Source of the DNA: Spirochaetota bacterium
Lineage (GTDB): Bacteria > Spirochaetota > UBA4802 > UBA5550
Length of the DNA: 64,000 nucleotides
Reading direction: 5' to 3'
NCBI GenBank assembly: GCA_963663865.1
Contig: OY760686.1
Span: 2,509,730 to 2,573,729 of the forward strand
Shown here: positions 1-64,000 of the stretch, piece after piece
How positions within the stretch are numbered: position 1 is the stretch's first letter
How the letters are laid out: every line of letters starts with the position of its first letter
The notes under the pieces: generated by a model
What the model was told of the DNA's origin: nothing
The model's database searches: none
Seen by the model: only the letters and a program-made list of their open reading frames with translations
Position numbers and translations under genes: made by a program

Positions 1-1
1 T

Positions 2-382
2 GCAATCGGCCGCCTTGGCTGTCATGTCTCCGGCGACGGGTGTTACGGCATTGCAACCAATTCGTTCATCGGAACCGCTTACCCCAACGGGATAGTGCCC
101 ACAAGCACTGTCGTCCTGCCGACACCTCTTATCGAATCTCTAATGGCATTTATCTTTGTTTTTCTGCTTCTTCAACTTAGAAAGCGGGATTTTACGAGGG
201 GATTTCTATTCTTCTTATACCTTATTCTTAACGGAGCGGCGCGTTTCCCGATAGAGTTCTTCCGACTCAACCCTCCAGCGGCTTTCGGCTTAACACAGGC
301 CCAGATTGTGGCAATTTTCTTCATGCTTACCGGTCTGATCGGAATTATGACGATCAGGATAGTGAACAAGCCTTTAAAATAA
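2..382 (+). CDS. lgt: Prolipoprotein diacylglyceryl transferase (Lgt), C-terminal part; the 5' end lies outside the window
   Basis: The reading frame is open from window position 2. The translation contains an Lgt-like hydrophobic C-terminus (…GAARFPIEFFRLNPP…GLTQAQIVAIFFMLTGLIG…). Confidence 0.6.
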   Translation, partial: AIGRLGCHVSGDGCYGIATNSFIGTAYPNGIVPTSTVVLPTPLIESLMAFIFVFLLLQLRKRDFTRGFLFFLYLILNGAARFPIEFFRLNPPAAFGLTQAQIVAIFFMLTGLIGIMTIRIVNKPLK

Positions 383-411
383 AAAAAACGGCCGAAAGGC
401 CGTTTTTTTTT
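381..411. terminator. Bidirectional rho-independent terminator between convergent lgt and rpmE
   Basis: The sequence is A8-CGGCCGAAAGGCCG-T10. A GC hairpin is flanked by an A-run and a T-run, which suits termination in both directions. Confidence 0.8.
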
Positions 412-612
412 CTACTTGATATTGTACTTCTTTTTGAATTTCTCAACACGTCCTGCGGTATCAACCAACTTCTGCTTCTTGGTGTAGAAGGGATGACAGT
501 TTGAGCATATCTCAACGTGGAGGTCTTTCACAGTAGAGCGCGTCTTTATCTCATTACCGCACGCACACTTAATGACGGTTTCCTCATATTTCGGATGGAT
601 TCCTTCCTTCAT
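412..612 (-). CDS. rpmE: 50S ribosomal protein L31 (zinc-ribbon type)
   Basis: The 66-aa product [21 protein letters not shown]…[13 protein letters not shown] is a canonical L31 sequence with CxC…CxxC. Confidence 0.9.
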
Positions 613-633
613 GACGATTCTCCTCTTGATTCC

Positions 634-2046
634 CTATGAATTCATTGCCTTAAAAAAGGCCTTATTGTTCTTTGTTGCCCTCATCTTGTCAATTAAGAGC
701 TCCATTGCCTCTGTAGAGCTGAGTGAAGACAGCGCCTTCCTTAATACCCATAATTTATTGAGTTCTTCCTCGTCAAGCAGTAATTCTTCTTTCCTTGTGC
801 CGGACTTATTAATGTCTATGGCGGGGAAAATCCTCCTGTCTGAAAGCTTCCTGTCCAGATGAAGCTCGCAGTTTCCAGTTCCCTTAAACTCCTCAAAGAT
901 TACCTCATCCATACGGCTTCCGGTATCAATAAGAGCTGTGGCGAGTATTGTCAGGCTTCCACCTTCTTCAATGTTCCGCGCGGCTCCGAAGAATCTCTTC
1001 GGTTTATGCAGAGCATTAGAGTCAACACCACCTGATAGTATTTTCCCGCTTGTGGGAACAACTATATTGTAGGCCCTCGCCAGCCTGGTGATTGAATCCA
1101 AAAGAATAACAACGTCCATCTTTCTTTCGACAAGACGTCTGGCCTTTTGTATTACCATCTCAGCTACCTGAACATGCCTGCTGGCCTGCTCGTCAAAGGT
1201 TGAAGATACTACCTCTCCCCTTACTGATCTCTGCATATCGGTAACCTCTTCAGGCCTCTCATCGATGAGCAGAACAATCAGGTAAACCTCAGGGTGATTT
1301 GATGTGATAGCATTGGCTATTTCCTGCATGAGAACAGTCTTTCCTGTCCTTGGCGGAGCAACGATAAGAGCTCTCTGTCCTTTCCCTATGGGAGTAAAGA
1401 GATTCATTATACGCATCTCGATTTTATCGCCGGTTGTTTCAAGATTGATTCTTTCTTCAGGATAGAGGGGAGTAAGGTTGTCAAAAAGTACTCTTTTGTG
1501 CAGATTTTCAGGATTTTCAAAGTTTACGGCCTCTATCCTGAGCAGTGCGAAAAATCTTTCATTGTCCTTTGGAGGCCTTATCTGTCCCGCGATCGTATCA
1601 CCGGTCTTTAATTGGAAAAGCCTGATCTGCGAAGGCGATACATATATATCGTCGGGCCCTGGAAGATAGTTGTAGTTTGGAGACCTCAGAAATCCATATC
1701 CATCGTTGAGAATCTCAAGTACACCGCTCGCAAAGATAAGTCCTTTCTGCTCTGTCTGTGATTTCAGAATCTCAAATATCAGATCCTGCTTTTTAAGCCC
1801 TGAAACCCTCTCAGCGCCCATTTCCCTGCCAAGCTGCGCAAGCTCGGAGATTGTTTTACCTTTCAACTCTGCGAGGTCGAGCCTTGGCCCGCTTACCTGC
1901 TCAGGGGTGATTATTTGATCTTCAATGCTTCCGGCTGTATTTTCAGCGCTGTTATCCGCTGAGCTTAATCCGGAATTCGCGGATGAATTCCTGCCGTTGG
2001 CACTCCGGGCCCTTGGTCCGGCACCGTTGTTCTCTGATCTTGCCAT
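634..2046 (-). CDS. rho: Transcription termination factor Rho, with a roughly 50-aa low-complexity N-terminal extension
   Basis: The 470-aa product has a Rho N-terminal RNA-binding domain followed by a RecA-like ATPase (…[20 protein letters not shown]…[13 protein letters not shown]…[22 protein letters not shown]…). Confidence 0.95.
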
Positions 2047-2230
2047 AGAAAACCTTTACTAAATTTTTTATTGTGAAAATGACGTAACTATCCAGATTAA
2101 TCTTGAAAATCGGTCAATTTCGGATATTAAATAATTGTGGCTTGGAGAAGAAAATAGAATTTTTCTAACAAGGCATTATCCAACCAGGATAGACCGATGT
2201 CAAGAATTTTAAACATTTTTACTACAATAA

Positions 2231-3241
2231 TTATTTGCTGGATTTCTTCATGTGCTTATCGGATTCAGGCAGCTCTATCCCGGATTTCCTGATCTTGCTC
2301 ATCAGCGACTGTCTGCTCAGGGAAAGCTCATCAGCAGTCTTTTCAATAGATCTGGTTTTATTCAGAAGTCCTGCAATCAGCTGCCGCTCCGTCGCGCTCA
2401 GTATCTCGCCAAGTGACATTCCCCGGACATCGGTGCCTGGGATCAGGGGCATCATGCCGTCTGGCTCATGGTTTTCACAGAATATTAGAAACCCGACCTT
2501 CTTTCCAGAGCTTATCATCGGAATTCTTTCATAAAAGAAGTTCAGGCTGCTGTTGAAAAAAAACAGGTCGCTGTCGCCCTTCGATGATACTACCTCATTA
2601 GTCTCAGCTGAAGATATCGCTTTCTCAACAAAGGTAGAATCTACATCTTTCCCGACATTTTTTTGATACAACTCCTCAAAGTGGCTGTTGTAAAATATGG
2701 TTTTACCGTTTTCGTTAACAGCGTAAAGGGCTCTTGGAATATGTTCAAGAATCAGGTATATCATCCATTCGAGTGTCTGATCACCGTTCGGCTGTTCTTT
2801 GCCGGACTCGTGAATGTCAGCGGACTCGGCTCTGCCCTCAGACTCGGTAAAAAGCCTGATTCTGGACCAGCTCTCCTGAACCTCGCCGAATATATTAACC
2901 GCAATAAACTCTTTAATCCTTCCAAAGGGCAAGAGCTCTTCGAAAGTCATTTTTTTTGCCAGCGAGGTTATAAAATCGTCAACCTTAACATTTTCGACTC
3001 TGCTGATATCGCTCAGCTCAGATATCACATCGTCTTTTTTGAGTATCCCTATAAGAACTCCCCTTTTAGAGACCACGGGAATTAAAGGCTGATCATGCGT
3101 GTAAAACAGCCTTACAACGTCCTCAGGTTTCTTTGTCTCACGCGCGTAGGGGTTCTCGCCAAATTCAATTGTATCGTCTTCAGCATTACTGACATCAGCA
3201 GCTTGAGCTGCTTCAAGCTTTTCTACACTGTCATTCATCAC
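2231..3241 (-). CDS. CBS-pair / PAS-like / Fis-type HTH transcriptional regulator
   Basis: The N-terminus carries CBS-like segments (VVSKRGVLIGILKKDDVI…). The C-terminus reads …SATERQLIAGLLNKTRSIEKTADELSLSRQSLMSKIRKSG, which is a Fis/NtrC-type HTH_8. The gene overlaps the dapB stop by 4 bp. Confidence 0.55.
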   Translation of the reverse strand: MMNDSVEKLEAAQAADVSNAEDDTIEFGENPYARETKKPEDVVRLFYTHDQPLIPVVSKRGVLIGILKKDDVISELSDISRVENVKVDDFITSLAKKMTFEELLPFGRIKEFIAVNIFGEVQESWSRIRLFTESEGRAESADIHESGKEQPNGDQTLEWMIYLILEHIPRALYAVNENGKTIFYNSHFEELYQKNVGKDVDSTFVEKAISSAETNEVVSSKGDSDLFFFNSSLNFFYERIPMISSGKKVGFLIFCENHEPDGMMPLIPGTDVRGMSLGEILSATERQLIAGLLNKTRSIEKTADELSLSRQSLMSKIRKSGIELPESDKHMKKSSK

Positions 3242-4032
3242 AATCCAAGCACATCAAACATATTGTACAGCCCGGGCCCCATGCCTTCAAGGTATTCGGC
3301 GGCGAGTACAGAACCCCTGGCATAGGTGGATCTGTTGGATGAGCGGACAGTGAGCTCAAGACGCTCACCTTCACCGGCCATGAAAACCGTATGCTCGCCC
3401 ACAATATCGGCAGCCCTCATTGACATCATTCCGATCTCTTTTGAGCTCCTCTCGCCGGTGAATCCTTCGCGGCCGTAAACGGCCTTCGCGTCAGCCATGC
3501 CCGGCATGCTGCCCTTAACTATCTCAAGAAGCTTATTCGCGGTTCCGGAAGGAGCGTCCTTCTTAAAGCGGTGATGGGCTTCGAAAATTTCAACATCAAT
3601 ATCCTCATTCATGGCCCTGGAAGCTATTTCGGTAAGCTTGAAAAGAATGTTTACACCAACCGACATGCTCGGAGACCAGACGACTGGAATCTTCGATGAA
3701 GCCTCAACAATTTTCTTTTTCTGTTCCTCACTGTATCCTGTCGTCCCGATTACCAGCGAACGGCCTGTTTCAATAAGAACAGGCAGAAGTTCCATGGTCG
3801 CCTCAGGGCTTGAGAAATCTATTAAGCAGCCGCAGTTTTCGACGGCCTCCCTTTCAACGGCGGAAACCCTGATTCCGGAAACATTTTTCCCTGAAACGGA
3901 GCTCACCTCCCTGCCGAAAAAAAGGCTGTCCCTGGAATCAAAGGCGGCTCCGAGCTCATGGTTTTTCTGAAGGACAACATCAAGTATTTCCTGCCCCATC
4001 CGTCCGCATATTCCGCATATTCCAATCTTCAT
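3238..4032 (-). CDS. dapB: 4-hydroxy-tetrahydrodipicolinate reductase
   Basis: The product begins MKIGICGICGRMGQEIL… with an N-terminal Rossmann GxxGxxG. Its length and motifs are DapB-like. It overlaps dapA by 4 bp. Confidence 0.85.
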   Translation of the reverse strand: MKIGICGICGRMGQEILDVVLQKNHELGAAFDSRDSLFFGREVSSVSGKNVSGIRVSAVEREAVENCGCLIDFSSPEATMELLPVLIETGRSLVIGTTGYSEEQKKKIVEASSKIPVVWSPSMSVGVNILFKLTEIASRAMNEDIDVEIFEAHHRFKKDAPSGTANKLLEIVKGSMPGMADAKAVYGREGFTGERSSKEIGMMSMRAADIVGEHTVFMAGEGERLELTVRSSNRSTYARGSVLAAEYLEGMGPGLYNMFDVLGL

Positions 4033-4919
4033 TTGATTTTAACTCCGTAATCCTCAAGGGCTTTTTTCAGTCTCTGTCTGTTCTCCGGCAAAATATCGGT
4101 CATCGGGAGCCTGAGGCTGCCGGAACAGAGCCCTGCCATCTCCATCGCGGCCTTTACCGGAATCGGATTTGTTTCGTAGAACATCGCCTTACAGAGAGGA
4201 AGCAGCCTGTAGAACATTTCCATTGCCTTCACCACATCGCCGCTCCGGTAATTGTCAACTATAGCCTTGACATCGGACGGTACGAGGTTCGACACTACGG
4301 AAACAATGCCTTTCCCGCCAACAGACAGCAGGGGCAGCAGCAGATTATCGTCGCCGGAGAGAACCGTAAGCCTGTCACCGCATAGACGGATAAGCTCCAT
4401 CATCTGAATGATATCCCCTGAAGCCTCTTTCACCGCGGCAATATTGTCCACCCTCTCCGTCAGTTCCTTAACGCTTTCGGGAAGAAAATTTACTCCGGTG
4501 CGCCCCGGTATATTGTAAAGTATGACAGGTATTCTGACAGCCCTCGCAACAGCCTCAAAATGCGCTATCAGCCCTTTCTGCGTCGGCTTGTTGTAGTAAG
4601 GATTCACCTGGAGGACAGCATCCACCCCGGCGTCCTGGGCTGAACGAGAAAGATGGACAGCCTCTGTCGTAGAGTTTGCTCCCGTTCCAGCTATTACTTT
4701 GACTCGCCCGTTTACTATTTTAACAACACGCTTAATCAGCTCCTCGTGCTCTTCGAACGACACGGTTGGAGACTCACCGGTTGTGCCCAGAGGGACAACT
4801 CCGTCAACACCGCCCCTTATCTGAATCTCGATAAGCTTTTCGAGCGTCTCATAGTCAATATCCCCCCCTTTAAAAGGGGTAACCATTGCGGTAAATACAC
4901 CTTCAAACATTTTTGTCAC
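4029..4919 (-). CDS. dapA: 4-hydroxy-tetrahydrodipicolinate synthase
   Basis: The product reads …FTAMVTPFKGGDIDYETLEKLIEIQIRGGVDGVVPLGTTGESPT…, the classical DapA N-terminus, at 296 aa. Confidence 0.9.
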   Translation of the reverse strand: MTKMFEGVFTAMVTPFKGGDIDYETLEKLIEIQIRGGVDGVVPLGTTGESPTVSFEEHEELIKRVVKIVNGRVKVIAGTGANSTTEAVHLSRSAQDAGVDAVLQVNPYYNKPTQKGLIAHFEAVARAVRIPVILYNIPGRTGVNFLPESVKELTERVDNIAAVKEASGDIIQMMELIRLCGDRLTVLSGDDNLLLPLLSVGGKGIVSVVSNLVPSDVKAIVDNYRSGDVVKAMEMFYRLLPLCKAMFYETNPIPVKAAMEMAGLCSGSLRLPMTDILPENRQRLKKALEDYGVKIK

Positions 4920-4922
4920 CTT

Positions 4923-5279
4923 TTATTTTTTGGTTACCGGCTTAAGAACCCTGTAAAGCCTGTCCCTGAAATAATCAACATTGAACTCTTCTTCCTTAAA
5001 ATCATCGCTGAATAGATACAGCACCAACACCCTCTCGGACTCAAGGCGCGTCTGATTTCTGTCATAAGCGTAGACCTTGACCCAGGAATCGCCGGATACA
5101 GTCAGTATCTTCACGAATGTGTTCTTCTTCAAAGAGCTTTTCCCGGAAGAAACATCCTGAAGAAGTACATAGTCCTGCTTCTCAAACTCAGTCAGAAGCG
5201 GAACATCATTTTCAGGAATAAACGTCTTACAGGAAACAGCCGCCATGGCTGTTATTATCAGCAAAAGAAATTTCTTCAT
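4923..5279 (-). CDS. Small lipoprotein of unknown function
   Basis: The product has a signal peptide with a lipobox (…ITAMAAVSC…) and no recognisable domain. Confidence 0.45.
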   Translation of the reverse strand: MKKFLLLIITAMAAVSCKTFIPENDVPLLTEFEKQDYVLLQDVSSGKSSLKKNTFVKILTVSGDSWVKVYAYDRNQTRLESERVLVLYLFSDDFKEEEFNVDYFRDRLYRVLKPVTKK

Positions 5280-5360
5280 ATTTTATAATAACCGGTTAGT
5301 ATAGTATATTTAAAAGAACAGCTCTTTCCCCGGCATGTCAAGGAATATTTGCGATACTCT

Positions 5361-6644
5361 TCACCCCTGTTGAAAAGTCTCTCTGGGCGGATTGTAATAT
5401 CCGAGCCTTATTTTGGGAAATTCCGCCCTTATCATATTTAGGAGCACAGCTGTTCCCAGCGGCTCCGAATCTTCAAATCCGATACTGTCGAGGTAGTAAT
5501 CAGGATCAATATTGAGATTCCGCGTTTGAATCATATTCACGGGAAATCTTCGCAGAAAAGCTAAAAGTTTCTCCGCCTCCGCAGCCGAGTCAGTAAATCC
5601 GGGAAGAAAGAAAAGGTTTAGAGATGTGAAAATACCCGCAGAAAGCGCGGTTTCGATCGTACGATAAACATCACTCAGGGCATAATTCACGGGCGAATAG
5701 TATCTGTTGTAATAATCCGGATCAGGCGAGTTCATGCTGACTCTTATGGAATCAAGTCCGGCGTCAATCATCATTTTGACTGCTTCAGGTATAGAACCAT
5801 TGGTGTTTATATTGATTGTTCCCGAGGATGTCTCCTTCCTGACCATGGATATTGCTTCCGCGAGATCCCTTCCACGCATAAGCGGCTCGCCCTCACATCC
5901 CTGCCCGAAGCTTGCAACGGCCCGGTCGACCCTTCTAAAGTGATGTAGGATAAGGCCGGCTATCTCTTCGGGAGCAGGTTTGAAATTCAGTCTGGGCTGC
6001 GACTCCGGGAAAGGCCCTCCCTCGTTCTGGTGCGAAAGGCAGCCGAGACACCTGGCATTGCATGCGGGAGAAGTAGGCACTGGAGCCTCGTATCTGGAGA
6101 GAAAGAAGTTCCTCGCGCAGAGACAGCCGTACTCGCGGCTGCAGGTCGAAAGCTGCCTGACAAGCCGGTTTTCAGGATACATCCCGCGAACCTCATCTAT
6201 AGCCAGATCAAGCTCTTCGTGGTTCTCGTGGATCGCGGGGTCAGACCTGACATCTTCGTCAATGCGCACCGCGGGAACAAGAAATTCCCCGTCCTCAGAA
6301 ACCGCAACCCCCGCGTAAGCCCACATCGGCAGCGGCCTGCCCCCCGCTTCCGGGACATAGGCAGGCAGAAAGGTCCTGAGATAGGCGCTCGACAGAAAAG
6401 CTGACACCCCCCATATTTTTCTTCCGTACATATCGCGCTTTACCGGCTTAAATGAGCCCCCCTTCGCGGCCGAGACGGGGGCCCTGTCAGGAAGCGAAAA
6501 CAGATAGCTCCCGTACGGAAGACTGATAAGCTCACCCCTCTCTGGCACAACAAAGCTTCTGCCTGTCCTGAAGGCGGCCTCAGCAGACTCGTGTTCATAA
6601 ACAGTGCCCTTTTTATCCGAATAGAGCATCATAAGTTTATCCAT
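5361..6644 (-). CDS. Radical SAM domain protein with an N-terminal domain of unknown function
   Basis: It has a CxxxCxxC motif (SPACNARCLGC) followed by a glycine-rich stretch. The fold looks like a TIM-barrel-type radical SAM enzyme. Confidence 0.55.
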   Translation of the reverse strand: MDKLMMLYSDKKGTVYEHESAEAAFRTGRSFVVPERGELISLPYGSYLFSLPDRAPVSAAKGGSFKPVKRDMYGRKIWGVSAFLSSAYLRTFLPAYVPEAGGRPLPMWAYAGVAVSEDGEFLVPAVRIDEDVRSDPAIHENHEELDLAIDEVRGMYPENRLVRQLSTCSREYGCLCARNFFLSRYEAPVPTSPACNARCLGCLSHQNEGGPFPESQPRLNFKPAPEEIAGLILHHFRRVDRAVASFGQGCEGEPLMRGRDLAEAISMVRKETSSGTININTNGSIPEAVKMMIDAGLDSIRVSMNSPDPDYYNRYYSPVNYALSDVYRTIETALSAGIFTSLNLFFLPGFTDSAAEAEKLLAFLRRFPVNMIQTRNLNIDPDYYLDSIGFEDSEPLGTAVLLNMIRAEFPKIRLGYYNPPRETFQQG

Positions 6645-6648
6645 TTTA

Positions 6649-7665
6649 TCAGCAGACTCCAGTTTTTATCTTTTCAAATTCGGCGGCGCAGGCAATAAGT
6701 TCGTCAGGAAAATCGGGCCTGTTTTCCCAGGCAATGACGCGGCCGTGTTTTTTCTTCTTATCGTCCTTCAAATCGGAAAGCGGAATTCCAGAGCAGTCTA
6801 AAAGCAATGGAACTTCGCCGCCATCGCACTCCCCGTGCGAGCCATATGGCACCACCATGAAATCAACCAGCTTACACTCGTCAGAGCTCTGACAGCCGTT
6901 CTTCCCCACGCGGACACCCCGCAGTAGGCCCGGCGGGAGAACCGTCAGCATCCCTTTCAGCGGATAATCATCATCCCCCAGAACCACACCGGCCGAGCCT
7001 GTCATCGCGGCAAGCTCGGGACGACTTCCGAAAAGCAGACTCAGACCGCTCTTCCGCATCTCGTCTGAAGTGACGGAGGCTTCAGCAAAAGCCTCTTTAC
7101 GGGGCAGTTCGGCTTTGTATAACAACGCCGGCACTCCCGCCTTCACCGCGGTTGATGCGATGAGAGATAAACCTGATGAATCAATATCACGGGAGGTTAT
7201 GCTGACGACTATTGCTTCATTCAGCTTTTGCGCCAAGCCACCGCGCACAAGGGCAAACCCGGACTCCCTTTGCAGAGAATAAATTCTGAATCTCAGCTCT
7301 TCAAAACGCGCGGAGGACAGCCCCGCCCCTGCAAAAGACGGAAGCTTTGAGAGCTCCTCAAGGCTTCTGAGAGACTCGGCCGCGCGGCTGATGTTTGCAG
7401 TAAAAAGCTCAATCAACCCGGCCCGCTTTGTCTCCGAGTCAATATCGTAAAACTTCTGACCGTCTGCAGCCACATCCCTGGCCTCAAGAAACATAAAGCG
7501 GTTCACCGCCGATGAAGCCTCCCTGAGGTCATGTCTCATTTCCTTGAAGCTCGCCGAGAGGCGGCTTCGCGCCGCGAACCTCAGTATATCCTCGCAAACC
7601 CTGATTCCCTCCATTGCCCGGTTAAGGCAGGCATCAAAAGCCCTGTATGCCCCGCGCTCTTCCAT
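6649..7665 (-). CDS. Hypothetical protein, possibly thiamine-phosphate-synthase-like (TMP-TENI fold); the call is weak
   Basis: The ORF-track start at 7758 would overlap rsmE by 90 nt. The ATG at 7665 (MEERGAY…) sits 2 nt after the rsmE stop and is preferred. Only weak local resemblance to ThiE motifs was seen. Confidence 0.35.
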   Translation of the reverse strand: MEERGAYRAFDACLNRAMEGIRVCEDILRFAARSRLSASFKEMRHDLREASSAVNRFMFLEARDVAADGQKFYDIDSETKRAGLIELFTANISRAAESLRSLEELSKLPSFAGAGLSSARFEELRFRIYSLQRESGFALVRGGLAQKLNEAIVVSITSRDIDSSGLSLIASTAVKAGVPALLYKAELPRKEAFAEASVTSDEMRKSGLSLLFGSRPELAAMTGSAGVVLGDDDYPLKGMLTVLPPGLLRGVRVGKNGCQSSDECKLVDFMVVPYGSHGECDGGEVPLLLDCSGIPLSDLKDDKKKKHGRVIAWENRPDFPDELIACAAEFEKIKTGVC

Positions 7666-7667
7666 GC

Positions 7668-8390
7668 TCAACTCCACTCGTAGACTATGACAGACAGAAG
7701 GGCCAGAGCCGCGGTTTCGGCACGAAGCTGCGTGAATCCGAAGTTGAGGACCTGCCATCCGCCATCTGCCGCTTCATTGATCTCACGTCTTGAGAATCCG
7801 CCCTCGGGGCCGACAAGAAGCGAGACCCTGCCGGCGCCAGCAGGCCGCCCGGAGAGGCCGTCCCTGAACAATTTATCGGCTCCGGGATGTCCGATAATTC
7901 TGACATCCGATGAGTCGTGCTTTACAGCCTCCTCAAAAGACACAGGCGCGGCGACCTCGGGGATGTTAAGCCTTCCTGACTGCTTGGCCGCCTCGTGTGC
8001 TATGCGGTTCCACCGCGTCAGCCTGTTTGTCAGGCTGCCGTCCGGTGAAGGGACCGTCCTCTCGGTGATTATCGGAACAACTCGTGATACGCCGATCTCA
8101 ACAGACTTCTGTATAGCCAGCTCAAAGTTTTTCGACTTCAGCAGGGCCATGTACAGCACTATCTCAAGCCCCGGGGCTTCCGCCTGCTCCGCCTCTATGA
8201 ATCGAGCGCTGATGCTGATGCTTCCGACATCGACGACTTCTGCTTTCCATCTTTTCTTTTCAGTTGTCACCACGCTGATTACGTCTCCACTCCTCACTCT
8301 GCGAACCCTCGCAAGATGCCGAAAATCATCACCAGAGATAGAAAAGAGAGCGCCCGGGCTCCCTCCTTCGTTTATCATAAAAACAGGCAT
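7668..8390 (-). CDS. rsmE: 16S rRNA (uracil1498-N3)-methyltransferase RsmE (SPOUT family)
   Basis: The 240-aa product has a PUA-like N-terminus and a SPOUT C-terminus (…LLVGPEGGFSRREI…). Confidence 0.8.
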   Translation of the reverse strand: MPVFMINEGGSPGALFSISGDDFRHLARVRRVRSGDVISVVTTEKKRWKAEVVDVGSISISARFIEAEQAEAPGLEIVLYMALLKSKNFELAIQKSVEIGVSRVVPIITERTVPSPDGSLTNRLTRWNRIAHEAAKQSGRLNIPEVAAPVSFEEAVKHDSSDVRIIGHPGADKLFRDGLSGRPAGAGRVSLLVGPEGGFSRREINEAADGGWQVLNFGFTQLRAETAALALLSVIVYEWS

Positions 8391-9169
8391 CAGTCACCAA
8401 GCCTCTCCGGCCTGAAGATTTCGCTTTTAAAGCTGACATCTGTATCGAAGCCGTAAAATGACATTATGGAAACCGTTCCCCGGCGAATATTCATCATATC
8501 GTAGCGGACAGGCAGAGTCCTGCCACCCAGCTGAGCGGTTTTTGCGACCGTCATAAACTTGAATATCGCATTATCCCGGTCGTGAAAATCAATCCTCATC
8601 GGGAAAAAATCCTCCTTGCTGACGTAAAGCGTAAGCATTCCATAAAGCCCTGACCGAAACACTGGAACAAGCTTCAACCTGTAGGCGCGCCTTCCGCCAA
8701 TGGAAGCCTCTCCTTCTATGGAAGCGGTATAGTTGCTCTGAAGGTCATATCCCGATATATCTATAAAGTTAAAGTTTGTTCCGAGGACTTCATCGTACCT
8801 GTCTATCGCCATCTTATGGTATGTCATTCTGGAATGCGGAGCGTACACCCTTATGTCCTCACCTCCGAGGGTGTATAGCACCTTGAGCTGTTCCCCTCTG
8901 CCTCCGCCTGTGAATTTGAAAAGGGAATTCAGACCCGAAACACTGATTGAAAAATCAACCGATGATGAGCTTCCTTCCGGCCTTATATGACGAATCCTTC
9001 CTCTGGCCCTCCCGTCAGGATATTGCATTGTCCGGTCAACCCTGGCAAGAATTGCCTGTGCGGTCAGCTCAATCTCCCTTGAATTTTGAGCGCGCACCTC
9101 AACCCCCTCAAAAAGCAGAACAGAAACAGAAGCAACGCACAGCAGGGATCTCAACTTTATACGTCTCAA
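8390..9169 (-). CDS. LolA-like outer-membrane lipoprotein-sorting family protein (secreted)
   Basis: The product has a signal peptide and a beta-rich body. The motif …AYRLKLVPV…YGMLTLYVSKEDFFPMRIDFHD… resembles the LolA_like/DUF4292 family. Confidence 0.5.
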   Translation of the reverse strand: MRRIKLRSLLCVASVSVLLFEGVEVRAQNSREIELTAQAILARVDRTMQYPDGRARGRIRHIRPEGSSSSVDFSISVSGLNSLFKFTGGGRGEQLKVLYTLGGEDIRVYAPHSRMTYHKMAIDRYDEVLGTNFNFIDISGYDLQSNYTASIEGEASIGGRRAYRLKLVPVFRSGLYGMLTLYVSKEDFFPMRIDFHDRDNAIFKFMTVAKTAQLGGRTLPVRYDMMNIRRGTVSIMSFYGFDTDVSFKSEIFRPERLGD

Positions 9170-9418
9170 ATTCTCCTCCTAAAACCTTTACATGGACAAT
9201 TATAATTCATTTAGAGTTTTTTTCATCATCTTTTCCGGTTCTTCACACAAAAAGTTGAATATATACAAATTTATCCATCATTCGAACATTAAAATACAGG
9301 CCCGCCTTCGGACAAGCTTAAATACTGATTTTTTTAGTTTTTTTGCTCTAAATAAGTTTTTCGTTGATTTTCCAGGGGCTGTTTATAGCTTATATATGAT
9401 CAGCAGATCGTACAATTA

Positions 9419-9955
9419 GTGGACAAATTTATGGGAACTTCGGAAAATCTATATCTCGCAAACAGGGAAGAGTCAGCCATTTCAGTTACGCTGATCCCTT
9501 CGGTCGTGCGCGCGAAATGGGTTGAGGCTGGCAATACGGCGGACTTTATTGCAGATTTTTACAACCAGTGTTTCAACGACAGAAAGATCAGGGACATGAT
9601 ATCAACCGTACTGAATGAGCTTATTGAAAATGCCGTAAAATTCTCCGGCAGCGACAGCCTTCCTGTAAACGTTGAGAGCAACGCGACCGACAGCAGCATA
9701 GTTTTCCGTGTGACTAACAGCATTAAAGCGGAATCGCTCGATTCCCTGTACACGGCCTTCAACGACCTTGAAAGCTCCGATCTGGGCAAAACCTTCACAA
9801 GCAGAATAGAGAATCTCGATATGTCCGCGAACGGAGCCGGGATTGGCCTCATCCTTCTAAAAAAATTCTATAAAGTCAGAATTGGTCTTGTTGTGTATGA
9901 GTCGGCTGATGAGCTGATAAAAGTCACGGTTTCGGCTGAGATCCCGATCCATTAG
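9419..9955 (+). CDS. Standalone GHKL (HATPase_c) ATPase-domain protein, anti-sigma-factor/RsbW-like
   Basis: It has an N-box-like ELIENAVKFS and a G-box-like ANGAGIGLILLKKF. It is a paralog of the N-terminal half of the 48381..50051 protein. Confidence 0.5.
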   Translation: MDKFMGTSENLYLANREESAISVTLIPSVVRAKWVEAGNTADFIADFYNQCFNDRKIRDMISTVLNELIENAVKFSGSDSLPVNVESNATDSSIVFRVTNSIKAESLDSLYTAFNDLESSDLGKTFTSRIENLDMSANGAGIGLILLKKFYKVRIGLVVYESADELIKVTVSAEIPIH

Positions 9956-9964
9956 ACACGTTAT

Positions 9965-10357
9965 TCACTCCGACGAATAATACAGGCTTCCGCCGGTTTC
10001 GAGGTCAGGCCTGAGCTTTCTCGCTTCATGCAGATAGAGTTGAACCAGTTCGCTCTGTTTTTTTTCGGTGTTTATATGCAGAAGAACCCTGATGCATTTT
10101 CTGAGGCTTCCCTTCACTGGAATCTCCCTGACACAGAAAAGAGGAGTGAATATCCATCCCATCTTTCTGGCAGCAACAGCCGGAAATTCATCATCGATGT
10201 CATCGGTAACCGAGAAGATTACTGAAGCTATATCCTCAACTTCAAAGGTATTTCTTTCGACAAGCCCCCTTAGAAGCTCCTCAGTCCTTTCAAGTATCTG
10301 GCCCTTTTCATTTTCAGTAACCGTTGTAGCGCCCCTTACTCCTCTTACTGCCATCAA
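9965..10357 (-). CDS. aroH: Chorismate mutase, AroH class
   Basis: The product reads MAVRGVRGATTV…, the hallmark N-terminus of monofunctional AroH chorismate mutases. It lies adjacent to aroA. Confidence 0.75.
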   Translation of the reverse strand: MMAVRGVRGATTVTENEKGQILERTEELLRGLVERNTFEVEDIASVIFSVTDDIDDEFPAVAARKMGWIFTPLFCVREIPVKGSLRKCIRVLLHINTEKKQSELVQLYLHEARKLRPDLETGGSLYYSSE

Positions 10358-11632
10358 TCAATCCTCCTGAAGTGTTATGCGCCCGCCGGCCGAATTCATC
10401 AGCTCCCTGAAGGTTGGGAAGGTGACGGCAACAGCCTCAGCAGTTGAAATCTCAACAGGCCCCTGAGCCGCCATTCCGGCAACAGCAAGCGACATGACTA
10501 TCCGGTGATCATGGTGTCCATCAACCAGGCCGCCTGACAGGGTGCTTCTCTTAATAATCAGCCCGTCGGGTCTCTCGGATATATCAGCTCCAAGCTTCGC
10601 AAGCTCCCTGCACATCACCGCGATGCGGTCTGTTTCCTTGAGCCTGGCCTGGGGAACATTTACCAGCCTTGTCTCACCTTCGGCGAAGCATGCCGCCACG
10701 GACAGAGCAGGAAGAGCGTCTGGTATTGCGTTCAGATCGAACTCGCCCCCCTTCAGTTCCCCGCCCTTTACGACGCAGGTTAGTCCGTCGACCTCAACCC
10801 GGGCGCCCATGGCACGCAGAATGTCCGCGACCTCCCTGTCTCCCTGTGAATCATTGAAGTCGAGTCCCCTGAGCATCAGCTCGCCGCCTGTCACAGCAGC
10901 GGCAACCATAAAGAATGTAGCCGAAGAGAAATCAGCAGCTATAGCCTCTTCAAACGCGCTGATCCTCTGAGAGCCCGGAATAATAAACTTTCTGTAATCG
11001 TGATTTTCATATTTAATTCCAAGTCGGTCGAGCCAGGAAAGAGTAATATCCACATAAGGCTTTTCGTTGAGCAATCCGACTTCAATTGATGAGTCACCGG
11101 TGGCAAAGGGCGAAGAAATAAGTATCGAAGAAAGATACTGACTCGTTACTGCCTCAACGCGCGCCCTGCCGCCTTTCATTTTGCCTGTAATCACAAACGG
11201 GGCCTTGCCGTTGCCTCTTGTAGATAAAGCTTCAGCTCCCAGCTCTCGAATAGCTTCAATCAGCCCGTCTGCAGGCCTGTTTCTGATCTGGTGATCTCCT
11301 GTAAAAACGGTCGTTCCATCAACAAGAGCCGCCATCGACATGCCGAAGTAGAGGCTCGTTCCCGAGTTCCCTGTATCAATCACATTATCGGGAACGGCCA
11401 CTGCGCCGCCGAGTCCCCTGACAGTCCAGCAACCGTCATGCTCAATAACCTCCGCTCCAAAAGCGCGGATCATATCCAGACAAGATCGGGTGTCGGATGA
11501 ATCCAGAGGCGACTTTATCCTGGACTCGCCAGATGCAAGGGCGGCAAGAACAAGTGCCCTTATGGTGTGCGATTTCGAGCCGGGTACTACAACAGTTCCA
11601 CCGGCCTCAGAAGCATTTGAAATATATCTCAT
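10358..11632 (-). CDS. aroA: 3-phosphoshikimate 1-carboxyvinyltransferase (EPSP synthase)
   Basis: The product reads …VVVPGSKSHTIRALVLAALASGESRI… and is 424 aa. This is the typical AroA signature. Confidence 0.9.
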   Translation of the reverse strand: MRYISNASEAGGTVVVPGSKSHTIRALVLAALASGESRIKSPLDSSDTRSCLDMIRAFGAEVIEHDGCWTVRGLGGAVAVPDNVIDTGNSGTSLYFGMSMAALVDGTTVFTGDHQIRNRPADGLIEAIRELGAEALSTRGNGKAPFVITGKMKGGRARVEAVTSQYLSSILISSPFATGDSSIEVGLLNEKPYVDITLSWLDRLGIKYENHDYRKFIIPGSQRISAFEEAIAADFSSATFFMVAAAVTGGELMLRGLDFNDSQGDREVADILRAMGARVEVDGLTCVVKGGELKGGEFDLNAIPDALPALSVAACFAEGETRLVNVPQARLKETDRIAVMCRELAKLGADISERPDGLIIKRSTLSGGLVDGHHDHRIVMSLAVAGMAAQGPVEISTAEAVAVTFPTFRELMNSAGGRITLQED

Positions 11633-12420
11633 TTTAGTCCTTTTGCAGTATCCGGTTTAAGTCTTCTAAAAACGCCGGCATAATATGGAACGGAAAGCTC
11701 TCCCCCGGCAAACGAGCACGATGAAGCAAGCCTATCCTTGTTTTCGCTCACGAATGCCTCTGCGGTTTTTTTAATTTCAGGCGTCAGTTCGGCGAAGAAA
11801 GCAATTTTTTCCGCGGCATTCTCCTTGAAAGACTCAACGTCATAGTTTACGAGCTTGAAGTCGTTGAGCTCAAGAATTGTCTGAAGCTCTTCGGGAAAAT
11901 AGTACTCGTTATGAATCGGAAACATTGAGCGCATATACTCATCGTATATACCGTCTTCATCGTCGCCGCTGAGCAGAGGGGAAGCGGCGATCAGTATTCC
12001 GTCAAACTGAAGCACCCTTCTCATCTCATCAATTGCCTCGCCGGATTCAATGAAGCTCAGATAGTCGGTTAAGATAATCATGTCAGCCTTGTAGTAATCG
12101 ACCGGTATCTTCTCGAATACACCGTTTATCCAATAGATAGAAGAATAACTTGCCCCGCTGTATTTATCAACAAAAGCCCTTATTGTGTCAATGCAGGGCT
12201 CGACAACGACAATTTCAGCATCTGTTTCAGCTGCCAGCTTTGCCAGAAGCTCCCCTGATCCGACACCTGTTTTTACTATAACTGCCGGCCCGTAAATGCT
12301 AACATTTTCCATGACTTTTTCTTCAAGGAATGGCCTGACCTGTGCCGGCTCAAGCATCATCCCCCGCCCAAAAGAGTTACGGCTTAACTGGCATATCGTT
12401 TCAGATCTGTCCATGATCAC
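11629..12420 (-). CDS. Class I SAM-dependent methyltransferase-like protein
   Basis: It has a Rossmann motif-I-like VIVKTGVGSGELLAKLA followed by acidic motif II. The substrate is unknown. Confidence 0.45.
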   Translation of the reverse strand: MIMDRSETICQLSRNSFGRGMMLEPAQVRPFLEEKVMENVSIYGPAVIVKTGVGSGELLAKLAAETDAEIVVVEPCIDTIRAFVDKYSGASYSSIYWINGVFEKIPVDYYKADMIILTDYLSFIESGEAIDEMRRVLQFDGILIAASPLLSGDDEDGIYDEYMRSMFPIHNEYYFPEELQTILELNDFKLVNYDVESFKENAAEKIAFFAELTPEIKKTAEAFVSENKDRLASSCSFAGGELSVPYYAGVFRRLKPDTAKGLK

Positions 12421-12714
12421 CTCGCGTTTAACTGCACTTCTTCACAGGTTTGCAGCCAGCCGGATTAAATCCGACGGCTATTCAGGTCAGGAATTTTTCG
12501 GCTTGATGTCAAGGGTTTAATAAATCGGCAGACCATTTTTTCAAGAATAATACCCGTGCCTGAGAAATATTATTGACACCACAATGTTTCAGTTGAGAAT
12601 TTCCAGAAGCGGGTATTATGTCTAATTCCAGGCTCCTATAGCACAAGTTTCCTGCACACCGATAGTTCAATTTCCGTTATTAGGCAGAAACCGCACCAGA
12701 TCAGAGGTAAAAGA

Positions 12715-13980
12715 ATGAATATATTTCAACAGGCCCAGAAGGGCATAATGAGCGATGACGTGAAAACCGCAGCTTCAGGTGAAGGACTGGACGAACAGCT
12801 CCTTTTAAAAGAGTTTGCCGCGGGGCGTGTCGCAATATTCAGAAACACTCAGAGGACAATTAAGCCGGTTGCCGTCGGCAATGGAACAACAACCAAGGTT
12901 AACGCGAACATCGGCACATCCCCTGATTTCTTCAAGCTTGAAACAGAGATGGAGAAGCTGAGAATTGCCGTCAGGTACGGCGCTGACGCGATTATGGACC
13001 TCAGCACCGGCGGCAACGTTACAGACTTCAGGCGTAAAATCATTGAAGAATCTCCGGTACCGGTAGGCACTGTGCCGCTCTACGAAGTTGCCAAGGACAT
13101 GATGGACATGAAGAAGTCCATTATGGACATGACCATCAAGGACTTTCTGAACATAGTAGAGAGGCAGGCAAAGGAAGGAGTCGACTTCATGACCATTCAC
13201 TCTGGCGTGACGCGCGCTTCCATTGAATCACTCCGTTCGCAGCACCGTCTCGTGGGAATTACCAGCCGGGGCGGCTCCATTATCGCCGAGTGGATAAAAA
13301 AGAACCACAGCGAGAATCCGCTTTACGAATACTACGACGACATACTGGACATTATGGCCGAATACAACGTGGCTATCAGCCTCGGTGACGGACTCAGGCC
13401 AGGAGGCATACACGATGCCAATGACCGGGGACAGATACATGAAATGGTTGAGCTCGGAAGGCTCGCCCGCCGGGCAAGGGAAAAAGGGGTGCAGGCCATT
13501 ATAGAGGGTCCGGGCCACATGCCCCTTGACACAATTGAAGCTAACATGAAGATTCAGAAAACCCTGTGTGACGGCGCCCCCTACTATGTTCTCGGCCCGC
13601 TTGTAACAGACATAGCTCCGGGTTACGACCACATTACCGGAGCAATCGGAGGAGCCATTGCTGCCGCAAGCGGCGCCGACTTCCTCTGTTACGTCACTCC
13701 GGCCGAGCATCTGAAACTCCCCTCTCCTGACGATGTCCGGGAAGGTGTAATTGCCTCAAAAATAGCGGCCCACGCAGCCGATATTGTAAAAATGGGAAGC
13801 AGAGCCAGAAAAATTGACGATGAGATGAGTGAAGCCCGGAGAAAGAGAGACTGGGACACGATGTTCAAGCTCGCGATTGACCCCGATAAAGCTAAAAGGT
13901 ACAGGGAAGACGTTCCCTCAGTGGACAACGATCAATGTTCAATGTGCGGAGAGTTCTGCGCCATGAAAAGGGACTATTAG
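12715..13980 (+). CDS. thiC: Phosphomethylpyrimidine synthase ThiC
   Basis: The product reads …EGPGHMPLDTIEANMKIQKTLCDGAPYYVLGPLVTDIAPGYDHITGAIGGA…CSMCGEFCAMK. This is the ThiC radical-SAM C-terminal CxxCxxxxC. Confidence 0.95.
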   Translation: MNIFQQAQKGIMSDDVKTAASGEGLDEQLLLKEFAAGRVAIFRNTQRTIKPVAVGNGTTTKVNANIGTSPDFFKLETEMEKLRIAVRYGADAIMDLSTGGNVTDFRRKIIEESPVPVGTVPLYEVAKDMMDMKKSIMDMTIKDFLNIVERQAKEGVDFMTIHSGVTRASIESLRSQHRLVGITSRGGSIIAEWIKKNHSENPLYEYYDDILDIMAEYNVAISLGDGLRPGGIHDANDRGQIHEMVELGRLARRAREKGVQAIIEGPGHMPLDTIEANMKIQKTLCDGAPYYVLGPLVTDIAPGYDHITGAIGGAIAAASGADFLCYVTPAEHLKLPSPDDVREGVIASKIAAHAADIVKMGSRARKIDDEMSEARRKRDWDTMFKLAIDPDKAKRYREDVPSVDNDQCSMCGEFCAMKRDY

Positions 13981-13989
13981 GAGGATTAG

Positions 13990-14817
13990 ATGTCCAGCGA
14001 TTCACATTACTACAGTTCGTACAAGGAAGACAGAGACCTTGTTCTTGAGTACAACCAGGTCTCGCTTGAAGACGGAGAGCCGGTAAACGTGCTGGGTGTC
14101 AACATTGACAATCTGACAAGGGAACAGGCTGTTGTCAAAGTCATACGCATGATTGAAAACGGGGGAGTAAACCACATCGTTCCGGTAAATCCCTATAAAA
14201 TCGAAAGAATGAAGACCCGTCAGGAGATGAGAAACCTGTTCTCCGGCGCGGACATGATAATTCCCAGCGGAGCTGGCGTGGTATGGGCGGCAAAGAAAAT
14301 CAAAACCCCTCTGAAGCAGAGAATCCCCATACTCAGCTTTATGATGGACATTATCCGTATCGCTGAAATCAAGGGCTTTTCCATCTTCATTGTTGGCGGC
14401 AAACCGGAAACTGCCGAGATGGCCTTCTTCAACATCAGAAAATCGTTTCCGAAAATACGAATCGTAGGCAGGCACGGCGGATATTTCAGCCCTGAACGGG
14501 AAAAGGCGGTCGTGGAAGCTATGAGAAAATCGGAAGCAAATATCGTCTTCGTAGGCATGGGTTTTCCAAAAGAAAACAGATGGATTGAAAAGATAAAGGG
14601 AGAATTTCAGAATACAGTCTTCGTCGGCGTTGGCGGATGTATTGACATTATTTCAGGCGACATCAAGAAAGCGCCCGCCTGTGCGATGGCAACGGGCACA
14701 GACTGGCTTTACAGAACCGCAGTCAGGCCTTGGCGTATCGGGCGTCTTATGCGAATTTTCAAATTCTATGTTCACGCTTTCTTCAAAGGCCTGTTTACGC
14801 GAACTCACGGGAAATAG
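13990..14817 (+). CDS. WecB/TagA/CpsF-family glycosyltransferase (GT26)
   Basis: The 275-aa product has the …IVPVNPYKI…ADMIIPSGAGVVWAAK…IFIVGGKPE…IVFVGMGFPKENRWI… pattern of GT26. It starts 9 nt after the thiC stop behind a GGAGG RBS. Confidence 0.75.
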   Translation: MSSDSHYYSSYKEDRDLVLEYNQVSLEDGEPVNVLGVNIDNLTREQAVVKVIRMIENGGVNHIVPVNPYKIERMKTRQEMRNLFSGADMIIPSGAGVVWAAKKIKTPLKQRIPILSFMMDIIRIAEIKGFSIFIVGGKPETAEMAFFNIRKSFPKIRIVGRHGGYFSPEREKAVVEAMRKSEANIVFVGMGFPKENRWIEKIKGEFQNTVFVGVGGCIDIISGDIKKAPACAMATGTDWLYRTAVRPWRIGRLMRIFKFYVHAFFKGLFTRTHGK

Positions 14818-14819
14818 GC

Positions 14820-15038
14820 CTATTTCTCGTACCGGTTTTTAAGCGCCCGCGTATCGCGGGCATCCATCAGCTCACCAGAGCTCACCTTACAGCGGCCAAG
14901 CGTAAAGCCGGCTACCTCTTCCGTGTATCCGCAGCTTCTACATTTAAATATCGGATTCCCAGCTTCGGTCCATTCAGAAGCATCCACGTACCTCGAACTG
15001 CATCTCCTGCAAAATATCACCGACACGAATTCACTCAT
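14820..15038 (-). CDS. Small zinc-ribbon protein (CxxC…CxxC)
   Basis: The 72-aa product carries CRRC…CRSC. No other domain was seen. Confidence 0.35.
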   Translation of the reverse strand: MSEFVSVIFCRRCSSRYVDASEWTEAGNPIFKCRSCGYTEEVAGFTLGRCKVSSGELMDARDTRALKNRYEK

Positions 15039-15064
15039 ATTACTCTCTCTTTCTGGATTTACTG

Positions 15065-16381
15065 TTATTGGACCAGCTTGACCGCAGCAACTGCCAGGTC
15101 TTCTCTGACCGCCAGTCCCTCCGCGAAATCTTCAGCCGCTTTCAAAAGCGCGCCTGCCCCTTCTTCAACTGACTGAACCTGTTGCGCCAGAGCGCTCAGC
15201 AGGACATCTTTAGACAGCTTTCTTCCTGACCTGTTGCGTATGTTAAACACACCGCCGGTAACCGCCGCCAGACAGTCTCCGGGCTTCATCTTTACGGTTA
15301 TTACACGGCCATATCCCGGCTCTTCGGGTCCGGACTGGAAAACCATCTTGGCCTCATTGCCAATTCTCTTCAGTATTACACATACATTGCCGGCCGTAAC
15401 AAACGATACTGACTGCGTGCCGCCATCAATGAAACCGTAAACCCCTGATAAGGCTGCTGCCCCCGGGAGTTGAATCATTGTTTTTCTGAGAAGCTGAAAA
15501 ATCCTGGAAGGCGCCCCAAGAGGAACTATCGGCAGCGAAGATAATGCTCCGCGTATACTGGATGCGGCCAGGGCCCCGGGAATGCCTTTTCTTGAGACGT
15601 CGCCAATGTAAAAATACGCGACCTCCTCACTGATTTCCATTCCGCCATGCAGTACGCCTCCCAGCTCACGCGCGGGCTTTGAAAGCGTAAACGCGGACAA
15701 TCCGCCCGCACGTACTGATACGCTCCTGCCGAAGACCTCGTTGACAGCAACTGCTCCTTCGACCTCGGCCTTTAAGCGTTCCTCCTCAATCGCTTTCTGA
15801 AAATAGACTGCGTTTTGTACTGCCAGTGCGGCCTGATCCGCGAATATGCTGAACACGGCGCTGTCAGAAGCGGCAAAGCCTTCTCTGTCTGCGGCATTTA
15901 TTGCCTGTATAACACCGAGAAGTTTACCCTTATGCAACAGGGGAGCGCACATAATCGATTTTGTGACAAATCCGGTTGCCCGGTCATAATTTGGATCAAA
16001 TCGGTCATCTGAATAGACATCGTTTACAATGAGGCTTTTCCCGCTCTTCGCGACATGGCCCGCGATGCCCTGCCCCATTCTAACCCGGTACTTTTCAGTC
16101 AACTCCTCACCGGCCCCTCCCAGAGCAACCTTAAAGACAAGATCGTCTGAAGATTCGTCGTAAAGCAGAAGAGTGCTTGCCTCAGCTTTAACGATCTCCT
16201 TAATTATCTCCATGATAATGTTCAGAAGCTTTTTTATATCGAGTGTTGAGTTGATAATCGTGTTTATTTCGACAAGCCTGGCAAGGCTTTCTGTCTGATC
16301 ATTGCCCCAGGTGTTTTCCAAAATCTGTGAAGTATCCATTTCCCCTTCCGGCGCGGCAATCACCCGCCTGCAGAATTTCAT
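15065..16381 (-). CDS. GAF-domain sensor fused to a PP2C/SpoIIE-type serine phosphatase (RsbU-like)
   Basis: The N-terminus is GAF-like (…ASTLLLYDESSDDLVFKVALGG…). The C-terminus is PPM-type (…YFYIGDVSRKGIPGALAAS…GDCLAAVTGGVFN…). Confidence 0.65.
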   Translation of the reverse strand: MKFCRRVIAAPEGEMDTSQILENTWGNDQTESLARLVEINTIINSTLDIKKLLNIIMEIIKEIVKAEASTLLLYDESSDDLVFKVALGGAGEELTEKYRVRMGQGIAGHVAKSGKSLIVNDVYSDDRFDPNYDRATGFVTKSIMCAPLLHKGKLLGVIQAINAADREGFAASDSAVFSIFADQAALAVQNAVYFQKAIEEERLKAEVEGAVAVNEVFGRSVSVRAGGLSAFTLSKPARELGGVLHGGMEISEEVAYFYIGDVSRKGIPGALAASSIRGALSSLPIVPLGAPSRIFQLLRKTMIQLPGAAALSGVYGFIDGGTQSVSFVTAGNVCVILKRIGNEAKMVFQSGPEEPGYGRVITVKMKPGDCLAAVTGGVFNIRNRSGRKLSKDVLLSALAQQVQSVEEGAGALLKAAEDFAEGLAVREDLAVAAVKLVQ

Positions 16382-16588
16382 CTCTCTGTTCCTGACAGCG
16401 ACAGCTGTCCGTCCCCAAATTAGGCCGCCCCCGTACCGGGGGTTGCATCATTTCATCAAAGTATATTAAAACGATAAATCCCCATAGTGAATCAGAAGAG
16501 TCTGAAGCTGTAAAGAAAAAAAAAGAATATTGTAAGCCCGATCAGGCCGCCTTTTTATGTTGACACAGCTGCCGCTGGATTCTTCAAT

Positions 16589-17308
16589 ATGGTCATGGCA
16601 AAGAGAGTTTCAATAATACAGTCAAACTACATTCCCTGGAAGGGTTATTTCGATATTATAAATTCATCCGACATATTCATTATTTACGACGACGCCCAGT
16701 ACACCCGCAGGGACTGGAGAAACCGCAACATCATTAAGACCCCGCGCGGGAGGGAGTGGCTCACTGTTCCGGTTGAGACAAAGGGATTCTACACGGCTCC
16801 GATAAATACGATAAGAGCTGCCGGCAAAGAATGGGCTGAAAAGCACTGGAAAACCATTAAGCGCAACTACTCGAAAACCAGATACTTCTCAAACTACAGC
16901 GGTCTTTTCGAATCCATCTACTCATCACTGGAAGATTATGAATATCTCACCGACATAAATATCAGGCTGATTAAAGCAGTCAGCTCAATCACTGGAATTA
17001 AAACTGAGATTAAGGATTCAAGGGATTTCAACCTTAGCGGCGACAGCAACGGCAGGCTTATCTCTATGTGCCTTGAATCCGGAGCCGACGAGTACATTTC
17101 CGGCCCGTCTGCAGCGGCATATATTGACGAAAACAGATTCCGGGAAGCAGGGATTACGCTGAGGTGGATGGACTACAGCGGGTATCCGGAATATCCGCAG
17201 CTCTATCCTCCATTCGATCACTGCGTTAGTATTCTTGATCTCATGTTCAACACGGGAGATGAGGCTCCCCTCTACATGAAATCCTTCGGGGAAGAGGCTT
17301 CCGCATGA
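16589..17308 (+). CDS. WbqC-like family protein (associated with polysaccharide clusters)
   Basis: The product reads …SIIQSNYIPWKGYFDII…DDAQYTRRDWRNRN…, the characteristic WbqC N-terminus. Confidence 0.7.
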   Translation: MVMAKRVSIIQSNYIPWKGYFDIINSSDIFIIYDDAQYTRRDWRNRNIIKTPRGREWLTVPVETKGFYTAPINTIRAAGKEWAEKHWKTIKRNYSKTRYFSNYSGLFESIYSSLEDYEYLTDINIRLIKAVSSITGIKTEIKDSRDFNLSGDSNGRLISMCLESGADEYISGPSAAAYIDENRFREAGITLRWMDYSGYPEYPQLYPPFDHCVSILDLMFNTGDEAPLYMKSFGEEASA

Positions 17309-18858
17309 AAGTATCCATTGTCACGTCGCTTTACCGTTCTCAGGACTACGTAAATGAGTTTTGCGCCCGGTGCAGAAAGTCCGCAGAAAGAATAGCAGAC
17401 GACTTTGAAATCATCCTTGTAAATGATTGCTCTCCTGACAATTCACTTGAGAAAGCCCTCGCCTGTGCCGAGACCGACAGCCGCATCACCGTCATTGATC
17501 TTGCGAGAAACTTCGGACAGCACAGAGCAATAATGACAGGTATTGCTCACAGCAGCGGCGACTACGTTTTCATTGCAGACTCAGACCTTGAAGAAGACCC
17601 TGCCCTTCTCGAAAGGTTTTACACCGTAATGATCTCAGAAAACGACACGGATGTCGTCTACGGTGTGCAAACAGTAAGGAAGGGAGGCCTGATTGAACGT
17701 CTCAGCGGCAGCATCTTTTACAGGGTTTTCAACTTCCTCTCTGAGGTCAAAATCCCGGCAAATCAGATTACGGCAAGGCTCATGACACGCCGTTACGCCG
17801 ACGCGCTTATTCAGCACAGGGAAAGAGAGCTGTTCATGGCCGGCATCTGGGCGCTGACGGGGTTCAGGCAGGTTGCGGTTCCTGTTCGAAAGAGATCATC
17901 AAGCCCGACTTCATACACACTGAAGAAGAAGATATCCCTTCTTATTAATTCCCTGACATCATTCAGCAGCAGGCCTCTGCTTGCGGCATCCTATATCGGA
18001 TTTGTTATTACAGTTTCCGCCTTCGCCGGCATAATAAAGCTCGTATACGACAGACTGGCGCACGGCACGGCTATCGAGGGATGGACATCGATTTTTGTCT
18101 CCATCTGGTTCGCCTGCGGACTCATAGTTTTCTTTGTCGGGCTGATAGGGCTCTACGTGTCGAGAATGTTTACTGAAACAAAAAAAAGGCCCTACACTGT
18201 CATCAAGCAGATTCACAGCTTCCCCTGCCGTTTCAGCAGGGACAGGATCAAAAACACTGTTTCAGAATACTACAGCAGCCTCGTGAAAACTCACGGCGCC
18301 ACTCCGAAGGGCGCGGACTGGAATTCGAGCGAGTCTCAAACGCTTCGCTTCAGACAGCTTATGAATGCTGTGGAAAACGGCAAGCCGTTCAGCATCAACG
18401 AGTTAGGCTGCGGCTATGGCGCTCTGCCCGCCTGGATGAAGGATAACGGGTTCCGTTTCAGATATACCGGTTACGACATTTCTTCAGAGATGATCAGCGA
18501 GGCCAAAAAACTCCACTCAAAAGGCAGGAACATTTCATTCGTTAAGTCAGACCGCATGAAATCCGCGGACTACACGGTGGCAAGCGGAATATTCAATGTC
18601 CGCCCCGGGATTTCCGAAAGGGAATGGGAGGCCTATGTCCAGGATACCATCAGAATGATGGACAGATCATCGGTCAAGGCATTTGCCTTTAACGCTCTGA
18701 CCTCATATTCCGATTCACACCTCATGAGGGACGACCTCTACTACGCTGACCCTCTGAAGCTATTTGACTTCTGCAAAAGAAATTTTTCAAAAAACGTATC
18801 CCTTCACCACGATTACGGGCTGTACGAATTCACAATTATCGTCAGAAAGGATATATGA
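17305..18858 (+). CDS. Fusion protein: GT2 bactoprenol-type glycosyltransferase (GtrB/ArnC-like, 2 TM helices) plus a C-terminal SAM-dependent methyltransferase
   Basis: The N-terminus is KVSIVTSLYRS…ILVNDCSPDNS…DSDLEE (GT2 DxD). Two TM helices lie around residues 230-290. The C-terminus reads …INELGCGYGALPAW…GYDISSEMI… (methyltransferase motif I). The start overlaps the upstream gene as ATGA. Confidence 0.7.
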   Translation: MKVSIVTSLYRSQDYVNEFCARCRKSAERIADDFEIILVNDCSPDNSLEKALACAETDSRITVIDLARNFGQHRAIMTGIAHSSGDYVFIADSDLEEDPALLERFYTVMISENDTDVVYGVQTVRKGGLIERLSGSIFYRVFNFLSEVKIPANQITARLMTRRYADALIQHRERELFMAGIWALTGFRQVAVPVRKRSSSPTSYTLKKKISLLINSLTSFSSRPLLAASYIGFVITVSAFAGIIKLVYDRLAHGTAIEGWTSIFVSIWFACGLIVFFVGLIGLYVSRMFTETKKRPYTVIKQIHSFPCRFSRDRIKNTVSEYYSSLVKTHGATPKGADWNSSESQTLRFRQLMNAVENGKPFSINELGCGYGALPAWMKDNGFRFRYTGYDISSEMISEAKKLHSKGRNISFVKSDRMKSADYTVASGIFNVRPGISEREWEAYVQDTIRMMDRSSVKAFAFNALTSYSDSHLMRDDLYYADPLKLFDFCKRNFSKNVSLHHDYGLYEFTIIVRKDI

Positions 18859-19535
18859 CACAACAGGAGAGAATTATGAAAAAGCTGATAATATTCGGAA
18901 CAGGCGACATCGCGCAGATAGCCCATCTATACTTTTCTGAAAGCGGAGAATACAGCGTAGAAGCGTTTACTGTTGACAGAGACTTCATTAAGGCAGACAG
19001 CTTCTGCGGACTCCCTGTTCACGCCTTCGAAGATATCCGGAAGGATTTCAGCCCTGATGAATACGAGCTTTTCGTCGCTGTCAGCTACGCGGGCCTCAAC
19101 CGCGTTAGGGCGTCAAAATACGAAGCAGGAAAGGCCATGGGATACCGCTTCGCAAGCTACATCAGCCCGGCCGCCAGCATCGCATCAAACGCCGAAATAG
19201 GAGAAAACTGCTTTATATTCGAAGACAACACGGTTCAACCCTTTGTAAAAATCGGCAATAATGTAACACTGTGGAGCGGCAACCACATAGGCCACCACTC
19301 CACCGTCGGAGACAGCTGCTTTATTACGTCCCATGTGGTTATATCGGGCGGTGTACATGTTGGAGATTTTTCCTTCATCGGAGTAAACGCGACTCTGAGG
19401 GATCACATAAAAATTGGGATGAGCTGCGTAATAGGAGCCGGAGCCATCATTATGAACAATACCGATGACGAAAGTGTCTACGTGCCTGAGAGGACGAAGC
19501 CCCGGAACATGAAGAGCAGCGAACTGCGTCTTTAA
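18855..19535 (+). CDS. NeuD/PglD/VioB-family sugar acyltransferase (left-handed beta-helix)
   Basis: An N-terminal Rossmann-like KKLIIFGTGDIAQ is followed by hexapeptide repeats (…IGNNVTLWSGNHIGHHSTVGDSCFITSHVVISGGVHVGDFSFIGVNA…). Confidence 0.75.
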   Translation: MTQQERIMKKLIIFGTGDIAQIAHLYFSESGEYSVEAFTVDRDFIKADSFCGLPVHAFEDIRKDFSPDEYELFVAVSYAGLNRVRASKYEAGKAMGYRFASYISPAASIASNAEIGENCFIFEDNTVQPFVKIGNNVTLWSGNHIGHHSTVGDSCFITSHVVISGGVHVGDFSFIGVNATLRDHIKIGMSCVIGAGAIIMNNTDDESVYVPERTKPRNMKSSELRL

Positions 19536-19579
19536 CAGAAATTTTTCTTATATAGACCGTCTGAAAAGGGAGCGCCCGA

Positions 19580-20623
19580 TTAAAACAGAAAGAATATACC
19601 TGTACCGGCGCCCGCATATACCGGAAACGATTCTCTTTCTGCGACTAAGCCGCAATAGAGGCTGAAGCGCATACCCACATTGTATGTCAGCATTCTTGAG
19701 GCGCTCAAACCTGCATCGGCCATGAACTCAATGGCAGGGCCGGACTGGTAGACGGTTTCACCCGAAGGATAATGGTAGCTCATGTACACGGCGCCCGCCC
19801 TTACAACCGGCTGAAGAGACCACTGACCAAATTCTGCTGCAGCATAGCACACCCTCAGCAGCAGGGGCACCTGCAGCATGTACCCCCCCAGAGTGCTTGA
19901 AAACTCGTATCGAAGCAGCCCGGCATCAACGCCCGCGGAAAGGCCCGGAACAAAAATGTCCCTAAACGACAGGGCAGCTCCGCCCCCAAACGCGTATTCC
20001 GCCCGATCGGCAAACTCTCCTGCCGGTAGCTGAAACGAGCCGTACAAATCAAAGCTTATATTGTCAACAGGCTCATCAACTGCCGTCTGATAGGACTCCT
20101 CGCGTTTCCGGGGATATCCTTTTTCGAGATACCAGCGTATATCCTCAACAATAAGGGCGCTCATCTTCTTCAGGTAGCGCCTGAGACTTCCCTGCCTGTC
20201 AATGCGCCTGACATAAGCGTAAAGAATGGAACCGTCTTCCACTCTGATGACGCGAATATTCAGAATTGCCTTGCCGAGCAGAGTTGAAATGCTGCCCGTC
20301 ACGAAATAATCGGCTGTGAGCATTTTTCCGGCCGAGACAATGGCTCCGCTGCCGGAGAGGTTCTCCTTCAGTGACTTCTCTTTAAGAATAAGGTCAACTC
20401 TCTCCCTTTCAAGTATGCGGAAACTGCGCGAGTTGAAAAAATTAAGCTCAATCTCATCCCTGAGAGTCTTCTCGAACTTTCTTGACTCCTCATCGAATTC
20501 AAAACCCGCAATGGCCACGGCCGGCCTGCTTTCAGATGCGGCAAAAGCTCCAGACACAACCGGAGCAAACGCACACACGGCAAGCATGACCGCACAAACA
20601 ATAATCCGAATTACTCTCTTCAA
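19580..20623 (-). CDS. Outer-membrane protein: N-terminal CsgG-like periplasmic domain plus a C-terminal beta-barrel-like region
   Basis: It has a signal peptide. A CsgG-family-like pattern follows (AVAIAGFEF…ERERVDLILKEKSLKENLSG…ADYFVTGSIS). The C-terminus has alternating hydrophobic residues and ends in …GIFFLF. Confidence 0.45.
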   Translation of the reverse strand: MKRVIRIIVCAVMLAVCAFAPVVSGAFAASESRPAVAIAGFEFDEESRKFEKTLRDEIELNFFNSRSFRILERERVDLILKEKSLKENLSGSGAIVSAGKMLTADYFVTGSISTLLGKAILNIRVIRVEDGSILYAYVRRIDRQGSLRRYLKKMSALIVEDIRWYLEKGYPRKREESYQTAVDEPVDNISFDLYGSFQLPAGEFADRAEYAFGGGAALSFRDIFVPGLSAGVDAGLLRYEFSSTLGGYMLQVPLLLRVCYAAAEFGQWSLQPVVRAGAVYMSYHYPSGETVYQSGPAIEFMADAGLSASRMLTYNVGMRFSLYCGLVAERESFPVYAGAGTGIFFLF

Positions 20624-21330
20624 TTTAACTTCGCTTTTATCTCACGGAAATATTCTCTGCAGCGCTCTTCGAAGCCTTCATCTTTCTTTAATGACTTTCT
20701 TACAATCCCTACAACCTCGGAGGTATCACCCCTGACTATTCTTGATGTCAACAGAACCGCTCCGTCTTCAGACTCCGCGCTTCCAAGCACGATGTACTCC
20801 GCGTTACTGTGCATTCCCGCAGACTGAATTACGCGCATCTGACTCCCGCTCCCCAGGACACGGGCGGCAGCTCTGTTCAATGCACTGAGTTCGGCGCTTC
20901 CAATCGTCTCTGAAGTAAAGCCCTGGAAACCTATAAGCTTCATTTTTATCCGGGGGGGGATATTGACCTGTTCAGTTTCTGTTTCCACCGGCTCCGGAAT
21001 TGATATTTCCGAAACAGCCTGCTTCTCTTTTTTTGAAGCAACATAGTACTTCACGCTGACAGCGGAAGCTGTAGTAACCGCTACAGCCGTTGATACCGCT
21101 AAAACCTTATTCACTGCCATAAAAAGCTTTATGTTCTTCATGAGATACATAAGAGCGGCAAATATAGCTGCCCATGCCGATATGAGGCCAAGCTCTCTGA
21201 GCAGCCTTTTCAGAACCCTTTCCTGCGACTTAATCGCGTGGCGTCTTGCCTCCCTGGAAGAGCTTTCGACAAGCTCAGCTCTGTCGAGAAGGCTTTCAAA
21301 AAGGAGGATATCTTTACGTCCAGACTTCAT
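20620..21330 (-). CDS. Putative membrane-spanning anti-sigma factor, cotranscribed with the ECF sigma factor
   Basis: The gene lies between the ECF sigma factor and the outer-membrane-protein gene, with 4-bp overlaps on both sides. It has two hydrophobic helices. A C8 tract on the coding strand sits in frame (residues IPPR). Confidence 0.4.
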   Translation of the reverse strand: MKSGRKDILLFESLLDRAELVESSSREARRHAIKSQERVLKRLLRELGLISAWAAIFAALMYLMKNIKLFMAVNKVLAVSTAVAVTTASAVSVKYYVASKKEKQAVSEISIPEPVETETEQVNIPPRIKMKLIGFQGFTSETIGSAELSALNRAAARVLGSGSQMRVIQSAGMHSNAEYIVLGSAESEDGAVLLTSRIVRGDTSEVVGIVRKSLKKDEGFEERCREYFREIKAKLN

Positions 21331-22049
21331 ATCAGATCCTCCACGCCCGTGATTCCTTTATTTCTTAAATTATGCATCATCTTCTTTATTACCCTTTTAT
21401 ACCTGTAACCTGTCTGTCTTGAGCTGAGATTAAGCTGTAAAGCGGCCTCCCTGCGGGAATAGCGTAATATAGCAATAAGCTCAAAGACGGTCCTGTCAAT
21501 ATCATCCTCGTAGTTCTCAGCGTTATCAATCTCCTGCTGAAGCACTATCCTCAGATCGTTTGAAACAGACTCCCTCAAATCTGAAAGATCATCTTTTCCG
21601 CTGTCGAGTTCAACCTGGCTCTCGCCTCTGCTCCTGTAAAACTGAGATATCCTGTTTCTTGCCACAGTCATCAGCCAGTTTTTTGGCTCAATTACTGTCT
21701 CAATATTCCTGTATAAATCAATGAATATTTCGTGGCAGATATCCTCGGCGTCTTCCACCTTCCCCAGAGACTTATAGACTCTGTTAAAGACAAGGGAATA
21801 GTTGTTTCTATAGCACTCAATAAACTCGGTCTTTAAGGCCTTATCGTCTTCCATTTCCACCATACACTGTATAAGATGATTTTTACACAAACTGTTGACA
21901 TATTTTTTTTTATTATCGGGGTTTTTTTGTGAAATTTGCAGCGATGAAGCCCAATTACACCTTAACTTCCCCGCCTGCGGCGGGGAGGAGTTGATGTTTG
22001 TGTCCTCGCAGTTTTTATCACTATTCAAATTTCCACTTGACATCTTCAT
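21327..22049 (-). CDS. ECF-subfamily RNA polymerase sigma-70 factor (probable true start at 21863, giving 178 aa)
   Basis: Region 2 reads …EDAEDICHEIFIDLYRN…WLMTVARNRISQFYRSR…. Region 4 HTH reads …LRYSRREAALQLNLSSRQTGYRYKRVIKKM…. The 62 aa upstream are low-complexity and likely not translated. Confidence 0.75.
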   Translation of the reverse strand: MKMSSGNLNSDKNCEDTNINSSPPQAGKLRCNWASSLQISQKNPDNKKKYVNSLCKNHLIQCMVEMEDDKALKTEFIECYRNNYSLVFNRVYKSLGKVEDAEDICHEIFIDLYRNIETVIEPKNWLMTVARNRISQFYRSRGESQVELDSGKDDLSDLRESVSNDLRIVLQQEIDNAENYEDDIDRTVFELIAILRYSRREAALQLNLSSRQTGYRYKRVIKKMMHNLRNKGITGVEDLI

Positions 22050-22222
22050 TTTTTATTAAAAAACTTTCCACGAGTTAGCGGCGGAAATCAAGCCGGCTTG
22101 CGCGTCAGCATGAAAATTGCATGGTTTAATCAAAAGCTTTGATTTTCCTTATACTCTCATTTATATATATTTATTTTACTATATGATTTTAACTCATATT
22201 TTTTCATAATAAATATGGCTGG

Positions 22223-24742
22223 TTGATTTTGTCAATTTATAAGAATATAAACAAGCTCTCCATAAGCTTCTTCTGGATATGGCTGACCATTTCAGCATGT
22301 TTCCTTCACGTTTCGTGCGGGAATTACATCAACGACATCAAACCGTATATTCCCGCACCCCTGTCTTCACTCTCAATTGGAAACGGAAGCCTCAACCCCG
22401 AGTTTGACAGCCTGACGACCAGCTACGAATGCGAGGTCCCCTACAGCACAGATTCAATCTCGCTTAGCGCGGATGCTTCATCCTCGATTAAATTCTACGT
22501 TGACGAAATTCCGCTTAAGACAGAGAGCGGGACAGTGATTATTGAACTCCATCCCGGAGTAAATATTGTATCTATCAGGACTTCAGCTCACGGCAAGTAT
22601 TCGCCCGGAGAATACATCCTGAGAATTAACCGTTTGCCGTCAAGCCGTCTATCATCGCTCAACGTTGAAAACGGGCTCCTTGAACATGAGTTTACACCTG
22701 ATACATCCGAATACACACTTTCAGTATTTTATACATACGACCGAGTGAACCTTACACCGTTTACTGAGGACCCTGAGGCTGAAATACGGATAAACGGAGG
22801 CATCATTCAAAGCGGAGAATCAAGAACAGTAAGGCTGTTTTCAGACGGAAATGAGGACACCATCATCGCGGTCACTGCCTCAGATGGAAGCATTGCTGAA
22901 TACACTTTCAAAATAAGACGTCAGCTGATTAGCTCATGGACTGAACACACTGTTAACGGATCTGTGGGCTCATCCCGCTGGAACAGCGTAGCGCTGTCCG
23001 ATGACGGAAACACCATTGCTGCTGTTTCAACCGAATCAATCTTCAGAACTTTTGACCAGGGTGATACATGGCACGAGATGACATCGCCTGTTATCAGAGG
23101 CTGGACTTCCGTTGCGCTTTCAGGGGACGGAGCGGCCATGACAGCCGCCGGCCCGGATGGCATTTGGCTCTTTGATTCGTCCGGCACTGACGGCACTCTA
23201 TGCGCGGGCACGGCCGGACCTGACTGGGCTTCTGTCTCTTCAAGCCCGGACTTCTCCCTCCTCGCAGCTTGCGCTTTCGGAGATTACATCTACACATCCT
23301 CCGACGGGGGAAACACCTGGGACATGAGGACTTTCTCCGGGGAACGCGACTGGGCTGATATAGCAGTATCTCCCGACGGCGCTTTCATTGCCGCGGTCTG
23401 CAAATCGGGCAGCATATTCACATCCTCAGATTCAGGGCTTTCCTGGAATGAAACCGCCTCGGCTCCAACGGGAGCAGGACCGTGGATTGCGGCTGCCGTG
23501 TTCAGCTCGGGACTGATTGCAGTCTGTTCAGAAGCCGGCTATATCTACAGCACAACAGACGGGGGCTCCACCTGGTCAGAGCACCCTCAAACCGGCGTGA
23601 GGAACTGGACTGACATCTGCTTTGATTCCGCTGGCGAGATTGTTGCATCCGCTTCGAACAGCTACATCTACAAATCCGGAAACTCGAGGACTGAATGGAC
23701 TCAGATGATATCATCCGGCAGGGACAGCTGGAGTTCAGCGGCCGTTTCGGGAGCAAATGTAATTGTTGCAGCTTCCAACCCTGGAAGGCTCAAAATATCT
23801 TTGAACTCAGGACAGATTTGGAATGAGTTCAACGGTCCCGACATACGGCTGTGGACTTCAATAGCATCCTCTTCAAACGGCCTCCGCTTCGCTGCCGCTG
23901 ACTGCGGCGGATACATATATACATACCCTGACCCTGACACGGATGAACTGTGGACCGAGCATCAGGCTGCCGGCAGGCGGAAATGGGCCGATATCGCCAT
24001 GTCGAATGACGGGTCATTTATAGCGGCCTGCGCGCCCTCCGATGGAATGTATATATCCTCAGACTTCGGGAATGCCTGGGAACAGCCAGACTCAACGTCA
24101 GGAATCAGCTGGAAGAGAATCGTCTGTGCTTCAGACGCTTCATTTCTGGCCGCATGCGCTACAGACGACTTCATCTATATATCCAAAGACAGAGGAAGCA
24201 GCTGGTCAGCCTGCGATACCTCCGGGCTTCGGAACTGGCAGGCCCTGTGCGTCTCAGCTGACGGGATGAGAATTGCCGCCTGCGAGGAATACGGCTATAT
24301 CTATACGTCTTCGGACGGAGGAGAGACATGGGCAGCAGAAGATTCTGCGGGAATAAGATACTGGCAGGACATAACCTGCTCAGCTGACGGCTCTTTTTTG
24401 TCCGCATGCGAAAAAGACGGTAACTTCGTTTTTTTTGAATCGGACAGTACAACCTCATGGCCGGCTGAGCTCCAGGAGTTTCAGCTTGAAGGCGACTGGC
24501 AGAGTATCAAATCGTCATACGACGGAAGAGAGATGCTGCTCTGCACAAGAACCGGCTCCCTGTACTTTTTCCATAATCCCGTGGATAATAATCCCGTGGA
24601 TAATCCCGTGGATTGGCCTTATTCCTTACAGATAATCGATTATGCCGGAACAGAGGGCTTTAATTCAATCGGGGCTTCGGCAAACCTTTCACGCATAATG
24701 GCAGCTCCTGCATCGGCAAGCACTCTTCTTTTCTGCGAATGA
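22223..24742 (+). CDS. Large surface lipoprotein: two cadherin-like beta-sandwich domains, about 12 BNR/Asp-box repeats (double beta-propeller), and a C-terminal NPVD tandem repeat
   Basis: It has a lipobox (LHVSCG). The segments …LSSLSIGNGSLNPEFDSLTTSYECEV… and …LSSLNVENGLLEHEFTPDTSEYTLSV… are cadherin-like. Repeated SxDxGxTW motifs occur (SSDGGNTW, TTDGGSTW, SSDFGNAW, SKDRGSSW, SSDGGETW…). Confidence 0.7.
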   Translation: MILSIYKNINKLSISFFWIWLTISACFLHVSCGNYINDIKPYIPAPLSSLSIGNGSLNPEFDSLTTSYECEVPYSTDSISLSADASSSIKFYVDEIPLKTESGTVIIELHPGVNIVSIRTSAHGKYSPGEYILRINRLPSSRLSSLNVENGLLEHEFTPDTSEYTLSVFYTYDRVNLTPFTEDPEAEIRINGGIIQSGESRTVRLFSDGNEDTIIAVTASDGSIAEYTFKIRRQLISSWTEHTVNGSVGSSRWNSVALSDDGNTIAAVSTESIFRTFDQGDTWHEMTSPVIRGWTSVALSGDGAAMTAAGPDGIWLFDSSGTDGTLCAGTAGPDWASVSSSPDFSLLAACAFGDYIYTSSDGGNTWDMRTFSGERDWADIAVSPDGAFIAAVCKSGSIFTSSDSGLSWNETASAPTGAGPWIAAAVFSSGLIAVCSEAGYIYSTTDGGSTWSEHPQTGVRNWTDICFDSAGEIVASASNSYIYKSGNSRTEWTQMISSGRDSWSSAAVSGANVIVAASNPGRLKISLNSGQIWNEFNGPDIRLWTSIASSSNGLRFAAADCGGYIYTYPDPDTDELWTEHQAAGRRKWADIAMSNDGSFIAACAPSDGMYISSDFGNAWEQPDSTSGISWKRIVCASDASFLAACATDDFIYISKDRGSSWSACDTSGLRNWQALCVSADGMRIAACEEYGYIYTSSDGGETWAAEDSAGIRYWQDITCSADGSFLSACEKDGNFVFFESDSTTSWPAELQEFQLEGDWQSIKSSYDGREMLLCTRTGSLYFFHNPVDNNPVDNPVDWPYSLQIIDYAGTEGFNSIGASANLSRIMAAPASASTLLFCE
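24575..24613 (+). repeat. In-frame 12-bp tandem repeat (aatcccgtggat ×3) encoding NPVD-NNPVD-NPVD near the C-terminus of the BNR lipoprotein
   Basis: The repeat is directly visible as cataATCCCGTGGATaatAATCCCGTGGATAATCCCGTGGATtgg. Confidence 0.8.
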
Positions 24743-24790
24743 CGGCTGCTTTCCCTTACGGAGGGATTTTTTACCAGGTGAATATGAAAA

Positions 24791-25690
24791 ATGAAATGGA
24801 ATAAAATTGGACACATCTTCACTCCTGACGGCTCCATCCCCCTCATGAAAACACATGCCTCACTGCCGGTAGCGGAAAACGTAGACGGCCCTCTATTCAG
24901 AATTTACTTCAGCTCAAGAGACGACCTCAACCGTTCGCATACATTCAGCCTTATGTTCGATATAGAAAGCTTAAAAATTCTGTCGGTTGACATTGAACCG
25001 GTACTTTCTCCGGGGGAACCCGGTTTTTTCGATGACTCGGGGGCCATGGCCTCGTGCATTCTCGAAAACGAAGGCACAAAATACCTCTACTATATAGGCT
25101 GGAATCTCGGAGTCAGCGTACCATTCAGAAATGCTATTGGCCTTGCGCTGAGACGCCCGGGGGAAAACATCTTTACAAAATACTCTGAAGGCCCCATTGT
25201 TGACAGAAGTCCGGTTGACCCATGTTTTACCGCCAGCTCATGCGTCCTTTACGTGGGCGGGCTTTTCAGAATGTGGTATCTTTCGTGTGTATCATGGCTA
25301 CCCCGCCACAGATACAATATCAAATACGCTGAATCTGCCGATGGCATCAACTGGCGCCGTAAAGGCATAACAGCGATTGACTTTAAAGACGCTGACGAAT
25401 ATGCCATCTCGGTGCCGAGGGTCCTCGTAGAACAGGGCGCTTACGGGATGTGGTTTTCACACCGCGGCACTCCCGACGCTCCGGCGTATAGAATAGGTTA
25501 CGCGGAATCAGCTGACGGAATCACGTGGAAAAGAAACGATCAAAAGGCTGGGCTTACAACTTCCGAGTCTGGATGGGACTCGGATATGGTCTGTTATCCG
25601 TTTGTTTTTACCCACAACGGGACAAAATACATGCTTTACAACGGAAACGGTTACGGAGTTACCGGTTTCGGTTTAGCTGCAGAGGAATAA
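24791..25690 (+). CDS. Beta-propeller glycosidase/phosphorylase-like protein (GH43/GH32/GH130-type fold), associated with the glycan cluster
   Basis: Beta-rich W/Y/G-rich repeats are present (…YAESADGINWRRKG…YAESADGITWKRND…). The length is about 300 aa. Family assignment is uncertain. Confidence 0.4.
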   Translation: MKWNKIGHIFTPDGSIPLMKTHASLPVAENVDGPLFRIYFSSRDDLNRSHTFSLMFDIESLKILSVDIEPVLSPGEPGFFDDSGAMASCILENEGTKYLYYIGWNLGVSVPFRNAIGLALRRPGENIFTKYSEGPIVDRSPVDPCFTASSCVLYVGGLFRMWYLSCVSWLPRHRYNIKYAESADGINWRRKGITAIDFKDADEYAISVPRVLVEQGAYGMWFSHRGTPDAPAYRIGYAESADGITWKRNDQKAGLTTSESGWDSDMVCYPFVFTHNGTKYMLYNGNGYGVTGFGLAAEE

Positions 25691-25695
25691 TCACA

Positions 25696-26550
25696 ATGAC
25701 CAGACAACTCCCGAGAAAGCTGTTCATCTGCCCCGAATGCAGATCTTCAAGACTCCGATTCCGCAAGGACCGGATTACCTGCATGGGCTGTTCTTCTCAG
25801 TTTTCCGTAGATAACGGCCGTTACATATTCCTGAAAAATCCTCCTTCCGCCCTTGATTTACTTGACCGTATTAAATCAATATTCAAATCGTTTCCCCGGC
25901 TCTATTCGTTTATTGTCAGAACTTTCAGCCCTGTTTATTCACCGGACTTTACATCGAGATTTATCAGCGACTATATTCAGGACAAATCGCTCGTTTCAAT
26001 CAACCTCGGAAGCGGAGCCGTCAGTCTTTCAGATAATATGATCGACATAGACTGTGTTCCGTATAAAAACGTCAGCATCGTGTGCAACATTACGTCGCTT
26101 CCTGTTGCCGACTCAAGCGTGGACCGCATTCTCAACTCTGCGGTGCTTGAACATGTCCCCTCGCCCGAGGCAGCGGTCAATGAAATGTTGAGGATTATGA
26201 AACCCGGAGCCGTAATATGCTGTTACATGCCCTTCATTGTAGGCTATCATGCCAGTCCTCATGACTACTCAAGGCTGACAATCGAAGGCATGCGGCATCT
26301 GTTCAAAGATTTCGATATTGTATCACTCGATGTATGCGGCGGACCGACAAGCGGTCTGCTCTGGATTCTCCAGGAATGGCTTGCTCTTATTCTCTCCTTC
26401 GGTTCAAAGAATCTCCACCTTGTCCTTTACATCCTGATAAGCATGCTGACATGGCCAGTTAAGTATATTGATGTTATACTCAGAAAACACCCTGCATCAA
26501 GGAACATAGCAAGCGGTTTTCTTATAACAGCGAGGAAGCCGTCCCAATGA
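25696..26550 (+). CDS. SAM-dependent methyltransferase (type 11) with an N-terminal CxxC…CxxC zinc ribbon
   Basis: The true ATG is at 25696, directly after the upstream stop and a GAGGA RBS. The zinc ribbon is ICPECRSS…CMGCSS. The methyltransferase core reads …SINLGSGAVS…LRIMKPGAV…. Confidence 0.6.
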   Translation: MTRQLPRKLFICPECRSSRLRFRKDRITCMGCSSQFSVDNGRYIFLKNPPSALDLLDRIKSIFKSFPRLYSFIVRTFSPVYSPDFTSRFISDYIQDKSLVSINLGSGAVSLSDNMIDIDCVPYKNVSIVCNITSLPVADSSVDRILNSAVLEHVPSPEAAVNEMLRIMKPGAVICCYMPFIVGYHASPHDYSRLTIEGMRHLFKDFDIVSLDVCGGPTSGLLWILQEWLALILSFGSKNLHLVLYILISMLTWPVKYIDVILRKHPASRNIASGFLITARKPSQ

Positions 26551-27407
26551 TTCTCTGTCCCGAATGCGGCCTTCCGCTTAATAAAAAGTCATGCAGATGC
26601 GGCTTCAAGCTCGCAAAACAAAACGGCGTTTACCGCCTGGCAGCCGGCATTCCACACATCAAACCGGGGTACTCGGAGGAAGGGCATATCGTACTCAACT
26701 CGTGCGAAGAAAAACACTTCTGGTTTGTCATAAGACGCAGACTTATTTCAGAAGCTGTAAAGCGCTGCCTTAAGCCAGGCTCGTCTGTGTTCGACGCGGG
26801 CTGCGGAACCGGCCGGACAGCAATGGAACTCAGCAAAGCCGGATTTAAGGTAAGCGCCGGAGACATCTTTGAGCCCGGACTCAGGCTTTCCGCCTCCAGG
26901 ATACAGGGCCCGGTCTATCAAACCGACATATCAGATCTCCCATTCAGGGAGCATTTCGATTCTGTATGTGCCTTTGACGTTATTGAGCACTTTAAGGACG
27001 ATATCGCCCTCATGAAAACTTTTCATTCGGCGCTTAAGCCCGGGGGAATCATCTTTCTGACAGTTCCCGCCTACCAGTTCCTCTGGAGCCGAGGCGACAC
27101 TGAAGGCGGGCACGCAAGAAGATATAGCAGAAAAACAGTGAGAAACCTTCTCCGCAATGCCGGCTTTGAGCCGCTTGAGATACGCTATTTCTATCTATTT
27201 ATTCTTCCCCTTCTCTTTCTTCGGAAACTTCTGCTCATGTTCAGTCCGAGTGGGCATAAATCCACCGAGACCGGTACAGCCATAAATGAGGCAGTCAATG
27301 CCATCCTCATGTCAGCCGCACGTTTTGAGCACCGGATATTCCGCCGTAGCGGCCCTCCTGCTGGAGGCAGCATCCTGGCAGCAGGCAAAAAAATCGAGGA
27401 GCAGTAA
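26547..27407 (+). CDS. SAM-dependent methyltransferase with an N-terminal zinc ribbon (paralogous architecture to the upstream gene)
   Basis: The product begins MILCPECGLP…CRCG, then VFDAGCGTGRTAMELSKAGFKV…LKPGGIIFLTVP. The start overlaps the upstream gene as ATGA. Confidence 0.7.
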   Translation: MILCPECGLPLNKKSCRCGFKLAKQNGVYRLAAGIPHIKPGYSEEGHIVLNSCEEKHFWFVIRRRLISEAVKRCLKPGSSVFDAGCGTGRTAMELSKAGFKVSAGDIFEPGLRLSASRIQGPVYQTDISDLPFREHFDSVCAFDVIEHFKDDIALMKTFHSALKPGGIIFLTVPAYQFLWSRGDTEGGHARRYSRKTVRNLLRNAGFEPLEIRYFYLFILPLLFLRKLLLMFSPSGHKSTETGTAINEAVNAILMSAARFEHRIFRRSGPPAGGSILAAGKKIEEQ

Positions 27408-27411
27408 GCTA

Positions 27412-28545
27412 ATGCAGGTTCCCTTTAACATACCATGTCTGACCGGACTCGAAGAAAAATATCTGCTTGAGCTGGTCCGGTCAGGACGCTTTTCCGGAGA
27501 CAACCACTTCACGGCTGAATGCCGGGCACGCCTTAAAGAGCTCTATCCTGATTCAATGCCTCTGCTGACGACTTCCGGGACATCCGCCCTCGAAATGGCA
27601 TGCATCCTCACGGAACTCGGGCCCGGGGATGAGGTTATTCTCCCATCCTACACCTTTTCATCTACAGCAACTTGCGTAACAATGAGAGGCGCGGTGCCTG
27701 TTTTCGTCGATATCCGCCCCGATACGATGAATATAAATGAGCAACTGATTGAAGACGCGGTTACGGATAAAACACGCGCCATAATTCCAGTCCACTATGC
27801 CGGCATGCCCTGCGAGATGGACACGATATTGGATATCGCCGCAAAACACGGGCTGACTGTTATTGAGGACGCGGCACAGGCTGCTCTTTCGTTATATAGA
27901 GGAACCCCGGCCGGAGCTATCGGCTCCTTCGGCGCGCTCAGTTTCCATGAGACAAAGAACCTCCAGTGCGGAGAGGGGGGCGCTCTTCTTGTCAACAGAG
28001 AGAAATACTTCGGCAGGGCGGAAATCATCAGAGAAAAAGGTACCGACAGGTCAAAGTACTGGAGAGGAGAGATAGACAAGTACTCGTGGGTTGACAACGG
28101 ATCCTCTTTCCTTCCTTCCGAACTATGCTCAGCCTTTCTTCTCCCGCAGCTTCAGAGCGCTGAAGAAATCACGTCGCAGAGAAAAAACTCCTGGCGTCTT
28201 TACATAGATGCCTCGCAGGAACTCGTTGAAGCGGGACACATTGAGATTCAGATTATTCCCGAAGGCTGCGAAACTAACGGCCATATTTTCTACATTAAAA
28301 CAAGTAATATTCAAGTAAGGGAAAAGCTCATGTCGTTTCTCGAAACAAGAGGAATAGCGTCCGTTTTTCACTATGTACCGCTGCACAGCTCAAAGGCCGG
28401 AAAACGCTTCGGACGTTTCCACGGAGACGATACTTATACAACAGCCGAAAGCATGAGACTTCTGAGACTCCCCATGTTCCACGGGATCACCTCCGATCAG
28501 ATTCAGTACACAGTTGAATCAATTGAGGATTTCTACAGGGCATAA
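27412..28545 (+). CDS. DegT/DnrJ/EryC1/StrS-family PLP-dependent sugar aminotransferase (WecE/PseC-like)
   Basis: The product begins MQVPFNIPCLTGLEEKYLLELVRSGRFSGDNHFTAECRARLKEL… and continues …LTTSGTSALEMA…DEVILPSYTFSSTA…. It is about 377 aa from the ATG at 27412. Confidence 0.85.
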   Translation: MQVPFNIPCLTGLEEKYLLELVRSGRFSGDNHFTAECRARLKELYPDSMPLLTTSGTSALEMACILTELGPGDEVILPSYTFSSTATCVTMRGAVPVFVDIRPDTMNINEQLIEDAVTDKTRAIIPVHYAGMPCEMDTILDIAAKHGLTVIEDAAQAALSLYRGTPAGAIGSFGALSFHETKNLQCGEGGALLVNREKYFGRAEIIREKGTDRSKYWRGEIDKYSWVDNGSSFLPSELCSAFLLPQLQSAEEITSQRKNSWRLYIDASQELVEAGHIEIQIIPEGCETNGHIFYIKTSNIQVREKLMSFLETRGIASVFHYVPLHSSKAGKRFGRFHGDDTYTTAESMRLLRLPMFHGITSDQIQYTVESIEDFYRA

Positions 28546-28642
28546 AGCTCAACAGAAAGCCCGGGGCTTAGACCTAAAAATTGCTTTACATACGCATTTA
28601 TTTTTTTAAAAACTATTGAAAGAACCTGACCGGAGAAAAGCC

Positions 28643-29572
28643 ATGAAAAATAATTCGCTCTCTTTATCATCTGCCGTTCTGACTCTCATACTGACCGCAT
28701 CATGCGCCGGGCCTCAGATAAGCGGCTTTACCGGAGAAGCGCCGGGCCCCGCAAGGGCTCTTAAAAGCACACCGGTCTACTCAGAACCGAACAGATCATC
28801 AAAGATTATAAGCACAGTCCGGGAAGGCTCGCGCCTTGATGTTGTTTCAAATACGAAAATCAGGGCCTCCCTCTTCGGAGTAAGCGGGTACTGGCTGACC
28901 GTCAAAACCATGAACGGCCTGAAGGGATACGTCTTCGGAGCAGGTATTGAACCTGCGCTTCCACAGGGAAATCCAGACGATACTTTCAGACAGTTTTTCC
29001 CTGATTGTCCCGGCTCGGCGGAAAACTCAAGCGAATGCGCTTCAATAATGGAAAAGAAGCTTATTGCAGAGAACCCGAAGCTCTTCATCCGCTCGAAAGG
29101 CACTCTCGAACTGAGACTAAGCCGCGGGAAAAAGGCTGTTTACAGGGACAACAAAGTCAACTCTGAAGCCTACGCTGCTTCATTTCTTTCAGGGTACTAC
29201 CAGGACTTTAAACTGGCCCTTGTTCTTCTACAGGGATATGAATCCCTTAATTTCGAACTTGTGCACATGGAAAGCGGAAGAAAAATCAGGCTGAGTGGAC
29301 GTCCCGTCTTTTCACCCGACTCCTCGAGATTTACTGCAGTCAGCATGGACCTTGAAGCAGGCTACATCGACAACAGGATTGAGATTGTACGCGTTGCCAG
29401 AGGCTCATTTATAAAGGAGTTAAGCAGGGATTTATCCTGGGGACCTTCTTCAGCTCAGTGGACTTCCGACAAAGAACTCCGCCTTACAAGGTGGGACCGT
29501 ACTTCCAACGGTTTTCTGAAGTTCAGCTCATTCGCTGTAATTGAAGATAATGGATGGGTTCTTTACGAATAA
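28643..29572 (+). CDS. Lipoprotein with an N-terminal SH3b-like segment, unknown function
   Basis: The product begins MKNNSLSLSSAVLTLILTASCAG with a lipobox. An SH3b-like stretch follows (…KSTPVYSEPNRSSKIISTVREGSRLDVVSN…). Confidence 0.45.
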   Translation: MKNNSLSLSSAVLTLILTASCAGPQISGFTGEAPGPARALKSTPVYSEPNRSSKIISTVREGSRLDVVSNTKIRASLFGVSGYWLTVKTMNGLKGYVFGAGIEPALPQGNPDDTFRQFFPDCPGSAENSSECASIMEKKLIAENPKLFIRSKGTLELRLSRGKKAVYRDNKVNSEAYAASFLSGYYQDFKLALVLLQGYESLNFELVHMESGRKIRLSGRPVFSPDSSRFTAVSMDLEAGYIDNRIEIVRVARGSFIKELSRDLSWGPSSAQWTSDKELRLTRWDRTSNGFLKFSSFAVIEDNGWVLYE

Positions 29573-29682
29573 ACAGTCAACCTTAATTGTCACGCGGCAA
29601 TTCGTCACATAAATACCGCTTTGTCATAGACAGATTATTCAGGCATCAATAAGCCGGAAATCAGAGCGATACAGGATCAGAC

Positions 29683-30492
29683 ATGATATCAGACAATGTA
29701 TTATTCGCCCTTGGAGTTACTGCCGTAGCCGGACTTGCAACCGGCATAGGCAGCGCGATGGCATTTCTCGCCAAGAAGTTCAATCCGAAGTTTCTGGCCC
29801 TTTCGCTGGGCTTTTCAGCGGGAGTCATGATTTACGTCTCGCTTATCGAAATATTCGTTAAGGCAAAGGACGCCCTCACCGTGATTTACGGCGACCGCCC
29901 TGGTTACTGGATAACCGTCATAGCCTTTTTCGCGGGAATAGGCCTGATTGCCCTCATAGATAATCTGGTTCCATCCCACGAAAACCCGCATGAAATGAAA
30001 CAGGTCAAGTGCTGCGGCGATGAGTCCTTCCAGCCCGATAAAAAGCTCATGAGGATGGGGCTCTTTTCTGCCCTGGCAATAGGCATTCACAACTTCCCTG
30101 AAGGCATAGCAACTTTCATGTCGGCGCTGCATGACCCCGCGATGGGAATCAGCATCGGAGCCGCTATCATGATCCACAACATACCGGAAGGCATAGCCGT
30201 CTCTGTACCCATTTACTACGCGACCAGAAGCCGCAGGAAGGCCTTCACTCTGTCATTTCTTTCCGGGTTGGCCGAGCCCGTCGGCGCCCTCATAGGCTTT
30301 GCCCTTATCAACACCTTCTTTTCCGAAGATATCTTCGGTCTGGTATTCGCGGCGGTAGCCGGTATCATGGTGTATATTTCACTCGACGAGCTGATGCCTA
30401 CCGCAGAGGAATACGGCGAGCATCATATAGCTATAGGAGGCCTCATTGCCGGTATGGCGGTTATGGCTGTGAGCTTGATACTTTTTTCCTGA
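29683..30492 (+). CDS. zupT: ZIP-family zinc transporter ZupT
   Basis: The 269-aa product has eight TM helices with …[11 protein letters not shown]… and …[13 protein letters not shown]… metal-binding motifs. Confidence 0.85.
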
Positions 30493-30530
30493 GCCAGATT
30501 TCTTTATACTGAATTGCTGGAGATAAAAAC

Positions 30531-31463
30531 ATGTTCACTTCATTTTTAAAAAAAACCCTGTTGTCCGCGGCATCGGCAACCTTCATCATGAACGCCGCCG
30601 GGGCTCAGTCAATTGACCTTAATCCTTCGTCCAGGGCAATTGACGGCATTTCAAACACAGCATCATCAATAATATCCGACAGCTTCGTTCCCATGACGCA
30701 TTATAAGGAGGGGGATATTAACATAAGCGCTGTTCCCGCTTATTTCAGAGTCGACCGTGCCTATGACAGTCCGGGCGTTTCCGGCGACGATCTCAGCGGA
30801 TATGCGGCAGGACTCGGCGCGGGATACGCTCACAGCAGCCGCCTGATGTTTTACGGTATAGCCGGTTTTATGAGGATAACCGGAGGCCTTGAGTCAGCCT
30901 TTTATACGGGGCTTACAGATGAATCCTTCAAAATGGACACAGAGTACAGCGTGGTTTCATTAAACGCAGGCGCCGGATACGACCTGGTCGAAAACGATTG
31001 CTTTTCAATCCCTGTCTACCTCGGCCTTTCTTTCCAGTACTACAGCGGATCTGGGAAGCTTCCATCTTACAGCGCCTTCAACAGCACAGCATCGCTTTCC
31101 GTTGAAAGCTCAGGACTTCTTGCGGGGATCTCAGCCGGCATAGCCCCTTCCTATAAGCTGATGGATACGTTTGTATTCACCCCGTACTTTCTGTACACCT
31201 TCAGCTTCAACTCAGCCGAATCAGAGGCCAGGACCGAATTGAGCGGCACCATTTCGCAAAGAGATGAACACGGCCTTGGCACATCGCCGTTCAGAAAGGG
31301 AATGATCGGCTTCGCATTTACCTGGAAAAGCTCGCGCAGTCTCTCATTTTCAGTTTCGGCAGGCGGCTGGATCAGAGACGCGGGCTCCTGGTACAATGAT
31401 GAGTTTCTTAACGGCCTGGAAATGAAATCTGCCGTAGTTGCAGTATCGTACAGTGTTCGTTAG
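30531..31463 (+). CDS. Putative outer-membrane beta-barrel protein
   Basis: It has a signal peptide (…FIMNAAGAQS). The body is amphipathic, beta-rich and Gly/Ser/Tyr-rich. No specific family was recognised. Confidence 0.35.
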   Translation: MFTSFLKKTLLSAASATFIMNAAGAQSIDLNPSSRAIDGISNTASSIISDSFVPMTHYKEGDINISAVPAYFRVDRAYDSPGVSGDDLSGYAAGLGAGYAHSSRLMFYGIAGFMRITGGLESAFYTGLTDESFKMDTEYSVVSLNAGAGYDLVENDCFSIPVYLGLSFQYYSGSGKLPSYSAFNSTASLSVESSGLLAGISAGIAPSYKLMDTFVFTPYFLYTFSFNSAESEARTELSGTISQRDEHGLGTSPFRKGMIGFAFTWKSSRSLSFSVSAGGWIRDAGSWYNDEFLNGLEMKSAVVAVSYSVR

Positions 31464-31533
31464 CAGACAGCTAAAAATAATACGCATAAAACATCCCCGA
31501 GTTTGCTTCATTCCCCCGGTCAGCAAGCAAACT

Positions 31534-31582
31534 CAGGCCTCTGATAATTCATAAGCGGCTCTGGAGGCCGCTTATGTAATTT
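31534..31582 (+). terminator. Rho-independent terminator after the outer-membrane-protein gene, preceded by a 10-bp inverted repeat at 31497..31538
   Basis: The hairpin AAGCGGC-TCTGGAG-GCCGCTT is followed by ATGTAATTTTTTTT. Upstream, GAGTTTGCTT…AAGCAAACTC forms a second stem-loop. Confidence 0.6.
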
Positions 31583-31595
31583 TTTTTGATTTAAA

Positions 31596-32804
31596 CTACC
31601 CTATCCTGTCAGCAAGTTCTCTGACGGCGGCCCTTGTTTTTTCAAGGTCATCCTCAGTTGGATTGCCTTTAAATGTTACGCTTTTCCCGAAGCTCCAGCC
31701 GAGCTTGTAGCTTTCAACAATCTCATTGAGCTCCTTCTCGGCTCCACCCGACCATCCGTATGAGCCGACATAGAGGGCCTTCCTTTTTTCAATTTTCTTC
31801 CTTCCAATATCGTCAATCACGGCTGCCATGGGCGGGAACATCTTGTACTCATAGGTCGGTGCGGCTATGATAACTCCCCTGGCCCTTAAAACCGCGGGAA
31901 GCACAAATGAAACATGCGTCTCGGGAATATTCAAAGCTTCAAACCTGACACCGAGCCTGGTCAGCTCATCCTTTATTACAGCGGTTGCCTTATCCGTGCT
32001 TCCATACATGCTTGAATACAGAAGCGTGATGCTGTCCCCGGCATTCCCTTTTGACCACTCTGTAAACCTGGCAAAGAGTCCCTTTACATAGTCAGGGTCT
32101 GAGGCAAAAACCGTCCCGTGAGCGGGTGCTATGACCCTCACATTGCGGTCTGCAAAAACGTCGAGGCCTTTCGCTACAAAGCCGTGAAACGCGCCAAGAA
32201 TGTTTGCATAATATCTGAGCGCCTCTTCCTTGTAAAGCGGAAGGCTTTCCGCGTAAAACTCGGGCGTGTCGGTATGGGGGAATATTCCGTACGCCCCGTA
32301 GCCGTCACATGTAAAAAGAGTGCCTGTAGTCCTTTCGAGCGTAAACATTGTCTCAGGCCAGTGTATATTCGGAGCCATCTGGAACTCGAGTTCCGCGCCT
32401 CCAAGTTCAAGCACATCGCCGTTTTTAACGGCCATGGTTCTGTAGCTGTCTCCGTAGAATGCCTTCGCAAGCTCAAGGCCCTTCGCGCTCGAGACCAGAG
32501 TAAAATCAGAGTGTATCTTCACGAAGGACTCAAGCCAGCCCGTGTGGTCAGGCTCAAGGTGGTTGAAGACGACATAGTCAATGTCCTCAGGCTTCATGTC
32601 CGCTTCCGCGAGCGCTTCGTACAGGGTTTCAGGAACCCCGTCCCAGCCGCATACACCGTCAATCACAGCGCAGAAGTTATCACCCTTTACGAGATATGAG
32701 TTCATCATCACCCCGTGAGGCACCGGCCAGATGCTCTCGAAGAGAAAATCAGAAGCGGTAGCTGTTATCTTATAAACCGAATCGTTAATTTTATGTAGTT
32801 TCAT
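31596..32804 (-). CDS. Flavodiiron protein (FprA / rubredoxin-oxygen oxidoreductase type A flavoprotein)
   Basis: A metallo-beta-lactamase-like diiron domain (…VVFNHLEPDHTGW…) is followed by a flavodoxin-like domain (…LYSSMYGSTDKATAVI…). The product is 402 aa. Confidence 0.8.
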   Translation of the reverse strand: MKLHKINDSVYKITATASDFLFESIWPVPHGVMMNSYLVKGDNFCAVIDGVCGWDGVPETLYEALAEADMKPEDIDYVVFNHLEPDHTGWLESFVKIHSDFTLVSSAKGLELAKAFYGDSYRTMAVKNGDVLELGGAELEFQMAPNIHWPETMFTLERTTGTLFTCDGYGAYGIFPHTDTPEFYAESLPLYKEEALRYYANILGAFHGFVAKGLDVFADRNVRVIAPAHGTVFASDPDYVKGLFARFTEWSKGNAGDSITLLYSSMYGSTDKATAVIKDELTRLGVRFEALNIPETHVSFVLPAVLRARGVIIAAPTYEYKMFPPMAAVIDDIGRKKIEKRKALYVGSYGWSGGAEKELNEIVESYKLGWSFGKSVTFKGNPTEDDLEKTRAAVRELADRIG

Positions 32805-32885
32805 TTTTTCCCCTTACTCATGAAATTTATATACTCTAAGAATCCCCGCAGCTTCAACGCAATGCGGGTTCCCTGAATGACTGTT

Positions 32886-34997
32886 TTACCTTGCCGTCTC
32901 AAAATCACGCGGATCTATCAGATCGGGCCTGGATGCAAGCTTGCCGTCAAGGGCTTTAACAGCCACAGCACGCCAGGCATCGAACTCCGGAAGGGACGCC
33001 GACCTGTATAGAAAATACCTCAGCTGAAGCTTCCACTTTGCATCACCCTTATCCGGCGCGTTTTTATCCCCCCCTAAAGAAGGCCAGGACGACGAAATGC
33101 CGTAATTATAGACGGTAGCAAGCCCGAATGGATCGTTGCCGAGGTTCATGCTCAGCCAGTGTATGGCTGACCTTTCGTCTCCGCTTTTCCAGAGATAAGA
33201 TACTGCGCTGTTAGTCACATCGGCAAGAAGTTTCTTGCTGACATGCGACCTTTCGCCTGTCTCAACAAGTAGTTTGAAAGCCCCTTCGACAGCGCCTTTT
33301 CGATAAAGCTCTGAGGCCTTTATGCTGGCCGAGGCCCCTTCTGTAATCACTTCAAATTTGGAACCGTTATAATTCTTCTTCATTCCCATGAGAATAGCGC
33401 GCGCCCCGGCGAGATCGCCGATTCCTGAAGCGAAGAGGCAGGCGTCCCTCGCATTCTCAATGTTCCTGATATTGGAAATATTATCAGCAGGCAGCGGAAG
33501 CGAGTGTGAAAGCTTTATCTCCCTCCTGACAAACACCGCACCCGATGGACCGTAGAAAGCTGTCTTCCACTCCGGCGCCGATTCGAAGTACCTCATAAGC
33601 TGCCTGTCTGTGTACAATACATTTATAACATCAAAAGGCCTTTTGGACAGAAATGCGTCAACCCTGCCCCTCGAAGCGAATCCTATGTAATCCTGAAACC
33701 ACCCGGCAAAAGGGAAATAGCGCGGATCAATCATTATGGGCGTTTCGGGCGCCAGCCTCCAGAGCATGTAGCCGCCGTTGTTGTATACATTCCCGATACG
33801 GTAATCGCGCAGGTTGGCGGCTATATATTCAGTCTCCGCCTCTGAGTTGACATAGGAGTTACCGAGCCCGAACCATCCTCCATCGTAGGGTTTAGCTGCC
33901 GCCCTGTAAACCGAATACGCGCCGAAAAGCAGCGCAATCAATGAGGCGGCAATAAGCGGGACAGCCGGTTTCTTTTTGAATTTTACATGTCCCCCATCCG
34001 GATCAATTGCGAAAAGGGCCCCAAAGGCGAATATCGGCCCCCAGAAAAACATTGTCCTCTGAAAGACCGCGTAGAGTACACCGTAAAAGATTACAGTCAG
34101 AAACAGTGCCGCGTCGATCCTGCGTCCCCTTCCGAACAAAAAGACCGCTATCAGAAGGAGCATCACAGTTATACCGAGCAGAGCCATTGAAACCGGATCG
34201 CCGGCTGAACTCCTGTAGGCTATTATTGCCCTGAGCCCGAGATCGTAGCTCCCTCCGGAAAGCTCGGATGCCAGCTGAAGCGGATACTTCCAGCCGTAGG
34301 GTGTAACAGCGGAGGAAGCAAAGGACAAGAACACAGCAATGGCAAGGTTCCTTCTTTTTGTGGAGCCCATAACGGCAGCCGGATTTAGTTTTGAATTAAT
34401 GATATCGCCGGCCAGAAAAAGCGCGGCGAACGGGAGGCCGAATATGAAAGCGCCGTGGCTGTTCACCCATAACACAAACACAAGGGGCAGAAAGAAGAAT
34501 CCCCGGCCGGAAGAGTCCTCATCAGCTCTCACTTTATAAAGTATAAAAACGATGAGTGACATGAACAAAAATGAAAACATGTCCGGCTTTATCTGCGCTG
34601 AAGACGAGGATGCGGCAAGAAGAGCAGCTGCTGCCAGCGGGGCCGTAATTGGATAAAATAACAGCTTCCTTTTTTTCGCAAAAAGCATGACCAGCAGAAT
34701 GAAACATGCCGGTATGAGATATCTCAGGGCGGAAAGGAGCTTCATCCCCCCGACGTTGTAAGACCAGTACATCAGAAGCTCGGGAATCCACGCGCAGTAT
34801 ATTGTGTCATTTGAAGCCGGGGTCCATGTATACGCTGAGTGGTCCGGTATCAGGCTGCAGCTGCTCGCCATGGCGCGTCCGTAAGCCATGTGCCACCAGG
34901 TGTCCCCATCCCCCACAGGAGAAGTGTAAGCTGAAATAATAATCGAAATGATTGATACAGCAAAAAATACAGCGTATATCTTCGATGCCGTTTTCAT
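32886..34997 (-). CDS. Large polytopic membrane protein (GT-C/O-antigen-ligase-like N-terminus, at least 10 TM) with a C-terminal soluble TPR-like domain
   Basis: Many TM helices occupy residues 1-370. The C-terminal roughly 330 aa is soluble and helical. The family is not recognised with confidence. Confidence 0.4.
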   Translation of the reverse strand: MKTASKIYAVFFAVSIISIIISAYTSPVGDGDTWWHMAYGRAMASSCSLIPDHSAYTWTPASNDTIYCAWIPELLMYWSYNVGGMKLLSALRYLIPACFILLVMLFAKKRKLLFYPITAPLAAAALLAASSSSAQIKPDMFSFLFMSLIVFILYKVRADEDSSGRGFFFLPLVFVLWVNSHGAFIFGLPFAALFLAGDIINSKLNPAAVMGSTKRRNLAIAVFLSFASSAVTPYGWKYPLQLASELSGGSYDLGLRAIIAYRSSAGDPVSMALLGITVMLLLIAVFLFGRGRRIDAALFLTVIFYGVLYAVFQRTMFFWGPIFAFGALFAIDPDGGHVKFKKKPAVPLIAASLIALLFGAYSVYRAAAKPYDGGWFGLGNSYVNSEAETEYIAANLRDYRIGNVYNNGGYMLWRLAPETPIMIDPRYFPFAGWFQDYIGFASRGRVDAFLSKRPFDVINVLYTDRQLMRYFESAPEWKTAFYGPSGAVFVRREIKLSHSLPLPADNISNIRNIENARDACLFASGIGDLAGARAILMGMKKNYNGSKFEVITEGASASIKASELYRKGAVEGAFKLLVETGERSHVSKKLLADVTNSAVSYLWKSGDERSAIHWLSMNLGNDPFGLATVYNYGISSSWPSLGGDKNAPDKGDAKWKLQLRYFLYRSASLPEFDAWRAVAVKALDGKLASRPDLIDPRDFETAR

Positions 34998-35296
34998 TTA
35001 AGTTAACCTCTATCCATTGCGGCCGGGCCCGACACGTTAAGTTCTAATCTATGATCTGCCTATCCGGCTGAAATGATGTCAAGCAGCTATTTTTAAATAC
35101 TTATGACATAAGGACTTTAAAACGGACGCGTCCGTTCATTTTTTCAAAAAGTATTGACAGCTTATTATATAAGTGTATACAAGTGAGATTATATTTATTA
35201 AATATATCTTACATAAATTTATTTTTTGTCCATACATTTTTAATTAGCATTAAACTGCTTGCAGTTTAAATATTTTTGTACACATCTGGAGGATTT

Positions 35297-36634
35297 ATGA
35301 AAAAGGTTTCGCTCTTTTCAGCAGCCATGCTTGCCCTCGTCTTCTCGGCGGGCAGCCTTTACGCCGGAAGCGTTGACGCACTCGGCAATCTTAGCGCTGA
35401 ATATGTCAGGTCGCTCAGCCGCAACGCATCAACTGACACCGACGCTGTGAGCTACAACCCCGCAGGAGTCATGCACCTCGAAAACGGACTCTATGGAAAT
35501 GTCGGATGCCAGTATCTTTTAAAGGATTACAGCATGACGGACAACAATGCTGACACCACAAGGCTCTGGAACAAAGATGAGTATTCATCAGACACACCGA
35601 GCATTATTCCAAACGCGTACGTTGTTTATAAGGCAGACAAATGGTCAGCATTCGGCTCATTCAACGCAGTTGCCGGCGGTGGAGATGTGGAGTATGACGG
35701 CGGATCTCCGATGATAGGTACAGCGATAGGCGGCTCAGCCTACGCCGCAGCCCTGACTGCAGGCGCTGATGCTGCAACAGCGATGGCAACAGCTCAGCAG
35801 ACTACCTCTTTCATTGACAGCCTCAAGGCTAAATCACAGTACCTTTCCGGAACAATTGGAGGCGCTTACAAGATTAACAATATGTTTTCGGTATCACTTG
35901 CCGGACGCTATGTAAACGGAGTCAAAGAGTTTGACATCAGCTCAACCCAGGCGGTTACCGGACTCTCTGAAGGAACCAACATCGCTAAAGTTGAAATGAA
36001 CACATGGGGACTTACAGGAATCATCGGTGTTGACGTCACTCCTATGGAAGGCCTCAACATCGGACTAAGATACGAATCTGAAACATCTCTGGAATGGGAC
36101 ACTGAGGTAAGCGGCGCGCAGATTGCTCTTGCCCAGGGACTCGGCTACGTCGACGGCGGAACTGAGAAGAAGAACCTTCCTCAGCTTGCTTCAATCGGAA
36201 TCGCTTACAACATCCTTCCGGAACTCAAAGCCTCTGCTTCCTTTACATACTACATGATTAAGTGGTCGACATGGGAACATGACAACGGAACAGAAACAAA
36301 TGAAGACTATGACAATGGATTTGATGCCGCAATATCACTGGAGTACTCAATCATGCCTGAGCTTCTCGTGAGCGCCGGCTATATGTACACACAGACAGGA
36401 GCCAACGAAGACACACTGACCGATTTCGAAATGGCCCTCGACGCCAACGTCGTAGCTCTTGGAGCACGATATGAGGTAATGCCGGGTCTTCTCGTTAATG
36501 CCGGCTTCCAGTGGGCAATGTACATTGACGGAACCGGAAACCCGACTCTTCCGGGTTCACCTGACCCCGAAGACATCACTTACGCCAAAGATGTTAAAAA
36601 CTTCGCCCTCGGAGTTCAGTACAAATTCATGTAA
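35297..36634 (+). CDS. Outer-membrane protein, possibly OMPP1/FadL/TodX-family transporter
   Basis: The signal peptide is MKKVSLFSAAMLALVFSAGSLYAGS. The large beta-rich body includes …SYNPAGVMHL… and ends with an aromatic residue. It is followed by a strong terminator. Confidence 0.45.
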   Translation: MKKVSLFSAAMLALVFSAGSLYAGSVDALGNLSAEYVRSLSRNASTDTDAVSYNPAGVMHLENGLYGNVGCQYLLKDYSMTDNNADTTRLWNKDEYSSDTPSIIPNAYVVYKADKWSAFGSFNAVAGGGDVEYDGGSPMIGTAIGGSAYAAALTAGADAATAMATAQQTTSFIDSLKAKSQYLSGTIGGAYKINNMFSVSLAGRYVNGVKEFDISSTQAVTGLSEGTNIAKVEMNTWGLTGIIGVDVTPMEGLNIGLRYESETSLEWDTEVSGAQIALAQGLGYVDGGTEKKNLPQLASIGIAYNILPELKASASFTYYMIKWSTWEHDNGTETNEDYDNGFDAAISLEYSIMPELLVSAGYMYTQTGANEDTLTDFEMALDANVVALGARYEVMPGLLVNAGFQWAMYIDGTGNPTLPGSPDPEDITYAKDVKNFALGVQYKFM

Positions 36635-36644
36635 TATCGACAGG

Positions 36645-36692
36645 CGGACGCAAAAAACCCGGATTTTACAATCCGGGTTTTTTTGCGTTTAT
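36645..36692. terminator. Bidirectional rho-independent terminator between the convergent outer-membrane-protein gene and pyrG
   Basis: The sequence is GCAAAAAACCCGGATTTTACAATCCGGGTTTTTTTGC. A GC hairpin is flanked by an A-run and a T-run. Confidence 0.8.
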
Positions 36693-36702
36693 GTACTCAG
36701 CT

Positions 36703-38340
36703 TCAGGCTTCGTCTGAATGCTCTGCCGCGGCTCTTATGAAATCCCTGAAGAGCGGATGCGGTGTCGTGGGCCTTGACTTAAACTCAGGGTGGTACTGTG
36801 TCGCGTAAAACCACGGATGCTCCGGTATCTCAATGGTTTCTACAAGGTTTTTCTGCGGATATATGCCTCCGAAAACCATACCGCCTTCCTCGTAGGCCTT
36901 TCTGTACCTTAGAGTAAATTCAAATCGATGACGGTGCCTCTCCTGTATCGCGTCCTGGCCGTATATCTTCCTGATACCGCTGCCCTCCTGCAGGCTGCAC
37001 GGATAGGACCCCAGCCTCATCGTTCCGCCCTTGTCGACTACCAGCTCCTGTTCTTCAAGCAGAGAGATTACAGGATGAGCGGCCTCAGGGTCAATCTCAG
37101 TTGTGTGAGCATTGTCGAGACCGCAGACATTGCGGCCGAATTCAATAACAGCGCAGTGAAGCCCCAGGCAGATTCCAAAAAAAGGAACCCTGTTTTCACG
37201 GGCAAACTTTATAGCGGCAATCTTTCCCTCAATTCCTCTGTTCCCGAATCCTCCGGGAACAAGAACACCGTCAACCCCCTCAAGCAGCGTCTCCGCGCTC
37301 GTTCCCTTCTGACAGTTCTCAATGTCCTCGGAGTCAATGCGTACGATTTGAAGCTCGGTCTGATTCGCAACAGCGCCGTGAGTCAGCGCCTCATAGATGG
37401 ATCTATACGCGTCCTGCAGGGCAATGTATTTCCCTACCACCGCTATTTTCACCTTTTTAAGCGGATTCCGCTGCATCTCGATAAAGCGGTCCCAGGCAGG
37501 AATGCGAAGCGGGCTGTCTGGAAGATTGAAGTGCTCAAGAACAATCTTATCGTACTCGTTTCTAATAAACATGTACACAATCTCATAAATTGATCCCTTA
37601 ACATCCTCAGCCGATATAACCTTTCTTTCTGAAACATTGCAGAACAGTGCTATCTTGGACTTCATTTCCTGGGATAGGGCCTTTGATGTTCGCGCCAGAA
37701 GCATATCAGGAATTATTCCGAGCTCCATAAGCTCCTTGACCGAATGCTGAGTCGGTTTTGTCTTGTGCTCTCCCGCGACCGAAATAACCGGAACAAGGGT
37801 AAGATGTATATTGAGGACCCGGGATAATCCCAGCTCATGCCTTATCTGCCTGATTGCCTCAAGAAAAGGAACTGACTCGATATCTCCGACTGTCCCGCCT
37901 ATTTCAACAAGAACGAAGTCAAGTTCCGGGTCATCACTGGCGACATCAAAAATTCTCTTCTTTATTTCATTGGTGATGTGGGGAATAACCTGAACAGTCC
38001 TTCCCAGATAATCGCCCCTTCTTTCGCGCTGAATAACTGTATTATAGATTTGACCTGTCGATACTGAATTCTTCTGAGACAGCCTGGCGTTTGTAAACCG
38101 CTCGTAATAGCCCAGATCCAGATCAGTCTCTGCCCCGTCATCCGTCACGTAAACCTCGCCATGCTGGTATGGGCTCATCGTTCCAGGGTCAATGTTGATG
38201 TAAGGATCCATTTTTATCAGCGAGATTTTATAACCATGTCCTTCAAGAAGCAGTCCCAGAGAAGCCACGGATATCCCCTTACCAAGAGATGAACACACAC
38301 CTCCGGTTACAAATATAAACCTTGTCTTTTTGTTTTCCAT
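36703..38340 (-). CDS. pyrG: CTP synthase
   Basis: The product reads …[50 protein letters not shown]…. A glutamine amidotransferase C-terminus is present. The product is 545 aa. Confidence 0.95.
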
Positions 38341-38559
38341 TGCGAATTTCCTCTATTTTCCATTAAAGGCCGTGAAGAAAAAAATTGGAATACACCCGGA
38401 ACAGGCACTGCGGATACAGGCCGTCAAAAGTCCGGAAATATTGAAAAAACACAGCCGCTATTAAGGCTATATCTGATCGGCCCCGAATTAATCAAGGTTT
38501 TTATTCCATGAAGGTTTGAATTAATCATTTTCAGCCCTCTAAATCTGATTAAAGATAAC

Positions 38560-38588
38560 TTGACACCGGGACCGGGTGAAGTTAGATT
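38560..38588 (+). promoter_or_regulatory. Sigma-70-like promoter candidate upstream of the PilZ gene
   Basis: TTGACA sits at 38560-38565. A 17-nt spacer separates it from TAGATT at 38583-38588. Confidence 0.4.
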
Positions 38589-38609
38589 CGCTGACAGCGG
38601 TATGGATTC

Positions 38610-39020
38610 ATGATACTGCCCGTTCATCAACAAACCGGAGGAGCTATGGGCGAAAAGAGAAAACACAGACGCTACGAGTGCTCAATAAAGGCGGAATTCC
38701 GATTCTATGAAGGAAATCCTGACGATGTTGAGTATGATCAAAACTCGTTTTCGTCAGGCAAAGGAACAATCATGGATGTCAGCAGCGGCGGGCTTTTCAT
38801 TGTCACCAATTCCAAAGTCAACATAAACTCCCCTGTGTCGCTTTCCTTCAAGTCAAAGAGAGGATGGCACGATCTAGAAGGCCGGGTTGTCAGGACAGGG
38901 CTCATGAAGAACAACCCGACTGAACTTGCCGTAAAGTACTCACACTGCGCTGGAAAAGGTGAAGCCTATCTGGCGGTTGAATTTGACAGCGAATGCCCGG
39001 ATTTTACGGATGGATGCTGA
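38610..39020 (+). CDS. PilZ-domain (c-di-GMP binding) protein
   Basis: An RxxxR motif (KRKHRRYE) and a D/NxSxGG motif (MDVSSGGLF) occur at canonical spacing. The likely start is MGEKRK at 38646. Confidence 0.65.
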   Translation: MILPVHQQTGGAMGEKRKHRRYECSIKAEFRFYEGNPDDVEYDQNSFSSGKGTIMDVSSGGLFIVTNSKVNINSPVSLSFKSKRGWHDLEGRVVRTGLMKNNPTELAVKYSHCAGKGEAYLAVEFDSECPDFTDGC

Positions 39021-39871
39021 TGAAGCAGAAGATTCTCAGGATTACAGATATATCAGAAATCGACACCTCCAGAGTGTCAGTTTTTGACATGAACAACAGA
39101 TATATTGACGGCCGAGGAAACATATACGGCCTTAAGTTCAACCGTCTTACGAAGAAGATTGAGGTCATCAAGCTTATACGCACCCATACGGATGAGGCCC
39201 AATTCGTTCAGCATAGAATAATCCAGAAAAAGATTAAAACCCAGCAAATCCAGGAAAAGGAACAGTCCGAGTGGCACAATGATGACACCGAAGACATTCC
39301 AGCAACGGCCTTCAGCCCAAGAGACGCGGTTGAAAGAATTATTTCACTTATAGGCCCCCACAGGGAACGCCTTAAAGGGATAATAATGAACATCAAAAAC
39401 TCAAACGCTTTTACCAGGGACAACAAGACAGAAAGCATTGAGCTCGATAATATATTCAGAAATCTTGACATTGACGGTATTCAGCAATTTGAAAAAATAG
39501 AAAACTACCACCGTGAACTCACCGGATATCCCAGATCCATAACCTACTATATGGCCAAGCTTGATCCCAGATCAAGGGACATAGTCGACTCAATGGGTAC
39601 AGAATCCGACAGGGTTATGAGGTATATTTTTTTCTACGAGATGAACAACTCAATCACGGCCATGTACAGAAACCTGAAAAAAATTCTCGTCAACCTGACA
39701 GAGTTTCTCAGCACAAAGGATATTGAATCCATGAAAAATCTCACTTCCTTTGAAAAACAGTCCTTCGAAGATGCAAATACTTCCATCGAGAACACCCTTC
39801 TTGAAATTGACGATGTACTTGACAGCCTCCTCCCAATGGATGACTTTCTGCACAACCCGGAAAACCTGTGA
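38993..39871 (+). CDS. Hypothetical alpha-helical protein; its start overlaps the PilZ gene
   Basis: It has no recognisable motifs. The start overlaps the PilZ ORF, and it lies upstream of mfd in the same orientation. Confidence 0.35.
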   Translation: MPGFYGWMLMKQKILRITDISEIDTSRVSVFDMNNRYIDGRGNIYGLKFNRLTKKIEVIKLIRTHTDEAQFVQHRIIQKKIKTQQIQEKEQSEWHNDDTEDIPATAFSPRDAVERIISLIGPHRERLKGIIMNIKNSNAFTRDNKTESIELDNIFRNLDIDGIQQFEKIENYHRELTGYPRSITYYMAKLDPRSRDIVDSMGTESDRVMRYIFFYEMNNSITAMYRNLKKILVNLTEFLSTKDIESMKNLTSFEKQSFEDANTSIENTLLEIDDVLDSLLPMDDFLHNPENL

Positions 39872-39933
39872 TTCAGGAAATTTAGAACAATTCAGCCGGG
39901 CTTTCTAATTATGGCCCCGAACCGGAAACTGTT

Positions 39934-42900
39934 ATGATTTTCAAAAACCTTATTGATGAATTCTGTTCCAGCGGTGAATTCGCACAACTTCTTCCGTACA
40001 TGGAAAAAGGAGAGCCTTTATCAGTTGAGGGCATCCCCTCATCTTCGTTCGCCTTGATTATTGCATCTATTTACAGAACCAGCGGCAGCCAGATGTTAAT
40101 CGTCACAGAAAACAGCACGACACTTGAAGAGCTTCAGCAGGACCTTGCCTGTTTTGTGGACGATCAGGATATCATCGCTCTTCCCGGCTGGGACACCCTG
40201 CCCTACGAAGATGTCTCTCCTCCGGAAAGAATACAGAGGCAGCGTCTCACATCAATCTACAGACTCATTGCGGGCGATAACGGAATAGTGATAGCAACGG
40301 TAGAATCGCTCATTCGGCTCATCCCTGAAAAGAACTTTTTCACAAACCGCGGACTCACCCTGAAAATGGGCGAAGAGATACCCTTCGACGACCTCATAGA
40401 AACAATCGCGGAATACGGCTTCTCACGCGAACACAAAGTCGAAGAGTATGGACAATTCTCTGTAAAGGGCGGAATTGTTGATGTTTTTCTGCCCTCAAGG
40501 GACAGGCCTGTGCGTCTTGATTTCTTCGGAGATACAGTCGAGTCAATCCGGGAATTCGATCCTGTTTCACAGATATCCGGAGATTCGCTTTCGTCAGTGA
40601 CTTTCTATCCGAGGCATGAGATATCACTGCTCCCGTCTGAAAAAGAAACCATTGCGCGATGGATAAAAACATCCGGATCGTCGGAAAAGATCGCAGCAGC
40701 CGAAAGCTTCATAAACGGTACAATTGAACATCTTCCTGGGATTGAAGATATCTTTCCGCTGGCCGTTGAGCCAGCACCCGTTCACACACTGCTGAAGAAT
40801 GACGCTTATATCATACTAACAGACCCCACAGGCCTCAACACAAAACGTAATCAGATAGAAAAAACCTACACCGAGCTTTTCTCACGAAAGCATGAATCCG
40901 ATTCGTGCCTGCCGCCCGAAAAGCTGATCGACGGTTCAATTCTGGACTTAATTTCATCAAATGCTCTCCGTTTACAGACCATGACGACAAATCCCGGCGC
41001 ACTTCACTGGGGCTTTAAGGGACTACAAAACTATCACGGCAAGGTTCCTGCTGTCAGAGACGAGATATCAAAGCGTATTGATGAAGGATGGAAGGCCGTT
41101 GTTTCAACGGCCTTCGAAGGCCAGGCCCGGAGACTTGCCGACATGTTCGCAAAGCTTAACCCTGAACCGGGCTTCTCTTCTTTACCCGAAAGCTTCAAAC
41201 TCAGAATTGTTATCTCCGGATTCAGAAACGGAATCGAAATAGCGTCAACCCGTACAGTAATCTTTACTGACAACGATATATTCGGCAGAAGCTACAGAAA
41301 AAAAGCTTCCTTTAAAAAAAAGGCTTCCAGGCCAATCGAATCATTTCTCGACCTCAAGGAAGGCGACTACATAGTTCACATCAATCACGGCATTGGAATA
41401 TTCAACGGAATTGAGAGAATGGCCGCCGGAGGGGTTGAGCGGGACTTCCTCCTCATCAACTACGCAGACGGGGACAGACTTTTTGTATCGCTGGATCAGA
41501 TCACAATGGTTCAGAAATATATCGGAATGGAAGGCCGCCCGCCGCGGATAGACGCTCTTGGTAAAAAATCAGCCTGGAATAAAATCAAAGACCGCGTCAA
41601 AGAGTCGGTTGAGATTATAGCAAAGGAGCTGATTGAGATATATTCTATGAGATCTGCTCTGCGGGGATATCAGTATCCACCGGACACTCTCTGGCAGGAA
41701 GAGTTTGAAGCCAGGTTCGAGTATGATGAAACTCCCGATCAGATAACAGCTATCGAAGACGTAAAGGATGACATGGAAAGCCCAAAGCCCATGGACAGGC
41801 TCATCTGCGGCGATGTAGGTTTCGGTAAAACCGAGGTAGCCATAAGGGCGGCATTTAAGGCGGTTATGGCCGGTAGGCAAGTGGCGCTTCTGGTGCCAAC
41901 TACGGTACTTGCGATGCAGCACTTTGCAACATTCAAAAAACGCTTCGCTGAATATCCCTTTGAAATTGAAATGATTTCACGATTCAGAACAGCCTCTCAG
42001 ATAAGGCAAATCAAGGAGAGACTCGCTGAAGGGAAAGTCGATATAGTTGTTGGAACCCATGCCATTCTTTCAAAGGATATGAACATAAAGAATCTCGGAC
42101 TTCTTATAATTGACGAAGAGCAGAAATTCGGAGTCAGGCACAAGGAACACCTGAAAAAGCTGAGGGCTATGGTTGACGTTCTTACGCTTTCAGCCACGCC
42201 AATCCCGAGAACGCTGCATATGTCAATGGCGGGCATCAGGGACCTCTCAACAATATCGACCCCCCCGGAAAACCGTCAGTCCATTGAGACTTACGTACTT
42301 GAAGATAATCCCGACATTCTTGCCCTTGCCATACGAACTGAAATTGAAAGAAGCGGCCAGGTATTCTTTGTTCATAACAGGGTAAACGACATTGATGAGT
42401 ATGCGTCAATGATCCGCACCCTTGTTCCTGAAGCCTCTGTCTGTGTGGCTCACGGCCAGATGCATGAGCACGAGCTTGAAGAGATAATGATAGACTTCAT
42501 GAACAGAAAGTACGATGTCCTTGTAAGTACTACTATAATTGAATCCGGCCTCGACATACCGAATGTCAATACCATCATCATTAACAGAGCCGATACTCTC
42601 GGCCTTTCCCAGCTCTATCAGCTCAAAGGGCGCGTCGGCCGTTCTTCAAGAAAGTCATTCGCGTACCTGTTTCACCCGAGGCATATCGCTCTTACTGAAG
42701 ATGCCCAGAAAAGACTTCAGGTAATCTCCGAATTCTCTGAGCTGGGCAGCGGTCTAAAGGTGGCAATGCGCGATCTTGAGATAAGAGGCGCGGGAAATAT
42801 TCTCGGAAAAGAACAGTCCGGAGACATTATGGAAGTAGGCTTTGATCTCTACTGTCAGATGCTTGAGGATTCAGTAAAGCGGCTTAAAGGCGAAAAGCCT

Positions 42901-43347
42901 GTCTTCGCTCACCGAACCAACCTTTTCATACGGATGGACTTCTTTATACCTGAAGACTATATCAGCGACGAAAGACAGAAAATTGAATTTTACAAGAGAT
43001 TCGAATCCTGTTCAACCTCAGAAGAGGTTGACATGCTTGAAAAAGAGCTTAAAGACAGGTTCGGCGCTCCTCATGGCCAGGTGCTCAATCTGATTGAGTT
43101 TGAACGAATTCGAGCTGCGGCATCAGAGCTTTTCATAGACGAAATCATTGAGGATTCAAGAAGTATCAGAATCAGAATATCGTCGCACGCAAAAATTAAC
43201 AGTTCAAAGCTTATCGAAATCATTTCTAAAGACAGCCGATTTAGCCCAGACATGTCGGATTCAACAATACTTCATTTCAGACCTGGAACAGATGAGACCC
43301 AAAAAAAGCTTATCGAGTTAAAAAAGTGGTTGCAACAAATATCCTGA
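39934..43347 (+). CDS. mfd: Transcription-repair coupling factor Mfd
   Basis: The 1137-aa product has a UvrB-homology N-terminus. Helicase motifs are present (…GDVGFGKTEVA…DEEQKFGV…LSATPIPRTL…). A TRCF C-terminal domain is present. Confidence 0.95.
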   Translation: MIFKNLIDEFCSSGEFAQLLPYMEKGEPLSVEGIPSSSFALIIASIYRTSGSQMLIVTENSTTLEELQQDLACFVDDQDIIALPGWDTLPYEDVSPPERIQRQRLTSIYRLIAGDNGIVIATVESLIRLIPEKNFFTNRGLTLKMGEEIPFDDLIETIAEYGFSREHKVEEYGQFSVKGGIVDVFLPSRDRPVRLDFFGDTVESIREFDPVSQISGDSLSSVTFYPRHEISLLPSEKETIARWIKTSGSSEKIAAAESFINGTIEHLPGIEDIFPLAVEPAPVHTLLKNDAYIILTDPTGLNTKRNQIEKTYTELFSRKHESDSCLPPEKLIDGSILDLISSNALRLQTMTTNPGALHWGFKGLQNYHGKVPAVRDEISKRIDEGWKAVVSTAFEGQARRLADMFAKLNPEPGFSSLPESFKLRIVISGFRNGIEIASTRTVIFTDNDIFGRSYRKKASFKKKASRPIESFLDLKEGDYIVHINHGIGIFNGIERMAAGGVERDFLLINYADGDRLFVSLDQITMVQKYIGMEGRPPRIDALGKKSAWNKIKDRVKESVEIIAKELIEIYSMRSALRGYQYPPDTLWQEEFEARFEYDETPDQITAIEDVKDDMESPKPMDRLICGDVGFGKTEVAIRAAFKAVMAGRQVALLVPTTVLAMQHFATFKKRFAEYPFEIEMISRFRTASQIRQIKERLAEGKVDIVVGTHAILSKDMNIKNLGLLIIDEEQKFGVRHKEHLKKLRAMVDVLTLSATPIPRTLHMSMAGIRDLSTISTPPENRQSIETYVLEDNPDILALAIRTEIERSGQVFFVHNRVNDIDEYASMIRTLVPEASVCVAHGQMHEHELEEIMIDFMNRKYDVLVSTTIIESGLDIPNVNTIIINRADTLGLSQLYQLKGRVGRSSRKSFAYLFHPRHIALTEDAQKRLQVISEFSELGSGLKVAMRDLEIRGAGNILGKEQSGDIMEVGFDLYCQMLEDSVKRLKGEKPVFAHRTNLFIRMDFFIPEDYISDERQKIEFYKRFESCSTSEEVDMLEKELKDRFGAPHGQVLNLIEFERIRAAASELFIDEIIEDSRSIRIRISSHAKINSSKLIEIISKDSRFSPDMSDSTILHFRPGTDETQKKLIELKKWLQQIS

Positions 43348-43427
43348 TGGCTTAGAGAACCGAAAGATACAGTCTTAAGGCATAAACTGCCTGACTCATA
43401 AAAACAATCAATTACAGGACCTACAAA

Positions 43428-44138
43428 ATGAAAAAAATATCCTTTCTATTCATCGCTGTTCTTACGGCATCAGTTTTCGGATGCAGCCAGTTCTCCGGAG
43501 AATGGGCAGCCAAGGTTGACGGCGAAAAAATAACCTTAGATGAATTCAACAGTCTTTACTACACTCAGAACAAAATTATGTTTAACCTTCAGACAAACGA
43601 TCAGGTTGATAAGATGGCAGAACAGGCTGGAATGATGAATCCGCAGGTTCAGCAGATGCTTAACAAGAACAGCTTTCTTGATCAGATGATTGCCCAGAAG
43701 CTCATCTACACAAAGGCCCTTAACGATGACTCAATTGACCAGAAAGAGCTAAAAACCCTGGTTGAATTCACCAAAATGCAAACTGTAGCCTCTTACTACC
43801 TCGGCCAGAAGCTGAAGGATCAGGTAACTGTGAACGAGCAGGAAATTGAGAAGTTCTACAATGAAAACAGACAGTATTTCAGGGGAGTTCCTCTAAATAA
43901 CGAGGTAGTTGAAAGAATAAGACAGCAGATACTCATGCAGAAGTCTAAAATGCTTTCAAATGAATATGTTATGAACCTTGTTGCTGAAGCCAAGGTTGAC
44001 AGATCCGGACTAACAAAGCACCTGAAAGAAAAAAACGCTCCTGAGAAGAAAGACGAAGCAAAAAAAGAGGATGTTAAAACAATCTCTCCTGAAAACAAAG
44101 CTCCCGAAGCCAAACCGGAAGCTGCTGAAAAAAAATAG
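43428..44138 (+). CDS. SurA-N-domain-like periplasmic chaperone lipoprotein (no PPIase domain) with a Lys/Glu-rich tail
   Basis: It has a lipobox (…SVFGCSQ). A SurA_N-like helical domain follows. It sits immediately downstream of mfd, as in many bacteria. Confidence 0.5.
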   Translation: MKKISFLFIAVLTASVFGCSQFSGEWAAKVDGEKITLDEFNSLYYTQNKIMFNLQTNDQVDKMAEQAGMMNPQVQQMLNKNSFLDQMIAQKLIYTKALNDDSIDQKELKTLVEFTKMQTVASYYLGQKLKDQVTVNEQEIEKFYNENRQYFRGVPLNNEVVERIRQQILMQKSKMLSNEYVMNLVAEAKVDRSGLTKHLKEKNAPEKKDEAKKEDVKTISPENKAPEAKPEAAEKK

Positions 44139-44164
44139 CTACTTTCAGCTGATGGACAATTCAA

Positions 44165-44200
44165 AGGCCGTGTTAATTCACGGCCTTTTATCATTAATGC
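44165..44200. terminator. Hairpin terminator between convergent genes
   Basis: The hairpin AAAGGCCGTG-TTAATT-CACGGCCTTT is followed by a T/A-rich stretch. Confidence 0.5.
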
Positions 44201-44216
44201 TGACACAGCCTGCTGT

Positions 44217-44942
44217 CTATCTCCTTCTCAATCCAGGATCCATCATCAGCCCTGACGCCTCTTTAAACATGCCGGCCGCTCCATATGCCTTCACCAGCTC
44301 TGTTCTTGTATGTCTGCTCTCCCGATCCATCCGGTATGCTCTTTCAAGATAAGGAACAGCTTTCCGCGGATTTCCGCTTCGTGAAAGAGATGTACCAAGA
44401 TGATACAGAACATCAGCATCCGGGCCTTCGTATTCAAGAAGCCGACTGAATACAATGGCTGCTTTACTGTATTCCGAAAGCTTAAACAGAGAAAGCGCGT
44501 GATAGCGTCTTACTTCCGAATAATTCAAATTACTGCCCACAGAAGCTATTGATACAACGTCATCATAATAGCCCCTTGCATAAAGAGCGCTGACCAGCTT
44601 CAACATATTCGGCCTGTCAAGTTCGCCCGCAAGGGCAAGCGGACCAATAAGCGACAGGCCTTCACTGATCAACCCGGCATCAATTAAGGCAATTCCGCCT
44701 GCTGTTAAAACAAGAGCATTGCCGGGATAAGCAGCATTAGCTCTTTGAACAGCCGTCTTCAACTTTCCGGCGTCGCCCGTTTGAGCGGCATTTTTGATTC
44801 TGCCAGCCGCATCCCCGGGACTCTCCTTCATAAGCGCCTTGTAATATGCAGCCATGTAAAAACCGTAAATCTTTTCACTGTTGAAATACGACAGCCCGGA
44901 GACAGCCGCGATCAGAATCAGGATGATAATCCTTTTTGTCAT
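44217..44942 (-). CDS. Secreted TPR-repeat protein
   Basis: The probable start is MTKRIIILILIAAVS at 44942. The ORF-track start at 45080 adds an unlikely 46-aa extension. TPR-like helical repeats are present. Confidence 0.45.
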   Translation of the reverse strand: MTKRIIILILIAAVSGLSYFNSEKIYGFYMAAYYKALMKESPGDAAGRIKNAAQTGDAGKLKTAVQRANAAYPGNALVLTAGGIALIDAGLISEGLSLIGPLALAGELDRPNMLKLVSALYARGYYDDVVSIASVGSNLNYSEVRRYHALSLFKLSEYSKAAIVFSRLLEYEGPDADVLYHLGTSLSRSGNPRKAVPYLERAYRMDRESRHTRTELVKAYGAAGMFKEASGLMMDPGLRRR

Positions 44943-45177
44943 CAAAATCTCCTGGAGAGCTTTCTTATAGTACAGCCATTGATCGCAGTTTATATCAAAT
45001 CTCAAACATTGCTGAAATCTCAATATAAACCAGCGTGACGATAGCTCTATAATCAGCGATATTATAATCCATTTCAACAATTAATTCTTGAAATATATCA
45101 GTACGGCTGATTGATTAACAATTAGCGCCTGAACAGGATGTTTTTTCAGGCAATTACTTCTATGAACGGCGGAAAAA

Positions 45178-45777
45178 ATGAGATTCAATATAGTGATTTC
45201 TTCTCTTGCATTTTTTTTAGCGCTGGCCACCGCGGGCCACGCGTTAACGGTTGAGGAAGCTATTTCCCGTTTCCAGGGCAGGATGTACAGCGCGGGCAGG
45301 CTTCAGGGAACAATTTCCTGGACTTCATCAAGCGGAGCAGCTTATTCTGGCGAATTCAAATACATGAGTCCCGGCATGATAAACGTCAAGTTTACAAGTC
45401 CTTCCGGCAAATCGGTTGTGTGCAACGGCAAAAAGCTCTGGATATATGACAACGGCTCAAATATCTGCGGAGTACAGGATGTCGGTGGCGTGTCGGGCGG
45501 AATCGCCGGGATTGTAAACGGATACAGCGGCATAGCAACCGGCGGCGGAGGCGGATACACCCTGAAGTTAAAGTCCGAAAGCAAGGCATATCCCGAAATT
45601 GTACTTAATCTGGATTCAACATTTATGCTCAAGAGGGCAACATTCAAGGACAGATCGGGAAACAGCACATCATTCACTCTGACAGTCAGAGATGGCGGCT
45701 CTGTTTTCCCGGGAATGTTCAACTTTGCGATTCCTTCAAACGCCCAGGTAATCAACAATCCGCTTGATATCAGGTAA
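45178..45777 (+). CDS. LolA-like periplasmic lipoprotein-carrier family protein
   Basis: It has a signal peptide and a …VVCNGKKLWIYDNGSN… motif typical of LolA/LolA_like. A Gly-rich loop is present. Confidence 0.5.
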   Translation: MRFNIVISSLAFFLALATAGHALTVEEAISRFQGRMYSAGRLQGTISWTSSSGAAYSGEFKYMSPGMINVKFTSPSGKSVVCNGKKLWIYDNGSNICGVQDVGGVSGGIAGIVNGYSGIATGGGGGYTLKLKSESKAYPEIVLNLDSTFMLKRATFKDRSGNSTSFTLTVRDGGSVFPGMFNFAIPSNAQVINNPLDIR

Positions 45778-45783
45778 AAAACG

Positions 45784-46401
45784 TTGAAAAATAAATTACA
45801 GACAGCCGCGCTTCTCATATTGCTCACCTCACAGCCTCTCCTGTCACAGAGAGGTGAGCTCGCCAGTGAGAGCAGCCTCTTTTATACCTTTATAGGTCCA
45901 GTTGTCTCCGCGGGATACGGCGGCGTCAAGGAAAGATACTGGGACGGCGCGGCAAACCTTTACTCAGAAAGGAAGAACTCCGGGCCTCTATTCGGGGGGG
46001 GATGCAGCTTTTCTCTAATCGCGGACAGCTTTGCGGGAAATTTTCGAGCTGAATACCTTTACAACACCGGCGGAGATGGTCCCGTAACACACAACCAGCT
46101 TTCAATGAACGTAAGCTATATCCACGCATTCAACAAGACTTTATCGCTTGGGATCGGAGCCGGGCTGTATCTCGAAACACCTCCTTCAACCGGGGACTAT
46201 GCTTCCACTGCGGGATTCCTACTGCCCGCCACAGTATATATTACTACCGGTTTTGACACACTACTATTTGCCGAAATTTGCGGGAAATACGGCTACTTCA
46301 ACGGCAGCGAAGAAACGCCAGCAACTTCCATCACAGACAATCCCTACCGCTACTCCGCTTCCATATCATTAGGATTTCTTTTAAAAATAGGCCGCATCTA
46401 A
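45784..46401 (+). CDS. Small outer-membrane beta-barrel protein (OmpW/OmpA-like); its gene contains a G8 tract
   Basis: It has a signal peptide and alternating hydrophobic strands. The sequence ends with …ISLGFLLKIGRI. A G8 run lies at 45994..46001. Confidence 0.35.
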   Translation: MKNKLQTAALLILLTSQPLLSQRGELASESSLFYTFIGPVVSAGYGGVKERYWDGAANLYSERKNSGPLFGGGCSFSLIADSFAGNFRAEYLYNTGGDGPVTHNQLSMNVSYIHAFNKTLSLGIGAGLYLETPPSTGDYASTAGFLLPATVYITTGFDTLLFAEICGKYGYFNGSEETPATSITDNPYRYSASISLGFLLKIGRI

Positions 46402-46459
46402 TTTTTCACCTTTCCGCCGTGCCATCCGTATTACCATCAAACAATGATGGTGGTACAAG

Positions 46460-48442
46460 ATGTCAGGTGGATCAATCACAGCAACAGGCCCTGAAAGAGT
46501 AAAAAAGCATTCAGGCAAGGTTCTGCTTCCTTCAGCCGCACTTCTGCTCGCCTCAACCGGGACAACATTTGTTACCACGGGCTACTTTATATCATCATTC
46601 AGAGACATAGCTGCGGGCGCTATTTTACTATTGATGTCAATCCTCACCATAGCCGTGATAAGGACTGCGGTCAGCCGGCTTATATTTACAGGGTTTATAA
46701 TTGCATTTTCAGCAGCATCGTTTATTTCTGCAAGGTCAGAAATTTTGCCCAACTCAATAATTGACAGCTATCCTACTGAAGGGCTCATTCAGGATGTCTC
46801 CGCTAAACTAAACTCGTACAATATCACCGCCACCATTTTCCCTCAGGGCCATGAGAATGGAGGTATATGCGCCCTTATAACCTATACCGGCTCCTGCATT
46901 CCTGTTAACGGCGAAAGGTTCAGCTTCAGCGCCCGTATCAGAAAAATCAATAACACAAATAATTCTCCCGCTGAAATCATGCTCATGAGACGGGGGATAT
47001 TCTTCCGCATTTACTGCAGCGACAGGGATATCAAGTTCCACCCTTCGGATGAATCTGCTCCGGTTGAGACTTTTCGCAATAAACTCCGCCTGCGGTTAGA
47101 CTCGCTTTTCCGGGCCGATATAGCAAGCTTGCTGAAAGGTCTGTTTTTCGGCAATATATCGATAATTCAGCCGAAAATTGTACACAGGTACAGAATATGC
47201 GGCCTGATACATCTCCTGGCAGCGAGCGGGCTGCACGTCGGAATAGCCGCGGCCCTTCCTCTTCTGCTTCTGGGTTTTCTCGGCGCCGGGAAAAGAGCCA
47301 TCCTAATTGGCGCTTCTCTGGCACTTACATTTTACGTGGCTATAACCGATTTACCCCCATCTCTTTTCAGGGCATATATTATGTTCTGCACCCATACCGC
47401 GCAGGTGCTTTTAGGACGCGAAGAAAATCCATTCAACTCCCTTTATCTCTCCGCGCTGGTGATAGTTCTAATAAGACCTCAGGATATTTATTCACCGGGC
47501 TTCCACATGAGCGTTTCAGCGGTCTGGGGCATTCTGTTTTTTCAGCCCCGATACATGTCACTTATGAAATCATTCCCTGCTTTCCTGGCATCCCCTCTCT
47601 CGGTAACCTTATCCGCACAGTTCCTTATCGTGCCAATAATTGCCCTAATTTTCGGTGAAATCAATCTCACAGGGATTTTTACCAACCTTCTAATGGTACC
47701 TCTTGTCACTCTATTGCTTGCACTCTCAGCATTCACTGTAGCGGCCTCCTCGATACTTCCGGTACTGGCATCTATACTGGTAAAATCCGTTACATCATTG
47801 TATGAATTGTCTGACGGTATACTGGAGGTCCTATGCAGCGCGAAGGGTCATTTCAGTCTTTCGGGAGGGCTTCACCTCCTGATTCCTCAGATTCTTTTTA
47901 TCACAGCAGCACTTTTAGCCGGAAAGCTCAGATTCTGTTCACGCTTACTGCTGGCAACCGGCATTTTTATATCGATACTGATAACCTCAACAGCAAGCAT
48001 AAACACAGAGCAAATGCCCCGGATATCAGGTAACGACGACAAAGCCGGGATTCTATATGTACGCGGCAAAACGGCATACTACTCCGGCCCGCTTAAAGAC
48101 TATTCATCTGCCCGTGAAATTGAAGACTTCTTCAGGTACTCCGGCTGTACGAGCATAGAGATTAATCTTGAAGACAGCAGCTTCAGCTCGATAAGCCAGG
48201 CGGCGAGACTCAGCTCAAGAATACCTGTAACGAGACTCATAGTTCCTCCGCAATATATTCCTGACAGAGGAGCAAAATCCGTCTTCAACTCGTTTATACG
48301 CTCCGGCACCATGATTGAATCTGCGGATAAAAGCAGTTTCCTGCAAGCCCGCAAAATAAGAAAAGCAGCCCGTATTTATATTGACTACTCTGAAGCAATT
48401 GACTATATGTATGGAATATTCAGATGGGATACGATTAACTAA
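46460..48442 (+). CDS. comEC: ComEC/Rec2-family DNA internalisation channel protein (no metallo-beta-lactamase domain seen)
   Basis: The competence-domain signature is …GLIHLLAASGLHVGIAA…. The protein is polytopic. The C-terminal roughly 170 aa lacks an HxHxDH motif. Confidence 0.75.
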   Translation: MSGGSITATGPERVKKHSGKVLLPSAALLLASTGTTFVTTGYFISSFRDIAAGAILLLMSILTIAVIRTAVSRLIFTGFIIAFSAASFISARSEILPNSIIDSYPTEGLIQDVSAKLNSYNITATIFPQGHENGGICALITYTGSCIPVNGERFSFSARIRKINNTNNSPAEIMLMRRGIFFRIYCSDRDIKFHPSDESAPVETFRNKLRLRLDSLFRADIASLLKGLFFGNISIIQPKIVHRYRICGLIHLLAASGLHVGIAAALPLLLLGFLGAGKRAILIGASLALTFYVAITDLPPSLFRAYIMFCTHTAQVLLGREENPFNSLYLSALVIVLIRPQDIYSPGFHMSVSAVWGILFFQPRYMSLMKSFPAFLASPLSVTLSAQFLIVPIIALIFGEINLTGIFTNLLMVPLVTLLLALSAFTVAASSILPVLASILVKSVTSLYELSDGILEVLCSAKGHFSLSGGLHLLIPQILFITAALLAGKLRFCSRLLLATGIFISILITSTASINTEQMPRISGNDDKAGILYVRGKTAYYSGPLKDYSSAREIEDFFRYSGCTSIEINLEDSSFSSISQAARLSSRIPVTRLIVPPQYIPDRGAKSVFNSFIRSGTMIESADKSSFLQARKIRKAARIYIDYSEAIDYMYGIFRWDTIN

Positions 48443-50051
48443 TTATCAGGACAACCGGATACTGTTCCGGTTCACTCAGCCGCGCAATCAGGAAATTATG
48501 CGAGGGATAATGTCAGGAACTAATCCAACAGAAAGCCCGGCTTCACTTGACAACAGCTCTAACAGATCAGACCAGGATGAATTTGTATCAGCTGTGCTTA
48601 ATGGAAAACAGGCTGCGTTCCGTTTTACGTTTCCAGGAGATACAGTTCTTTCCACGATTAACTCGTCTATTGCAAGGCTTCTCGCCAGGGACGACAAAGC
48701 CTTCCTGCTTGATACTGTAATTACCATTCTCCGTGAAATGATACTAAACGCCGTAAAAGCCAACGCTAAACGTCAGTTCTTCGACAGACTCGACCTCGAC
48801 ATTAACGACAGCAGAATATACAACAGCGGCATGAGAATTTTCAAAGATTCAATCATCGGAGATCTGATTTCAATACGCGAGGAAATCGAAACAGCCCCAT
48901 ACAATGTAACACTCAGAATCAAAAAGGATGAGAGCGGTATAACTATTTCGGTAACAAATAATATCTCAATTCTTCCAGACGAACTTGACCGAATTCGTGA
49001 AAGGATTCAAAGCGGTATATCCAGCAGCGATTTCAATTCTTCATACGAAGAGGTTTATGACCCAACCGAAGGGGCCGGACTTGGAATACTCCTTATTATT
49101 CTTCTTTTGAGGAATGCAGGGATAAAGCCAAACAATTACACCATATTAAATAAGCAAAAAAGCTTCACCAGTCAAATAAAGATACCGGAAATTATACGCC
49201 CGGTTGAAATCCAGACTGAGATCAAAAAACAAATACTTCGAGACGTCGAGTTTCTTCCGGCCTTTCCGGAAAACATCCTCCAGATTCAGGCGCTATGCAA
49301 TAACCCCGAATCAACTATTGACCAGATAGCCTCAAAAATTGTTATTGATCCCTCACTGACTGCGGACGTTCTAAGAATATCAAATTCAGCCGGGTTTATA
49401 ACAGGCAAGCGTATTAAAAATATCAACGAAGCTATAATGCTAATAGGCCTCCGAAACCTTAATTCAATTCTTACTGCGGCCGCTGCGAGAAAAATACTGG
49501 ATACTCGCTTTCGAAAGTTTGAACAGATATGGCAGCACTGCAACAAGGTTGCTTTCTATTCGCGGGGGCTTGCTGCGGCCCTTGGACTTAACGGAATAGT
49601 AGACCATGTTTTTATATCGGGCCTTCTCCACGATATCGGGAAAATAGTGCTTCTTTCGACGGACCAGACTCTCCTCAACAGGCTGTCTGAAATCGTAGCC
49701 GATAAAAAGATACGGTCCTCGACTATTCTTGAAGAAATCAGCATTGGTATAAGCCATTCTTCTATCGGGGCCCTAATAGCAAACAAGTGGAATTTTCCCG
49801 ACTACCTTATTGACGCGATAAACTACCATCACAGCCCTCTCGATGCCGAAGAAAGCTATGCGCCCATCGTTGCGATAGTATATTCCGCCAATCTTTTCGC
49901 CGGTATTGAATCACGTAAATACGCTTTCACTTACATGGAAAATGAAATTCTTGACAGATACTTCCGTCCTCATAATCATAAGCCTGAAGAACTGTTCGAA
50001 AAACTCAGATCTGCATACCTTAACCACGCTATAACGATTCAGGCCCTTTAG
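48381..50051 (+). CDS. GHKL ATPase (HATPase_c) domain fused to an HDOD domain; signalling protein
   Basis: The N-terminus reads …REMILNAVKANAKRQ…DPTEGAGLGILLIILLLRNAG and is a paralog of the 9419..9955 protein. The C-terminus reads …DVEFLPAFPENILQIQALCNNPESTIDQIASKIVIDPSLTADVLRISNSAGF…HHSP…, which is HDOD. The start is likely at 48411 or 48498. Confidence 0.6.
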   Translation: MTTLKQLTICMEYSDGIRLTNYQDNRILFRFTQPRNQEIMRGIMSGTNPTESPASLDNSSNRSDQDEFVSAVLNGKQAAFRFTFPGDTVLSTINSSIARLLARDDKAFLLDTVITILREMILNAVKANAKRQFFDRLDLDINDSRIYNSGMRIFKDSIIGDLISIREEIETAPYNVTLRIKKDESGITISVTNNISILPDELDRIRERIQSGISSSDFNSSYEEVYDPTEGAGLGILLIILLLRNAGIKPNNYTILNKQKSFTSQIKIPEIIRPVEIQTEIKKQILRDVEFLPAFPENILQIQALCNNPESTIDQIASKIVIDPSLTADVLRISNSAGFITGKRIKNINEAIMLIGLRNLNSILTAAAARKILDTRFRKFEQIWQHCNKVAFYSRGLAAALGLNGIVDHVFISGLLHDIGKIVLLSTDQTLLNRLSEIVADKKIRSSTILEEISIGISHSSIGALIANKWNFPDYLIDAINYHHSPLDAEESYAPIVAIVYSANLFAGIESRKYAFTYMENEILDRYFRPHNHKPEELFEKLRSAYLNHAITIQAL

Positions 50052-50069
50052 CTTTTTTCCGGAGCTCTT

Positions 50070-51770
50070 ATGAATAAACTCTACTTAATTGAAACAAGAA
50101 GCGGGCATAAAACGGCTGTTGTTCGGGGCTTCCGCCTCCACTCAGCCTACGACCCGGTCAAAGAAGCGCAGCGTGCTACAGACTCGTTCGATCCAGGAAG
50201 ATCGTCAATTATTCTCGTATCCGGCGCAGGACTGGGATTCCATGTAAGCGCCCTTAAAAACAGGTTTCCTCAGCACATCATAGCAGTAAGCGAAGCCGAC
50301 AGCAACCTGCTCAAAACAGCGCTGGAACTCTACCCGGAATACTTTTCCGGCTGCTCGCTTATAACCTCTCCTCAAAATGCCGCTGAATTTATTGAATCCA
50401 TAGATCTGAAGCATTTTAAAGGAATTTCACACTACAGCCACAGGCCTTCCTTCCAGCTTGATCCGGATTTTTACAGAGAAATCATAGAAACAGCAAAAAA
50501 TTCTTCTTCTTCAAAAATCAGCGATATGCTCACACGCTTCGAATTCGAAGAACGCTGGGTCTCAAATATATTCCGCAACATCCCCTATCTCTTAACATCC
50601 TCAAGGATTTCACAGCTCTTTGGAGCGTTTAAGGGTATACCTGGAATCATAGTATCTGCAGGCCCGTCGCTGAGAAAGAATGTGCACCAGCTTAAAAAAC
50701 TCAGAGACCGGGCACTGATACTCTGTGTTGATACTGCTCTCCCTGTTCTTAAGAAGTGTGGAGTTGAACCCCATATAGTAATGACACTTGACGCCCAGAA
50801 ACACAGCCACAGGCATTTTAGCGGCATTGACACATCAGGGATAAATCTTCTTGCTGACATGGTCAGCTGCACCCCGGTAATCCGAGACTTCACGGGAGGC
50901 ATAATAATCAGCACAACCTCAAAATACTACACCGATACCGCTGGAGCAACGCATAGAGAAACAACACCGGCGATTGACTGGGTGGAAAACTTTGCCGGCC
51001 CAATCGGCGACATACAATCAGGCGGATCAGTCGCAACAAGCGCCTTTGATGCTCTCCTTAACATGGGATGCAGCTCCATTATATTAGTCGGCCAGGATTT
51101 GGCCTATACAGGACGTGAAATACATTCGAGCGGAACATATCACAACGACGGGTGGCTCCCGGCCTGTACAAGGCTTAACAACCTCGACACCATCAATCAG
51201 CAGGTTATTCGAAAAAGAAAGATATTCCGGACAGACTCGGTCGGAAATTCCGGGACAGTTATAACAGATTTCGTACTCAACCTGTACAAGGGCTGGTTCG
51301 AGGATTCATCAGCTAAAACAGGCATAGACGTTATCAACTCGACTGAAGGCGGAGCCAGGATAAGAAACACTATTGAGAAACCCCTCGCTGAAATAGCCGG
51401 GCAACTTCCAAAGCCTCTTAACAAACCTGAAGACATTATCCGAATGAAGCTTCAGATTAAAGCCGAAGGATGTGTAGATTCCGCCAAAATCGCTGTTAGC
51501 GCCTCCATCAGGTCACTGGAAAAGCTGAATATAATCGCGGACAGCTCCAATTATTTCTCTGAGCTGAAGGAAAAAACGGACTCTTTTGCTAAACAATCCG
51601 GAATAGCGCCCCTCCTGGGTCCCTACCTCAGAAAAGCTGACATGCATATCAGCAGGCGCGAAATTCCCGACGCTGAAGCTTTTAAGATGCTTAAAAATGA
51701 AATACTGAGGGCAACTGGAATACTCCGCCGACTGCTGACCGACTGCAGTAAAACACTGAACAAAATCTGA
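50070..51770 (+). CDS. Motility accessory factor (Maf) / DUF115 MptE-like family protein, a putative flagellin or glycan nonulosonic-acid transferase
   Basis: The segment …GIIVSAGPSLRKNVHQLKKLRDRALILCVDTALPVLKKCGVEPHIVMTLDAQ… matches the DUF115 core. The product is 566 aa with an MNKLYLIETRSG… N-terminus. Confidence 0.55.
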   Translation: MNKLYLIETRSGHKTAVVRGFRLHSAYDPVKEAQRATDSFDPGRSSIILVSGAGLGFHVSALKNRFPQHIIAVSEADSNLLKTALELYPEYFSGCSLITSPQNAAEFIESIDLKHFKGISHYSHRPSFQLDPDFYREIIETAKNSSSSKISDMLTRFEFEERWVSNIFRNIPYLLTSSRISQLFGAFKGIPGIIVSAGPSLRKNVHQLKKLRDRALILCVDTALPVLKKCGVEPHIVMTLDAQKHSHRHFSGIDTSGINLLADMVSCTPVIRDFTGGIIISTTSKYYTDTAGATHRETTPAIDWVENFAGPIGDIQSGGSVATSAFDALLNMGCSSIILVGQDLAYTGREIHSSGTYHNDGWLPACTRLNNLDTINQQVIRKRKIFRTDSVGNSGTVITDFVLNLYKGWFEDSSAKTGIDVINSTEGGARIRNTIEKPLAEIAGQLPKPLNKPEDIIRMKLQIKAEGCVDSAKIAVSASIRSLEKLNIIADSSNYFSELKEKTDSFAKQSGIAPLLGPYLRKADMHISRREIPDAEAFKMLKNEILRATGILRRLLTDCSKTLNKI

Positions 51771-51831
51771 TCAAAAAACCAGCCGTGACAGCAGGTTTTT
51801 GCCGATAATATAGAATAAAATCTTCAGGAAT

Positions 51832-52671
51832 TTGCCCTCTATGAAAAAATATATTATTTTCCAGTTGATAGTGTTGACCGCTTTCCTGTACGCCGGGGCC
51901 TCTGAAAAGGAAGTGGACGGCGCCCGCTGGAGCGAATACAAAATCCGGGTAATCGGAGAATCGCATATCAGGGTCAACAGCGATGGGCGGCCTATTGATG
52001 AACTTAGCGGTGAGCCGATTTCGCTTAATGAATCCAGGATACAGGCCCGAAAAAGAGCAAGGCTCATTGCGGTTGAAAAAATATCCCGCCTTCTGGGAAA
52101 ACTCACAATTGAAAACGGCAAAACAATAAACACAGTCCTTGATGAAGACATGCAGACAAAAAACAAAATTGCGATGATGCTTAAAAATGAAGTCTCATAC
52201 AGGGAATCTCCTGCAGGCTTCAGCGCCAGCCATTGCATTGCTGAACTCTCTATGGGAAGCATACTTCAATCGCTTCCTCTCACTTACCCTGAAGACAGCT
52301 TCCCGGTGCCTTCCGCCATTCCAATTGCAACCGCGTATACATCGCTGATAATCGACGCCAGAGGGCTCGAAGTTACACCGATGCTTTCTCCCGCTGTTTA
52401 CGCGGCAGACGGACTTGAGATATATAACCGATACTTTGTTGACCCGGCATTCGCTGTCAGGACAGGAATCGCGGCGTATGTACAGACAGAAAAAGAAGCA
52501 TTGAAACATCCGAAAGCGGGAAGCCATCCGCTCATTACAGCGGCAATCGGAAATGTGAAAAGCAATCCGATCATCTCGACAAGGGATATAAGAAGAATAC
52601 TCAGTTCTCCGGGAAATATTATGGAACTAAAAAAATGTCGCGTGATATTCATTGTAGACAGGGTGGACTAA
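51832..52671 (+). CDS. Secreted hypothetical protein
   Basis: It has a signal peptide (…LTAFLYAGASE). No domain was recognised. Confidence 0.35.
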   Translation: MPSMKKYIIFQLIVLTAFLYAGASEKEVDGARWSEYKIRVIGESHIRVNSDGRPIDELSGEPISLNESRIQARKRARLIAVEKISRLLGKLTIENGKTINTVLDEDMQTKNKIAMMLKNEVSYRESPAGFSASHCIAELSMGSILQSLPLTYPEDSFPVPSAIPIATAYTSLIIDARGLEVTPMLSPAVYAADGLEIYNRYFVDPAFAVRTGIAAYVQTEKEALKHPKAGSHPLITAAIGNVKSNPIISTRDIRRILSSPGNIMELKKCRVIFIVDRVD

Positions 52672-52672
52672 T

Positions 52673-53314
52673 ATGAAAGTAATATCCGTAATAATTTCGT
52701 CCCTTCTGGGGAGCATAAACAATTCAATTGTGAACATGGACCGAAAAACCCGCCAGTCAATACGCCAGGGTTTCTTTTTCGGCATCTTTGTTCTTTCCGT
52801 TGGTGGTATTATTCTTGGGGTATTGTCAGGCAAAGAGGCTGCTTCGATCAAGGGGACTCCACTTGCCGAAACAATGCGAGATACATTCGAATACACTGAA
52901 AGCCGTTCCAAAGCAGAGGGCAACTTCGGCGCCATGCTGGAAGGCAGGCTAATGAGTGAGTCCGCGTACAGGGAAATCGACAGAACCCGGTGGAAGACCA
53001 GAGAAGCCGCTGAAATGACTTTCAGCGACAAACCAGCTGAGCCGGCCTCATCCACCCCCCGGAACAACACGCCAATGAACTCATATGACGAAATAATCGA
53101 AGGTAAATATAGACCGGAGAAAAAAGCCGCGCCTGTCAATAAAGTAAACAGAAAAGAAAACACCGCCCCCCTTGCGGAGCCGATTATACCCGGAGAGAAA
53201 AGAGCACAAGAAAGAATTGACAAAGACAGGGTAAGAAGCTTAAAAAGAGACGGTGAATCCGGCACAAAAGTCCCATCTCAAATATTTGAAGATAAAGGTA
53301 TAATAAGCAATTGA
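52673..53314 (+). CDS. Membrane-anchored hypothetical protein with a charged C-terminal tail
   Basis: It has one TM helix (…FFFGIFVLSVGGIILGVL…). It is translationally adjacent to the upstream and downstream genes. Confidence 0.35.
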   Translation: MKVISVIISSLLGSINNSIVNMDRKTRQSIRQGFFFGIFVLSVGGIILGVLSGKEAASIKGTPLAETMRDTFEYTESRSKAEGNFGAMLEGRLMSESAYREIDRTRWKTREAAEMTFSDKPAEPASSTPRNNTPMNSYDEIIEGKYRPEKKAAPVNKVNRKENTAPLAEPIIPGEKRAQERIDKDRVRSLKRDGESGTKVPSQIFEDKGIISN

Positions 53315-54213
53315 GATTTATACTTATTGTTATTCCCTTTTTTGTAGCTGCTGTTTCTGTTTTTGGTGAAACACGAAACTACAAAAAGACTGAGGATGTA
53401 ATCAACCGCATTCTTGACAGAACTGATGCTGTACAGGAAAAGTCTCAAACAGAAGGTGTACAGCAAAAAGATTTGCCTGAACAGGTTAATGGTGATTCTG
53501 ATGATTCCGAGGAAGAGAGCAAACCGGAACAGTCAGCTCCCAAAAGTGCCCGTGGAAGGTCAGGACCCTCAGCGGCAGAGACGGCTCTGCTAAAAAACGG
53601 CATCGAATTCTATGAAAGCGGCCTCTTCGATAATTCGCTAAAGGCCTTTGATGAGCTTCTGACCAATTACCCGTTAAGTTCTTACGCGGACAGCGCCAGA
53701 ATATGGCGCGGTAAAATCCATATCAGAAAGCATTCCTATGACAGGGCATTAAGTGAATTTGCCCTTATTCCTGAAAACTCAGGAGAATACCCGGCTTCGC
53801 TTTTTAATACAGCCGAGGCTTTTGCCTTTCAGAAGAATATTCCTGAAGCTATTTCTTCTTATCAAAAAGTAGCTCTTCTTTTCCCTTCTCATGAACTCGC
53901 TGACAGAGCGCTTCTCGAAGCGGCTAATCTCTATCTAAATTCAGGCATGGGAGAAAAATCTGTTGAAACGCTTGCAAAGATTATAAAGCATTACCCTTCG
54001 AGGCACACCATTGATGATGCCTACTACCATCTTGCAAGGGTCTATGAGCGTGATCCATCAATGCGCGATATTGAAACCGCAAGAGCTCTCTACACGGTTT
54101 TCCTCAAAAAAGCAAAAAATGGCGATAAGTTCTTTTCAAATTCGCCGCTTATTGATAAAGTCACCAACGATCTTGGCAGAATTAATAAAATCTATTTCAA
54201 ATTTGAGAATTAA
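53311..54213 (+). CDS. TPR-repeat protein, YbgF/CpoB- or BamD-like
   Basis: It has a signal peptide. The C-terminal three-TPR pattern includes repeated …YP.S..A. segments (…LLTNYPLSSYADSA…LLFPSHELADRA…IKHYPSRHTIDDA…). Confidence 0.5.
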   Translation: MRFILIVIPFFVAAVSVFGETRNYKKTEDVINRILDRTDAVQEKSQTEGVQQKDLPEQVNGDSDDSEEESKPEQSAPKSARGRSGPSAAETALLKNGIEFYESGLFDNSLKAFDELLTNYPLSSYADSARIWRGKIHIRKHSYDRALSEFALIPENSGEYPASLFNTAEAFAFQKNIPEAISSYQKVALLFPSHELADRALLEAANLYLNSGMGEKSVETLAKIIKHYPSRHTIDDAYYHLARVYERDPSMRDIETARALYTVFLKKAKNGDKFFSNSPLIDKVTNDLGRINKIYFKFEN

Positions 54214-54273
54214 CCAGTCTTATACGGCATAATCAGGGACTTTCCAATTCTCTTTACAACCGCGGGGTAAAAC

Positions 54274-54744
54274 ATGGCAAGCAAAGATAAGGAAAAAATC
54301 GTAAACCTTTACAGGGACACCGGACTGACTTCCAACATGGAAGACTATATGGAAGCTATAACCATGCTCGCTGACAAAAACAAGGTAGTCAGGGTAAAGG
54401 ATATAGCAAAAAAACTCGACATCAAAATGCCGAGTGTAACTGCGGCGCTTCTAAAGCTCAAGGAGATGAAGCTCATTGAATATGAGAAATACGGATATAT
54501 AGAACTGACCAATGAAGGCAAAGACATTGCGGACAGAGTTTACAATAAGCACCACTGTCTTTCGCTCTTTTTCAAGGAGATTCTGTGTCTCAACCACGAG
54601 GACTCCGACACCGAAGCTTGTAAAGTTGAGCACGCTCTTGCGGAAAACACATGCGTTCAGCTTCATAAATTCGTTGAGTTCTTCCTTGAATCAAAGGAAG
54701 CTGACGACCCTTGGATAAAAAAACTCTTTAAACGACTTAAATAA
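54274..54744 (+). CDS. DtxR/MntR/TroR-family metal-dependent transcriptional repressor
   Basis: An N-terminal winged HTH (…LTSNMEDYMEAITMLADKNKVVRVKDIAKKLDIKMPSVTAAL…) is followed by a metal-binding/dimerisation domain (…HHCLSLFF…HEDSDTEACKVEHAL…). Confidence 0.8.
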   Translation: MASKDKEKIVNLYRDTGLTSNMEDYMEAITMLADKNKVVRVKDIAKKLDIKMPSVTAALLKLKEMKLIEYEKYGYIELTNEGKDIADRVYNKHHCLSLFFKEILCLNHEDSDTEACKVEHALAENTCVQLHKFVEFFLESKEADDPWIKKLFKRLK

Positions 54745-54749
54745 AATAA

Positions 54750-54790
54750 AAAAGGGGCTTCCGTAAACAACGGCAGCCCCTTTTTTCAAT
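54750..54790. terminator. Bidirectional rho-independent terminator between the DtxR-family gene and fusA
   Basis: The sequence is AAAAAAGGGGCTTCCGTAAACAACGGCAGCCCCTTTTTTT. Confidence 0.75.
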
Positions 54791-54809
54791 GTGCAGATAT
54801 AAATCTAAT

Positions 54810-56891
54810 CTATCGGGCTTCGCCTGCCCTTCTCTTTTCCTGGTATTCCTTAAGCACCTTCTCCTGAATGTCCCTTGGAGCAGGGCTGTAGTTGAAAAAC
54901 TCCATCGAATAGTTTGCCCTTCCGCTTGATATGTTTCTCAGCTGTGTGGAATATCCGAACATCTCCATGAGCGGAACAGTTCCGTTCAGCTTCTGAGCTC
55001 CCTTTCGGAATCTTCTCATCTCTGAAATCTTTCCGCGCCTCTTGTTGAGGTCACCGACAACATCTCCAATATAATCATCCGGAGTGTTAACTTCAATCTT
55101 CATGATAGGCTCAAGCAGAGTCGGAGTCGCCTTCATAAACGCTTCTTTGAAACAGATTGAAGCACAGGTACGGAAAGCCATATCAGAGGAGTCAACCTCG
55201 TGATAAGAACCATCAAGAAGGGTTACCCTTATATCAAGTATCGGGAACCCGGCTATAATACCCTCTTCCATTGTCTTGACAATTCCCTTCTCAACAGATG
55301 GAATAAACTCATTAGGAATAGCTCCGCCCTTGATATGGTTAACAAACTCAAATCCTTTTCCGTCGTTTGGCTCAATTCTGATAACTGTGTGAGCGTATTG
55401 TCCTTTTCCACCAGTCTGTTTTGAGTGTTTGTAGTTGTTTTCGCACTCGCTCTGTATTGTTTCCCTGAATGCAACGGAAGGCTCGCCCACAACCGCTTCT
55501 ACACCAAACTCTTCTTTTAGACGGTCTATGATGATCTCAAGGTGAAGCTCACCCATTCCTGAAATAATAGTCTCATTAGTCTCCTCATCCTGCCTTACAT
55601 TAAAGGACGGATCCTCCATAGCCAGCTTTCTGAGAGCAAGACCGAGCTTCTCTTCCTCTTTCTTGGTCGTAGGAGAGACTTTAAGCTCAATAACCGTCGG
55701 TGGAATAAAGATGTTTTCAAGTACCAGCGGCGACTTTTCGTCACAAAGAGTGTCACCAGTCTTTGTCGATTTCATCCCGATCAGTGCAACAATATCACCC
55801 GGACCTGCGACTTCAAGCTCTTCTCTTTCCTTGGCGCGAACCCTCATAATCCGTCCAATACGCTCAGGCTTGTCTCTTGTTGAGTTAAGAACCTGCATAC
55901 CGCTTCTCAGCTCGCCGGAATATACCCTTATGAAAGTCTGCTGTCCTACATAGGGATCGTGGATTAGTTTGAAAGCAAGAGCGGCAAACGGATCCTTTGC
56001 TGAAGGATGTCTCGTATGAGTCTTTTCAGGATCATCAACATCTGTTCCTACAACTGCTCCAATATCGAGAGGCGAAGGAAGATATGCTACAACAGCATCA
56101 AGCAGAGAGTGAACTCCCTTGTTCTTATATGCAGATCCGCAGAAAACAGGGGTGATATTTATGGCAAGAACAGCTTCCCGAGCTGCTCTGACGATAAGCT
56201 CTTCCGGCACTTCCTGTCCCTCAATATAGAGTTCCATAATCTCATCGTTAAACTCACCAAGCTTTTCGATAAGGTTTACCCGTGCCTTCTCTGCCTTTTC
56301 TTTATATTCAGCGGGAATTTCCCCTACAATTCTCTTCTCGTCTTCAAAAGTCACAGCCTGCATTTTAATCAGGTCTACATGTCCCTTAAACTCATCCTCT
56401 GCACCAATCGGATATACGAATGGAACCGGATTAGCGTCAAGGTACTTCTCCATCGTGTCTACAGCCTCGAAGAAGTCAGCGCCCACCCTGTCCATCTTAT
56501 TGATGAACGCAATTCGGGGAACCTTGTACCTGTCTGCCTGATTCCATACGGTTTCACTCTGAGGCTGTACACCAGCCACAGCGCAAAATACGGCTACAAC
56601 ACCGTCAAGGACCCTCAGCGACCTTTCAACCTCTACGGTAAAGTCAACGTGTCCCGGTGTATCAATGATATTAATCGTATGTCCTTCCCACGCGCAGGTT
56701 ATAGCTGCTGAGGCAATTGTAATTCCCCTTTCCTGCTCCTGTTTCATGAAGTCCATTGTTGCCTGACCATCGTGAACCTCGCCGAGCTTGCGGGTCGTTC
56801 CGGAAAAATACAGTATTCTTTCTGTACATGTGGTCTTACCGGCATCGATGTGGGCCGCAATACCAATATTGCGAAGTTTCTGTAAAGACAT
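54810..56891 (-). CDS. fusA: Elongation factor G paralog (EF-G2-like; standalone, not within a str operon)
   Basis: The product reads …[24 protein letters not shown]…[23 protein letters not shown]…. It is 693 aa with all five EF-G domains. Confidence 0.9.
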
Positions 56892-57066
56892 CTCATTCCC
56901 CCGTGTAAATGTGTTATTTCATTATATTCAAATTTTATTCTAAAACATGCGGCTTTTAACCGGATTGACGGCAGGAATAACTGCCGGTATTTTTGGCATC
57001 TTCATTGCGGGTTGTACATGTGTCAATTTTTTTTTACTATTATTATAAAGCTTTATTGTAGACTCA

Positions 57067-57546
57067 TTACTTCATTATCGCTGCAAGCTGAAGCTGAACC
57101 GAGGCCTTTGAAGAATAAGCTGAGGCCGGGTACTCCTTTATGATTCTGTTAAAAATAACCTCAGCTTCAGACTCATAGCCCATCTTTCTGTACATCATCC
57201 CGGCATGAAAATAGGCCTCAACACCTGCTTCTGATGTACTGAATTCCTCAAAATGTCTCAGCATCATCTCGACTGCCCTTTCGTACTGATATTCTGACGA
57301 GTATATACCGGCAAGCCTGGTGAAAGCCTCGCTCCTGTGGTTTCCATGGGGAAATATTTCGAGATATTCATGCAGCTCCTGCATGGCCTTATCCTCAAAT
57401 CCGAGTTTTATAAACTGTTCGGCATTTTCAAACTTAAGATTATCAGCTATCATCTCAAGATTGGGCTGGATATCGTCCTCCGCATAGGCGTTGACAACCG
57501 CGAAGAAACATGCAATGATAAATGCGCAGCCGTAAAATGCTTTCAT
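57067..57546 (-). CDS. Secreted TPR-like protein
   Basis: It has a signal peptide (…AVVNAYAEDD). The body is helical with TPR-like repeats and is rich in aromatic and acidic residues. Confidence 0.45.
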   Translation of the reverse strand: MKAFYGCAFIIACFFAVVNAYAEDDIQPNLEMIADNLKFENAEQFIKLGFEDKAMQELHEYLEIFPHGNHRSEAFTRLAGIYSSEYQYERAVEMMLRHFEEFSTSEAGVEAYFHAGMMYRKMGYESEAEVIFNRIIKEYPASAYSSKASVQLQLAAIMK

Positions 57547-57694
57547 AATCTCCTCCGATAATATGTCACATTAGATTATCGAAAAAACACCTGTTTACTT
57601 TAGCTTTTTCTTTAGCGCAAACGCCCGTTCCATTCGGGCATTTCCGCTAAAGAATAATTTACTGAAGAGGTAATTTTATACTGCAGGAATCAGG

Positions 57695-58342
57695 TCACAG
57701 CGCCCCGGCTACAGCTCCGGCAGCAAGTACAAAGTGTATAAGGGCGCCGGCGAGAATAAAAATGTGAAATACGCCATGGGCTCCAATGGTTTCAGGCAAA
57801 ATATCCGGTTTTTTCAACATATACATTATTGCACCAACCGTGTAAGCCGCACCGCCCCCAAAAAGCATCCACAGCTGACCGACAGTCATGGTCTCCTTAA
57901 ATTGGCCTATTGGAAGAAGCGCCATCCACCCCATTAAAAGATATATAACTGTTGAAAACACCCTTGGCGCCGAGAGCAGGAAGAGCTTAAAAAACAGCCC
58001 CAGGATAACCAGCGACCATTGTGCTGTAATTATGCCTGCGCGCCATCCACCGCTCAAAAAAATATACGACAGAACAGTATATGTACCCGCGATCATAAAA
58101 AATATTGCCAGATGATCAATCTTCCTCCAGATAGAATTCTCATTCTCCGACTTTTTATGCGCGTGATAATAAGCGCTCGCCGTAAAAAGAAAAACAAAAG
58201 AAAGTCCGTAAACCGCAGAAACTGCAAACAAACCGGCATTTCCATGCGAAATATACAAGAGACAGATGAGTCCGGCCATACCAAAAAGGGCTCCGGCGCA
58301 ATGACTTAATGACGAGAAACGCTCTTTATTATCCAGTGCCAT
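57695..58342 (-). CDS. Hemolysin III / PAQR (YqfA) family membrane protein
   Basis: It has seven TM helices. Motifs include …SAYYHAHKK… and …HGVFHIFILAGALIHF…. The product is 215 aa. Confidence 0.85.
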   Translation of the reverse strand: MALDNKERFSSLSHCAGALFGMAGLICLLYISHGNAGLFAVSAVYGLSFVFLFTASAYYHAHKKSENENSIWRKIDHLAIFFMIAGTYTVLSYIFLSGGWRAGIITAQWSLVILGLFFKLFLLSAPRVFSTVIYLLMGWMALLPIGQFKETMTVGQLWMLFGGGAAYTVGAIMYMLKKPDILPETIGAHGVFHIFILAGALIHFVLAAGAVAGAL

Positions 58343-58531
58343 AAATACTCCATAGAAAAATATTATCCCTTCGATTCGGCGGGATTAACTATACGTAATC
58401 TTACAAAGCTATTGACACACATTCACACTGACAGGTTGCATTTTTACTTTTTTTATTGATTAGCCCCTCTTTGAAACCGAAATTGTTAAGAGGCACTGTT
58501 AAATCAACAGGCCGGCACAGGGGGATGCTTT

Positions 58532-58828
58532 ATGAACACAATCGCAGAACTGTCAATCTTTCCAATCGGACAGGGGGAAAGCGTAAGCCCTTTCGTTGCA
58601 GAGGCAGTAAAGTTTATTTCAAAATCGGGATTAAAATACGAAACAAACCCTATGGGAACCTGCATTGAGGGTGAGCTCTACGAAGTGATGAATGTAGTCA
58701 CGGGATGCTTTGAATCGATGAAAAAACACAGTAAAAGAATATATATGCTTCTCAAGATTGACTACAGGGCAGACAGAACATTACCCATGTCGTCTAAAAT
58801 ACAATCAGTCTCGGAGAAGCTTACATGA
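58532..58828 (+). CDS. MTH1187/YkoF-family small protein (thiamine/ligand-binding ACT-like fold)
   Basis: The 98-aa product begins …AELSIFPIGQGESVSPFVAEAV…PMGTCIEGE…, the typical DUF77 N-terminus. Confidence 0.65.
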   Translation: MNTIAELSIFPIGQGESVSPFVAEAVKFISKSGLKYETNPMGTCIEGELYEVMNVVTGCFESMKKHSKRIYMLLKIDYRADRTLPMSSKIQSVSEKLT

Positions 58829-60042
58829 AAATTTCATCGCTGTTAAAAACTACATTGTCAGCATCTTTTTGCATCCTTTATGCACTTGCCGTCCATTCCC
58901 AGCAGAATAAAACAACCGAAGAACAGCCTCTCAAGGCCATAGACACAGACGGAAAAGCGGTAATAAAAAATGAAAACGCCAAGGTCGACGATGCTGAAAA
59001 GCCTGCAGAAAAAAAAGATGAGGCAGCCGAGCTGGAAGAAAAGCGGATTAAGTACATCAAGGAAACCATCAGCTTCGGAATCCAGGACGAGCGGCATGAC
59101 GCAATAGGCAAGATACTGCTAATCAAGAACGAAAAAGGACGCAACGAACTTAACGATATTCTTATATCACTTCTTAAAACCGAATACAGCAGCGACATAA
59201 AGGTTAAGGCCCTCAGTGTTCTGGGCGAGCTTAAGCTTGGCCGTGGAACCGCTGAAATACTCGCACTTCTGGACGACAGCTCTGAAGACGTAAGGGTCGC
59301 CGCAGTCTACGCGCTAAACAGCCTGTCCGCCGTATCCTCGGCCGAGTCTCTTGATAAAACTCTGAGAAAACTGTCAATTGAATCAGACTCAAGCTTTCAC
59401 GAGGCGCTAATAAATGCGCTCGGAGATTTTAAATACAAAGGGGCGGCAGACTTCGCGAGAGATACCATATCCAGCGTGAAAGCAGCAGATACTCTCAGAG
59501 AGAAGCTGGTGCTCTACCTCGGCAAGGTCGAAGATACTGCCTCTAAGGATTTCCTGCTGAAGCTGTTTAAAGACCAGGACGAAGACATCACTATACGCTC
59601 CTATGCGGTAAACTCAATCGGAAAGATTGGAGCTGTTGACGCCGCACCGGACATAAAGGCGGCCCTTAAGGAAATTGACGACTATCCGCTAAAAAAGAGG
59701 CAGAACTATTATTCCTTCAGTATTTACGCCACAGCGGCCCTTGTCAAACTCGGAGACGCAGAGGCTGCCCCCCGTCTCATGAACTCACTCAAGAGCAACA
59801 ACGCCGCTGTCAGAATAAGAGCTATCGAGTTAATCAGAGAGCTTAAGGATAAAAGAACAATTGACATTTTGAAATACAAAATGAAATATGATCAAAACGA
59901 AAGAGTCAGAAAGCTTGCCGAAGAGACCCTCAAAGAAATGGGAGTTGATCCTGAGGGTAAAGCGGATAAGCCAGAAGATGGTTCTTCCGGCAAAGATAAA
60001 ACTGACGGGACCGGAAATGAAGACACAGTTAACAGGAAATAG
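58825..60042 (+). CDS. Secreted HEAT/PBS-lyase-repeat protein
   Basis: It has a signal peptide. Repeated …VRVAAVYALNSL…, …IRSYAVNSIGKIG… and …VRIRAIELIREL… HEAT-like units are present. The tail is charged. Confidence 0.55.
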   Translation: MKISSLLKTTLSASFCILYALAVHSQQNKTTEEQPLKAIDTDGKAVIKNENAKVDDAEKPAEKKDEAAELEEKRIKYIKETISFGIQDERHDAIGKILLIKNEKGRNELNDILISLLKTEYSSDIKVKALSVLGELKLGRGTAEILALLDDSSEDVRVAAVYALNSLSAVSSAESLDKTLRKLSIESDSSFHEALINALGDFKYKGAADFARDTISSVKAADTLREKLVLYLGKVEDTASKDFLLKLFKDQDEDITIRSYAVNSIGKIGAVDAAPDIKAALKEIDDYPLKKRQNYYSFSIYATAALVKLGDAEAAPRLMNSLKSNNAAVRIRAIELIRELKDKRTIDILKYKMKYDQNERVRKLAEETLKEMGVDPEGKADKPEDGSSGKDKTDGTGNEDTVNRK

Positions 60043-60073
60043 AAAAACCACCTACCGGACGAGAGAAATTGCG

Positions 60074-60427
60074 ATGCTCGCGCTTTTTACCTTCGCTTCT
60101 GCCCTCGTCTCTATAGCGGCGATGGATCTGCTTGTGACCCCGGTAGCACTTTTCGCTGTCAACAGGACTGCTGCCTTTAACTTCGTTATCACCTATATAT
60201 TGACTTCGTCTATTGCTGCCCTCCTGGTGCTGTTTATTACAGTACGTATTGTTCGTATGAAGCGCAACGGCCTGCCGGTTAAAAGCATCATGTTGTATCT
60301 TCTAAAAAAGCCGGTCAGATGGGCGGGAACGGGCCTGGCCTTTCTTTTCATATCCGGGCTTCTCATCGCCTCACTCTACATTGTCCTCTCGTGGAACAAC
60401 GGATTTTTGCACAAAATCGCCGGTTGA
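60074..60427 (+). CDS. Small integral membrane protein (3-4 TM)
   Basis: The ATG at 60074 (MLALFTFASALVSIAAMDLL…) lies after the HEAT-protein stop. The upstream part of the ORF-track frame overlaps the previous gene. Confidence 0.35.
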   Translation: MLALFTFASALVSIAAMDLLVTPVALFAVNRTAAFNFVITYILTSSIAALLVLFITVRIVRMKRNGLPVKSIMLYLLKKPVRWAGTGLAFLFISGLLIASLYIVLSWNNGFLHKIAG

Positions 60428-60435
60428 GGTAGAAA

Positions 60436-61377
60436 ATGCCCCTTACCGATTTTGACAGATACTTCTCAAACTTCCCGGAACCTGATGCGCCTGGAGATTT
60501 CGAATCCTTTTGGAAAGATTCACTCGCTGAGCTGAAAAGAATCAACCTTGAACTTTCGGTCAAAGAGATCAGACGGGATGGATATGCGAATTTCAAAGTG
60601 TATGATGTTACTTTTCAGGGATTTGCCAAAACGCTTGTTCACGCTGTGCTGTTAAAACCGGCAAGGGCAGAAAAAACACGGGCTGTTATATACATTCACG
60701 ACTATAACCGCTATTCCGAAATACCGCGTGAGTCGCTCGACAAAACACTTTCCTATCTTTTCATCGGCATGAGAGGACATCACGTACTGAAAAAGAATCC
60801 AGATGCCGATACGCGTAGCCCCGGCTACATGATAGAGAATATACTTGATCCCAGGACATATTACGTGAAGGCCGTCTATCTCGACGCGTTCAGAAGCATT
60901 GACGCGCTTCGGCTTATTGGCGATATTGACTGCAGCGCTATAGGAATAGCCGGGAAGGGGCTCGGTGCGGCTGCAGCGGCATTCTGTGCAGCCAGCTCAG
61001 ACAGGATCTCGTGCGCTGTGTTAGAAACCCCTGCCTTCTGCAATCTTCCGCTTAGTCAGAACCGTTCATCAAGCGAGCTTACCGAAGAGATAAACGGCTA
61101 CATAGCCGCTTCAAGAGCGAAAAAAAAGCAGGTTAAGGACAACCTTACCTACTTCGATATTCTGAACTTTGCCGATAAAATAACAATGCCTGTTCTTGTT
61201 ACTTCAGGATTTAAAGACACGCTCTCATTGCCCGATTGCATAATGGGATTCTTCAACAGGCTACAGACTGAAAAGACTATTGAGATATATCCCGAAGACG
61301 GCAATAGCGCCGGAGGGGCGGCACAATCCAAAAAATCAGTTAAATGGCTGAAAAAACATCTTTCCCGTCAGGCCTGA
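60436..61377 (+). CDS. Acetyl-xylan esterase / cephalosporin-C deacetylase (AXE1) family alpha/beta hydrolase
   Basis: The N-terminal AXE1 signature is …DFESFWKDSLAEL…. The nucleophile elbow context is …IGIAGKGLGAA…. The product is 313 aa. Confidence 0.6.
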   Translation: MPLTDFDRYFSNFPEPDAPGDFESFWKDSLAELKRINLELSVKEIRRDGYANFKVYDVTFQGFAKTLVHAVLLKPARAEKTRAVIYIHDYNRYSEIPRESLDKTLSYLFIGMRGHHVLKKNPDADTRSPGYMIENILDPRTYYVKAVYLDAFRSIDALRLIGDIDCSAIGIAGKGLGAAAAAFCAASSDRISCAVLETPAFCNLPLSQNRSSSELTEEINGYIAASRAKKKQVKDNLTYFDILNFADKITMPVLVTSGFKDTLSLPDCIMGFFNRLQTEKTIEIYPEDGNSAGGAAQSKKSVKWLKKHLSRQA

Positions 61378-61378
61378 A

Positions 61379-62221
61379 CTATCTTTCAATCAGCCTTTCC
61401 GCGTAGTCAGCCAGCTTCACAAAGCTGTATCCTCTCTTTTTAAGCTCCGGCACAGCTAATCTGACAGCCTCGTTTGTATTTCGCCCAGGATGGTTCATAT
61501 GCATAAGCACGACAGCTCCCGGTGAAGCTTCTCTGAGCAGATTGCGGGCAAGGAGCGCGGCGCTCTTTCCATGCTCGGCATCGCCCGGACTAATCCTGTA
61601 ATTTATAATTCGATATCCTATCTCGTTAACAATCTTTATTGAGACGTCATCATAGCAGGCAGTGCCCGATCTGAAAAGAACGGGCCTTTTTCCTGTTATT
61701 GAGGCTATCTTGACAGCATTTCCCTCGACCTCTTCGACAACATCGGATATGGAACGGGTTCCTTTTATTCCGTAGATTGAAGCGCCGTTTATACTCAAAG
61801 GCCTGTGTTTCAAACCATGGTTCTGTATATCGAAAAGCCTTTTCACGCTTAGCTGTTTAAAGAGAGCCGGGTTTGCGTCTATCCATCTCCCGGAAATAAA
61901 CAGGGTGGCCGGTGTTTCCGTCTGCTCAAGATAATTAATAAGAGCGGCATCATATCCGTTTCCGCCGGGGCCGCCACACGCGTCAAAGGTGAGAGCTATT
62001 ATCCTCTCATCCGTTTTTATCCCCCTGACAACACCTGAAGACCAGGCGCTGAGAGCCGACGGATTCACTCCGGCGTACTTTTTTGTAAGAGTAACCTTGA
62101 GCCCGTTCATGCTGCTGCCGCTTTCACCGGCCCGGCCCGCGCTGACAGTGCCAAGCAGCAAGACTGCGGCCGTAATACGTCCGAACGTCTGAAATAATTC
62201 CATCCGTTTATCCCCGGTCAT
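61379..62221 (-). CDS. Polysaccharide deacetylase (NodB-homology, CE4) family protein
   Basis: Motifs include …IALTFDACGGPGGNGYD…TLFISGRW… and …DIQNHGLKHRPLS…. It has a signal peptide. Confidence 0.8.
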   Translation of the reverse strand: MTGDKRMELFQTFGRITAAVLLLGTVSAGRAGESGSSMNGLKVTLTKKYAGVNPSALSAWSSGVVRGIKTDERIIALTFDACGGPGGNGYDAALINYLEQTETPATLFISGRWIDANPALFKQLSVKRLFDIQNHGLKHRPLSINGASIYGIKGTRSISDVVEEVEGNAVKIASITGKRPVLFRSGTACYDDVSIKIVNEIGYRIINYRISPGDAEHGKSAALLARNLLREASPGAVVLMHMNHPGRNTNEAVRLAVPELKKRGYSFVKLADYAERLIER

Positions 62222-62249
62222 TTGTTATCAAATTCAATAAAGGCGGTTC

Positions 62250-62894
62250 TTAAACAGCGCTGTCTTCAATTAGCGGGACAAATGTTGCGTTACCTATCTT
62301 GTCGACAGATACAGATCCGTCGAAGCACCTTACATATCTGTTTATACAGTGGGACCTGCCGTCTGATACTGGAATAATGAGCCTGCCTCCCTCAGAGAGC
62401 TTACTGAAGAGTGATACCGGAAGTATCTCCGCGCCGGCAGCCACAATAACAGAATCGAACTCACCTTCAGCGTCATTAAAATCACCGGACTTGATAAAGT
62501 CAATGTTTTTGAAACCGAAACGCGAAAGAACTGACATGGCCCTCTCGCTGAGCATCGGAATTCTTTCCATGGTCACAACCCTTCTCGCGAGTCTCGCCAG
62601 AATGGCCGTCTGGTAGCCGGAACCGGTCCCGATTTCAAGGACTGTTTCAGTCCCGTTGAGATTCAATGCCTGCACCATACCAGCTATAACTGAAGGTTTA
62701 GAGATAGTCTGCCCATGTCCTATCGGAAGCGATGAGTCGTTATACGCACTGAACCTGAGAGCCTCAGAAACAAAGAAATGTCTCGGGACAGAGTACATCG
62801 CATCAAGGACTCTGCCGGATTGTATACCCTTTTCGCTCAGTGATCTCAGCATCGCTGATCTCGCGATATGCATCCCGTCATTATCAGGGAACAA
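62250..62894 (-). CDS. pcm: Protein-L-isoaspartate O-methyltransferase
   Basis: The product reads …VPRHFFVSE…GHGQTISKPSVIAGMVQAL…VLEIGTGSGYQTAILARLA…, the canonical PCMT sequence. Confidence 0.85.
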   Translation of the reverse strand: MFPDNDGMHIARSAMLRSLSEKGIQSGRVLDAMYSVPRHFFVSEALRFSAYNDSSLPIGHGQTISKPSVIAGMVQALNLNGTETVLEIGTGSGYQTAILARLARRVVTMERIPMLSERAMSVLSRFGFKNIDFIKSGDFNDAEGEFDSVIVAAGAEILPVSLFSKLSEGGRLIIPVSDGRSHCINRYVRCFDGSVSVDKIGNATFVPLIEDSAV

Positions 62895-64000
62895 AGTAAC
62901 CTCCCCACTCCGTGCCCCGGAGTCCCCTGTAATCTATATCTATGCGCATATCCGACCACCAGCCTCGGAAAATCGCCGGTTTAAACGTTTTGTAAACAAA
63001 CACATACCTGTACTCATCCTGCCCTTTAATACGTGAATAGAGTGAACGGAGAGTGTCAACTTCTGAGGGCAATATCACACTGCCTCCGGTACTTTCAGCT
63101 ATATTCCTGAGTGACTCATCGGGACTTTTAAAAGATATTATATAAACAGGAACAAAGTGACGCTGCGCGTAATGAATTATAGTCCGCTCGCTGTACTGTT
63201 CAAAAGAATCAGCGGCAACCGTTCCGTCTGTAATGAGGATAACCGCCCTTCTGTTAAGGCGGGGAATAAGCGATGATATCGAATTATAGAGGGCCCTCCC
63301 TGTCACCTTTCCGCTCGAATACTCATCGGTAGAAAGAGCCTTGAGAGTCCTCCTTCTGCTCCAGTCATAGGGGCTGGCTTCATAGTAGTCGGAACTGAAG
63401 CCTACCGTCCTGACCGAATCGTTTTTGCGCATTTTTTTAAGAAAGAAGTCTGCTGCCCACTCAACATCCGGGCTGTATCTTCTCGACTGGGTGGACCTGT
63501 CAACACAGATTACAGCTGAAACTGAAGGCGCCTTTTTTTTAAGATAACCGGTGTATATTGACGAAACAGGAGCATTGTCCTCAACTATTTTAATATTTTC
63601 TGATGTCAGTCCATAGACCGGACGGCCTTCCCTGTTTCTGATATTGACATAGCAGGCTACAACCGGAAACATCCCGGTATCGACTGAGGCGATCTCAACC
63701 TCAAGGTTCGTGTATTTCCGTTCAACCGGAGTATAGGCATAAACTGACTGCGCGCTGTAATCGAGACAGTACACAAAGCCGTCTCTGTCAGCCGCTGTGG
63801 CGAAAAGCCTGATGTTCTCCTCACCGTTTTCAGCCTCGAAAGGAGATACATCTCCGGTTGCCGGATCGTATTTCACAAGCCCTTTCCTTTCATCAGAGAT
63901 TAAAAGGCTTCCTCCGTGAACGGATATTCCCCTCGGGCTATCAAGCTTCTTCTCAAGCAGGTTCTTCTTGAAGTTTCCCCATTCATCAAAAAGCGATATT
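62884..64000 (-). CDS. vWA-domain protein with an N-terminal beta-propeller-like region; the 5' end lies beyond the window
   Basis: The reading frame stays open upstream of the ORF-track GTG to the window edge. A vWA-like core is present (…AVICVDRSTQS…AVILITDGT…). Confidence 0.5.
   Translation of the reverse strand, partial: ISLFDEWGNFKKNLLEKKLDSPRGISVHGGSLLISDERKGLVKYDPATGDVSPFEAENGEENIRLFATAADRDGFVYCLDYSAQSVYAYTPVERKYTNLEVEIASVDTGMFPVVACYVNIRNREGRPVYGLTSENIKIVEDNAPVSSIYTGYLKKKAPSVSAVICVDRSTQSRRYSPDVEWAADFFLKKMRKNDSVRTVGFSSDYYEASPYDWSRRRTLKALSTDEYSSGKVTGRALYNSISSLIPRLNRRAVILITDGTVAADSFEQYSERTIIHYAQRHFVPVYIISFKSPDESLRNIAESTGGSVILPSEVDTLRSLYSRIKGQDEYRYVFVYKTFKPAIFRGWWSDMRIDIDYRGLRGTEWGGYFVP

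Follow-up and report, generated by a model that had tools for sequence, protein, structure and literature searches.

Which sugar do the glycan genes of this spirochaete make, and by which enzyme would it be handed on to an acceptor? The window, a stretch of 64,000 nucleotides from a Spirochaetota bacterium, had been read in a first-pass annotation as containing a single island of 14.5 kb (13990–28545) for a methylated, N-acylated amino-deoxy sugar. All genes listed there, i.e., a GT26 transferase, WbqC, a GT2-methyltransferase fusion, an acyltransferase, a propeller protein, two methyltransferases, an aminotransferase and, farther off, Maf, were confirmed at their coordinates. The flagged span is not one island; besides GT26, it contains two cassette blocks and unrelated phosphatase and ECF-sigma genes. 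The gene set is best read as a widespread, uncharacterised cassette, of which the window holds a split copy.

The first block (16589–19535) comprises genes for WbqC, a GT2::methyltransferase and an acetyltransferase, the second (24791–28545) those for a GH130-like propeller, two zinc-ribbon methyltransferases and a WecE aminotransferase; the two blocks are halves of a single conserved cassette, separated by 5.2 kb of unrelated genes. According to Pfam, the interrupting block (19580–24742) is an ECF-sigma unit: besides the sigma factor, it encodes a CsgG-like lipoprotein, a membrane protein and a second propeller protein of 839 aa with cadherin-like and BNR domains (22223–24742); a terminator-like hairpin was found at 24749–24766. 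The block does not belong to the cassette. It is also present in the sister genome (L088), and homologues of the CsgG-like lipoprotein and of the 839-aa protein, the two block genes tested, occurred in none of 89 other loci (1.5 Mb) carrying cassette parts. Another unrelated gene inside the span, for a GAF-SpoIIE phosphatase, is located on the minus strand at 15065–16381.

The first half begins with a WbqC-family gene (16589..17308, plus strand; PF08889, 9e-77), the product of which shares 51% identity with its counterpart in a Pseudomonas cassette; its AF2 model (pLDDT 92) gave no significant match to PDB folds, with a weak Rossmann/HUP-like resemblance. The following gene (17305..18858, plus strand) is one ORF of 517 aa, with domain matches to GT2 at residues 4–135 and beyond and to methyltransferases at about 345–431. 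The fusion had thus been recognised correctly in the first pass, but the nature of its GT2 part as a polyprenyl-phosphate sugar synthase, predicted here from sequence comparison, had been overlooked. The N-terminal part (residues 1 to about 305) is of the GtrB/ArnC type, with matches to GtrB (PDB 5EKP; 5e-44, residues 2–301) and ArnC (3e-34, residues 2–303), a two-helix membrane hairpin (residues 224–292) and a retained DxD motif (D92/D94); matches to the NCBIfam models PgfS and ArnC were below their equivalog cut-offs. A point against this type is the replacement of GtrB D157 by Thr at the equivalent position, although that residue is not conserved across the enzyme class (PMC12698845). The C-terminal part (residues about 315–517) is a class I SAM methyltransferase; in Pseudomonas, two separate genes correspond to the two parts, at 52% identity. 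The third gene (18855..19535, plus strand) encodes a left-handed beta-helix N-acetyl/acyltransferase of the NeuD/PglB/VioB family (TIGR03570, 181.8 bits, cut-off 160.8) with 56% identity to the Pseudomonas copy. Its nearest solved structures (PglB acetyltransferase, PerB, PglD and VioB) are sugar-amine N-acetyltransferases, mostly acting on C4 amines. Both junctions, WbqC/GT2 and GT2::methyltransferase/acetyltransferase, are ATGA overlaps, as was seen in the junction sequences.

The second half starts with a five-bladed beta-propeller (24791..25690, plus strand), which is cytoplasmic, with no hydrophobic segment found. As a single sequence it remained below the Pfam and NCBIfam cut-offs; a three-sequence profile (A1) matched beta-1,2-oligomannan phosphorylase (9FJ8, 1e-13), 7FIP (2e-10) and GH117 (2e-10) in the PDB, and the protein is a remote relative of GH130 beta-1,2-mannoside phosphorylases and GH117. 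In 50 of 80 loci, no more than 1 kb separated the propeller gene from a homologue of the acetyltransferase. Methyltransferase 1 (25696..26550, plus strand; Methyltransf_11, 6e-11) and methyltransferase 2 (26547..27407, plus strand; Methyltransf_23, 8e-23) both carry an N-terminal Cys motif (CxxC...CxxC and CxxC...CxC, respectively) and a C-terminal hydrophobic helix, a single one in methyltransferase 1 (segment 229–249); their ATGA overlap, reported before, is present in the sequence. Methyltransferase 1 and its counterpart in a spirochaete relative (L085) share 51% identity, and homologues of methyltransferase 2 were found in 18 cassette loci, typically beside an EamA gene, a GT-C gene or WecE. 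The last gene (27412..28545, plus strand, with 27412 as the true start) encodes a WecE-type dTDP-4-keto-6-deoxyhexose 4-aminotransferase, with scores of 525.7 bits against NF008687 (cut-off 375) and 505.4 bits against TIGR02379 (cut-off 434.85). Its match to E. coli WecE (4PIW) was 4e-126, that to the next class (QdtB) 6e-45, and it failed the cut-offs for PseC (177.7 bits, cut-off 423.5), LegC (154.4 bits, cut-off 420) and ArnB (174 bits, cut-off 631).

Conserved synteny, proposed in the first pass as a check, was found: six cassette genes are syntenic at 44–59% identity in many phyla, well beyond chance clustering. They are contiguous in Pseudomonas, cyanobacteria, cable bacteria, Bacteroidales, Planctomycetes, Bifidobacteriaceae, Arcobacter and an archaeon. 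In Pseudomonas taiwanensis, a contiguous cluster matches WbqC, GT2, methyltransferase, acetyltransferase, GH130-like protein and WecE at 44–56% identity, and GtrA and a membrane protein of 571 aa are encoded there too; a metagenomic cluster contains the same contiguous genes plus EamA and YfhO. The order is repeated in Electronema, Spirulina, Firestonebacteria, Bacteroidales, Pirellulales and Desulfovibrionaceae, and likewise in Bifidobacteriaceae, Arcobacter, a Methanospirillaceae archaeon and a Peteryoungia plasmid. Elsewhere, the usual neighbours of the cassette are a small transporter (EamA or GtrA) and a large membrane protein with multiple passes, which in many cases can be recognised as GT-C; the membrane partners include YfhO (in L004 and L089), DUF6044 and proteins with weak PMT_2 matches.

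A gene on the strand opposite to WecE (32886..34997), 4.3 kb past it and separated from it by four unrelated genes, lies beyond the flagged span and had been missed by the first-pass annotation. Its product of 703 aa has about 11 membrane helices and no match to Pfam, including PMT_2; D29 and D31 of a DxD motif were invariant in 36 homologues. The predicted structure (AF2, pLDDT 88.9) is that of a membrane glycosyltransferase of the GT-C fold, with a TPR-like domain at the C-terminus. In a Foldseek search of the PDB, the top 12 matches were all GT-C enzymes, among them STT3 (6e-6), DPY19, ArnT (3e-4), AftD and AftA, at moderate TM-scores (0.35–0.51), ArnT having the best target-normalised value of 0.51; the assignment to GT-C comes from this predicted structure, with no sequence-family match. 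Homologues adjoin DegT, methyltransferase, EamA, GT2 or WbqC genes in L085, L086, L090 and L091, and in the spirochaete relative, whose PyrG is 80% identical, the homologue directly adjoins WecE, methyltransferases 2 and 1, EamA, and farther along GT2 and WbqC. Four of five sampled homologues had GT2 or sugar genes as neighbours; the distant homologue P0162 had no sugar genes close by. The 703-aa protein is likely the window's final transferase for the cassette.

We consider it probable that the cassette and the GT-C protein form a three-component, lipid-carrier-dependent periplasmic glycosylation system, which donates a tailored 4-acylamido-4,6-dideoxyhexose. The reading follows the logic of Arn, Gtr and YfhO systems and is drawn from the GtrB/ArnC-like GT2, the transporter and GT-C neighbours elsewhere and the GT-C protein in the window. 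WecE would aminate dTDP-4-keto-6-deoxyglucose to a dTDP-4-amino-4,6-dideoxyhexose; the substrate must come from outside the window, since no RmlA/B was detected among the scanned window ORFs of at least 150 aa. The beta-helix acyltransferase would N-acylate the C4 amine, giving a sugar of the Fuc4NAc/Qui4NAc type, and further tailoring could be due to WbqC, the GH130-like propeller and at least one of the three methyltransferase domains, of which the one fused behind the GT2 membrane hairpin would be on the cytoplasmic side. A methylated, N-acylated amino-deoxy sugar for a protein or lipid, as suggested in the first pass, is thus plausible in view of the WecE equivalog, the C4-amine-type acyltransferase and the three methyltransferase domains. 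The GtrB/ArnC-like domain would load the sugar on polyprenyl (undecaprenyl) phosphate. To our knowledge, characterised enzymes of this type use UDP or GDP donors, and we know of none with dTDP; a dTDP donor would therefore be unprecedented. The lipid-linked sugar would be flipped, for which relatives have an EamA/ArnE-F-like or GtrA gene; tblastn of the window with EamA and GtrA queries yielded nothing. In the periplasm, the 703-aa protein could pass the sugar to a protein or to a glycolipid or glycan acceptor. Against the reading, unrelated genes interrupt the cassette and also lie between WecE and the GT-C gene, which is on the opposite strand; any co-regulation is thus hypothetical.

The same machinery might act in an Arn-like manner, placing the sugar on a glycolipid or lipid A-type molecule rather than on protein and altering surface charge or resistance to antimicrobial peptides. 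The stepwise logic is that of ArnB, ArnA, ArnC, ArnE/F and ArnT, and ArnT has the best TM-score noted above, which make this a possible, if rather unlikely, outcome. An N-acylated sugar, however, is not positively charged, and the cassette has no linked deacylase, the sole PF01522 gene of the window being 33 kb away. GT-C partners vary between lineages, which suggests differing acceptors, and the large TPR-like domain resembles that of the protein-modifying TMTC enzymes (PMC7801869).

It is quite improbable that the cassette merely makes a nucleotide sugar for ordinary cytoplasmic glycosyltransferases, the 703-aa protein being unrelated. In many O-antigen-like loci the acetyltransferase and GH130-like genes do occur with DegT, WbqC-like and methyltransferase genes and without a GtrB-like GT2, so this looser set of tailoring genes can feed other pathways; the distance and strand of the GT-C gene and the surroundings of P0162 point the same way. 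In the window, however, the GT2 and a cassette methyltransferase form one protein, the gene of which is coupled by ATGA overlaps to those for WbqC and the acetyltransferase, the GT-C homologue directly adjoins WecE in the closest relative, others adjoin methyltransferase-23/EamA or GT2/WbqC genes, and high-identity cassettes commonly have the transporter and multi-pass membrane protein described above.

Still less credible is an ECA-like or O-antigen-like polymer on undecaprenyl diphosphate, with GT26 and WecE acting as in ECA and the other genes elsewhere. ECA contains Fuc4NAc, made by WecE, and a WecG/TagA-family GT26 (13990–14817; PF03808, 1e-51) is present at most 13 kb from the WecE equivalog; this GT26, however, fails the equivalog cut-offs for WecG (120.9 bits, cut-off 323) and TarA (173.9 bits, cut-off 350). 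Its gene belongs to another unit, behind thiC, which ends in a terminator-like hairpin and is followed, ahead of WbqC, by a gene on the opposite strand; homologues of GT26 occurred in 0 of the 89 cassette loci. WecA and WecF were not found in the window, and the cassette GT2 is of the GtrB/ArnC type, not a polymer-building transferase. The earlier view that this is no classical O-antigen cluster was borne out, as the scanned window ORFs of at least 150 aa included neither Wzx/Wzy/Wzz nor an initiating phosphoglycosyltransferase.

Least probable of all is a nonulosonic-acid-like or other modified sugar moved to flagellin in the cytoplasm by the Maf/MptE-like protein (50070–51770; PF01973, 3e-43): glycosylation of spirochaete flagellins has been reported, Maf has a partial PseD match (106 bits) and the acyltransferase is of the broad NeuD/PglB/VioB family, but no nonulosonic-acid synthase (PseI/NeuB/LegI) was detected among the scanned window ORFs of at least 150 aa and no CMP-activating transferase or PseB/PseG-type gene in the window, the aminotransferase fails PseC and LegC and passes WecE, Maf is 21.5 kb off, on the far side of pyrG, mfd and comEC, and has HDOD, ComEC and TPR genes as neighbours, its homologues occurred in 0 of 89 cassette loci, and the cytoplasmic Maf route does not need a lipid-carrier GT2, so that there is no evidence for the link of the cassette to a flagellin-sugar gene drawn in the first pass.

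Compared with known systems, Maf/Pse-Leg glycosylation of flagellin shares with the window a Maf/MptE-like protein, here unconnected with the cassette in both location and co-occurrence, and the window has no nonulosonic-acid pathway. The ECA genes (WecE, WecD, WecG, WecF) share an equivalog-level WecE and a GT26 member nearby, the latter below the WecG cut-off and unlinked to the cassette in other loci; WecA, WecF and WzxE/WzyE/WzzE have no counterpart in the window, and the cassette acetyltransferase is of the beta-helix type, whereas WecD is a GNAT. Comparable in the product are the viosamine/anthrose-type sugars of the Pseudomonas syringae flagellin viosamine island and the Bacillus anthracis ant operon, where an aminotransferase, a beta-helix N-acyltransferase and a methyltransferase yield a methylated 4-acylamido-4,6-dideoxyhexose, the kind of sugar proposed in the first pass; it is cytoplasmic Leloir transferases that attach these sugars, and we know of no lipid-phosphate synthase, GT-C, WbqC or GH130-like partner in these systems.

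The ArnBCADTEF pathway (L-Ara4N to lipid A) likewise has a DegT-family 4-aminotransferase followed by N-acylation of the amine, a GT2 loading undecaprenyl phosphate, a small EamA/SMR-type flippase, as in relatives of the cassette, and a GT-C transferase. It differs in that the cassette aminotransferase is WecE-type (dTDP-hexose) and not ArnB, acylation is by a beta-helix acetyltransferase instead of the ArnA formyltransferase, the ArnA decarboxylase and a linked ArnD are absent, WbqC, GH130-like and methyltransferase genes are added, and the window has a GT-C with a TPR-like tail and no flippase. With TMTC1–4, eukaryotic GT-C O-mannosyltransferases with TPR domains (PMC7801869), the 703-aa protein shares the arrangement of a GT-C membrane domain and, behind it, TPR repeats facing the non-cytoplasmic side, although no sequence relationship was detectable. 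GtrABC, CsbB-GtcA-YfhO and PgfS-PgfM (reviewed in PMC8035078; extended in PMC11127046) combine a GtrB-type synthase with a small flippase and with a GT-C transferase that can be exchanged; the 5EKP match, the partial PgfS match and the YfhO partners of two cassettes reflect this likeness. These three-component systems draw on a common donor that is already available (UDP-Glc, UDP-GlcNAc or PRPP-derived ribose), whereas the window combines a GT-C from a family without a Pfam model with a cassette that has a built-in tailoring pathway of five to seven genes for what would be a rare amino sugar.

A gene inventory was obtained from an ORF map and from Pfam and NCBIfam scans of the window ORFs of at least 150 aa. 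Every gene listed in the first-pass annotation was present in the window: a GT26 gene of the WecG/TagA type (13990-14817), WbqC (16589-17308; PF08889, 258.2 bits versus a gathering score of 21.3), a fusion of a GT2 glycosyltransferase with a methyltransferase (GT2::MT, 517 aa, 17305-18858), an acetyltransferase of the NeuD/PglB/VioB family (18855-19535; TIGR03570, 181.8 bits versus 160.8), a GH130-like propeller of 299 aa (24791-25690), two methyltransferases with N-terminal Cys-pair motifs, MT1 (25696-26550) and MT2 (26547-27407), a WecE-type aminotransferase with its real start at 27412 and its end at 28545, and a Maf/MptE-like gene (50070-51770). MT1 and MT2 overlap by ATGA; the same overlap is found at the WbqC/GT2 and GT2::MT/acetyltransferase junctions. 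The span 13990-28545 had been described as one 14.5-kb island. This description has to be revised, since the sugar genes are not contiguous: a GAF-SpoIIE phosphatase gene on the opposite strand (15065-16381) and an interrupting block of 5.2 kb (19580-24742), with genes for a CsgG-like lipoprotein, a membrane protein, an ECF sigma factor and an 839-aa cadherin-like/BNR propeller protein, lie inside it. The surroundings are those of an ordinary chromosome (rho, dapAB, thiC, aroA, pyrG, mfd, comEC, fusA), from a metagenome-assembled genome whose best homologues, along with TP_0789-like and OmpL1 matches, indicate the phylum Spirochaetota. A scan of the window for promoters and terminators yielded soft hints only.

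For MT1, the gene call in a metagenome record is equivalent to a start at 25783 (255 aa), which would drop the CxxC...CxxC motif. With the ATG at 25696, which lies six bases past the upstream stop, the motif is retained. Between the GT26 and GAF-SpoIIE genes a Cys-rich ORF of 72 aa (14820-15038, minus strand) with weak zinc-ribbon matches was noted, which is likewise called as a gene in metagenome records. Upstream of thiC (12715-13980) there is a gap of about 300 nt (12420-12715); no TPP riboswitch was found in this leader, Rfam being empty at the gathering score window-wide and at E <= 1 on 12380-12780.

Homologues of GT2::MT led to one cassette locus in Pseudomonas taiwanensis and to a metagenomic one. 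The gene order in P. taiwanensis is WbqC, GT2, methyltransferase, acetyltransferase, GH130-like propeller, GtrA, a 571-aa membrane protein and an aminotransferase of the DegT family, which includes WecE; in the metagenomic locus it is DegT, methyltransferase-23, EamA, GH130-like propeller, WbqC, GT2::MT, acetyltransferase and YfhO. The window proteins shared with these two loci, six in number, show 44-56% identity. A synteny survey with the GH130-like protein profile as sole anchor and one genome per species gave at least 80 loci, which were compared by tblastn with the window proteins. Among the 80 propeller-anchored loci listed, a DegT-type aminotransferase was present in 63, the acetyltransferase in 56 (in 50 within 1 kb of the propeller gene), WbqC in 38, the cassette methyltransferase in 35 and a GtrB-like GT2 in 23. 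By tblastn, the cassette recurs at high identity in Electronema, Spirulina, another cyanobacterium, Firestonebacteria, Bacteroidales, Pirellulales, Desulfovibrionaceae, Bifidobacteriaceae, Arcobacter and a Methanospirillaceae archaeon. On a plasmid of Peteryoungia desertarenae the genes overlap and carry generic RefSeq names (WbqC, GT2, methyltransferase, acetyltransferase, "hypothetical protein", EamA). Conserved synteny in relatives, which had been named as a check for the island, was thus found, with cassette genes adjacent in many lineages. Because the same genes are syntenic at high identity in so many lineages, the window blocks 16589-19535 and 24791-28545 are the two halves of one cassette, parted by the ECF-sigma block.

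The fusion of GT2 and methyltransferase is a minority form, seen in the window, in the metagenomic locus above (L004) and in about 14 metagenome proteins; separate genes were present in 7 of 7 other loci checked. A sister genome shares the layout of the window, including the ECF-sigma block. The membrane protein of this block has a weak match to FlgO (E 0.01), and the 839-aa protein contains two cadherin-like domains and a BNR/Sortilin-type propeller. The two block genes tested, for the CsgG-like lipoprotein and the 839-aa protein, were absent from 89 other cassette loci; to name the secreted 839-aa protein as a possible acceptor would be pure speculation. Homologues of MT2 occurred in 18 loci, beside EamA, GT-C or WecE genes.

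Some variant loci deserve mention. In one of them (L089, 10779-15790), WbqC and the acetyltransferase have as neighbours genes for an acyl-carrier protein, a short-chain dehydrogenase, a formyltransferase, an AMP-ligase and sulfotransferases; next come two small genes of the EamA-like kind, then methyltransferase-23 and YfhO. Such a gene content suggests that the N-acyl group differs between lineages. A HEPN/Polbeta (nucleotidyltransferase) pair, presumably a toxin-antitoxin module, is located between WecE and the methyltransferases in a spirochaete relative (L085, 13450-14137); in another relative (L086, 9024-9655) it immediately precedes the GT-C gene.

The aminotransferase scored above the cut-offs of NF008687 (525.7 bits versus 375) and TIGR02379 (505.4 versus 434.85), the WecE equivalog/subfamily models, and matched E. 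coli WecE (4PIW) at 4e-126, with all other aminotransferase classes scoring far behind; gluco and galacto products of WecE are not distinguishable from these NCBIfam and PDB matches. The nearest solved relatives of the acyltransferase are PglB, PerB, PglD and VioB, enzymes that transfer acetyl to amino groups of sugars, in most cases to the C4 amine of a nucleotide sugar. No rmlA or rmlB was found among window ORFs of at least 150 aa. The WbqC family is large (more than 8000 matches in one search). No WbqC relatives were found in the PDB by phmmer or profile search, nor by Foldseek at E <= 1e-3, and its model (pLDDT 92) gave weak Rossmann/HUP-like matches only. A Shewanella WbqC beside a dTDP-Qui4N gene is annotated as "putative glycine transferase" (PMC7253198); this activity was not adopted here, the label being an annotation only.

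The GH130-like propeller remained below the family cut-offs (PF04041, 20.4 bits versus 26; NF052550, 34.2 versus 450). The profile of its own family, when run against the PDB, matched GH130 beta-1,2-mannoside phosphorylases of 300 aa, with 9FJ8 at 1e-13. To judge from these profiles, the protein is a true remote relative of the GH130 phosphorylases, with a GH130-like fold and outside the family proper. It appears to be cytoplasmic, having no hydrophobic segment, and 700 cluster representatives were obtained at E <= 1e-30. Matches were also seen to a protein of 5844 aa (P0309) in 38 separate stretches and to several proteins of 900-2300 aa in 8-12 stretches, which look like giant proteins of repeated propeller units.

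The first 301-303 residues of the GT2 domain align end to end with Synechocystis GtrB (5e-44) and ArnC (3e-34); the best NCBIfam matches were PgfS and ArnC, both under the equivalog cut-offs. The DxD motif is retained (D92/D94), and hydrophobic helices at residues 224-292 form the C-terminal two-helix membrane hairpin typical of the GtrB/ArnC class. The domain is, as far as alignments can tell, a polyprenyl-phosphate sugar synthase of the GtrB/ArnC/CsbB type. To our knowledge, a dTDP donor has not been described for this GT2 class. With two helices in the hairpin, the fused methyltransferase is expected on the cytoplasmic side, as is the GT2 domain. At the position of GtrB D157 the window protein has Thr (about T165); an inactive GT2 for this reason was rejected, because membrane GT-A enzymes show no conservation at this position; a catalytic role of the residue is contested, and D94 may be the catalytic base (PMC12698845). 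A dedicated flippase of the GtrA, EamA/ArnE-F or MATE type was not found in the window by Pfam, supplemented by tblastn for EamA and GtrA; tblastn likewise gave no window homologue of YfhO or of the 571-aa Pseudomonas protein. EamA or GtrA genes lie beside the cassette in loci L003, L004, L085, L086, L087 and L089 and in 8 of the 80 loci scanned.

In other genomes, cassettes often have as neighbour a large multi-pass membrane protein, which matches YfhO, DUF6044, weakly PMT_2, or nothing in Pfam; BLASTP among these partners of different cassettes revealed no shared family. The only comparable window protein is a membrane protein of 703 aa (32886-34997, minus strand), with about 11 membrane helices followed by a soluble part of about 330 residues, the tail being TPR-like. 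It had no Pfam match even at E <= 5, and its profile retrieved TPR proteins only from the PDB sequences. Two aspartates that follow the first helix in a loop, D29 and D31, are invariant in an alignment of 36 homologues. The top 12 PDB matches of its AlphaFold model (pLDDT 88.9, pTM 0.89) were all GT-C enzymes, among them STT3 (6e-6), DPY19, ArnT (3e-4, TM-score 0.51), AftD and AftA. The model thus predicts, with moderate TM-scores, a transferase of the GT-C fold with acidic residues in its first external loop; since sequence searches gave no family, this assignment rests on fold and synteny. In the spirochaete relative L085 (PyrG 80% identical), the homologue (36%) directly adjoins WecE (59%), MT2, MT1 (51%) and EamA, with GT2 and WbqC farther on and, as in the window, pyrG and an outer-membrane protein gene on the other side. 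Other homologues adjoin methyltransferase-23 and EamA; DegT, methyltransferase, GT2 and WbqC; or RmlA-like, dehydratase and GT2 genes. No sugar genes lie near one distant homologue. Synteny ties the protein to the cassette, as a transferase outside the originally flagged span; in the window, four unrelated genes (for an SH3 protein, a ZIP transporter, an outer-membrane-like and a flavodiiron-like protein) separate it from WecE.

A link between the Maf gene and the glycan genes had been proposed, which would point to flagellin and nonulosonic acids. The gene is located 21.5 kb beyond WecE, among HDOD, ComEC and TPR genes, and matched at the domain level only (PseD model, 106 bits versus 670). 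Maf homologues were found in none of 89 independent loci (1.5 Mb) with cassette parts, and the same was true for GT26. The aminotransferase fails PseC (177.7 bits versus 423.5) and LegC (154.4 versus 420), and neither a nonulosonic-acid synthase nor a CMP-transferase was present among window ORFs of at least 150 aa. An enterobacterial common antigen cluster was considered as well. GT26 follows thiC immediately and has a terminator-like hairpin at the stop codon. It is under the WecG equivalog cut-off (120.9 bits versus 323), the TarA equivalog having failed likewise; WecA, WecF and WzxE/WzyE/WzzE are absent from the window. Because Maf and GT26 are unlinked in the 89 loci and PseC and LegC failed, both readings are without support. 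A classical O-antigen cluster had already been doubted, and Wzx, Wzy, Wzz and an initiating phosphoglycosyltransferase were indeed not found among window ORFs of at least 150 aa.

A route may be proposed because the aminotransferase is of the WecE type and the relatives of the acyltransferase acetylate C4 amines. dTDP-4-keto-6-deoxyglucose would be aminated to a dTDP-4-amino-4,6-dideoxyhexose, and its C4 amine would be N-acylated. The sugar could then be tailored by WbqC, the propeller and the methyltransferases, passed to polyprenyl phosphate by the GT2 and flipped across the membrane, before the predicted GT-C enzyme would transfer it in the periplasm to a putative acceptor. TMTC enzymes provide a precedent for a TPR domain with a protein acceptor (PMC7801869); by analogy, the TPR-like domain hints at a protein, a glycolipid or glycan being equally possible. 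Taken together, the data could perhaps describe an uncharacterised cassette of WbqC, a GtrB-like GT2, a methyltransferase, a beta-helix acyltransferase, the GH130-like propeller, EamA, methyltransferase-23 and WecE, distributed across many bacterial phyla and some archaea, which puts a rare, tailored 4-acylamido-4,6-dideoxyhexose from a dTDP donor on a lipid-phosphate carrier and hands it to swappable GT-C enzymes; WbqC and the propeller would represent new tailoring activities. With the 703-aa GT-C/TPR protein as its first member, a new GT-C family would be established; the protein might be a periplasmic protein glycosyltransferase of spirochaetes. We consider this reading as a whole tentative, and somewhat short of probable.

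If it is true, three-component glycosylation would come to include a rare, tailored amino sugar whose biosynthetic genes accompany those for its transfer, and testable roles would be available for WbqC, the GH130-like propeller and a GT-C family without a Pfam model. The glycan and its acceptor could be found in cultured carriers of the cassette, P. taiwanensis and P. desertarenae. An attractive, unsupported link to flagellin glycosylation would be removed for this genome.

The sugars for which three-component periplasmic glycosylation has been described to date are chiefly glucose, GlcNAc, Ara4N and pentofuranoses. Closest in logic to the cassette are the three-component systems (Gtr, CsbB-YfhO, PgfS; PMC8035078, PMC11127046) and ArnBCADTEF. 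No description of the cassette was found in the literature covered (searched with WbqC, PF08889 and viosamine/Fuc4NAc together with GT-C/ArnT/YfhO); coverage was incomplete and prior work is possible. With three-component systems the window has a predicted GT2 synthase and a predicted GT-C transferase in common, and it differs from them in having no flippase gene. An Arn system is not indicated, as the ArnB (174.4 bits versus 631) and ArnC (130.4 versus 529) models failed and neither a formyltransferase nor a decarboxylase is present in the window. A polysaccharide deacetylase (PF01522) is encoded at 61379-62221 (minus strand), 33 kb from the cassette; ArnD is a member of this family. The window copy is unusual in two features, the split layout and the GT2::MT fusion. 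In contrast to Arn, Gtr, CsbB-YfhO and PgfS, the system in the window brings along several enzymes of its own for making a rare amino sugar, and its donor is probably a dTDP sugar. It also comprises WbqC and the GH130-like propeller, neither family having a known activity, and is paired with a putative GT-C family for which Pfam has no model.

What the first reader, a model, noticed from the sequence alone, without database searches (positions are those of the whole stretch)
17305..18858. Unusual fusion of a bactoprenol-type GT2 glycosyltransferase with a SAM methyltransferase, in a WbqC/NeuD operon
The N-terminal roughly 300 aa look like GtrB/ArnC (GT2 DxD motif plus two C-terminal TM helices), which makes polyprenyl-phosphate sugars. 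The C-terminal roughly 210 aa have methyltransferase motif I (LGCGYGAL) and post-I acidic residues. The gene overlaps a WbqC-like gene upstream and a NeuD/PglD-type acyltransferase downstream, each by ATGA. This suggests a lipid-linked, methylated and possibly N-acylated sugar is made as a unit. I am not aware of this architecture being characterised.
Basis: partly seen in the sequence, partly recalled or inferred. Interest (0 to 1): 0.68.

Follow-up and report, generated by a model that had tools for sequence, protein, structure and literature searches.

The report
Sugar-to-lipid transferase fused to methyltransferase
The gene is real and encodes a membrane enzyme that loads a sugar onto the bacterial lipid carrier, joined to a methyl-adding enzyme. 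The two halves are separate neighbouring genes in about 95% of related bacteria sampled, so this is a rare fusion inside a common, unstudied cell-surface sugar pathway.

Summary
ORF 17305-18858 (+) encodes 517 aa.

- **N-terminal half (aa 1-304):** aligns end to end with the solved GtrB and ArnC structures, with the DxD motif at D92/D94 and two transmembrane helices.
- **C-terminal half (aa ~313-517):** a complete class I SAM methyltransferase (AF2 pLDDT 91.5).
- **Not an artefact:** three independent contigs and a 97%-identical relative keep the reading frame. About 17 other protein clusters share the architecture.
- **Not a new combination:** the C-terminal half is 52% identical over its full length to a standalone 210-aa methyltransferase. 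That enzyme is encoded directly after the GT2 gene in Pseudomonas and many other phyla.
- **Rare and recurrent:** only 4 of 80 genome loci are fused, and the fusion seems to have arisen several times. One relative carries a non-homologous FkbM methyltransferase fused in the same position.
- **Conserved module:** WbqC, GT2, MT, NeuD-type acetyltransferase, GH130-like protein and a WecE aminotransferase. The window holds the second half at 24791-28545.

I predict an Arn-like route to undecaprenyl-phosphate-linked, N-acylated, methylated 4-amino-4,6-dideoxyhexose. The methyltransferase substrate, the final acceptor and the WbqC chemistry are inferred. The fusion itself is of modest interest. The uncharacterised module is of somewhat more.

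The parts
16589..17308 (+). WbqC-family gene (239 aa; possibly starts at 16595). It is the first gene of the operon and its stop overlaps the start of the fusion gene (ATGA).
   Evidence: Pfam PF08889 at 258 bits. The AF2 model has pLDDT 92.5. The best PDB fold match is BshC 4wbd (E 8e-4, TMq 0.46), followed by other nucleotide-binding alpha/beta folds such as cytidylyltransferases and TyrRS. It is found next to the GT2 gene in 82 of the 90 sequences compared.
17305..18858 (+). The fusion gene: 517 aa, a polyprenyl-phosphate glycosyltransferase joined to a class I SAM methyltransferase.
17305..17919 (+). Cytoplasmic GT-A catalytic domain (aa 1 to about 205), with DxD at nt 17578-17586 (D92, D94).
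   Evidence: Pfam GT2 E 8e-25. Alignment to GtrB and ArnC. D41, D45, D92 and D94 are invariant among the 17 aligned fused sequences.
17920..18216 (+). Juxtamembrane and membrane region plus C-terminal tail (aa about 206-304). It has two transmembrane helices (about aa 227-246 and 260-288; nt about 17983-18042 and 18082-18168), then the ETKKRPYTVIK tail that aligns with the GtrB C-terminus.
   Evidence: Hydropathy. Alignment to GtrB chain positions 231-327.
18217..18240 (+). Short linker (about aa 305-312, SFPCRFSR). It is the most variable part among fused proteins, about 12 to 60 residues in the alignment.
   Evidence: Alignment A1, columns 309-362.
18241..18855 (+). Class I SAM methyltransferase domain (aa about 313-517). 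Motif I is at nt 18403-18426. D391 lies at the end of strand beta-2.
   Evidence: Pfam. It is 52% and 43% identical over its full length to standalone methyltransferases of L005 and L008. It keeps all 35 invariant columns of the alignment of 54 sequences. AF2 pLDDT 91.5 with a seven-stranded sheet. Foldseek finds 1102 PDB matches at E <= 0.001; all 50 listed are methyltransferases.
18855..19535 (+). NeuD/PglB/VioB-family hexapeptide sugar N-acetyltransferase (226 aa from 18855; more likely 219 aa from the ATG at 18876).
   Evidence: TIGR03570 at 181.8 bits against a cut-off of 160.8. Shine-Dalgarno GGAGAG at 18866-18871. Gene calls.
24791..25690 (+). GH130-like, presumably beta-propeller protein (299 aa). 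In other genomes it is the conserved gene that follows the acetyltransferase.
   Evidence: 44% identical over its full length to the 301-aa gene after the acetyltransferase in P. taiwanensis. Weak GH130 and mannobiose-phosphorylase hits. Present in 55 of the 90 sequences compared.
25696..26550 (+). Second methyltransferase (Methyltransf_11, with a CxxC zinc-ribbon-like N-terminus). The start is uncertain (25696 or about 25783).
   Evidence: Rare elsewhere: 3 of the 90 sequences compared.
26547..27407 (+). Third methyltransferase (Methyltransf_23, 286 aa, CxxC N-terminus). It usually sits next to the aminotransferase in related loci.
   Evidence: Pfam E 8e-23. Present in 32 of the 90 sequences compared. 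Same arrangement in L003.
27412..28545 (+). WecE-type dTDP-4-amino-4,6-dideoxygalactose transaminase (377 aa).
   Evidence: NCBIfam equivalog NF008687 at 526 bits (cut-off 375) and TIGR02379 at 506 bits (cut-off 435). A homologue is present in 69 of the 90 sequences compared. PGAP names the N. galegae homologue rffA, next to rfbA.

Best explanation
**What it is.** The gene encodes one polypeptide with two enzymes.
- Residues 1-304 are a GtrB/ArnC-type polyprenyl-phosphate glycosyltransferase. It has a cytoplasmic GT-A domain with a DxD metal site, juxtamembrane helices and two transmembrane helices, and its C-terminus returns to the cytoplasm.
- About ten residues later a complete class I SAM-dependent methyltransferase begins. 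It is therefore held at the cytoplasmic face of the membrane beside the transferase.

**Where it came from.** The protein is the fused form of two adjacent genes of a widespread conserved module. Those genes overlap in the loci I inspected (L005, L006, L008, L093). The module is WbqC, GT2, MT, NeuD-type acetyltransferase, GH130-like protein, an optional further MT and a WecE aminotransferase. Related loci add an ArnE/F-like or GtrA flippase and a large membrane transferase.

**Proposed pathway (inferred, by analogy with the Arn pathway):**
1. WecE aminates dTDP-4-keto-6-deoxyglucose to dTDP-4-amino-4,6-dideoxyhexose.
2. The amine is acylated by the acetyltransferase and/or by WbqC acting as an amino-acid ligase.
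3. The GT2 half moves the sugar onto undecaprenyl phosphate.
4. The tethered MT half methylates the sugar. This happens most likely on the lipid-linked product at the membrane, less likely on the nucleotide sugar just before transfer.
5. The lipid-linked sugar is flipped and then transferred to an unknown envelope acceptor.

**Shown:** domain identities, intact motifs, the origin of the fusion, and conservation of the module. **Inferred:** the identity of the sugar, the order of steps, the MT substrate and the acceptor.
For: - **GT2 half:** it aligns over its full length with solved GtrB and ArnC (E 1e-43 and 6e-34), with DxD in register and two transmembrane segments.
- **MT half:** Pfam scores are above the gathering cut-offs. 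The AF2 model has pLDDT 91.5 and a canonical seven-stranded fold, with D391 at the end of beta-2. All 50 listed Foldseek matches are class I methyltransferases, TM 0.52-0.71.
- **Origin of the fusion:** the MT half is 52% identical over its full length to the standalone MT encoded right after the GT2 gene in P. taiwanensis. Achromobacter, Thermoanaerobaculia and Peteryoungia show the same gene order.
- **Frequency:** only 4 of 80 genome loci are fused. Only about 4 fused representatives appear among the top 150 in the 50%-identity library.
- **Recurrence:** several fused proteins have GT2 domains closer to an unfused protein than to any other fused one. For example, P0007 is 72.8% identical to its nearest unfused protein and 66.9% to its nearest fused one.
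- **Convergence:** P0270 has the same GT2 family fused to a non-homologous FkbM methyltransferase, in a locus that also carries WbqC, MT and the acetyltransferase.
- **Selection:** the 97% relative shows 27 synonymous and 16 non-synonymous changes and no indel.
- **Pathway context:** a WecE equivalog in the window; rfbA and rffA next to the pair in N. galegae; an ArnF/ArnE-like 125-aa protein in L006; YfhO downstream in L003; co-occurrence counts.
- **Geometry:** in GtrB, TM2 and the C-terminal element pack against the neighbouring protomer (PMC12698845). An MT attached about 10 residues later must sit next to a GT-A domain.
Against: - No biochemical data exist for any member, fused or not.
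- The MT substrate cannot be read from sequence. The structural neighbours include O-, N- and C-methyltransferases.
- The module works with a free MT in about 95% of the genome loci sampled (76 of 80). Tethering is therefore not required, and the fusion could be neutral.
- No flippase and no recognisable GT-C transferase lie in the window.
- No ArnD-like deacylase is seen among the genes I scanned.
- By the phmmer alignment, three of the GtrB residues that bind undecaprenyl phosphate are not conserved: R122 aligns to Q122, K132 to E131 and K180 to A179.
- The scores are far below the ArnC and PgfS equivalog cut-offs (130 and 150 bits against 529 and 500). The donor sugar therefore differs from those enzymes and is only inferred from the neighbouring genes.
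- The NJ tree has no support values.
Confidence: 0.65

Rival explanations
1. The methyltransferase acts upstream, on the soluble dTDP-sugar. It could N-methylate the 4-amino or aminoacyl nitrogen, or O-methylate the sugar, before the GT2 half transfers it. In this reading the fusion only fixes the stoichiometry or hands the substrate over locally.
For: - In most genomes the MT is a free soluble protein of about 208 aa with no membrane segment.
- N-methyltransferases (XrdM, ToxA, phosphoethanolamine and PE N-MTs, NmbA) are among the fold neighbours.
- WbqC, an aminotransferase and methyltransferases also occur together in a Dickeya flagellin island. No GT2 is named among those seven genes (PMC9650423).
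Against: - To my knowledge, sugar O-methylation usually follows glycosyl transfer.
- Two unrelated methyltransferase families have been fused to the membrane enzyme rather than to the soluble enzymes of the module.
- In 45 of the 90 sequences compared the MT gene lies directly downstream of the GT2 gene.
Confidence: 0.3
2. The fusion is a selectively neutral accident. The two genes overlap or sit one stop codon apart, so a small indel joins them. Both halves then work exactly as the separate proteins do, and the fusion says nothing about mechanism.
For: - The overlaps between the unfused genes are 4 nt (L008), 17 nt (L005), 20 nt (L093) and 35 nt (L006).
- In N. galegae the two genes are in the same frame, 93 nt apart.
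- Fused forms are rare and scattered, with linkers of very different lengths.
Against: - A non-homologous FkbM methyltransferase is fused at the same position in another lineage.
- The fusion persists across lineages that have diverged to 37-57% identity.
- This rival is compatible with either MT substrate, so it is not fully exclusive of the main explanation.
Confidence: 0.25
3. The long ORF is an artefact: a sequencing or assembly frameshift has joined two genes.
For: The two genes overlap in different frames in L005, L006 and L008, so a single-base error could create such an ORF.
Against: - The identical ORF occurs in three contigs from separate assemblies.
- A 97% relative has 45 nucleotide differences and no indel.
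- Sixteen further fused proteins from the protein search and four fused genome loci, including the isolate Notoacmeibacter marinus, show the same architecture.
Confidence: 0.01
4. The C-terminal domain is a degenerate, non-catalytic methyltransferase fold that serves as a regulatory or oligomerisation module.
For: Pfam models match only the N-terminal half of the fold (aa 366-431).
Against: - The domain keeps all 35 invariant columns shared with 53 standalone homologues. These include GCGYG, D391 (D87 of the domain) and the C-terminal HxY..YE block.
- The predicted fold is complete and confident.
- Non-synonymous changes against the 97% relative are few (5 in the MT half).
Confidence: 0.03

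Closest known systems
ArnC and the Arn (PmrHFIJKLM) pathway for lipid A aminoarabinose
   Same: - It is a GT2 polyprenyl-phosphate glycosyltransferase with two C-terminal transmembrane helices. It aligns over aa 2-303 with solved ArnC (E 6e-34).
- The pathway logic matches: a DegT-family aminotransferase, an N-acyl transferase, transfer to undecaprenyl phosphate, then an ArnE/F-like flippase and a large membrane transferase in related loci.
- Like ArnC, it lacks an Asp at the position of GtrB D157 (T156 here, Met in ArnC).
   Different: - It scores 130 bits against the 529-bit equivalog cut-off, so it is not an ArnC orthologue.
- The predicted sugar is dTDP-derived 4-amino-4,6-dideoxyhexose (WecE), not UDP-Ara4FN.
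- Acyl groups come from a NeuD-type acetyltransferase and WbqC rather than the ArnA formyltransferase.
- No ArnD-like deacylase was seen.
- Up to three methyltransferases are present, one of them fused. The acceptor is unknown.
GtrB (Synechocystis sll0501 and phage GtrB), the undecaprenyl-phosphate glucosyltransferase
   Same: It is the best solved relative (E 1e-43, aa 2-302). The DxD motif, the juxtamembrane region, both transmembrane helices and the C-terminal tail all align.
   Different: - GtrB D157, one of the candidate catalytic bases, is T156 here. PMC12698845 notes that D157 is not conserved among such enzymes.
- GtrB ends after the C-terminal tail. Here a 205-aa methyltransferase follows.
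- The donor sugar is different.
WsaE of Geobacillus stearothermophilus (S-layer glycan)
   Same: It is a characterised single polypeptide that combines glycosyltransferase domains with a methyltransferase domain that O-methylates the sugar being assembled (PMC2943079).
   Different: WsaE is soluble, its methyltransferase is N-terminal, and it has two rhamnosyltransferase domains that extend a lipid-pyrophosphate-linked polymer. It is not a polyprenyl-phosphate monosaccharide synthase. I did not test sequence homology here.
ECA Fuc4NAc branch of Enterobacteria (WecE/WecD)
   Same: The window's aminotransferase passes the WecE equivalog cut-offs, and an N-acetyltransferase follows in the module.
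   Different: - The acetyltransferase is a left-handed beta-helix NeuD/VioB type. WecD, to my knowledge, is a GNAT.
- The sugar is predicted to go to undecaprenyl phosphate through a GT2 enzyme. In ECA, to my knowledge, WecF adds it to a lipid-PP-linked disaccharide.
BshC (bacillithiol cysteine-adding enzyme), as an analogue for the neighbouring WbqC
   Same: It is the only PDB fold match to the WbqC model below E 0.001 (4wbd, E 8e-4). To my knowledge BshC adds an amino acid to a sugar amine. This agrees with the curated Shewanella annotation of wbqC as a putative glycine transferase (PMC7253198).
   Different: TMq is only 0.46. BshC is 540 aa with extra domains. There is no detectable sequence similarity. 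WbqC activity has never been shown (PMC5532660).

Membership tests
GtrB/ArnC-type polyprenyl-phosphate glycosyltransferases (GT2) | GT-A domain with a DxD metal-binding motif | tested here: met
   Pfam PF00535 at 88 bits against a cut-off of 23.3. D92 and D94 align with GtrB D94 and D96 and are invariant in the 17 aligned fused sequences.
GtrB/ArnC-type polyprenyl-phosphate glycosyltransferases (GT2) | Juxtamembrane region, two C-terminal transmembrane helices and a cytoplasmic C-terminal tail, aligning over the full length with solved members | tested here: met
   aa 2-302/303 align to 5ekp, 9hwj and 9bhc. Hydropathy peaks are centred at aa 236 and 274.
GtrB/ArnC-type polyprenyl-phosphate glycosyltransferases (GT2) | Basic residues that hold the undecaprenyl-phosphate head group (GtrB R122, R125, K132, K180, R197) | tested here: inconclusive
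   By the phmmer alignment, R125 is kept and R195/K196 lie near R197. R122 aligns to Q122, K132 to E131 and K180 to A179 (residues listed in PMC12698845). The alignment could be off by a few positions.
GtrB/ArnC-type polyprenyl-phosphate glycosyltransferases (GT2) | Transfer of a sugar from a nucleotide sugar to undecaprenyl phosphate | not testable with these tools
   This needs an enzyme assay.
ArnC orthologue (NF007986) or PgfS orthologue (NF047588) | Score above NCBIfam's equivalog cut-off | tested here: not met
   130.4 bits against 529 for ArnC and 149.8 bits against 500 for PgfS. It belongs to the same superfamily but is orthologous to neither.
Class I SAM-dependent methyltransferases | Seven-stranded Rossmann-like fold | tested here: met
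   AF2 pLDDT 91.5, with strands at E58-63, 81-87, 106-110, 117-122, 152-162, 194-197 and 204-210. Foldseek probability is 1.00 to DhpI, ChlM, XrdM and ToxA.
Class I SAM-dependent methyltransferases | Motif I (GxGxG) and an acidic residue at the end of beta-2 | tested here: met
   E366-LGCGYG-A373, and D391 at the end of strand 81-87 of the domain.
Class I SAM-dependent methyltransferases | Pfam gathering score | tested here: met
   Methyltransf_25 at 32.7 bits against 27, and Methyltransf_11 at 27.3 against 21.2.
Class I SAM-dependent methyltransferases | SAM binding and methyl transfer; identity of the atom methylated | not testable with these tools
   The fold neighbours include O-, N- and C-methyltransferases.
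Arn-like lipid-linked amino-sugar modification pathway | DegT-family sugar aminotransferase encoded with the GT2 | tested here: met
   A WecE equivalog lies at 27412-28545. A homologue is present in 69 of the 90 sequences compared.
Arn-like lipid-linked amino-sugar modification pathway | Small SMR-type (ArnE/F) or GtrA flippase | tested here: inconclusive
   None was found among the window genes I scanned. One is present in related loci: an ArnF-like protein at E 1e-12 in L006, a small EamA-type protein in 17 of the 90 sequences compared, and GtrA in 22 of them.
Arn-like lipid-linked amino-sugar modification pathway | GT-C type transferase that moves the sugar to its final acceptor | tested here: inconclusive
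   YfhO lies downstream in L003, and unassigned membrane proteins of 528-571 aa are present in L005 and L006. In the window the only candidate is an unassigned 703-aa polytopic protein at 32886-34997. It has no homologue in the other loci.
Arn-like lipid-linked amino-sugar modification pathway | Deacylase (ArnD-like) that unmasks the amine after transfer | tested here: not met
   No polysaccharide-deacetylase family hit was found among the window ORFs I scanned between 10358 and 31463. I did not search for one in the related loci.
NeuD/PglB/VioB sugar N-acetyltransferases (downstream gene) | TIGR03570 cut-off | tested here: met
   181.8 bits against 160.8.
WbqC family (upstream gene) | PF08889 gathering score | tested here: met
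   258.2 bits against 21.3. The family has no established function (PMC5532660).

The most novel reading that the evidence does not exclude
The fusion marks a widespread, unnamed, Arn-like envelope-modification system found in Pseudomonas, Xanthomonas, Legionella, Vibrio, Rhizobiaceae, Acidobacteriota, Chloroflexota, cyanobacteria and others.

In this reading:
- A 4-amino-4,6-dideoxyhexose is aminoacylated by WbqC, a BshC-like ligase of a new kind.
- The sugar is then acetylated and loaded on undecaprenyl phosphate.
- It is methylated while lipid-linked, by a methyltransferase that docks on, or here is fused to, the membrane transferase.
- It is then delivered to an unknown periplasmic acceptor.

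I know of no described bacterial example of methylation of an undecaprenyl-phosphate monosaccharide.
Probability: 0.3. Interest if true: 0.6.

Novelty: new variant of a known kind. Interest (0 to 1): 0.4.

Why it matters
GtrB/ArnC-type enzymes supply the lipid-linked sugars that bacteria use to decorate lipid A, O-antigen, teichoic acids and proteins outside the cytoplasm. These decorations affect antibiotic resistance, phage resistance and immune recognition.

The fusion works as a Rosetta-stone link. It suggests that the small, unnamed methyltransferase found next to thousands of these GT2 genes works together with the membrane transferase. It also gives a single protein in which that coupling can be tested.

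The broader result is that a seven-gene module for an N-acylated, methylated 4-amino-4,6-dideoxyhexose is common across phyla. It carries only generic names in NCBI annotation, and I found no experimental work on it. Its acceptor and phenotype are open questions.

The fusion alone is a modest finding, because joining adjacent genes is common and the chemistry is predictable.

Tried and rejected
- **Frameshift or assembly artefact:** rejected.
- **Promoters and terminators, 16300-19700:** counts are no higher than in shuffles, so they say nothing about operon limits.
- **Rfam scan of the whole window:** no hit.
- **Identifying the organism:** failed.
  - The only hints are 47.6% GC, FadL- and OmpA-like outer membrane proteins, and a TP_0789-like gene in the relative's locus.
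- **The 703-aa polytopic protein (32886-34997) as the missing GT-C transferase:** it has no similarity to the large membrane proteins of L003, L005 or L006 and no homologue in any fetched locus. The link is unsupported.
- **Literature searches:** searches on WbqC, GtrB with Fuc4N, and polyprenyl glycosyltransferases with a methyltransferase domain found no characterisation. The Pasteurella glycine transferase BcbH adds glycine at C6 of a uronic acid. I judged it not relevant.
- **Sequence search of WbqC against the PDB:** nothing significant.
- **GtrB D157 aligning to T156 as a sign of inactivity:** rejected. ArnC also lacks the Asp, and PMC12698845 states that the residue is not conserved.


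Full report
**1. The observation**

The window has a single ORF at 17305..18858 on the + strand, 517 aa long and starting with ATG.
- **GT2 half.** Pfam places a GT2 domain at aa 4-135 (E 8e-25). NCBIfam models for PgfS and ArnC align over aa 1-303, but far below their equivalog cut-offs.
- **Solved relatives.** Against solved structures, aa 2-302 match GtrB (sll0501, 5ekp; E 1e-43) and aa 2-303 match ArnC (9hwj, 9bhc, 8vxh; E about 1e-33). These matches cover almost the full length of those proteins.
- **Residue-level alignment.** D92-S-D94 lies on GtrB's DxD motif (D94/D96). The juxtamembrane region, both transmembrane helices and the C-terminal tail are also aligned. Hydropathy gives two segments centred at aa 236 and 274.
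- **Methyltransferase half.** Class I methyltransferase models match aa 366-431.
- **Upstream gene.** It is WbqC (258 bits), and its stop overlaps the fusion gene's start (ATGA).
- **Downstream gene.** It is a NeuD/PglB/VioB-family acetyltransferase (181.8 bits against a cut-off of 160.8). An ATGA overlap exists there too. The in-frame ATG at 18876 has a GGAGAG Shine-Dalgarno sequence 4 nt upstream, and two of the three gene calls for this gene use it. It is the more likely start.

**2. The fusion is real**
- The identical 517-aa protein is encoded on three contigs from separate assemblies.
- A second genome, 97.1% identical over this gene, keeps the 1554-nt frame. It differs at 45 nucleotides, with no indel, 27 synonymous and 16 non-synonymous codon changes, and none in the linker.
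- Sixteen further proteins, 37-57% identical, have the same two-domain layout and align across both halves. Their linkers vary in length.
- No alternative start codon lies near the junction, so the methyltransferase can only be made as part of the fusion.

**3. What the fusion is made of**

Neighbourhoods of unfused relatives show the same gene order: WbqC, GT2 (about 310 aa), a separate methyltransferase of 205-210 aa, the hexapeptide acetyltransferase, then a protein of about 300-326 aa. This holds in Pseudomonas taiwanensis, Achromobacter anxifer and a Thermoanaerobaculia genome.

The GT2 and MT genes overlap there by 4 to 35 nt. The window's C-terminal 213 aa are 52% identical over their full length to the Pseudomonas standalone enzyme and 43% identical to the Thermoanaerobaculia one.

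At least 7,931 clusters of this small methyltransferase exist. The named ones carry only generic methyltransferase labels. The fusion therefore joins two neighbouring genes of a common operon.

**4. How rare the fusion is, and how often it arose**
- A scan of one genome per species returned 80 loci. Reading the ORF from each match start shows only 4 fused: a Synechococcus MAG, Notoacmeibacter marinus, a Rhizobiaceae MAG and Marinicaulis.
- In the library clustered at 50% identity, about 4 of the 150 best representatives are fused, out of 1,576 relatives at E <= 1e-30.
- In a neighbour-joining tree of the GT2 domains, fused proteins are scattered among unfused ones.
- Several fused proteins are closer to an unfused protein than to any other fused one. 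P0006 is 72.8% against 65.2% identical, P0007 is 72.8% against 66.9%, and P0008 is 74.1% against 69.5%. This points to repeated fusion, or possibly fission. The tree has no support values.
- In Neorhizobium galegae the two genes are in the same frame, 93 nt apart.
- One relative (P0270, 560 aa) has the same GT2 family fused to a non-homologous FkbM-family methyltransferase. Its locus also carries WbqC, the small MT and the acetyltransferase. Convergent fusion of two unrelated methyltransferases to the membrane enzyme is the best argument that methylation is coupled to this step.

**5. The wider module**

I ran tblastn with the window's proteins against 90 sequences: the 89 related loci fetched by then, a few of them duplicate copies of the same place, plus the window itself.

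| Gene | Present in (of 90) |
|---|---|
| WbqC | 82 |
| WecE-like aminotransferase | 69 |
| Acetyltransferase | 64 |
| Small MT | 63 |
| GH130-like protein | 55 |
| Second MT | 32 |
| RmlB-like dehydratase | 23 |
| GtrA | 22 |
| Small EamA-type protein | 17 |
| RmlA | 12 |

- The small EamA-type protein of L006 matches ArnF (E 1e-12) and ArnE.
- L003 has a YfhO membrane transferase directly downstream.
- The window carries the second half of the module at 24791-28545:
  - the GH130-like protein, 44% identical to the Pseudomonas one;
  - two methyltransferases, each with a CxxC N-terminus in its sequence;
  - an aminotransferase that passes the WecE equivalog cut-offs, 526 bits against 375.
- A 5-kb block separates the two halves. 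It encodes a CsgG-like protein, a membrane protein, an ECF sigma factor and a BNR/cadherin protein. The 97% relative has the same layout.
- PGAP names the N. galegae neighbours rfbA and rffA. Every core gene has only a generic name there and in Peteryoungia.

**6. The two structure models**
- **Methyltransferase domain.** The model is confident (pLDDT 91.5, pTM 0.89). It has the canonical seven-stranded sheet, and D391 closes beta-2. The best PDB neighbours are DhpI, ChlM, XrdM and ToxA, among other small-molecule methyltransferases, at TM 0.6-0.7 and 10-17% identity. This confirms the fold but does not give the substrate.
- **WbqC.** The model is also confident (pLDDT 92.5). Its only PDB match below E 0.001 is BshC. 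Cytidylyltransferases and TyrRS follow. To my knowledge BshC adds cysteine to a sugar amine. The curated Shewanella annotation calls wbqC a putative glycine transferase, beside a dTDP-Qui4N gene (PMC7253198). WbqC as an amino-acid:amino-sugar ligase is therefore a reasonable but weak inference. The family is described as uncharacterised (PMC5532660).

**7. How it most likely works**

Shown: both catalytic domains are intact. The topology places the methyltransferase in the cytoplasm about 10 residues after the C-terminal tail. In GtrB that tail packs against the neighbouring protomer of the tetramer (PMC12698845).

Inferred:
1. WecE makes dTDP-4-amino-4,6-dideoxyhexose.
2. The amine is acylated by the acetyltransferase and/or WbqC.
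3. The GT2 half transfers the sugar to undecaprenyl phosphate.
4. The tethered methyltransferase modifies it. I favour the lipid-linked product (about 0.35 absolute). The alternative is the nucleotide sugar just before transfer (about 0.3).
5. A flippase and a GT-C enzyme, both encoded elsewhere in this genome, deliver it to an unknown acceptor.

**8. Comparison with known systems**
- **ArnC and GtrB.** The GT2 half belongs to their superfamily but is an orthologue of neither ArnC nor PgfS (130 and 150 bits against 529 and 500).
- **Arn pathway.** The pathway logic is the same, with a different sugar, different acyl donors, added methylation and no visible deacylase.
- **WsaE.** This is a characterised glycosyltransferase-methyltransferase fusion. 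It is soluble, has the domains in a different order and works on a polymer (PMC2943079).
- **Literature.** I found no paper on this fusion or on the unfused module.

**9. Verdict**

Novelty is limited: this is a rare, recurrent fusion of two neighbouring genes within a predictable type of pathway. The more useful result is that the surrounding module is widespread and unstudied, and that the fusions tie the small methyltransferase to the membrane step. Interest 0.4; new variant of a known kind.

Noticed in passing
window 24791-28545: The second half of the same sugar module lies 5 kb downstream of the flagged operon. It holds a GH130-like protein, two methyltransferases with CxxC N-termini, and a WecE-equivalog aminotransferase. 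With the fused domain, the system has up to three methyltransferases, which suggests a multiply methylated sugar.
   Followed up: partly
window 19580-24742: A block splits the module. It encodes a CsgG-like lipoprotein, a 236-aa membrane protein and an ECF sigma factor on the minus strand, then an 839-aa BNR/cadherin-like repeat protein. The 97% relative (L090) has the same layout. No other related locus has it.
   Followed up: no
window 32886-34997 (-): A 703-aa protein with about nine or more transmembrane segments in its first 360 residues and a large soluble C-terminal part. It has a GDGDTWWH motif in the first loop and no Pfam family. The architecture looks like a GT-C glycosyltransferase, so it may be the missing transferase. 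It has no homologue in any related locus.
   Followed up: partly
L091 777-2459 (protein P0270): A relative of the same GT2 is fused to an FkbM-family (PF05050) methyltransferase in place of the class I domain seen here. The locus also has WbqC, the small MT and the acetyltransferase on the other strand. A 243-aa gene with no recorded Pfam hit precedes the fusion gene, with a 4-nt overlap.
   Followed up: partly
window 16589-17308 (WbqC): The confident AF2 model of this protein of unknown function has the bacillithiol cysteine-adding enzyme BshC as its only significant PDB match. Class I tRNA-synthetase and cytidylyltransferase folds come next. This hints at an ATP-dependent amino-acid:amino-sugar ligase.
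   Followed up: partly
window 13990-14817: A WecG/TagA/CpsF-family glycosyltransferase (TarA-like, E 4e-51) lies 1.8 kb upstream of the operon, next to thiC. Together with the WecE equivalog it recalls two steps of enterobacterial common antigen synthesis. I did not test any link.
   Followed up: no
window 12421-12714: No TPP riboswitch, or any other Rfam family, reaches the gathering score upstream of thiC or anywhere else in the 64-kb window.
   Followed up: no
L092 9034-10659 (Neorhizobium galegae pNgVX): The GT2 and the small MT are annotated as separate genes in the same reading frame, 93 nt apart. A tblastn match runs through the gap in one piece. This may be an intermediate state between split and fused forms. 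rfbA and rffA follow directly.
   Followed up: partly
window 50070-51770: A 566-aa protein has an MptE-like domain (E 3e-43). To my knowledge this domain occurs in motility-accessory (Maf) flagellin-glycosylation proteins. It sits next to an HDOD-domain protein.
   Followed up: no
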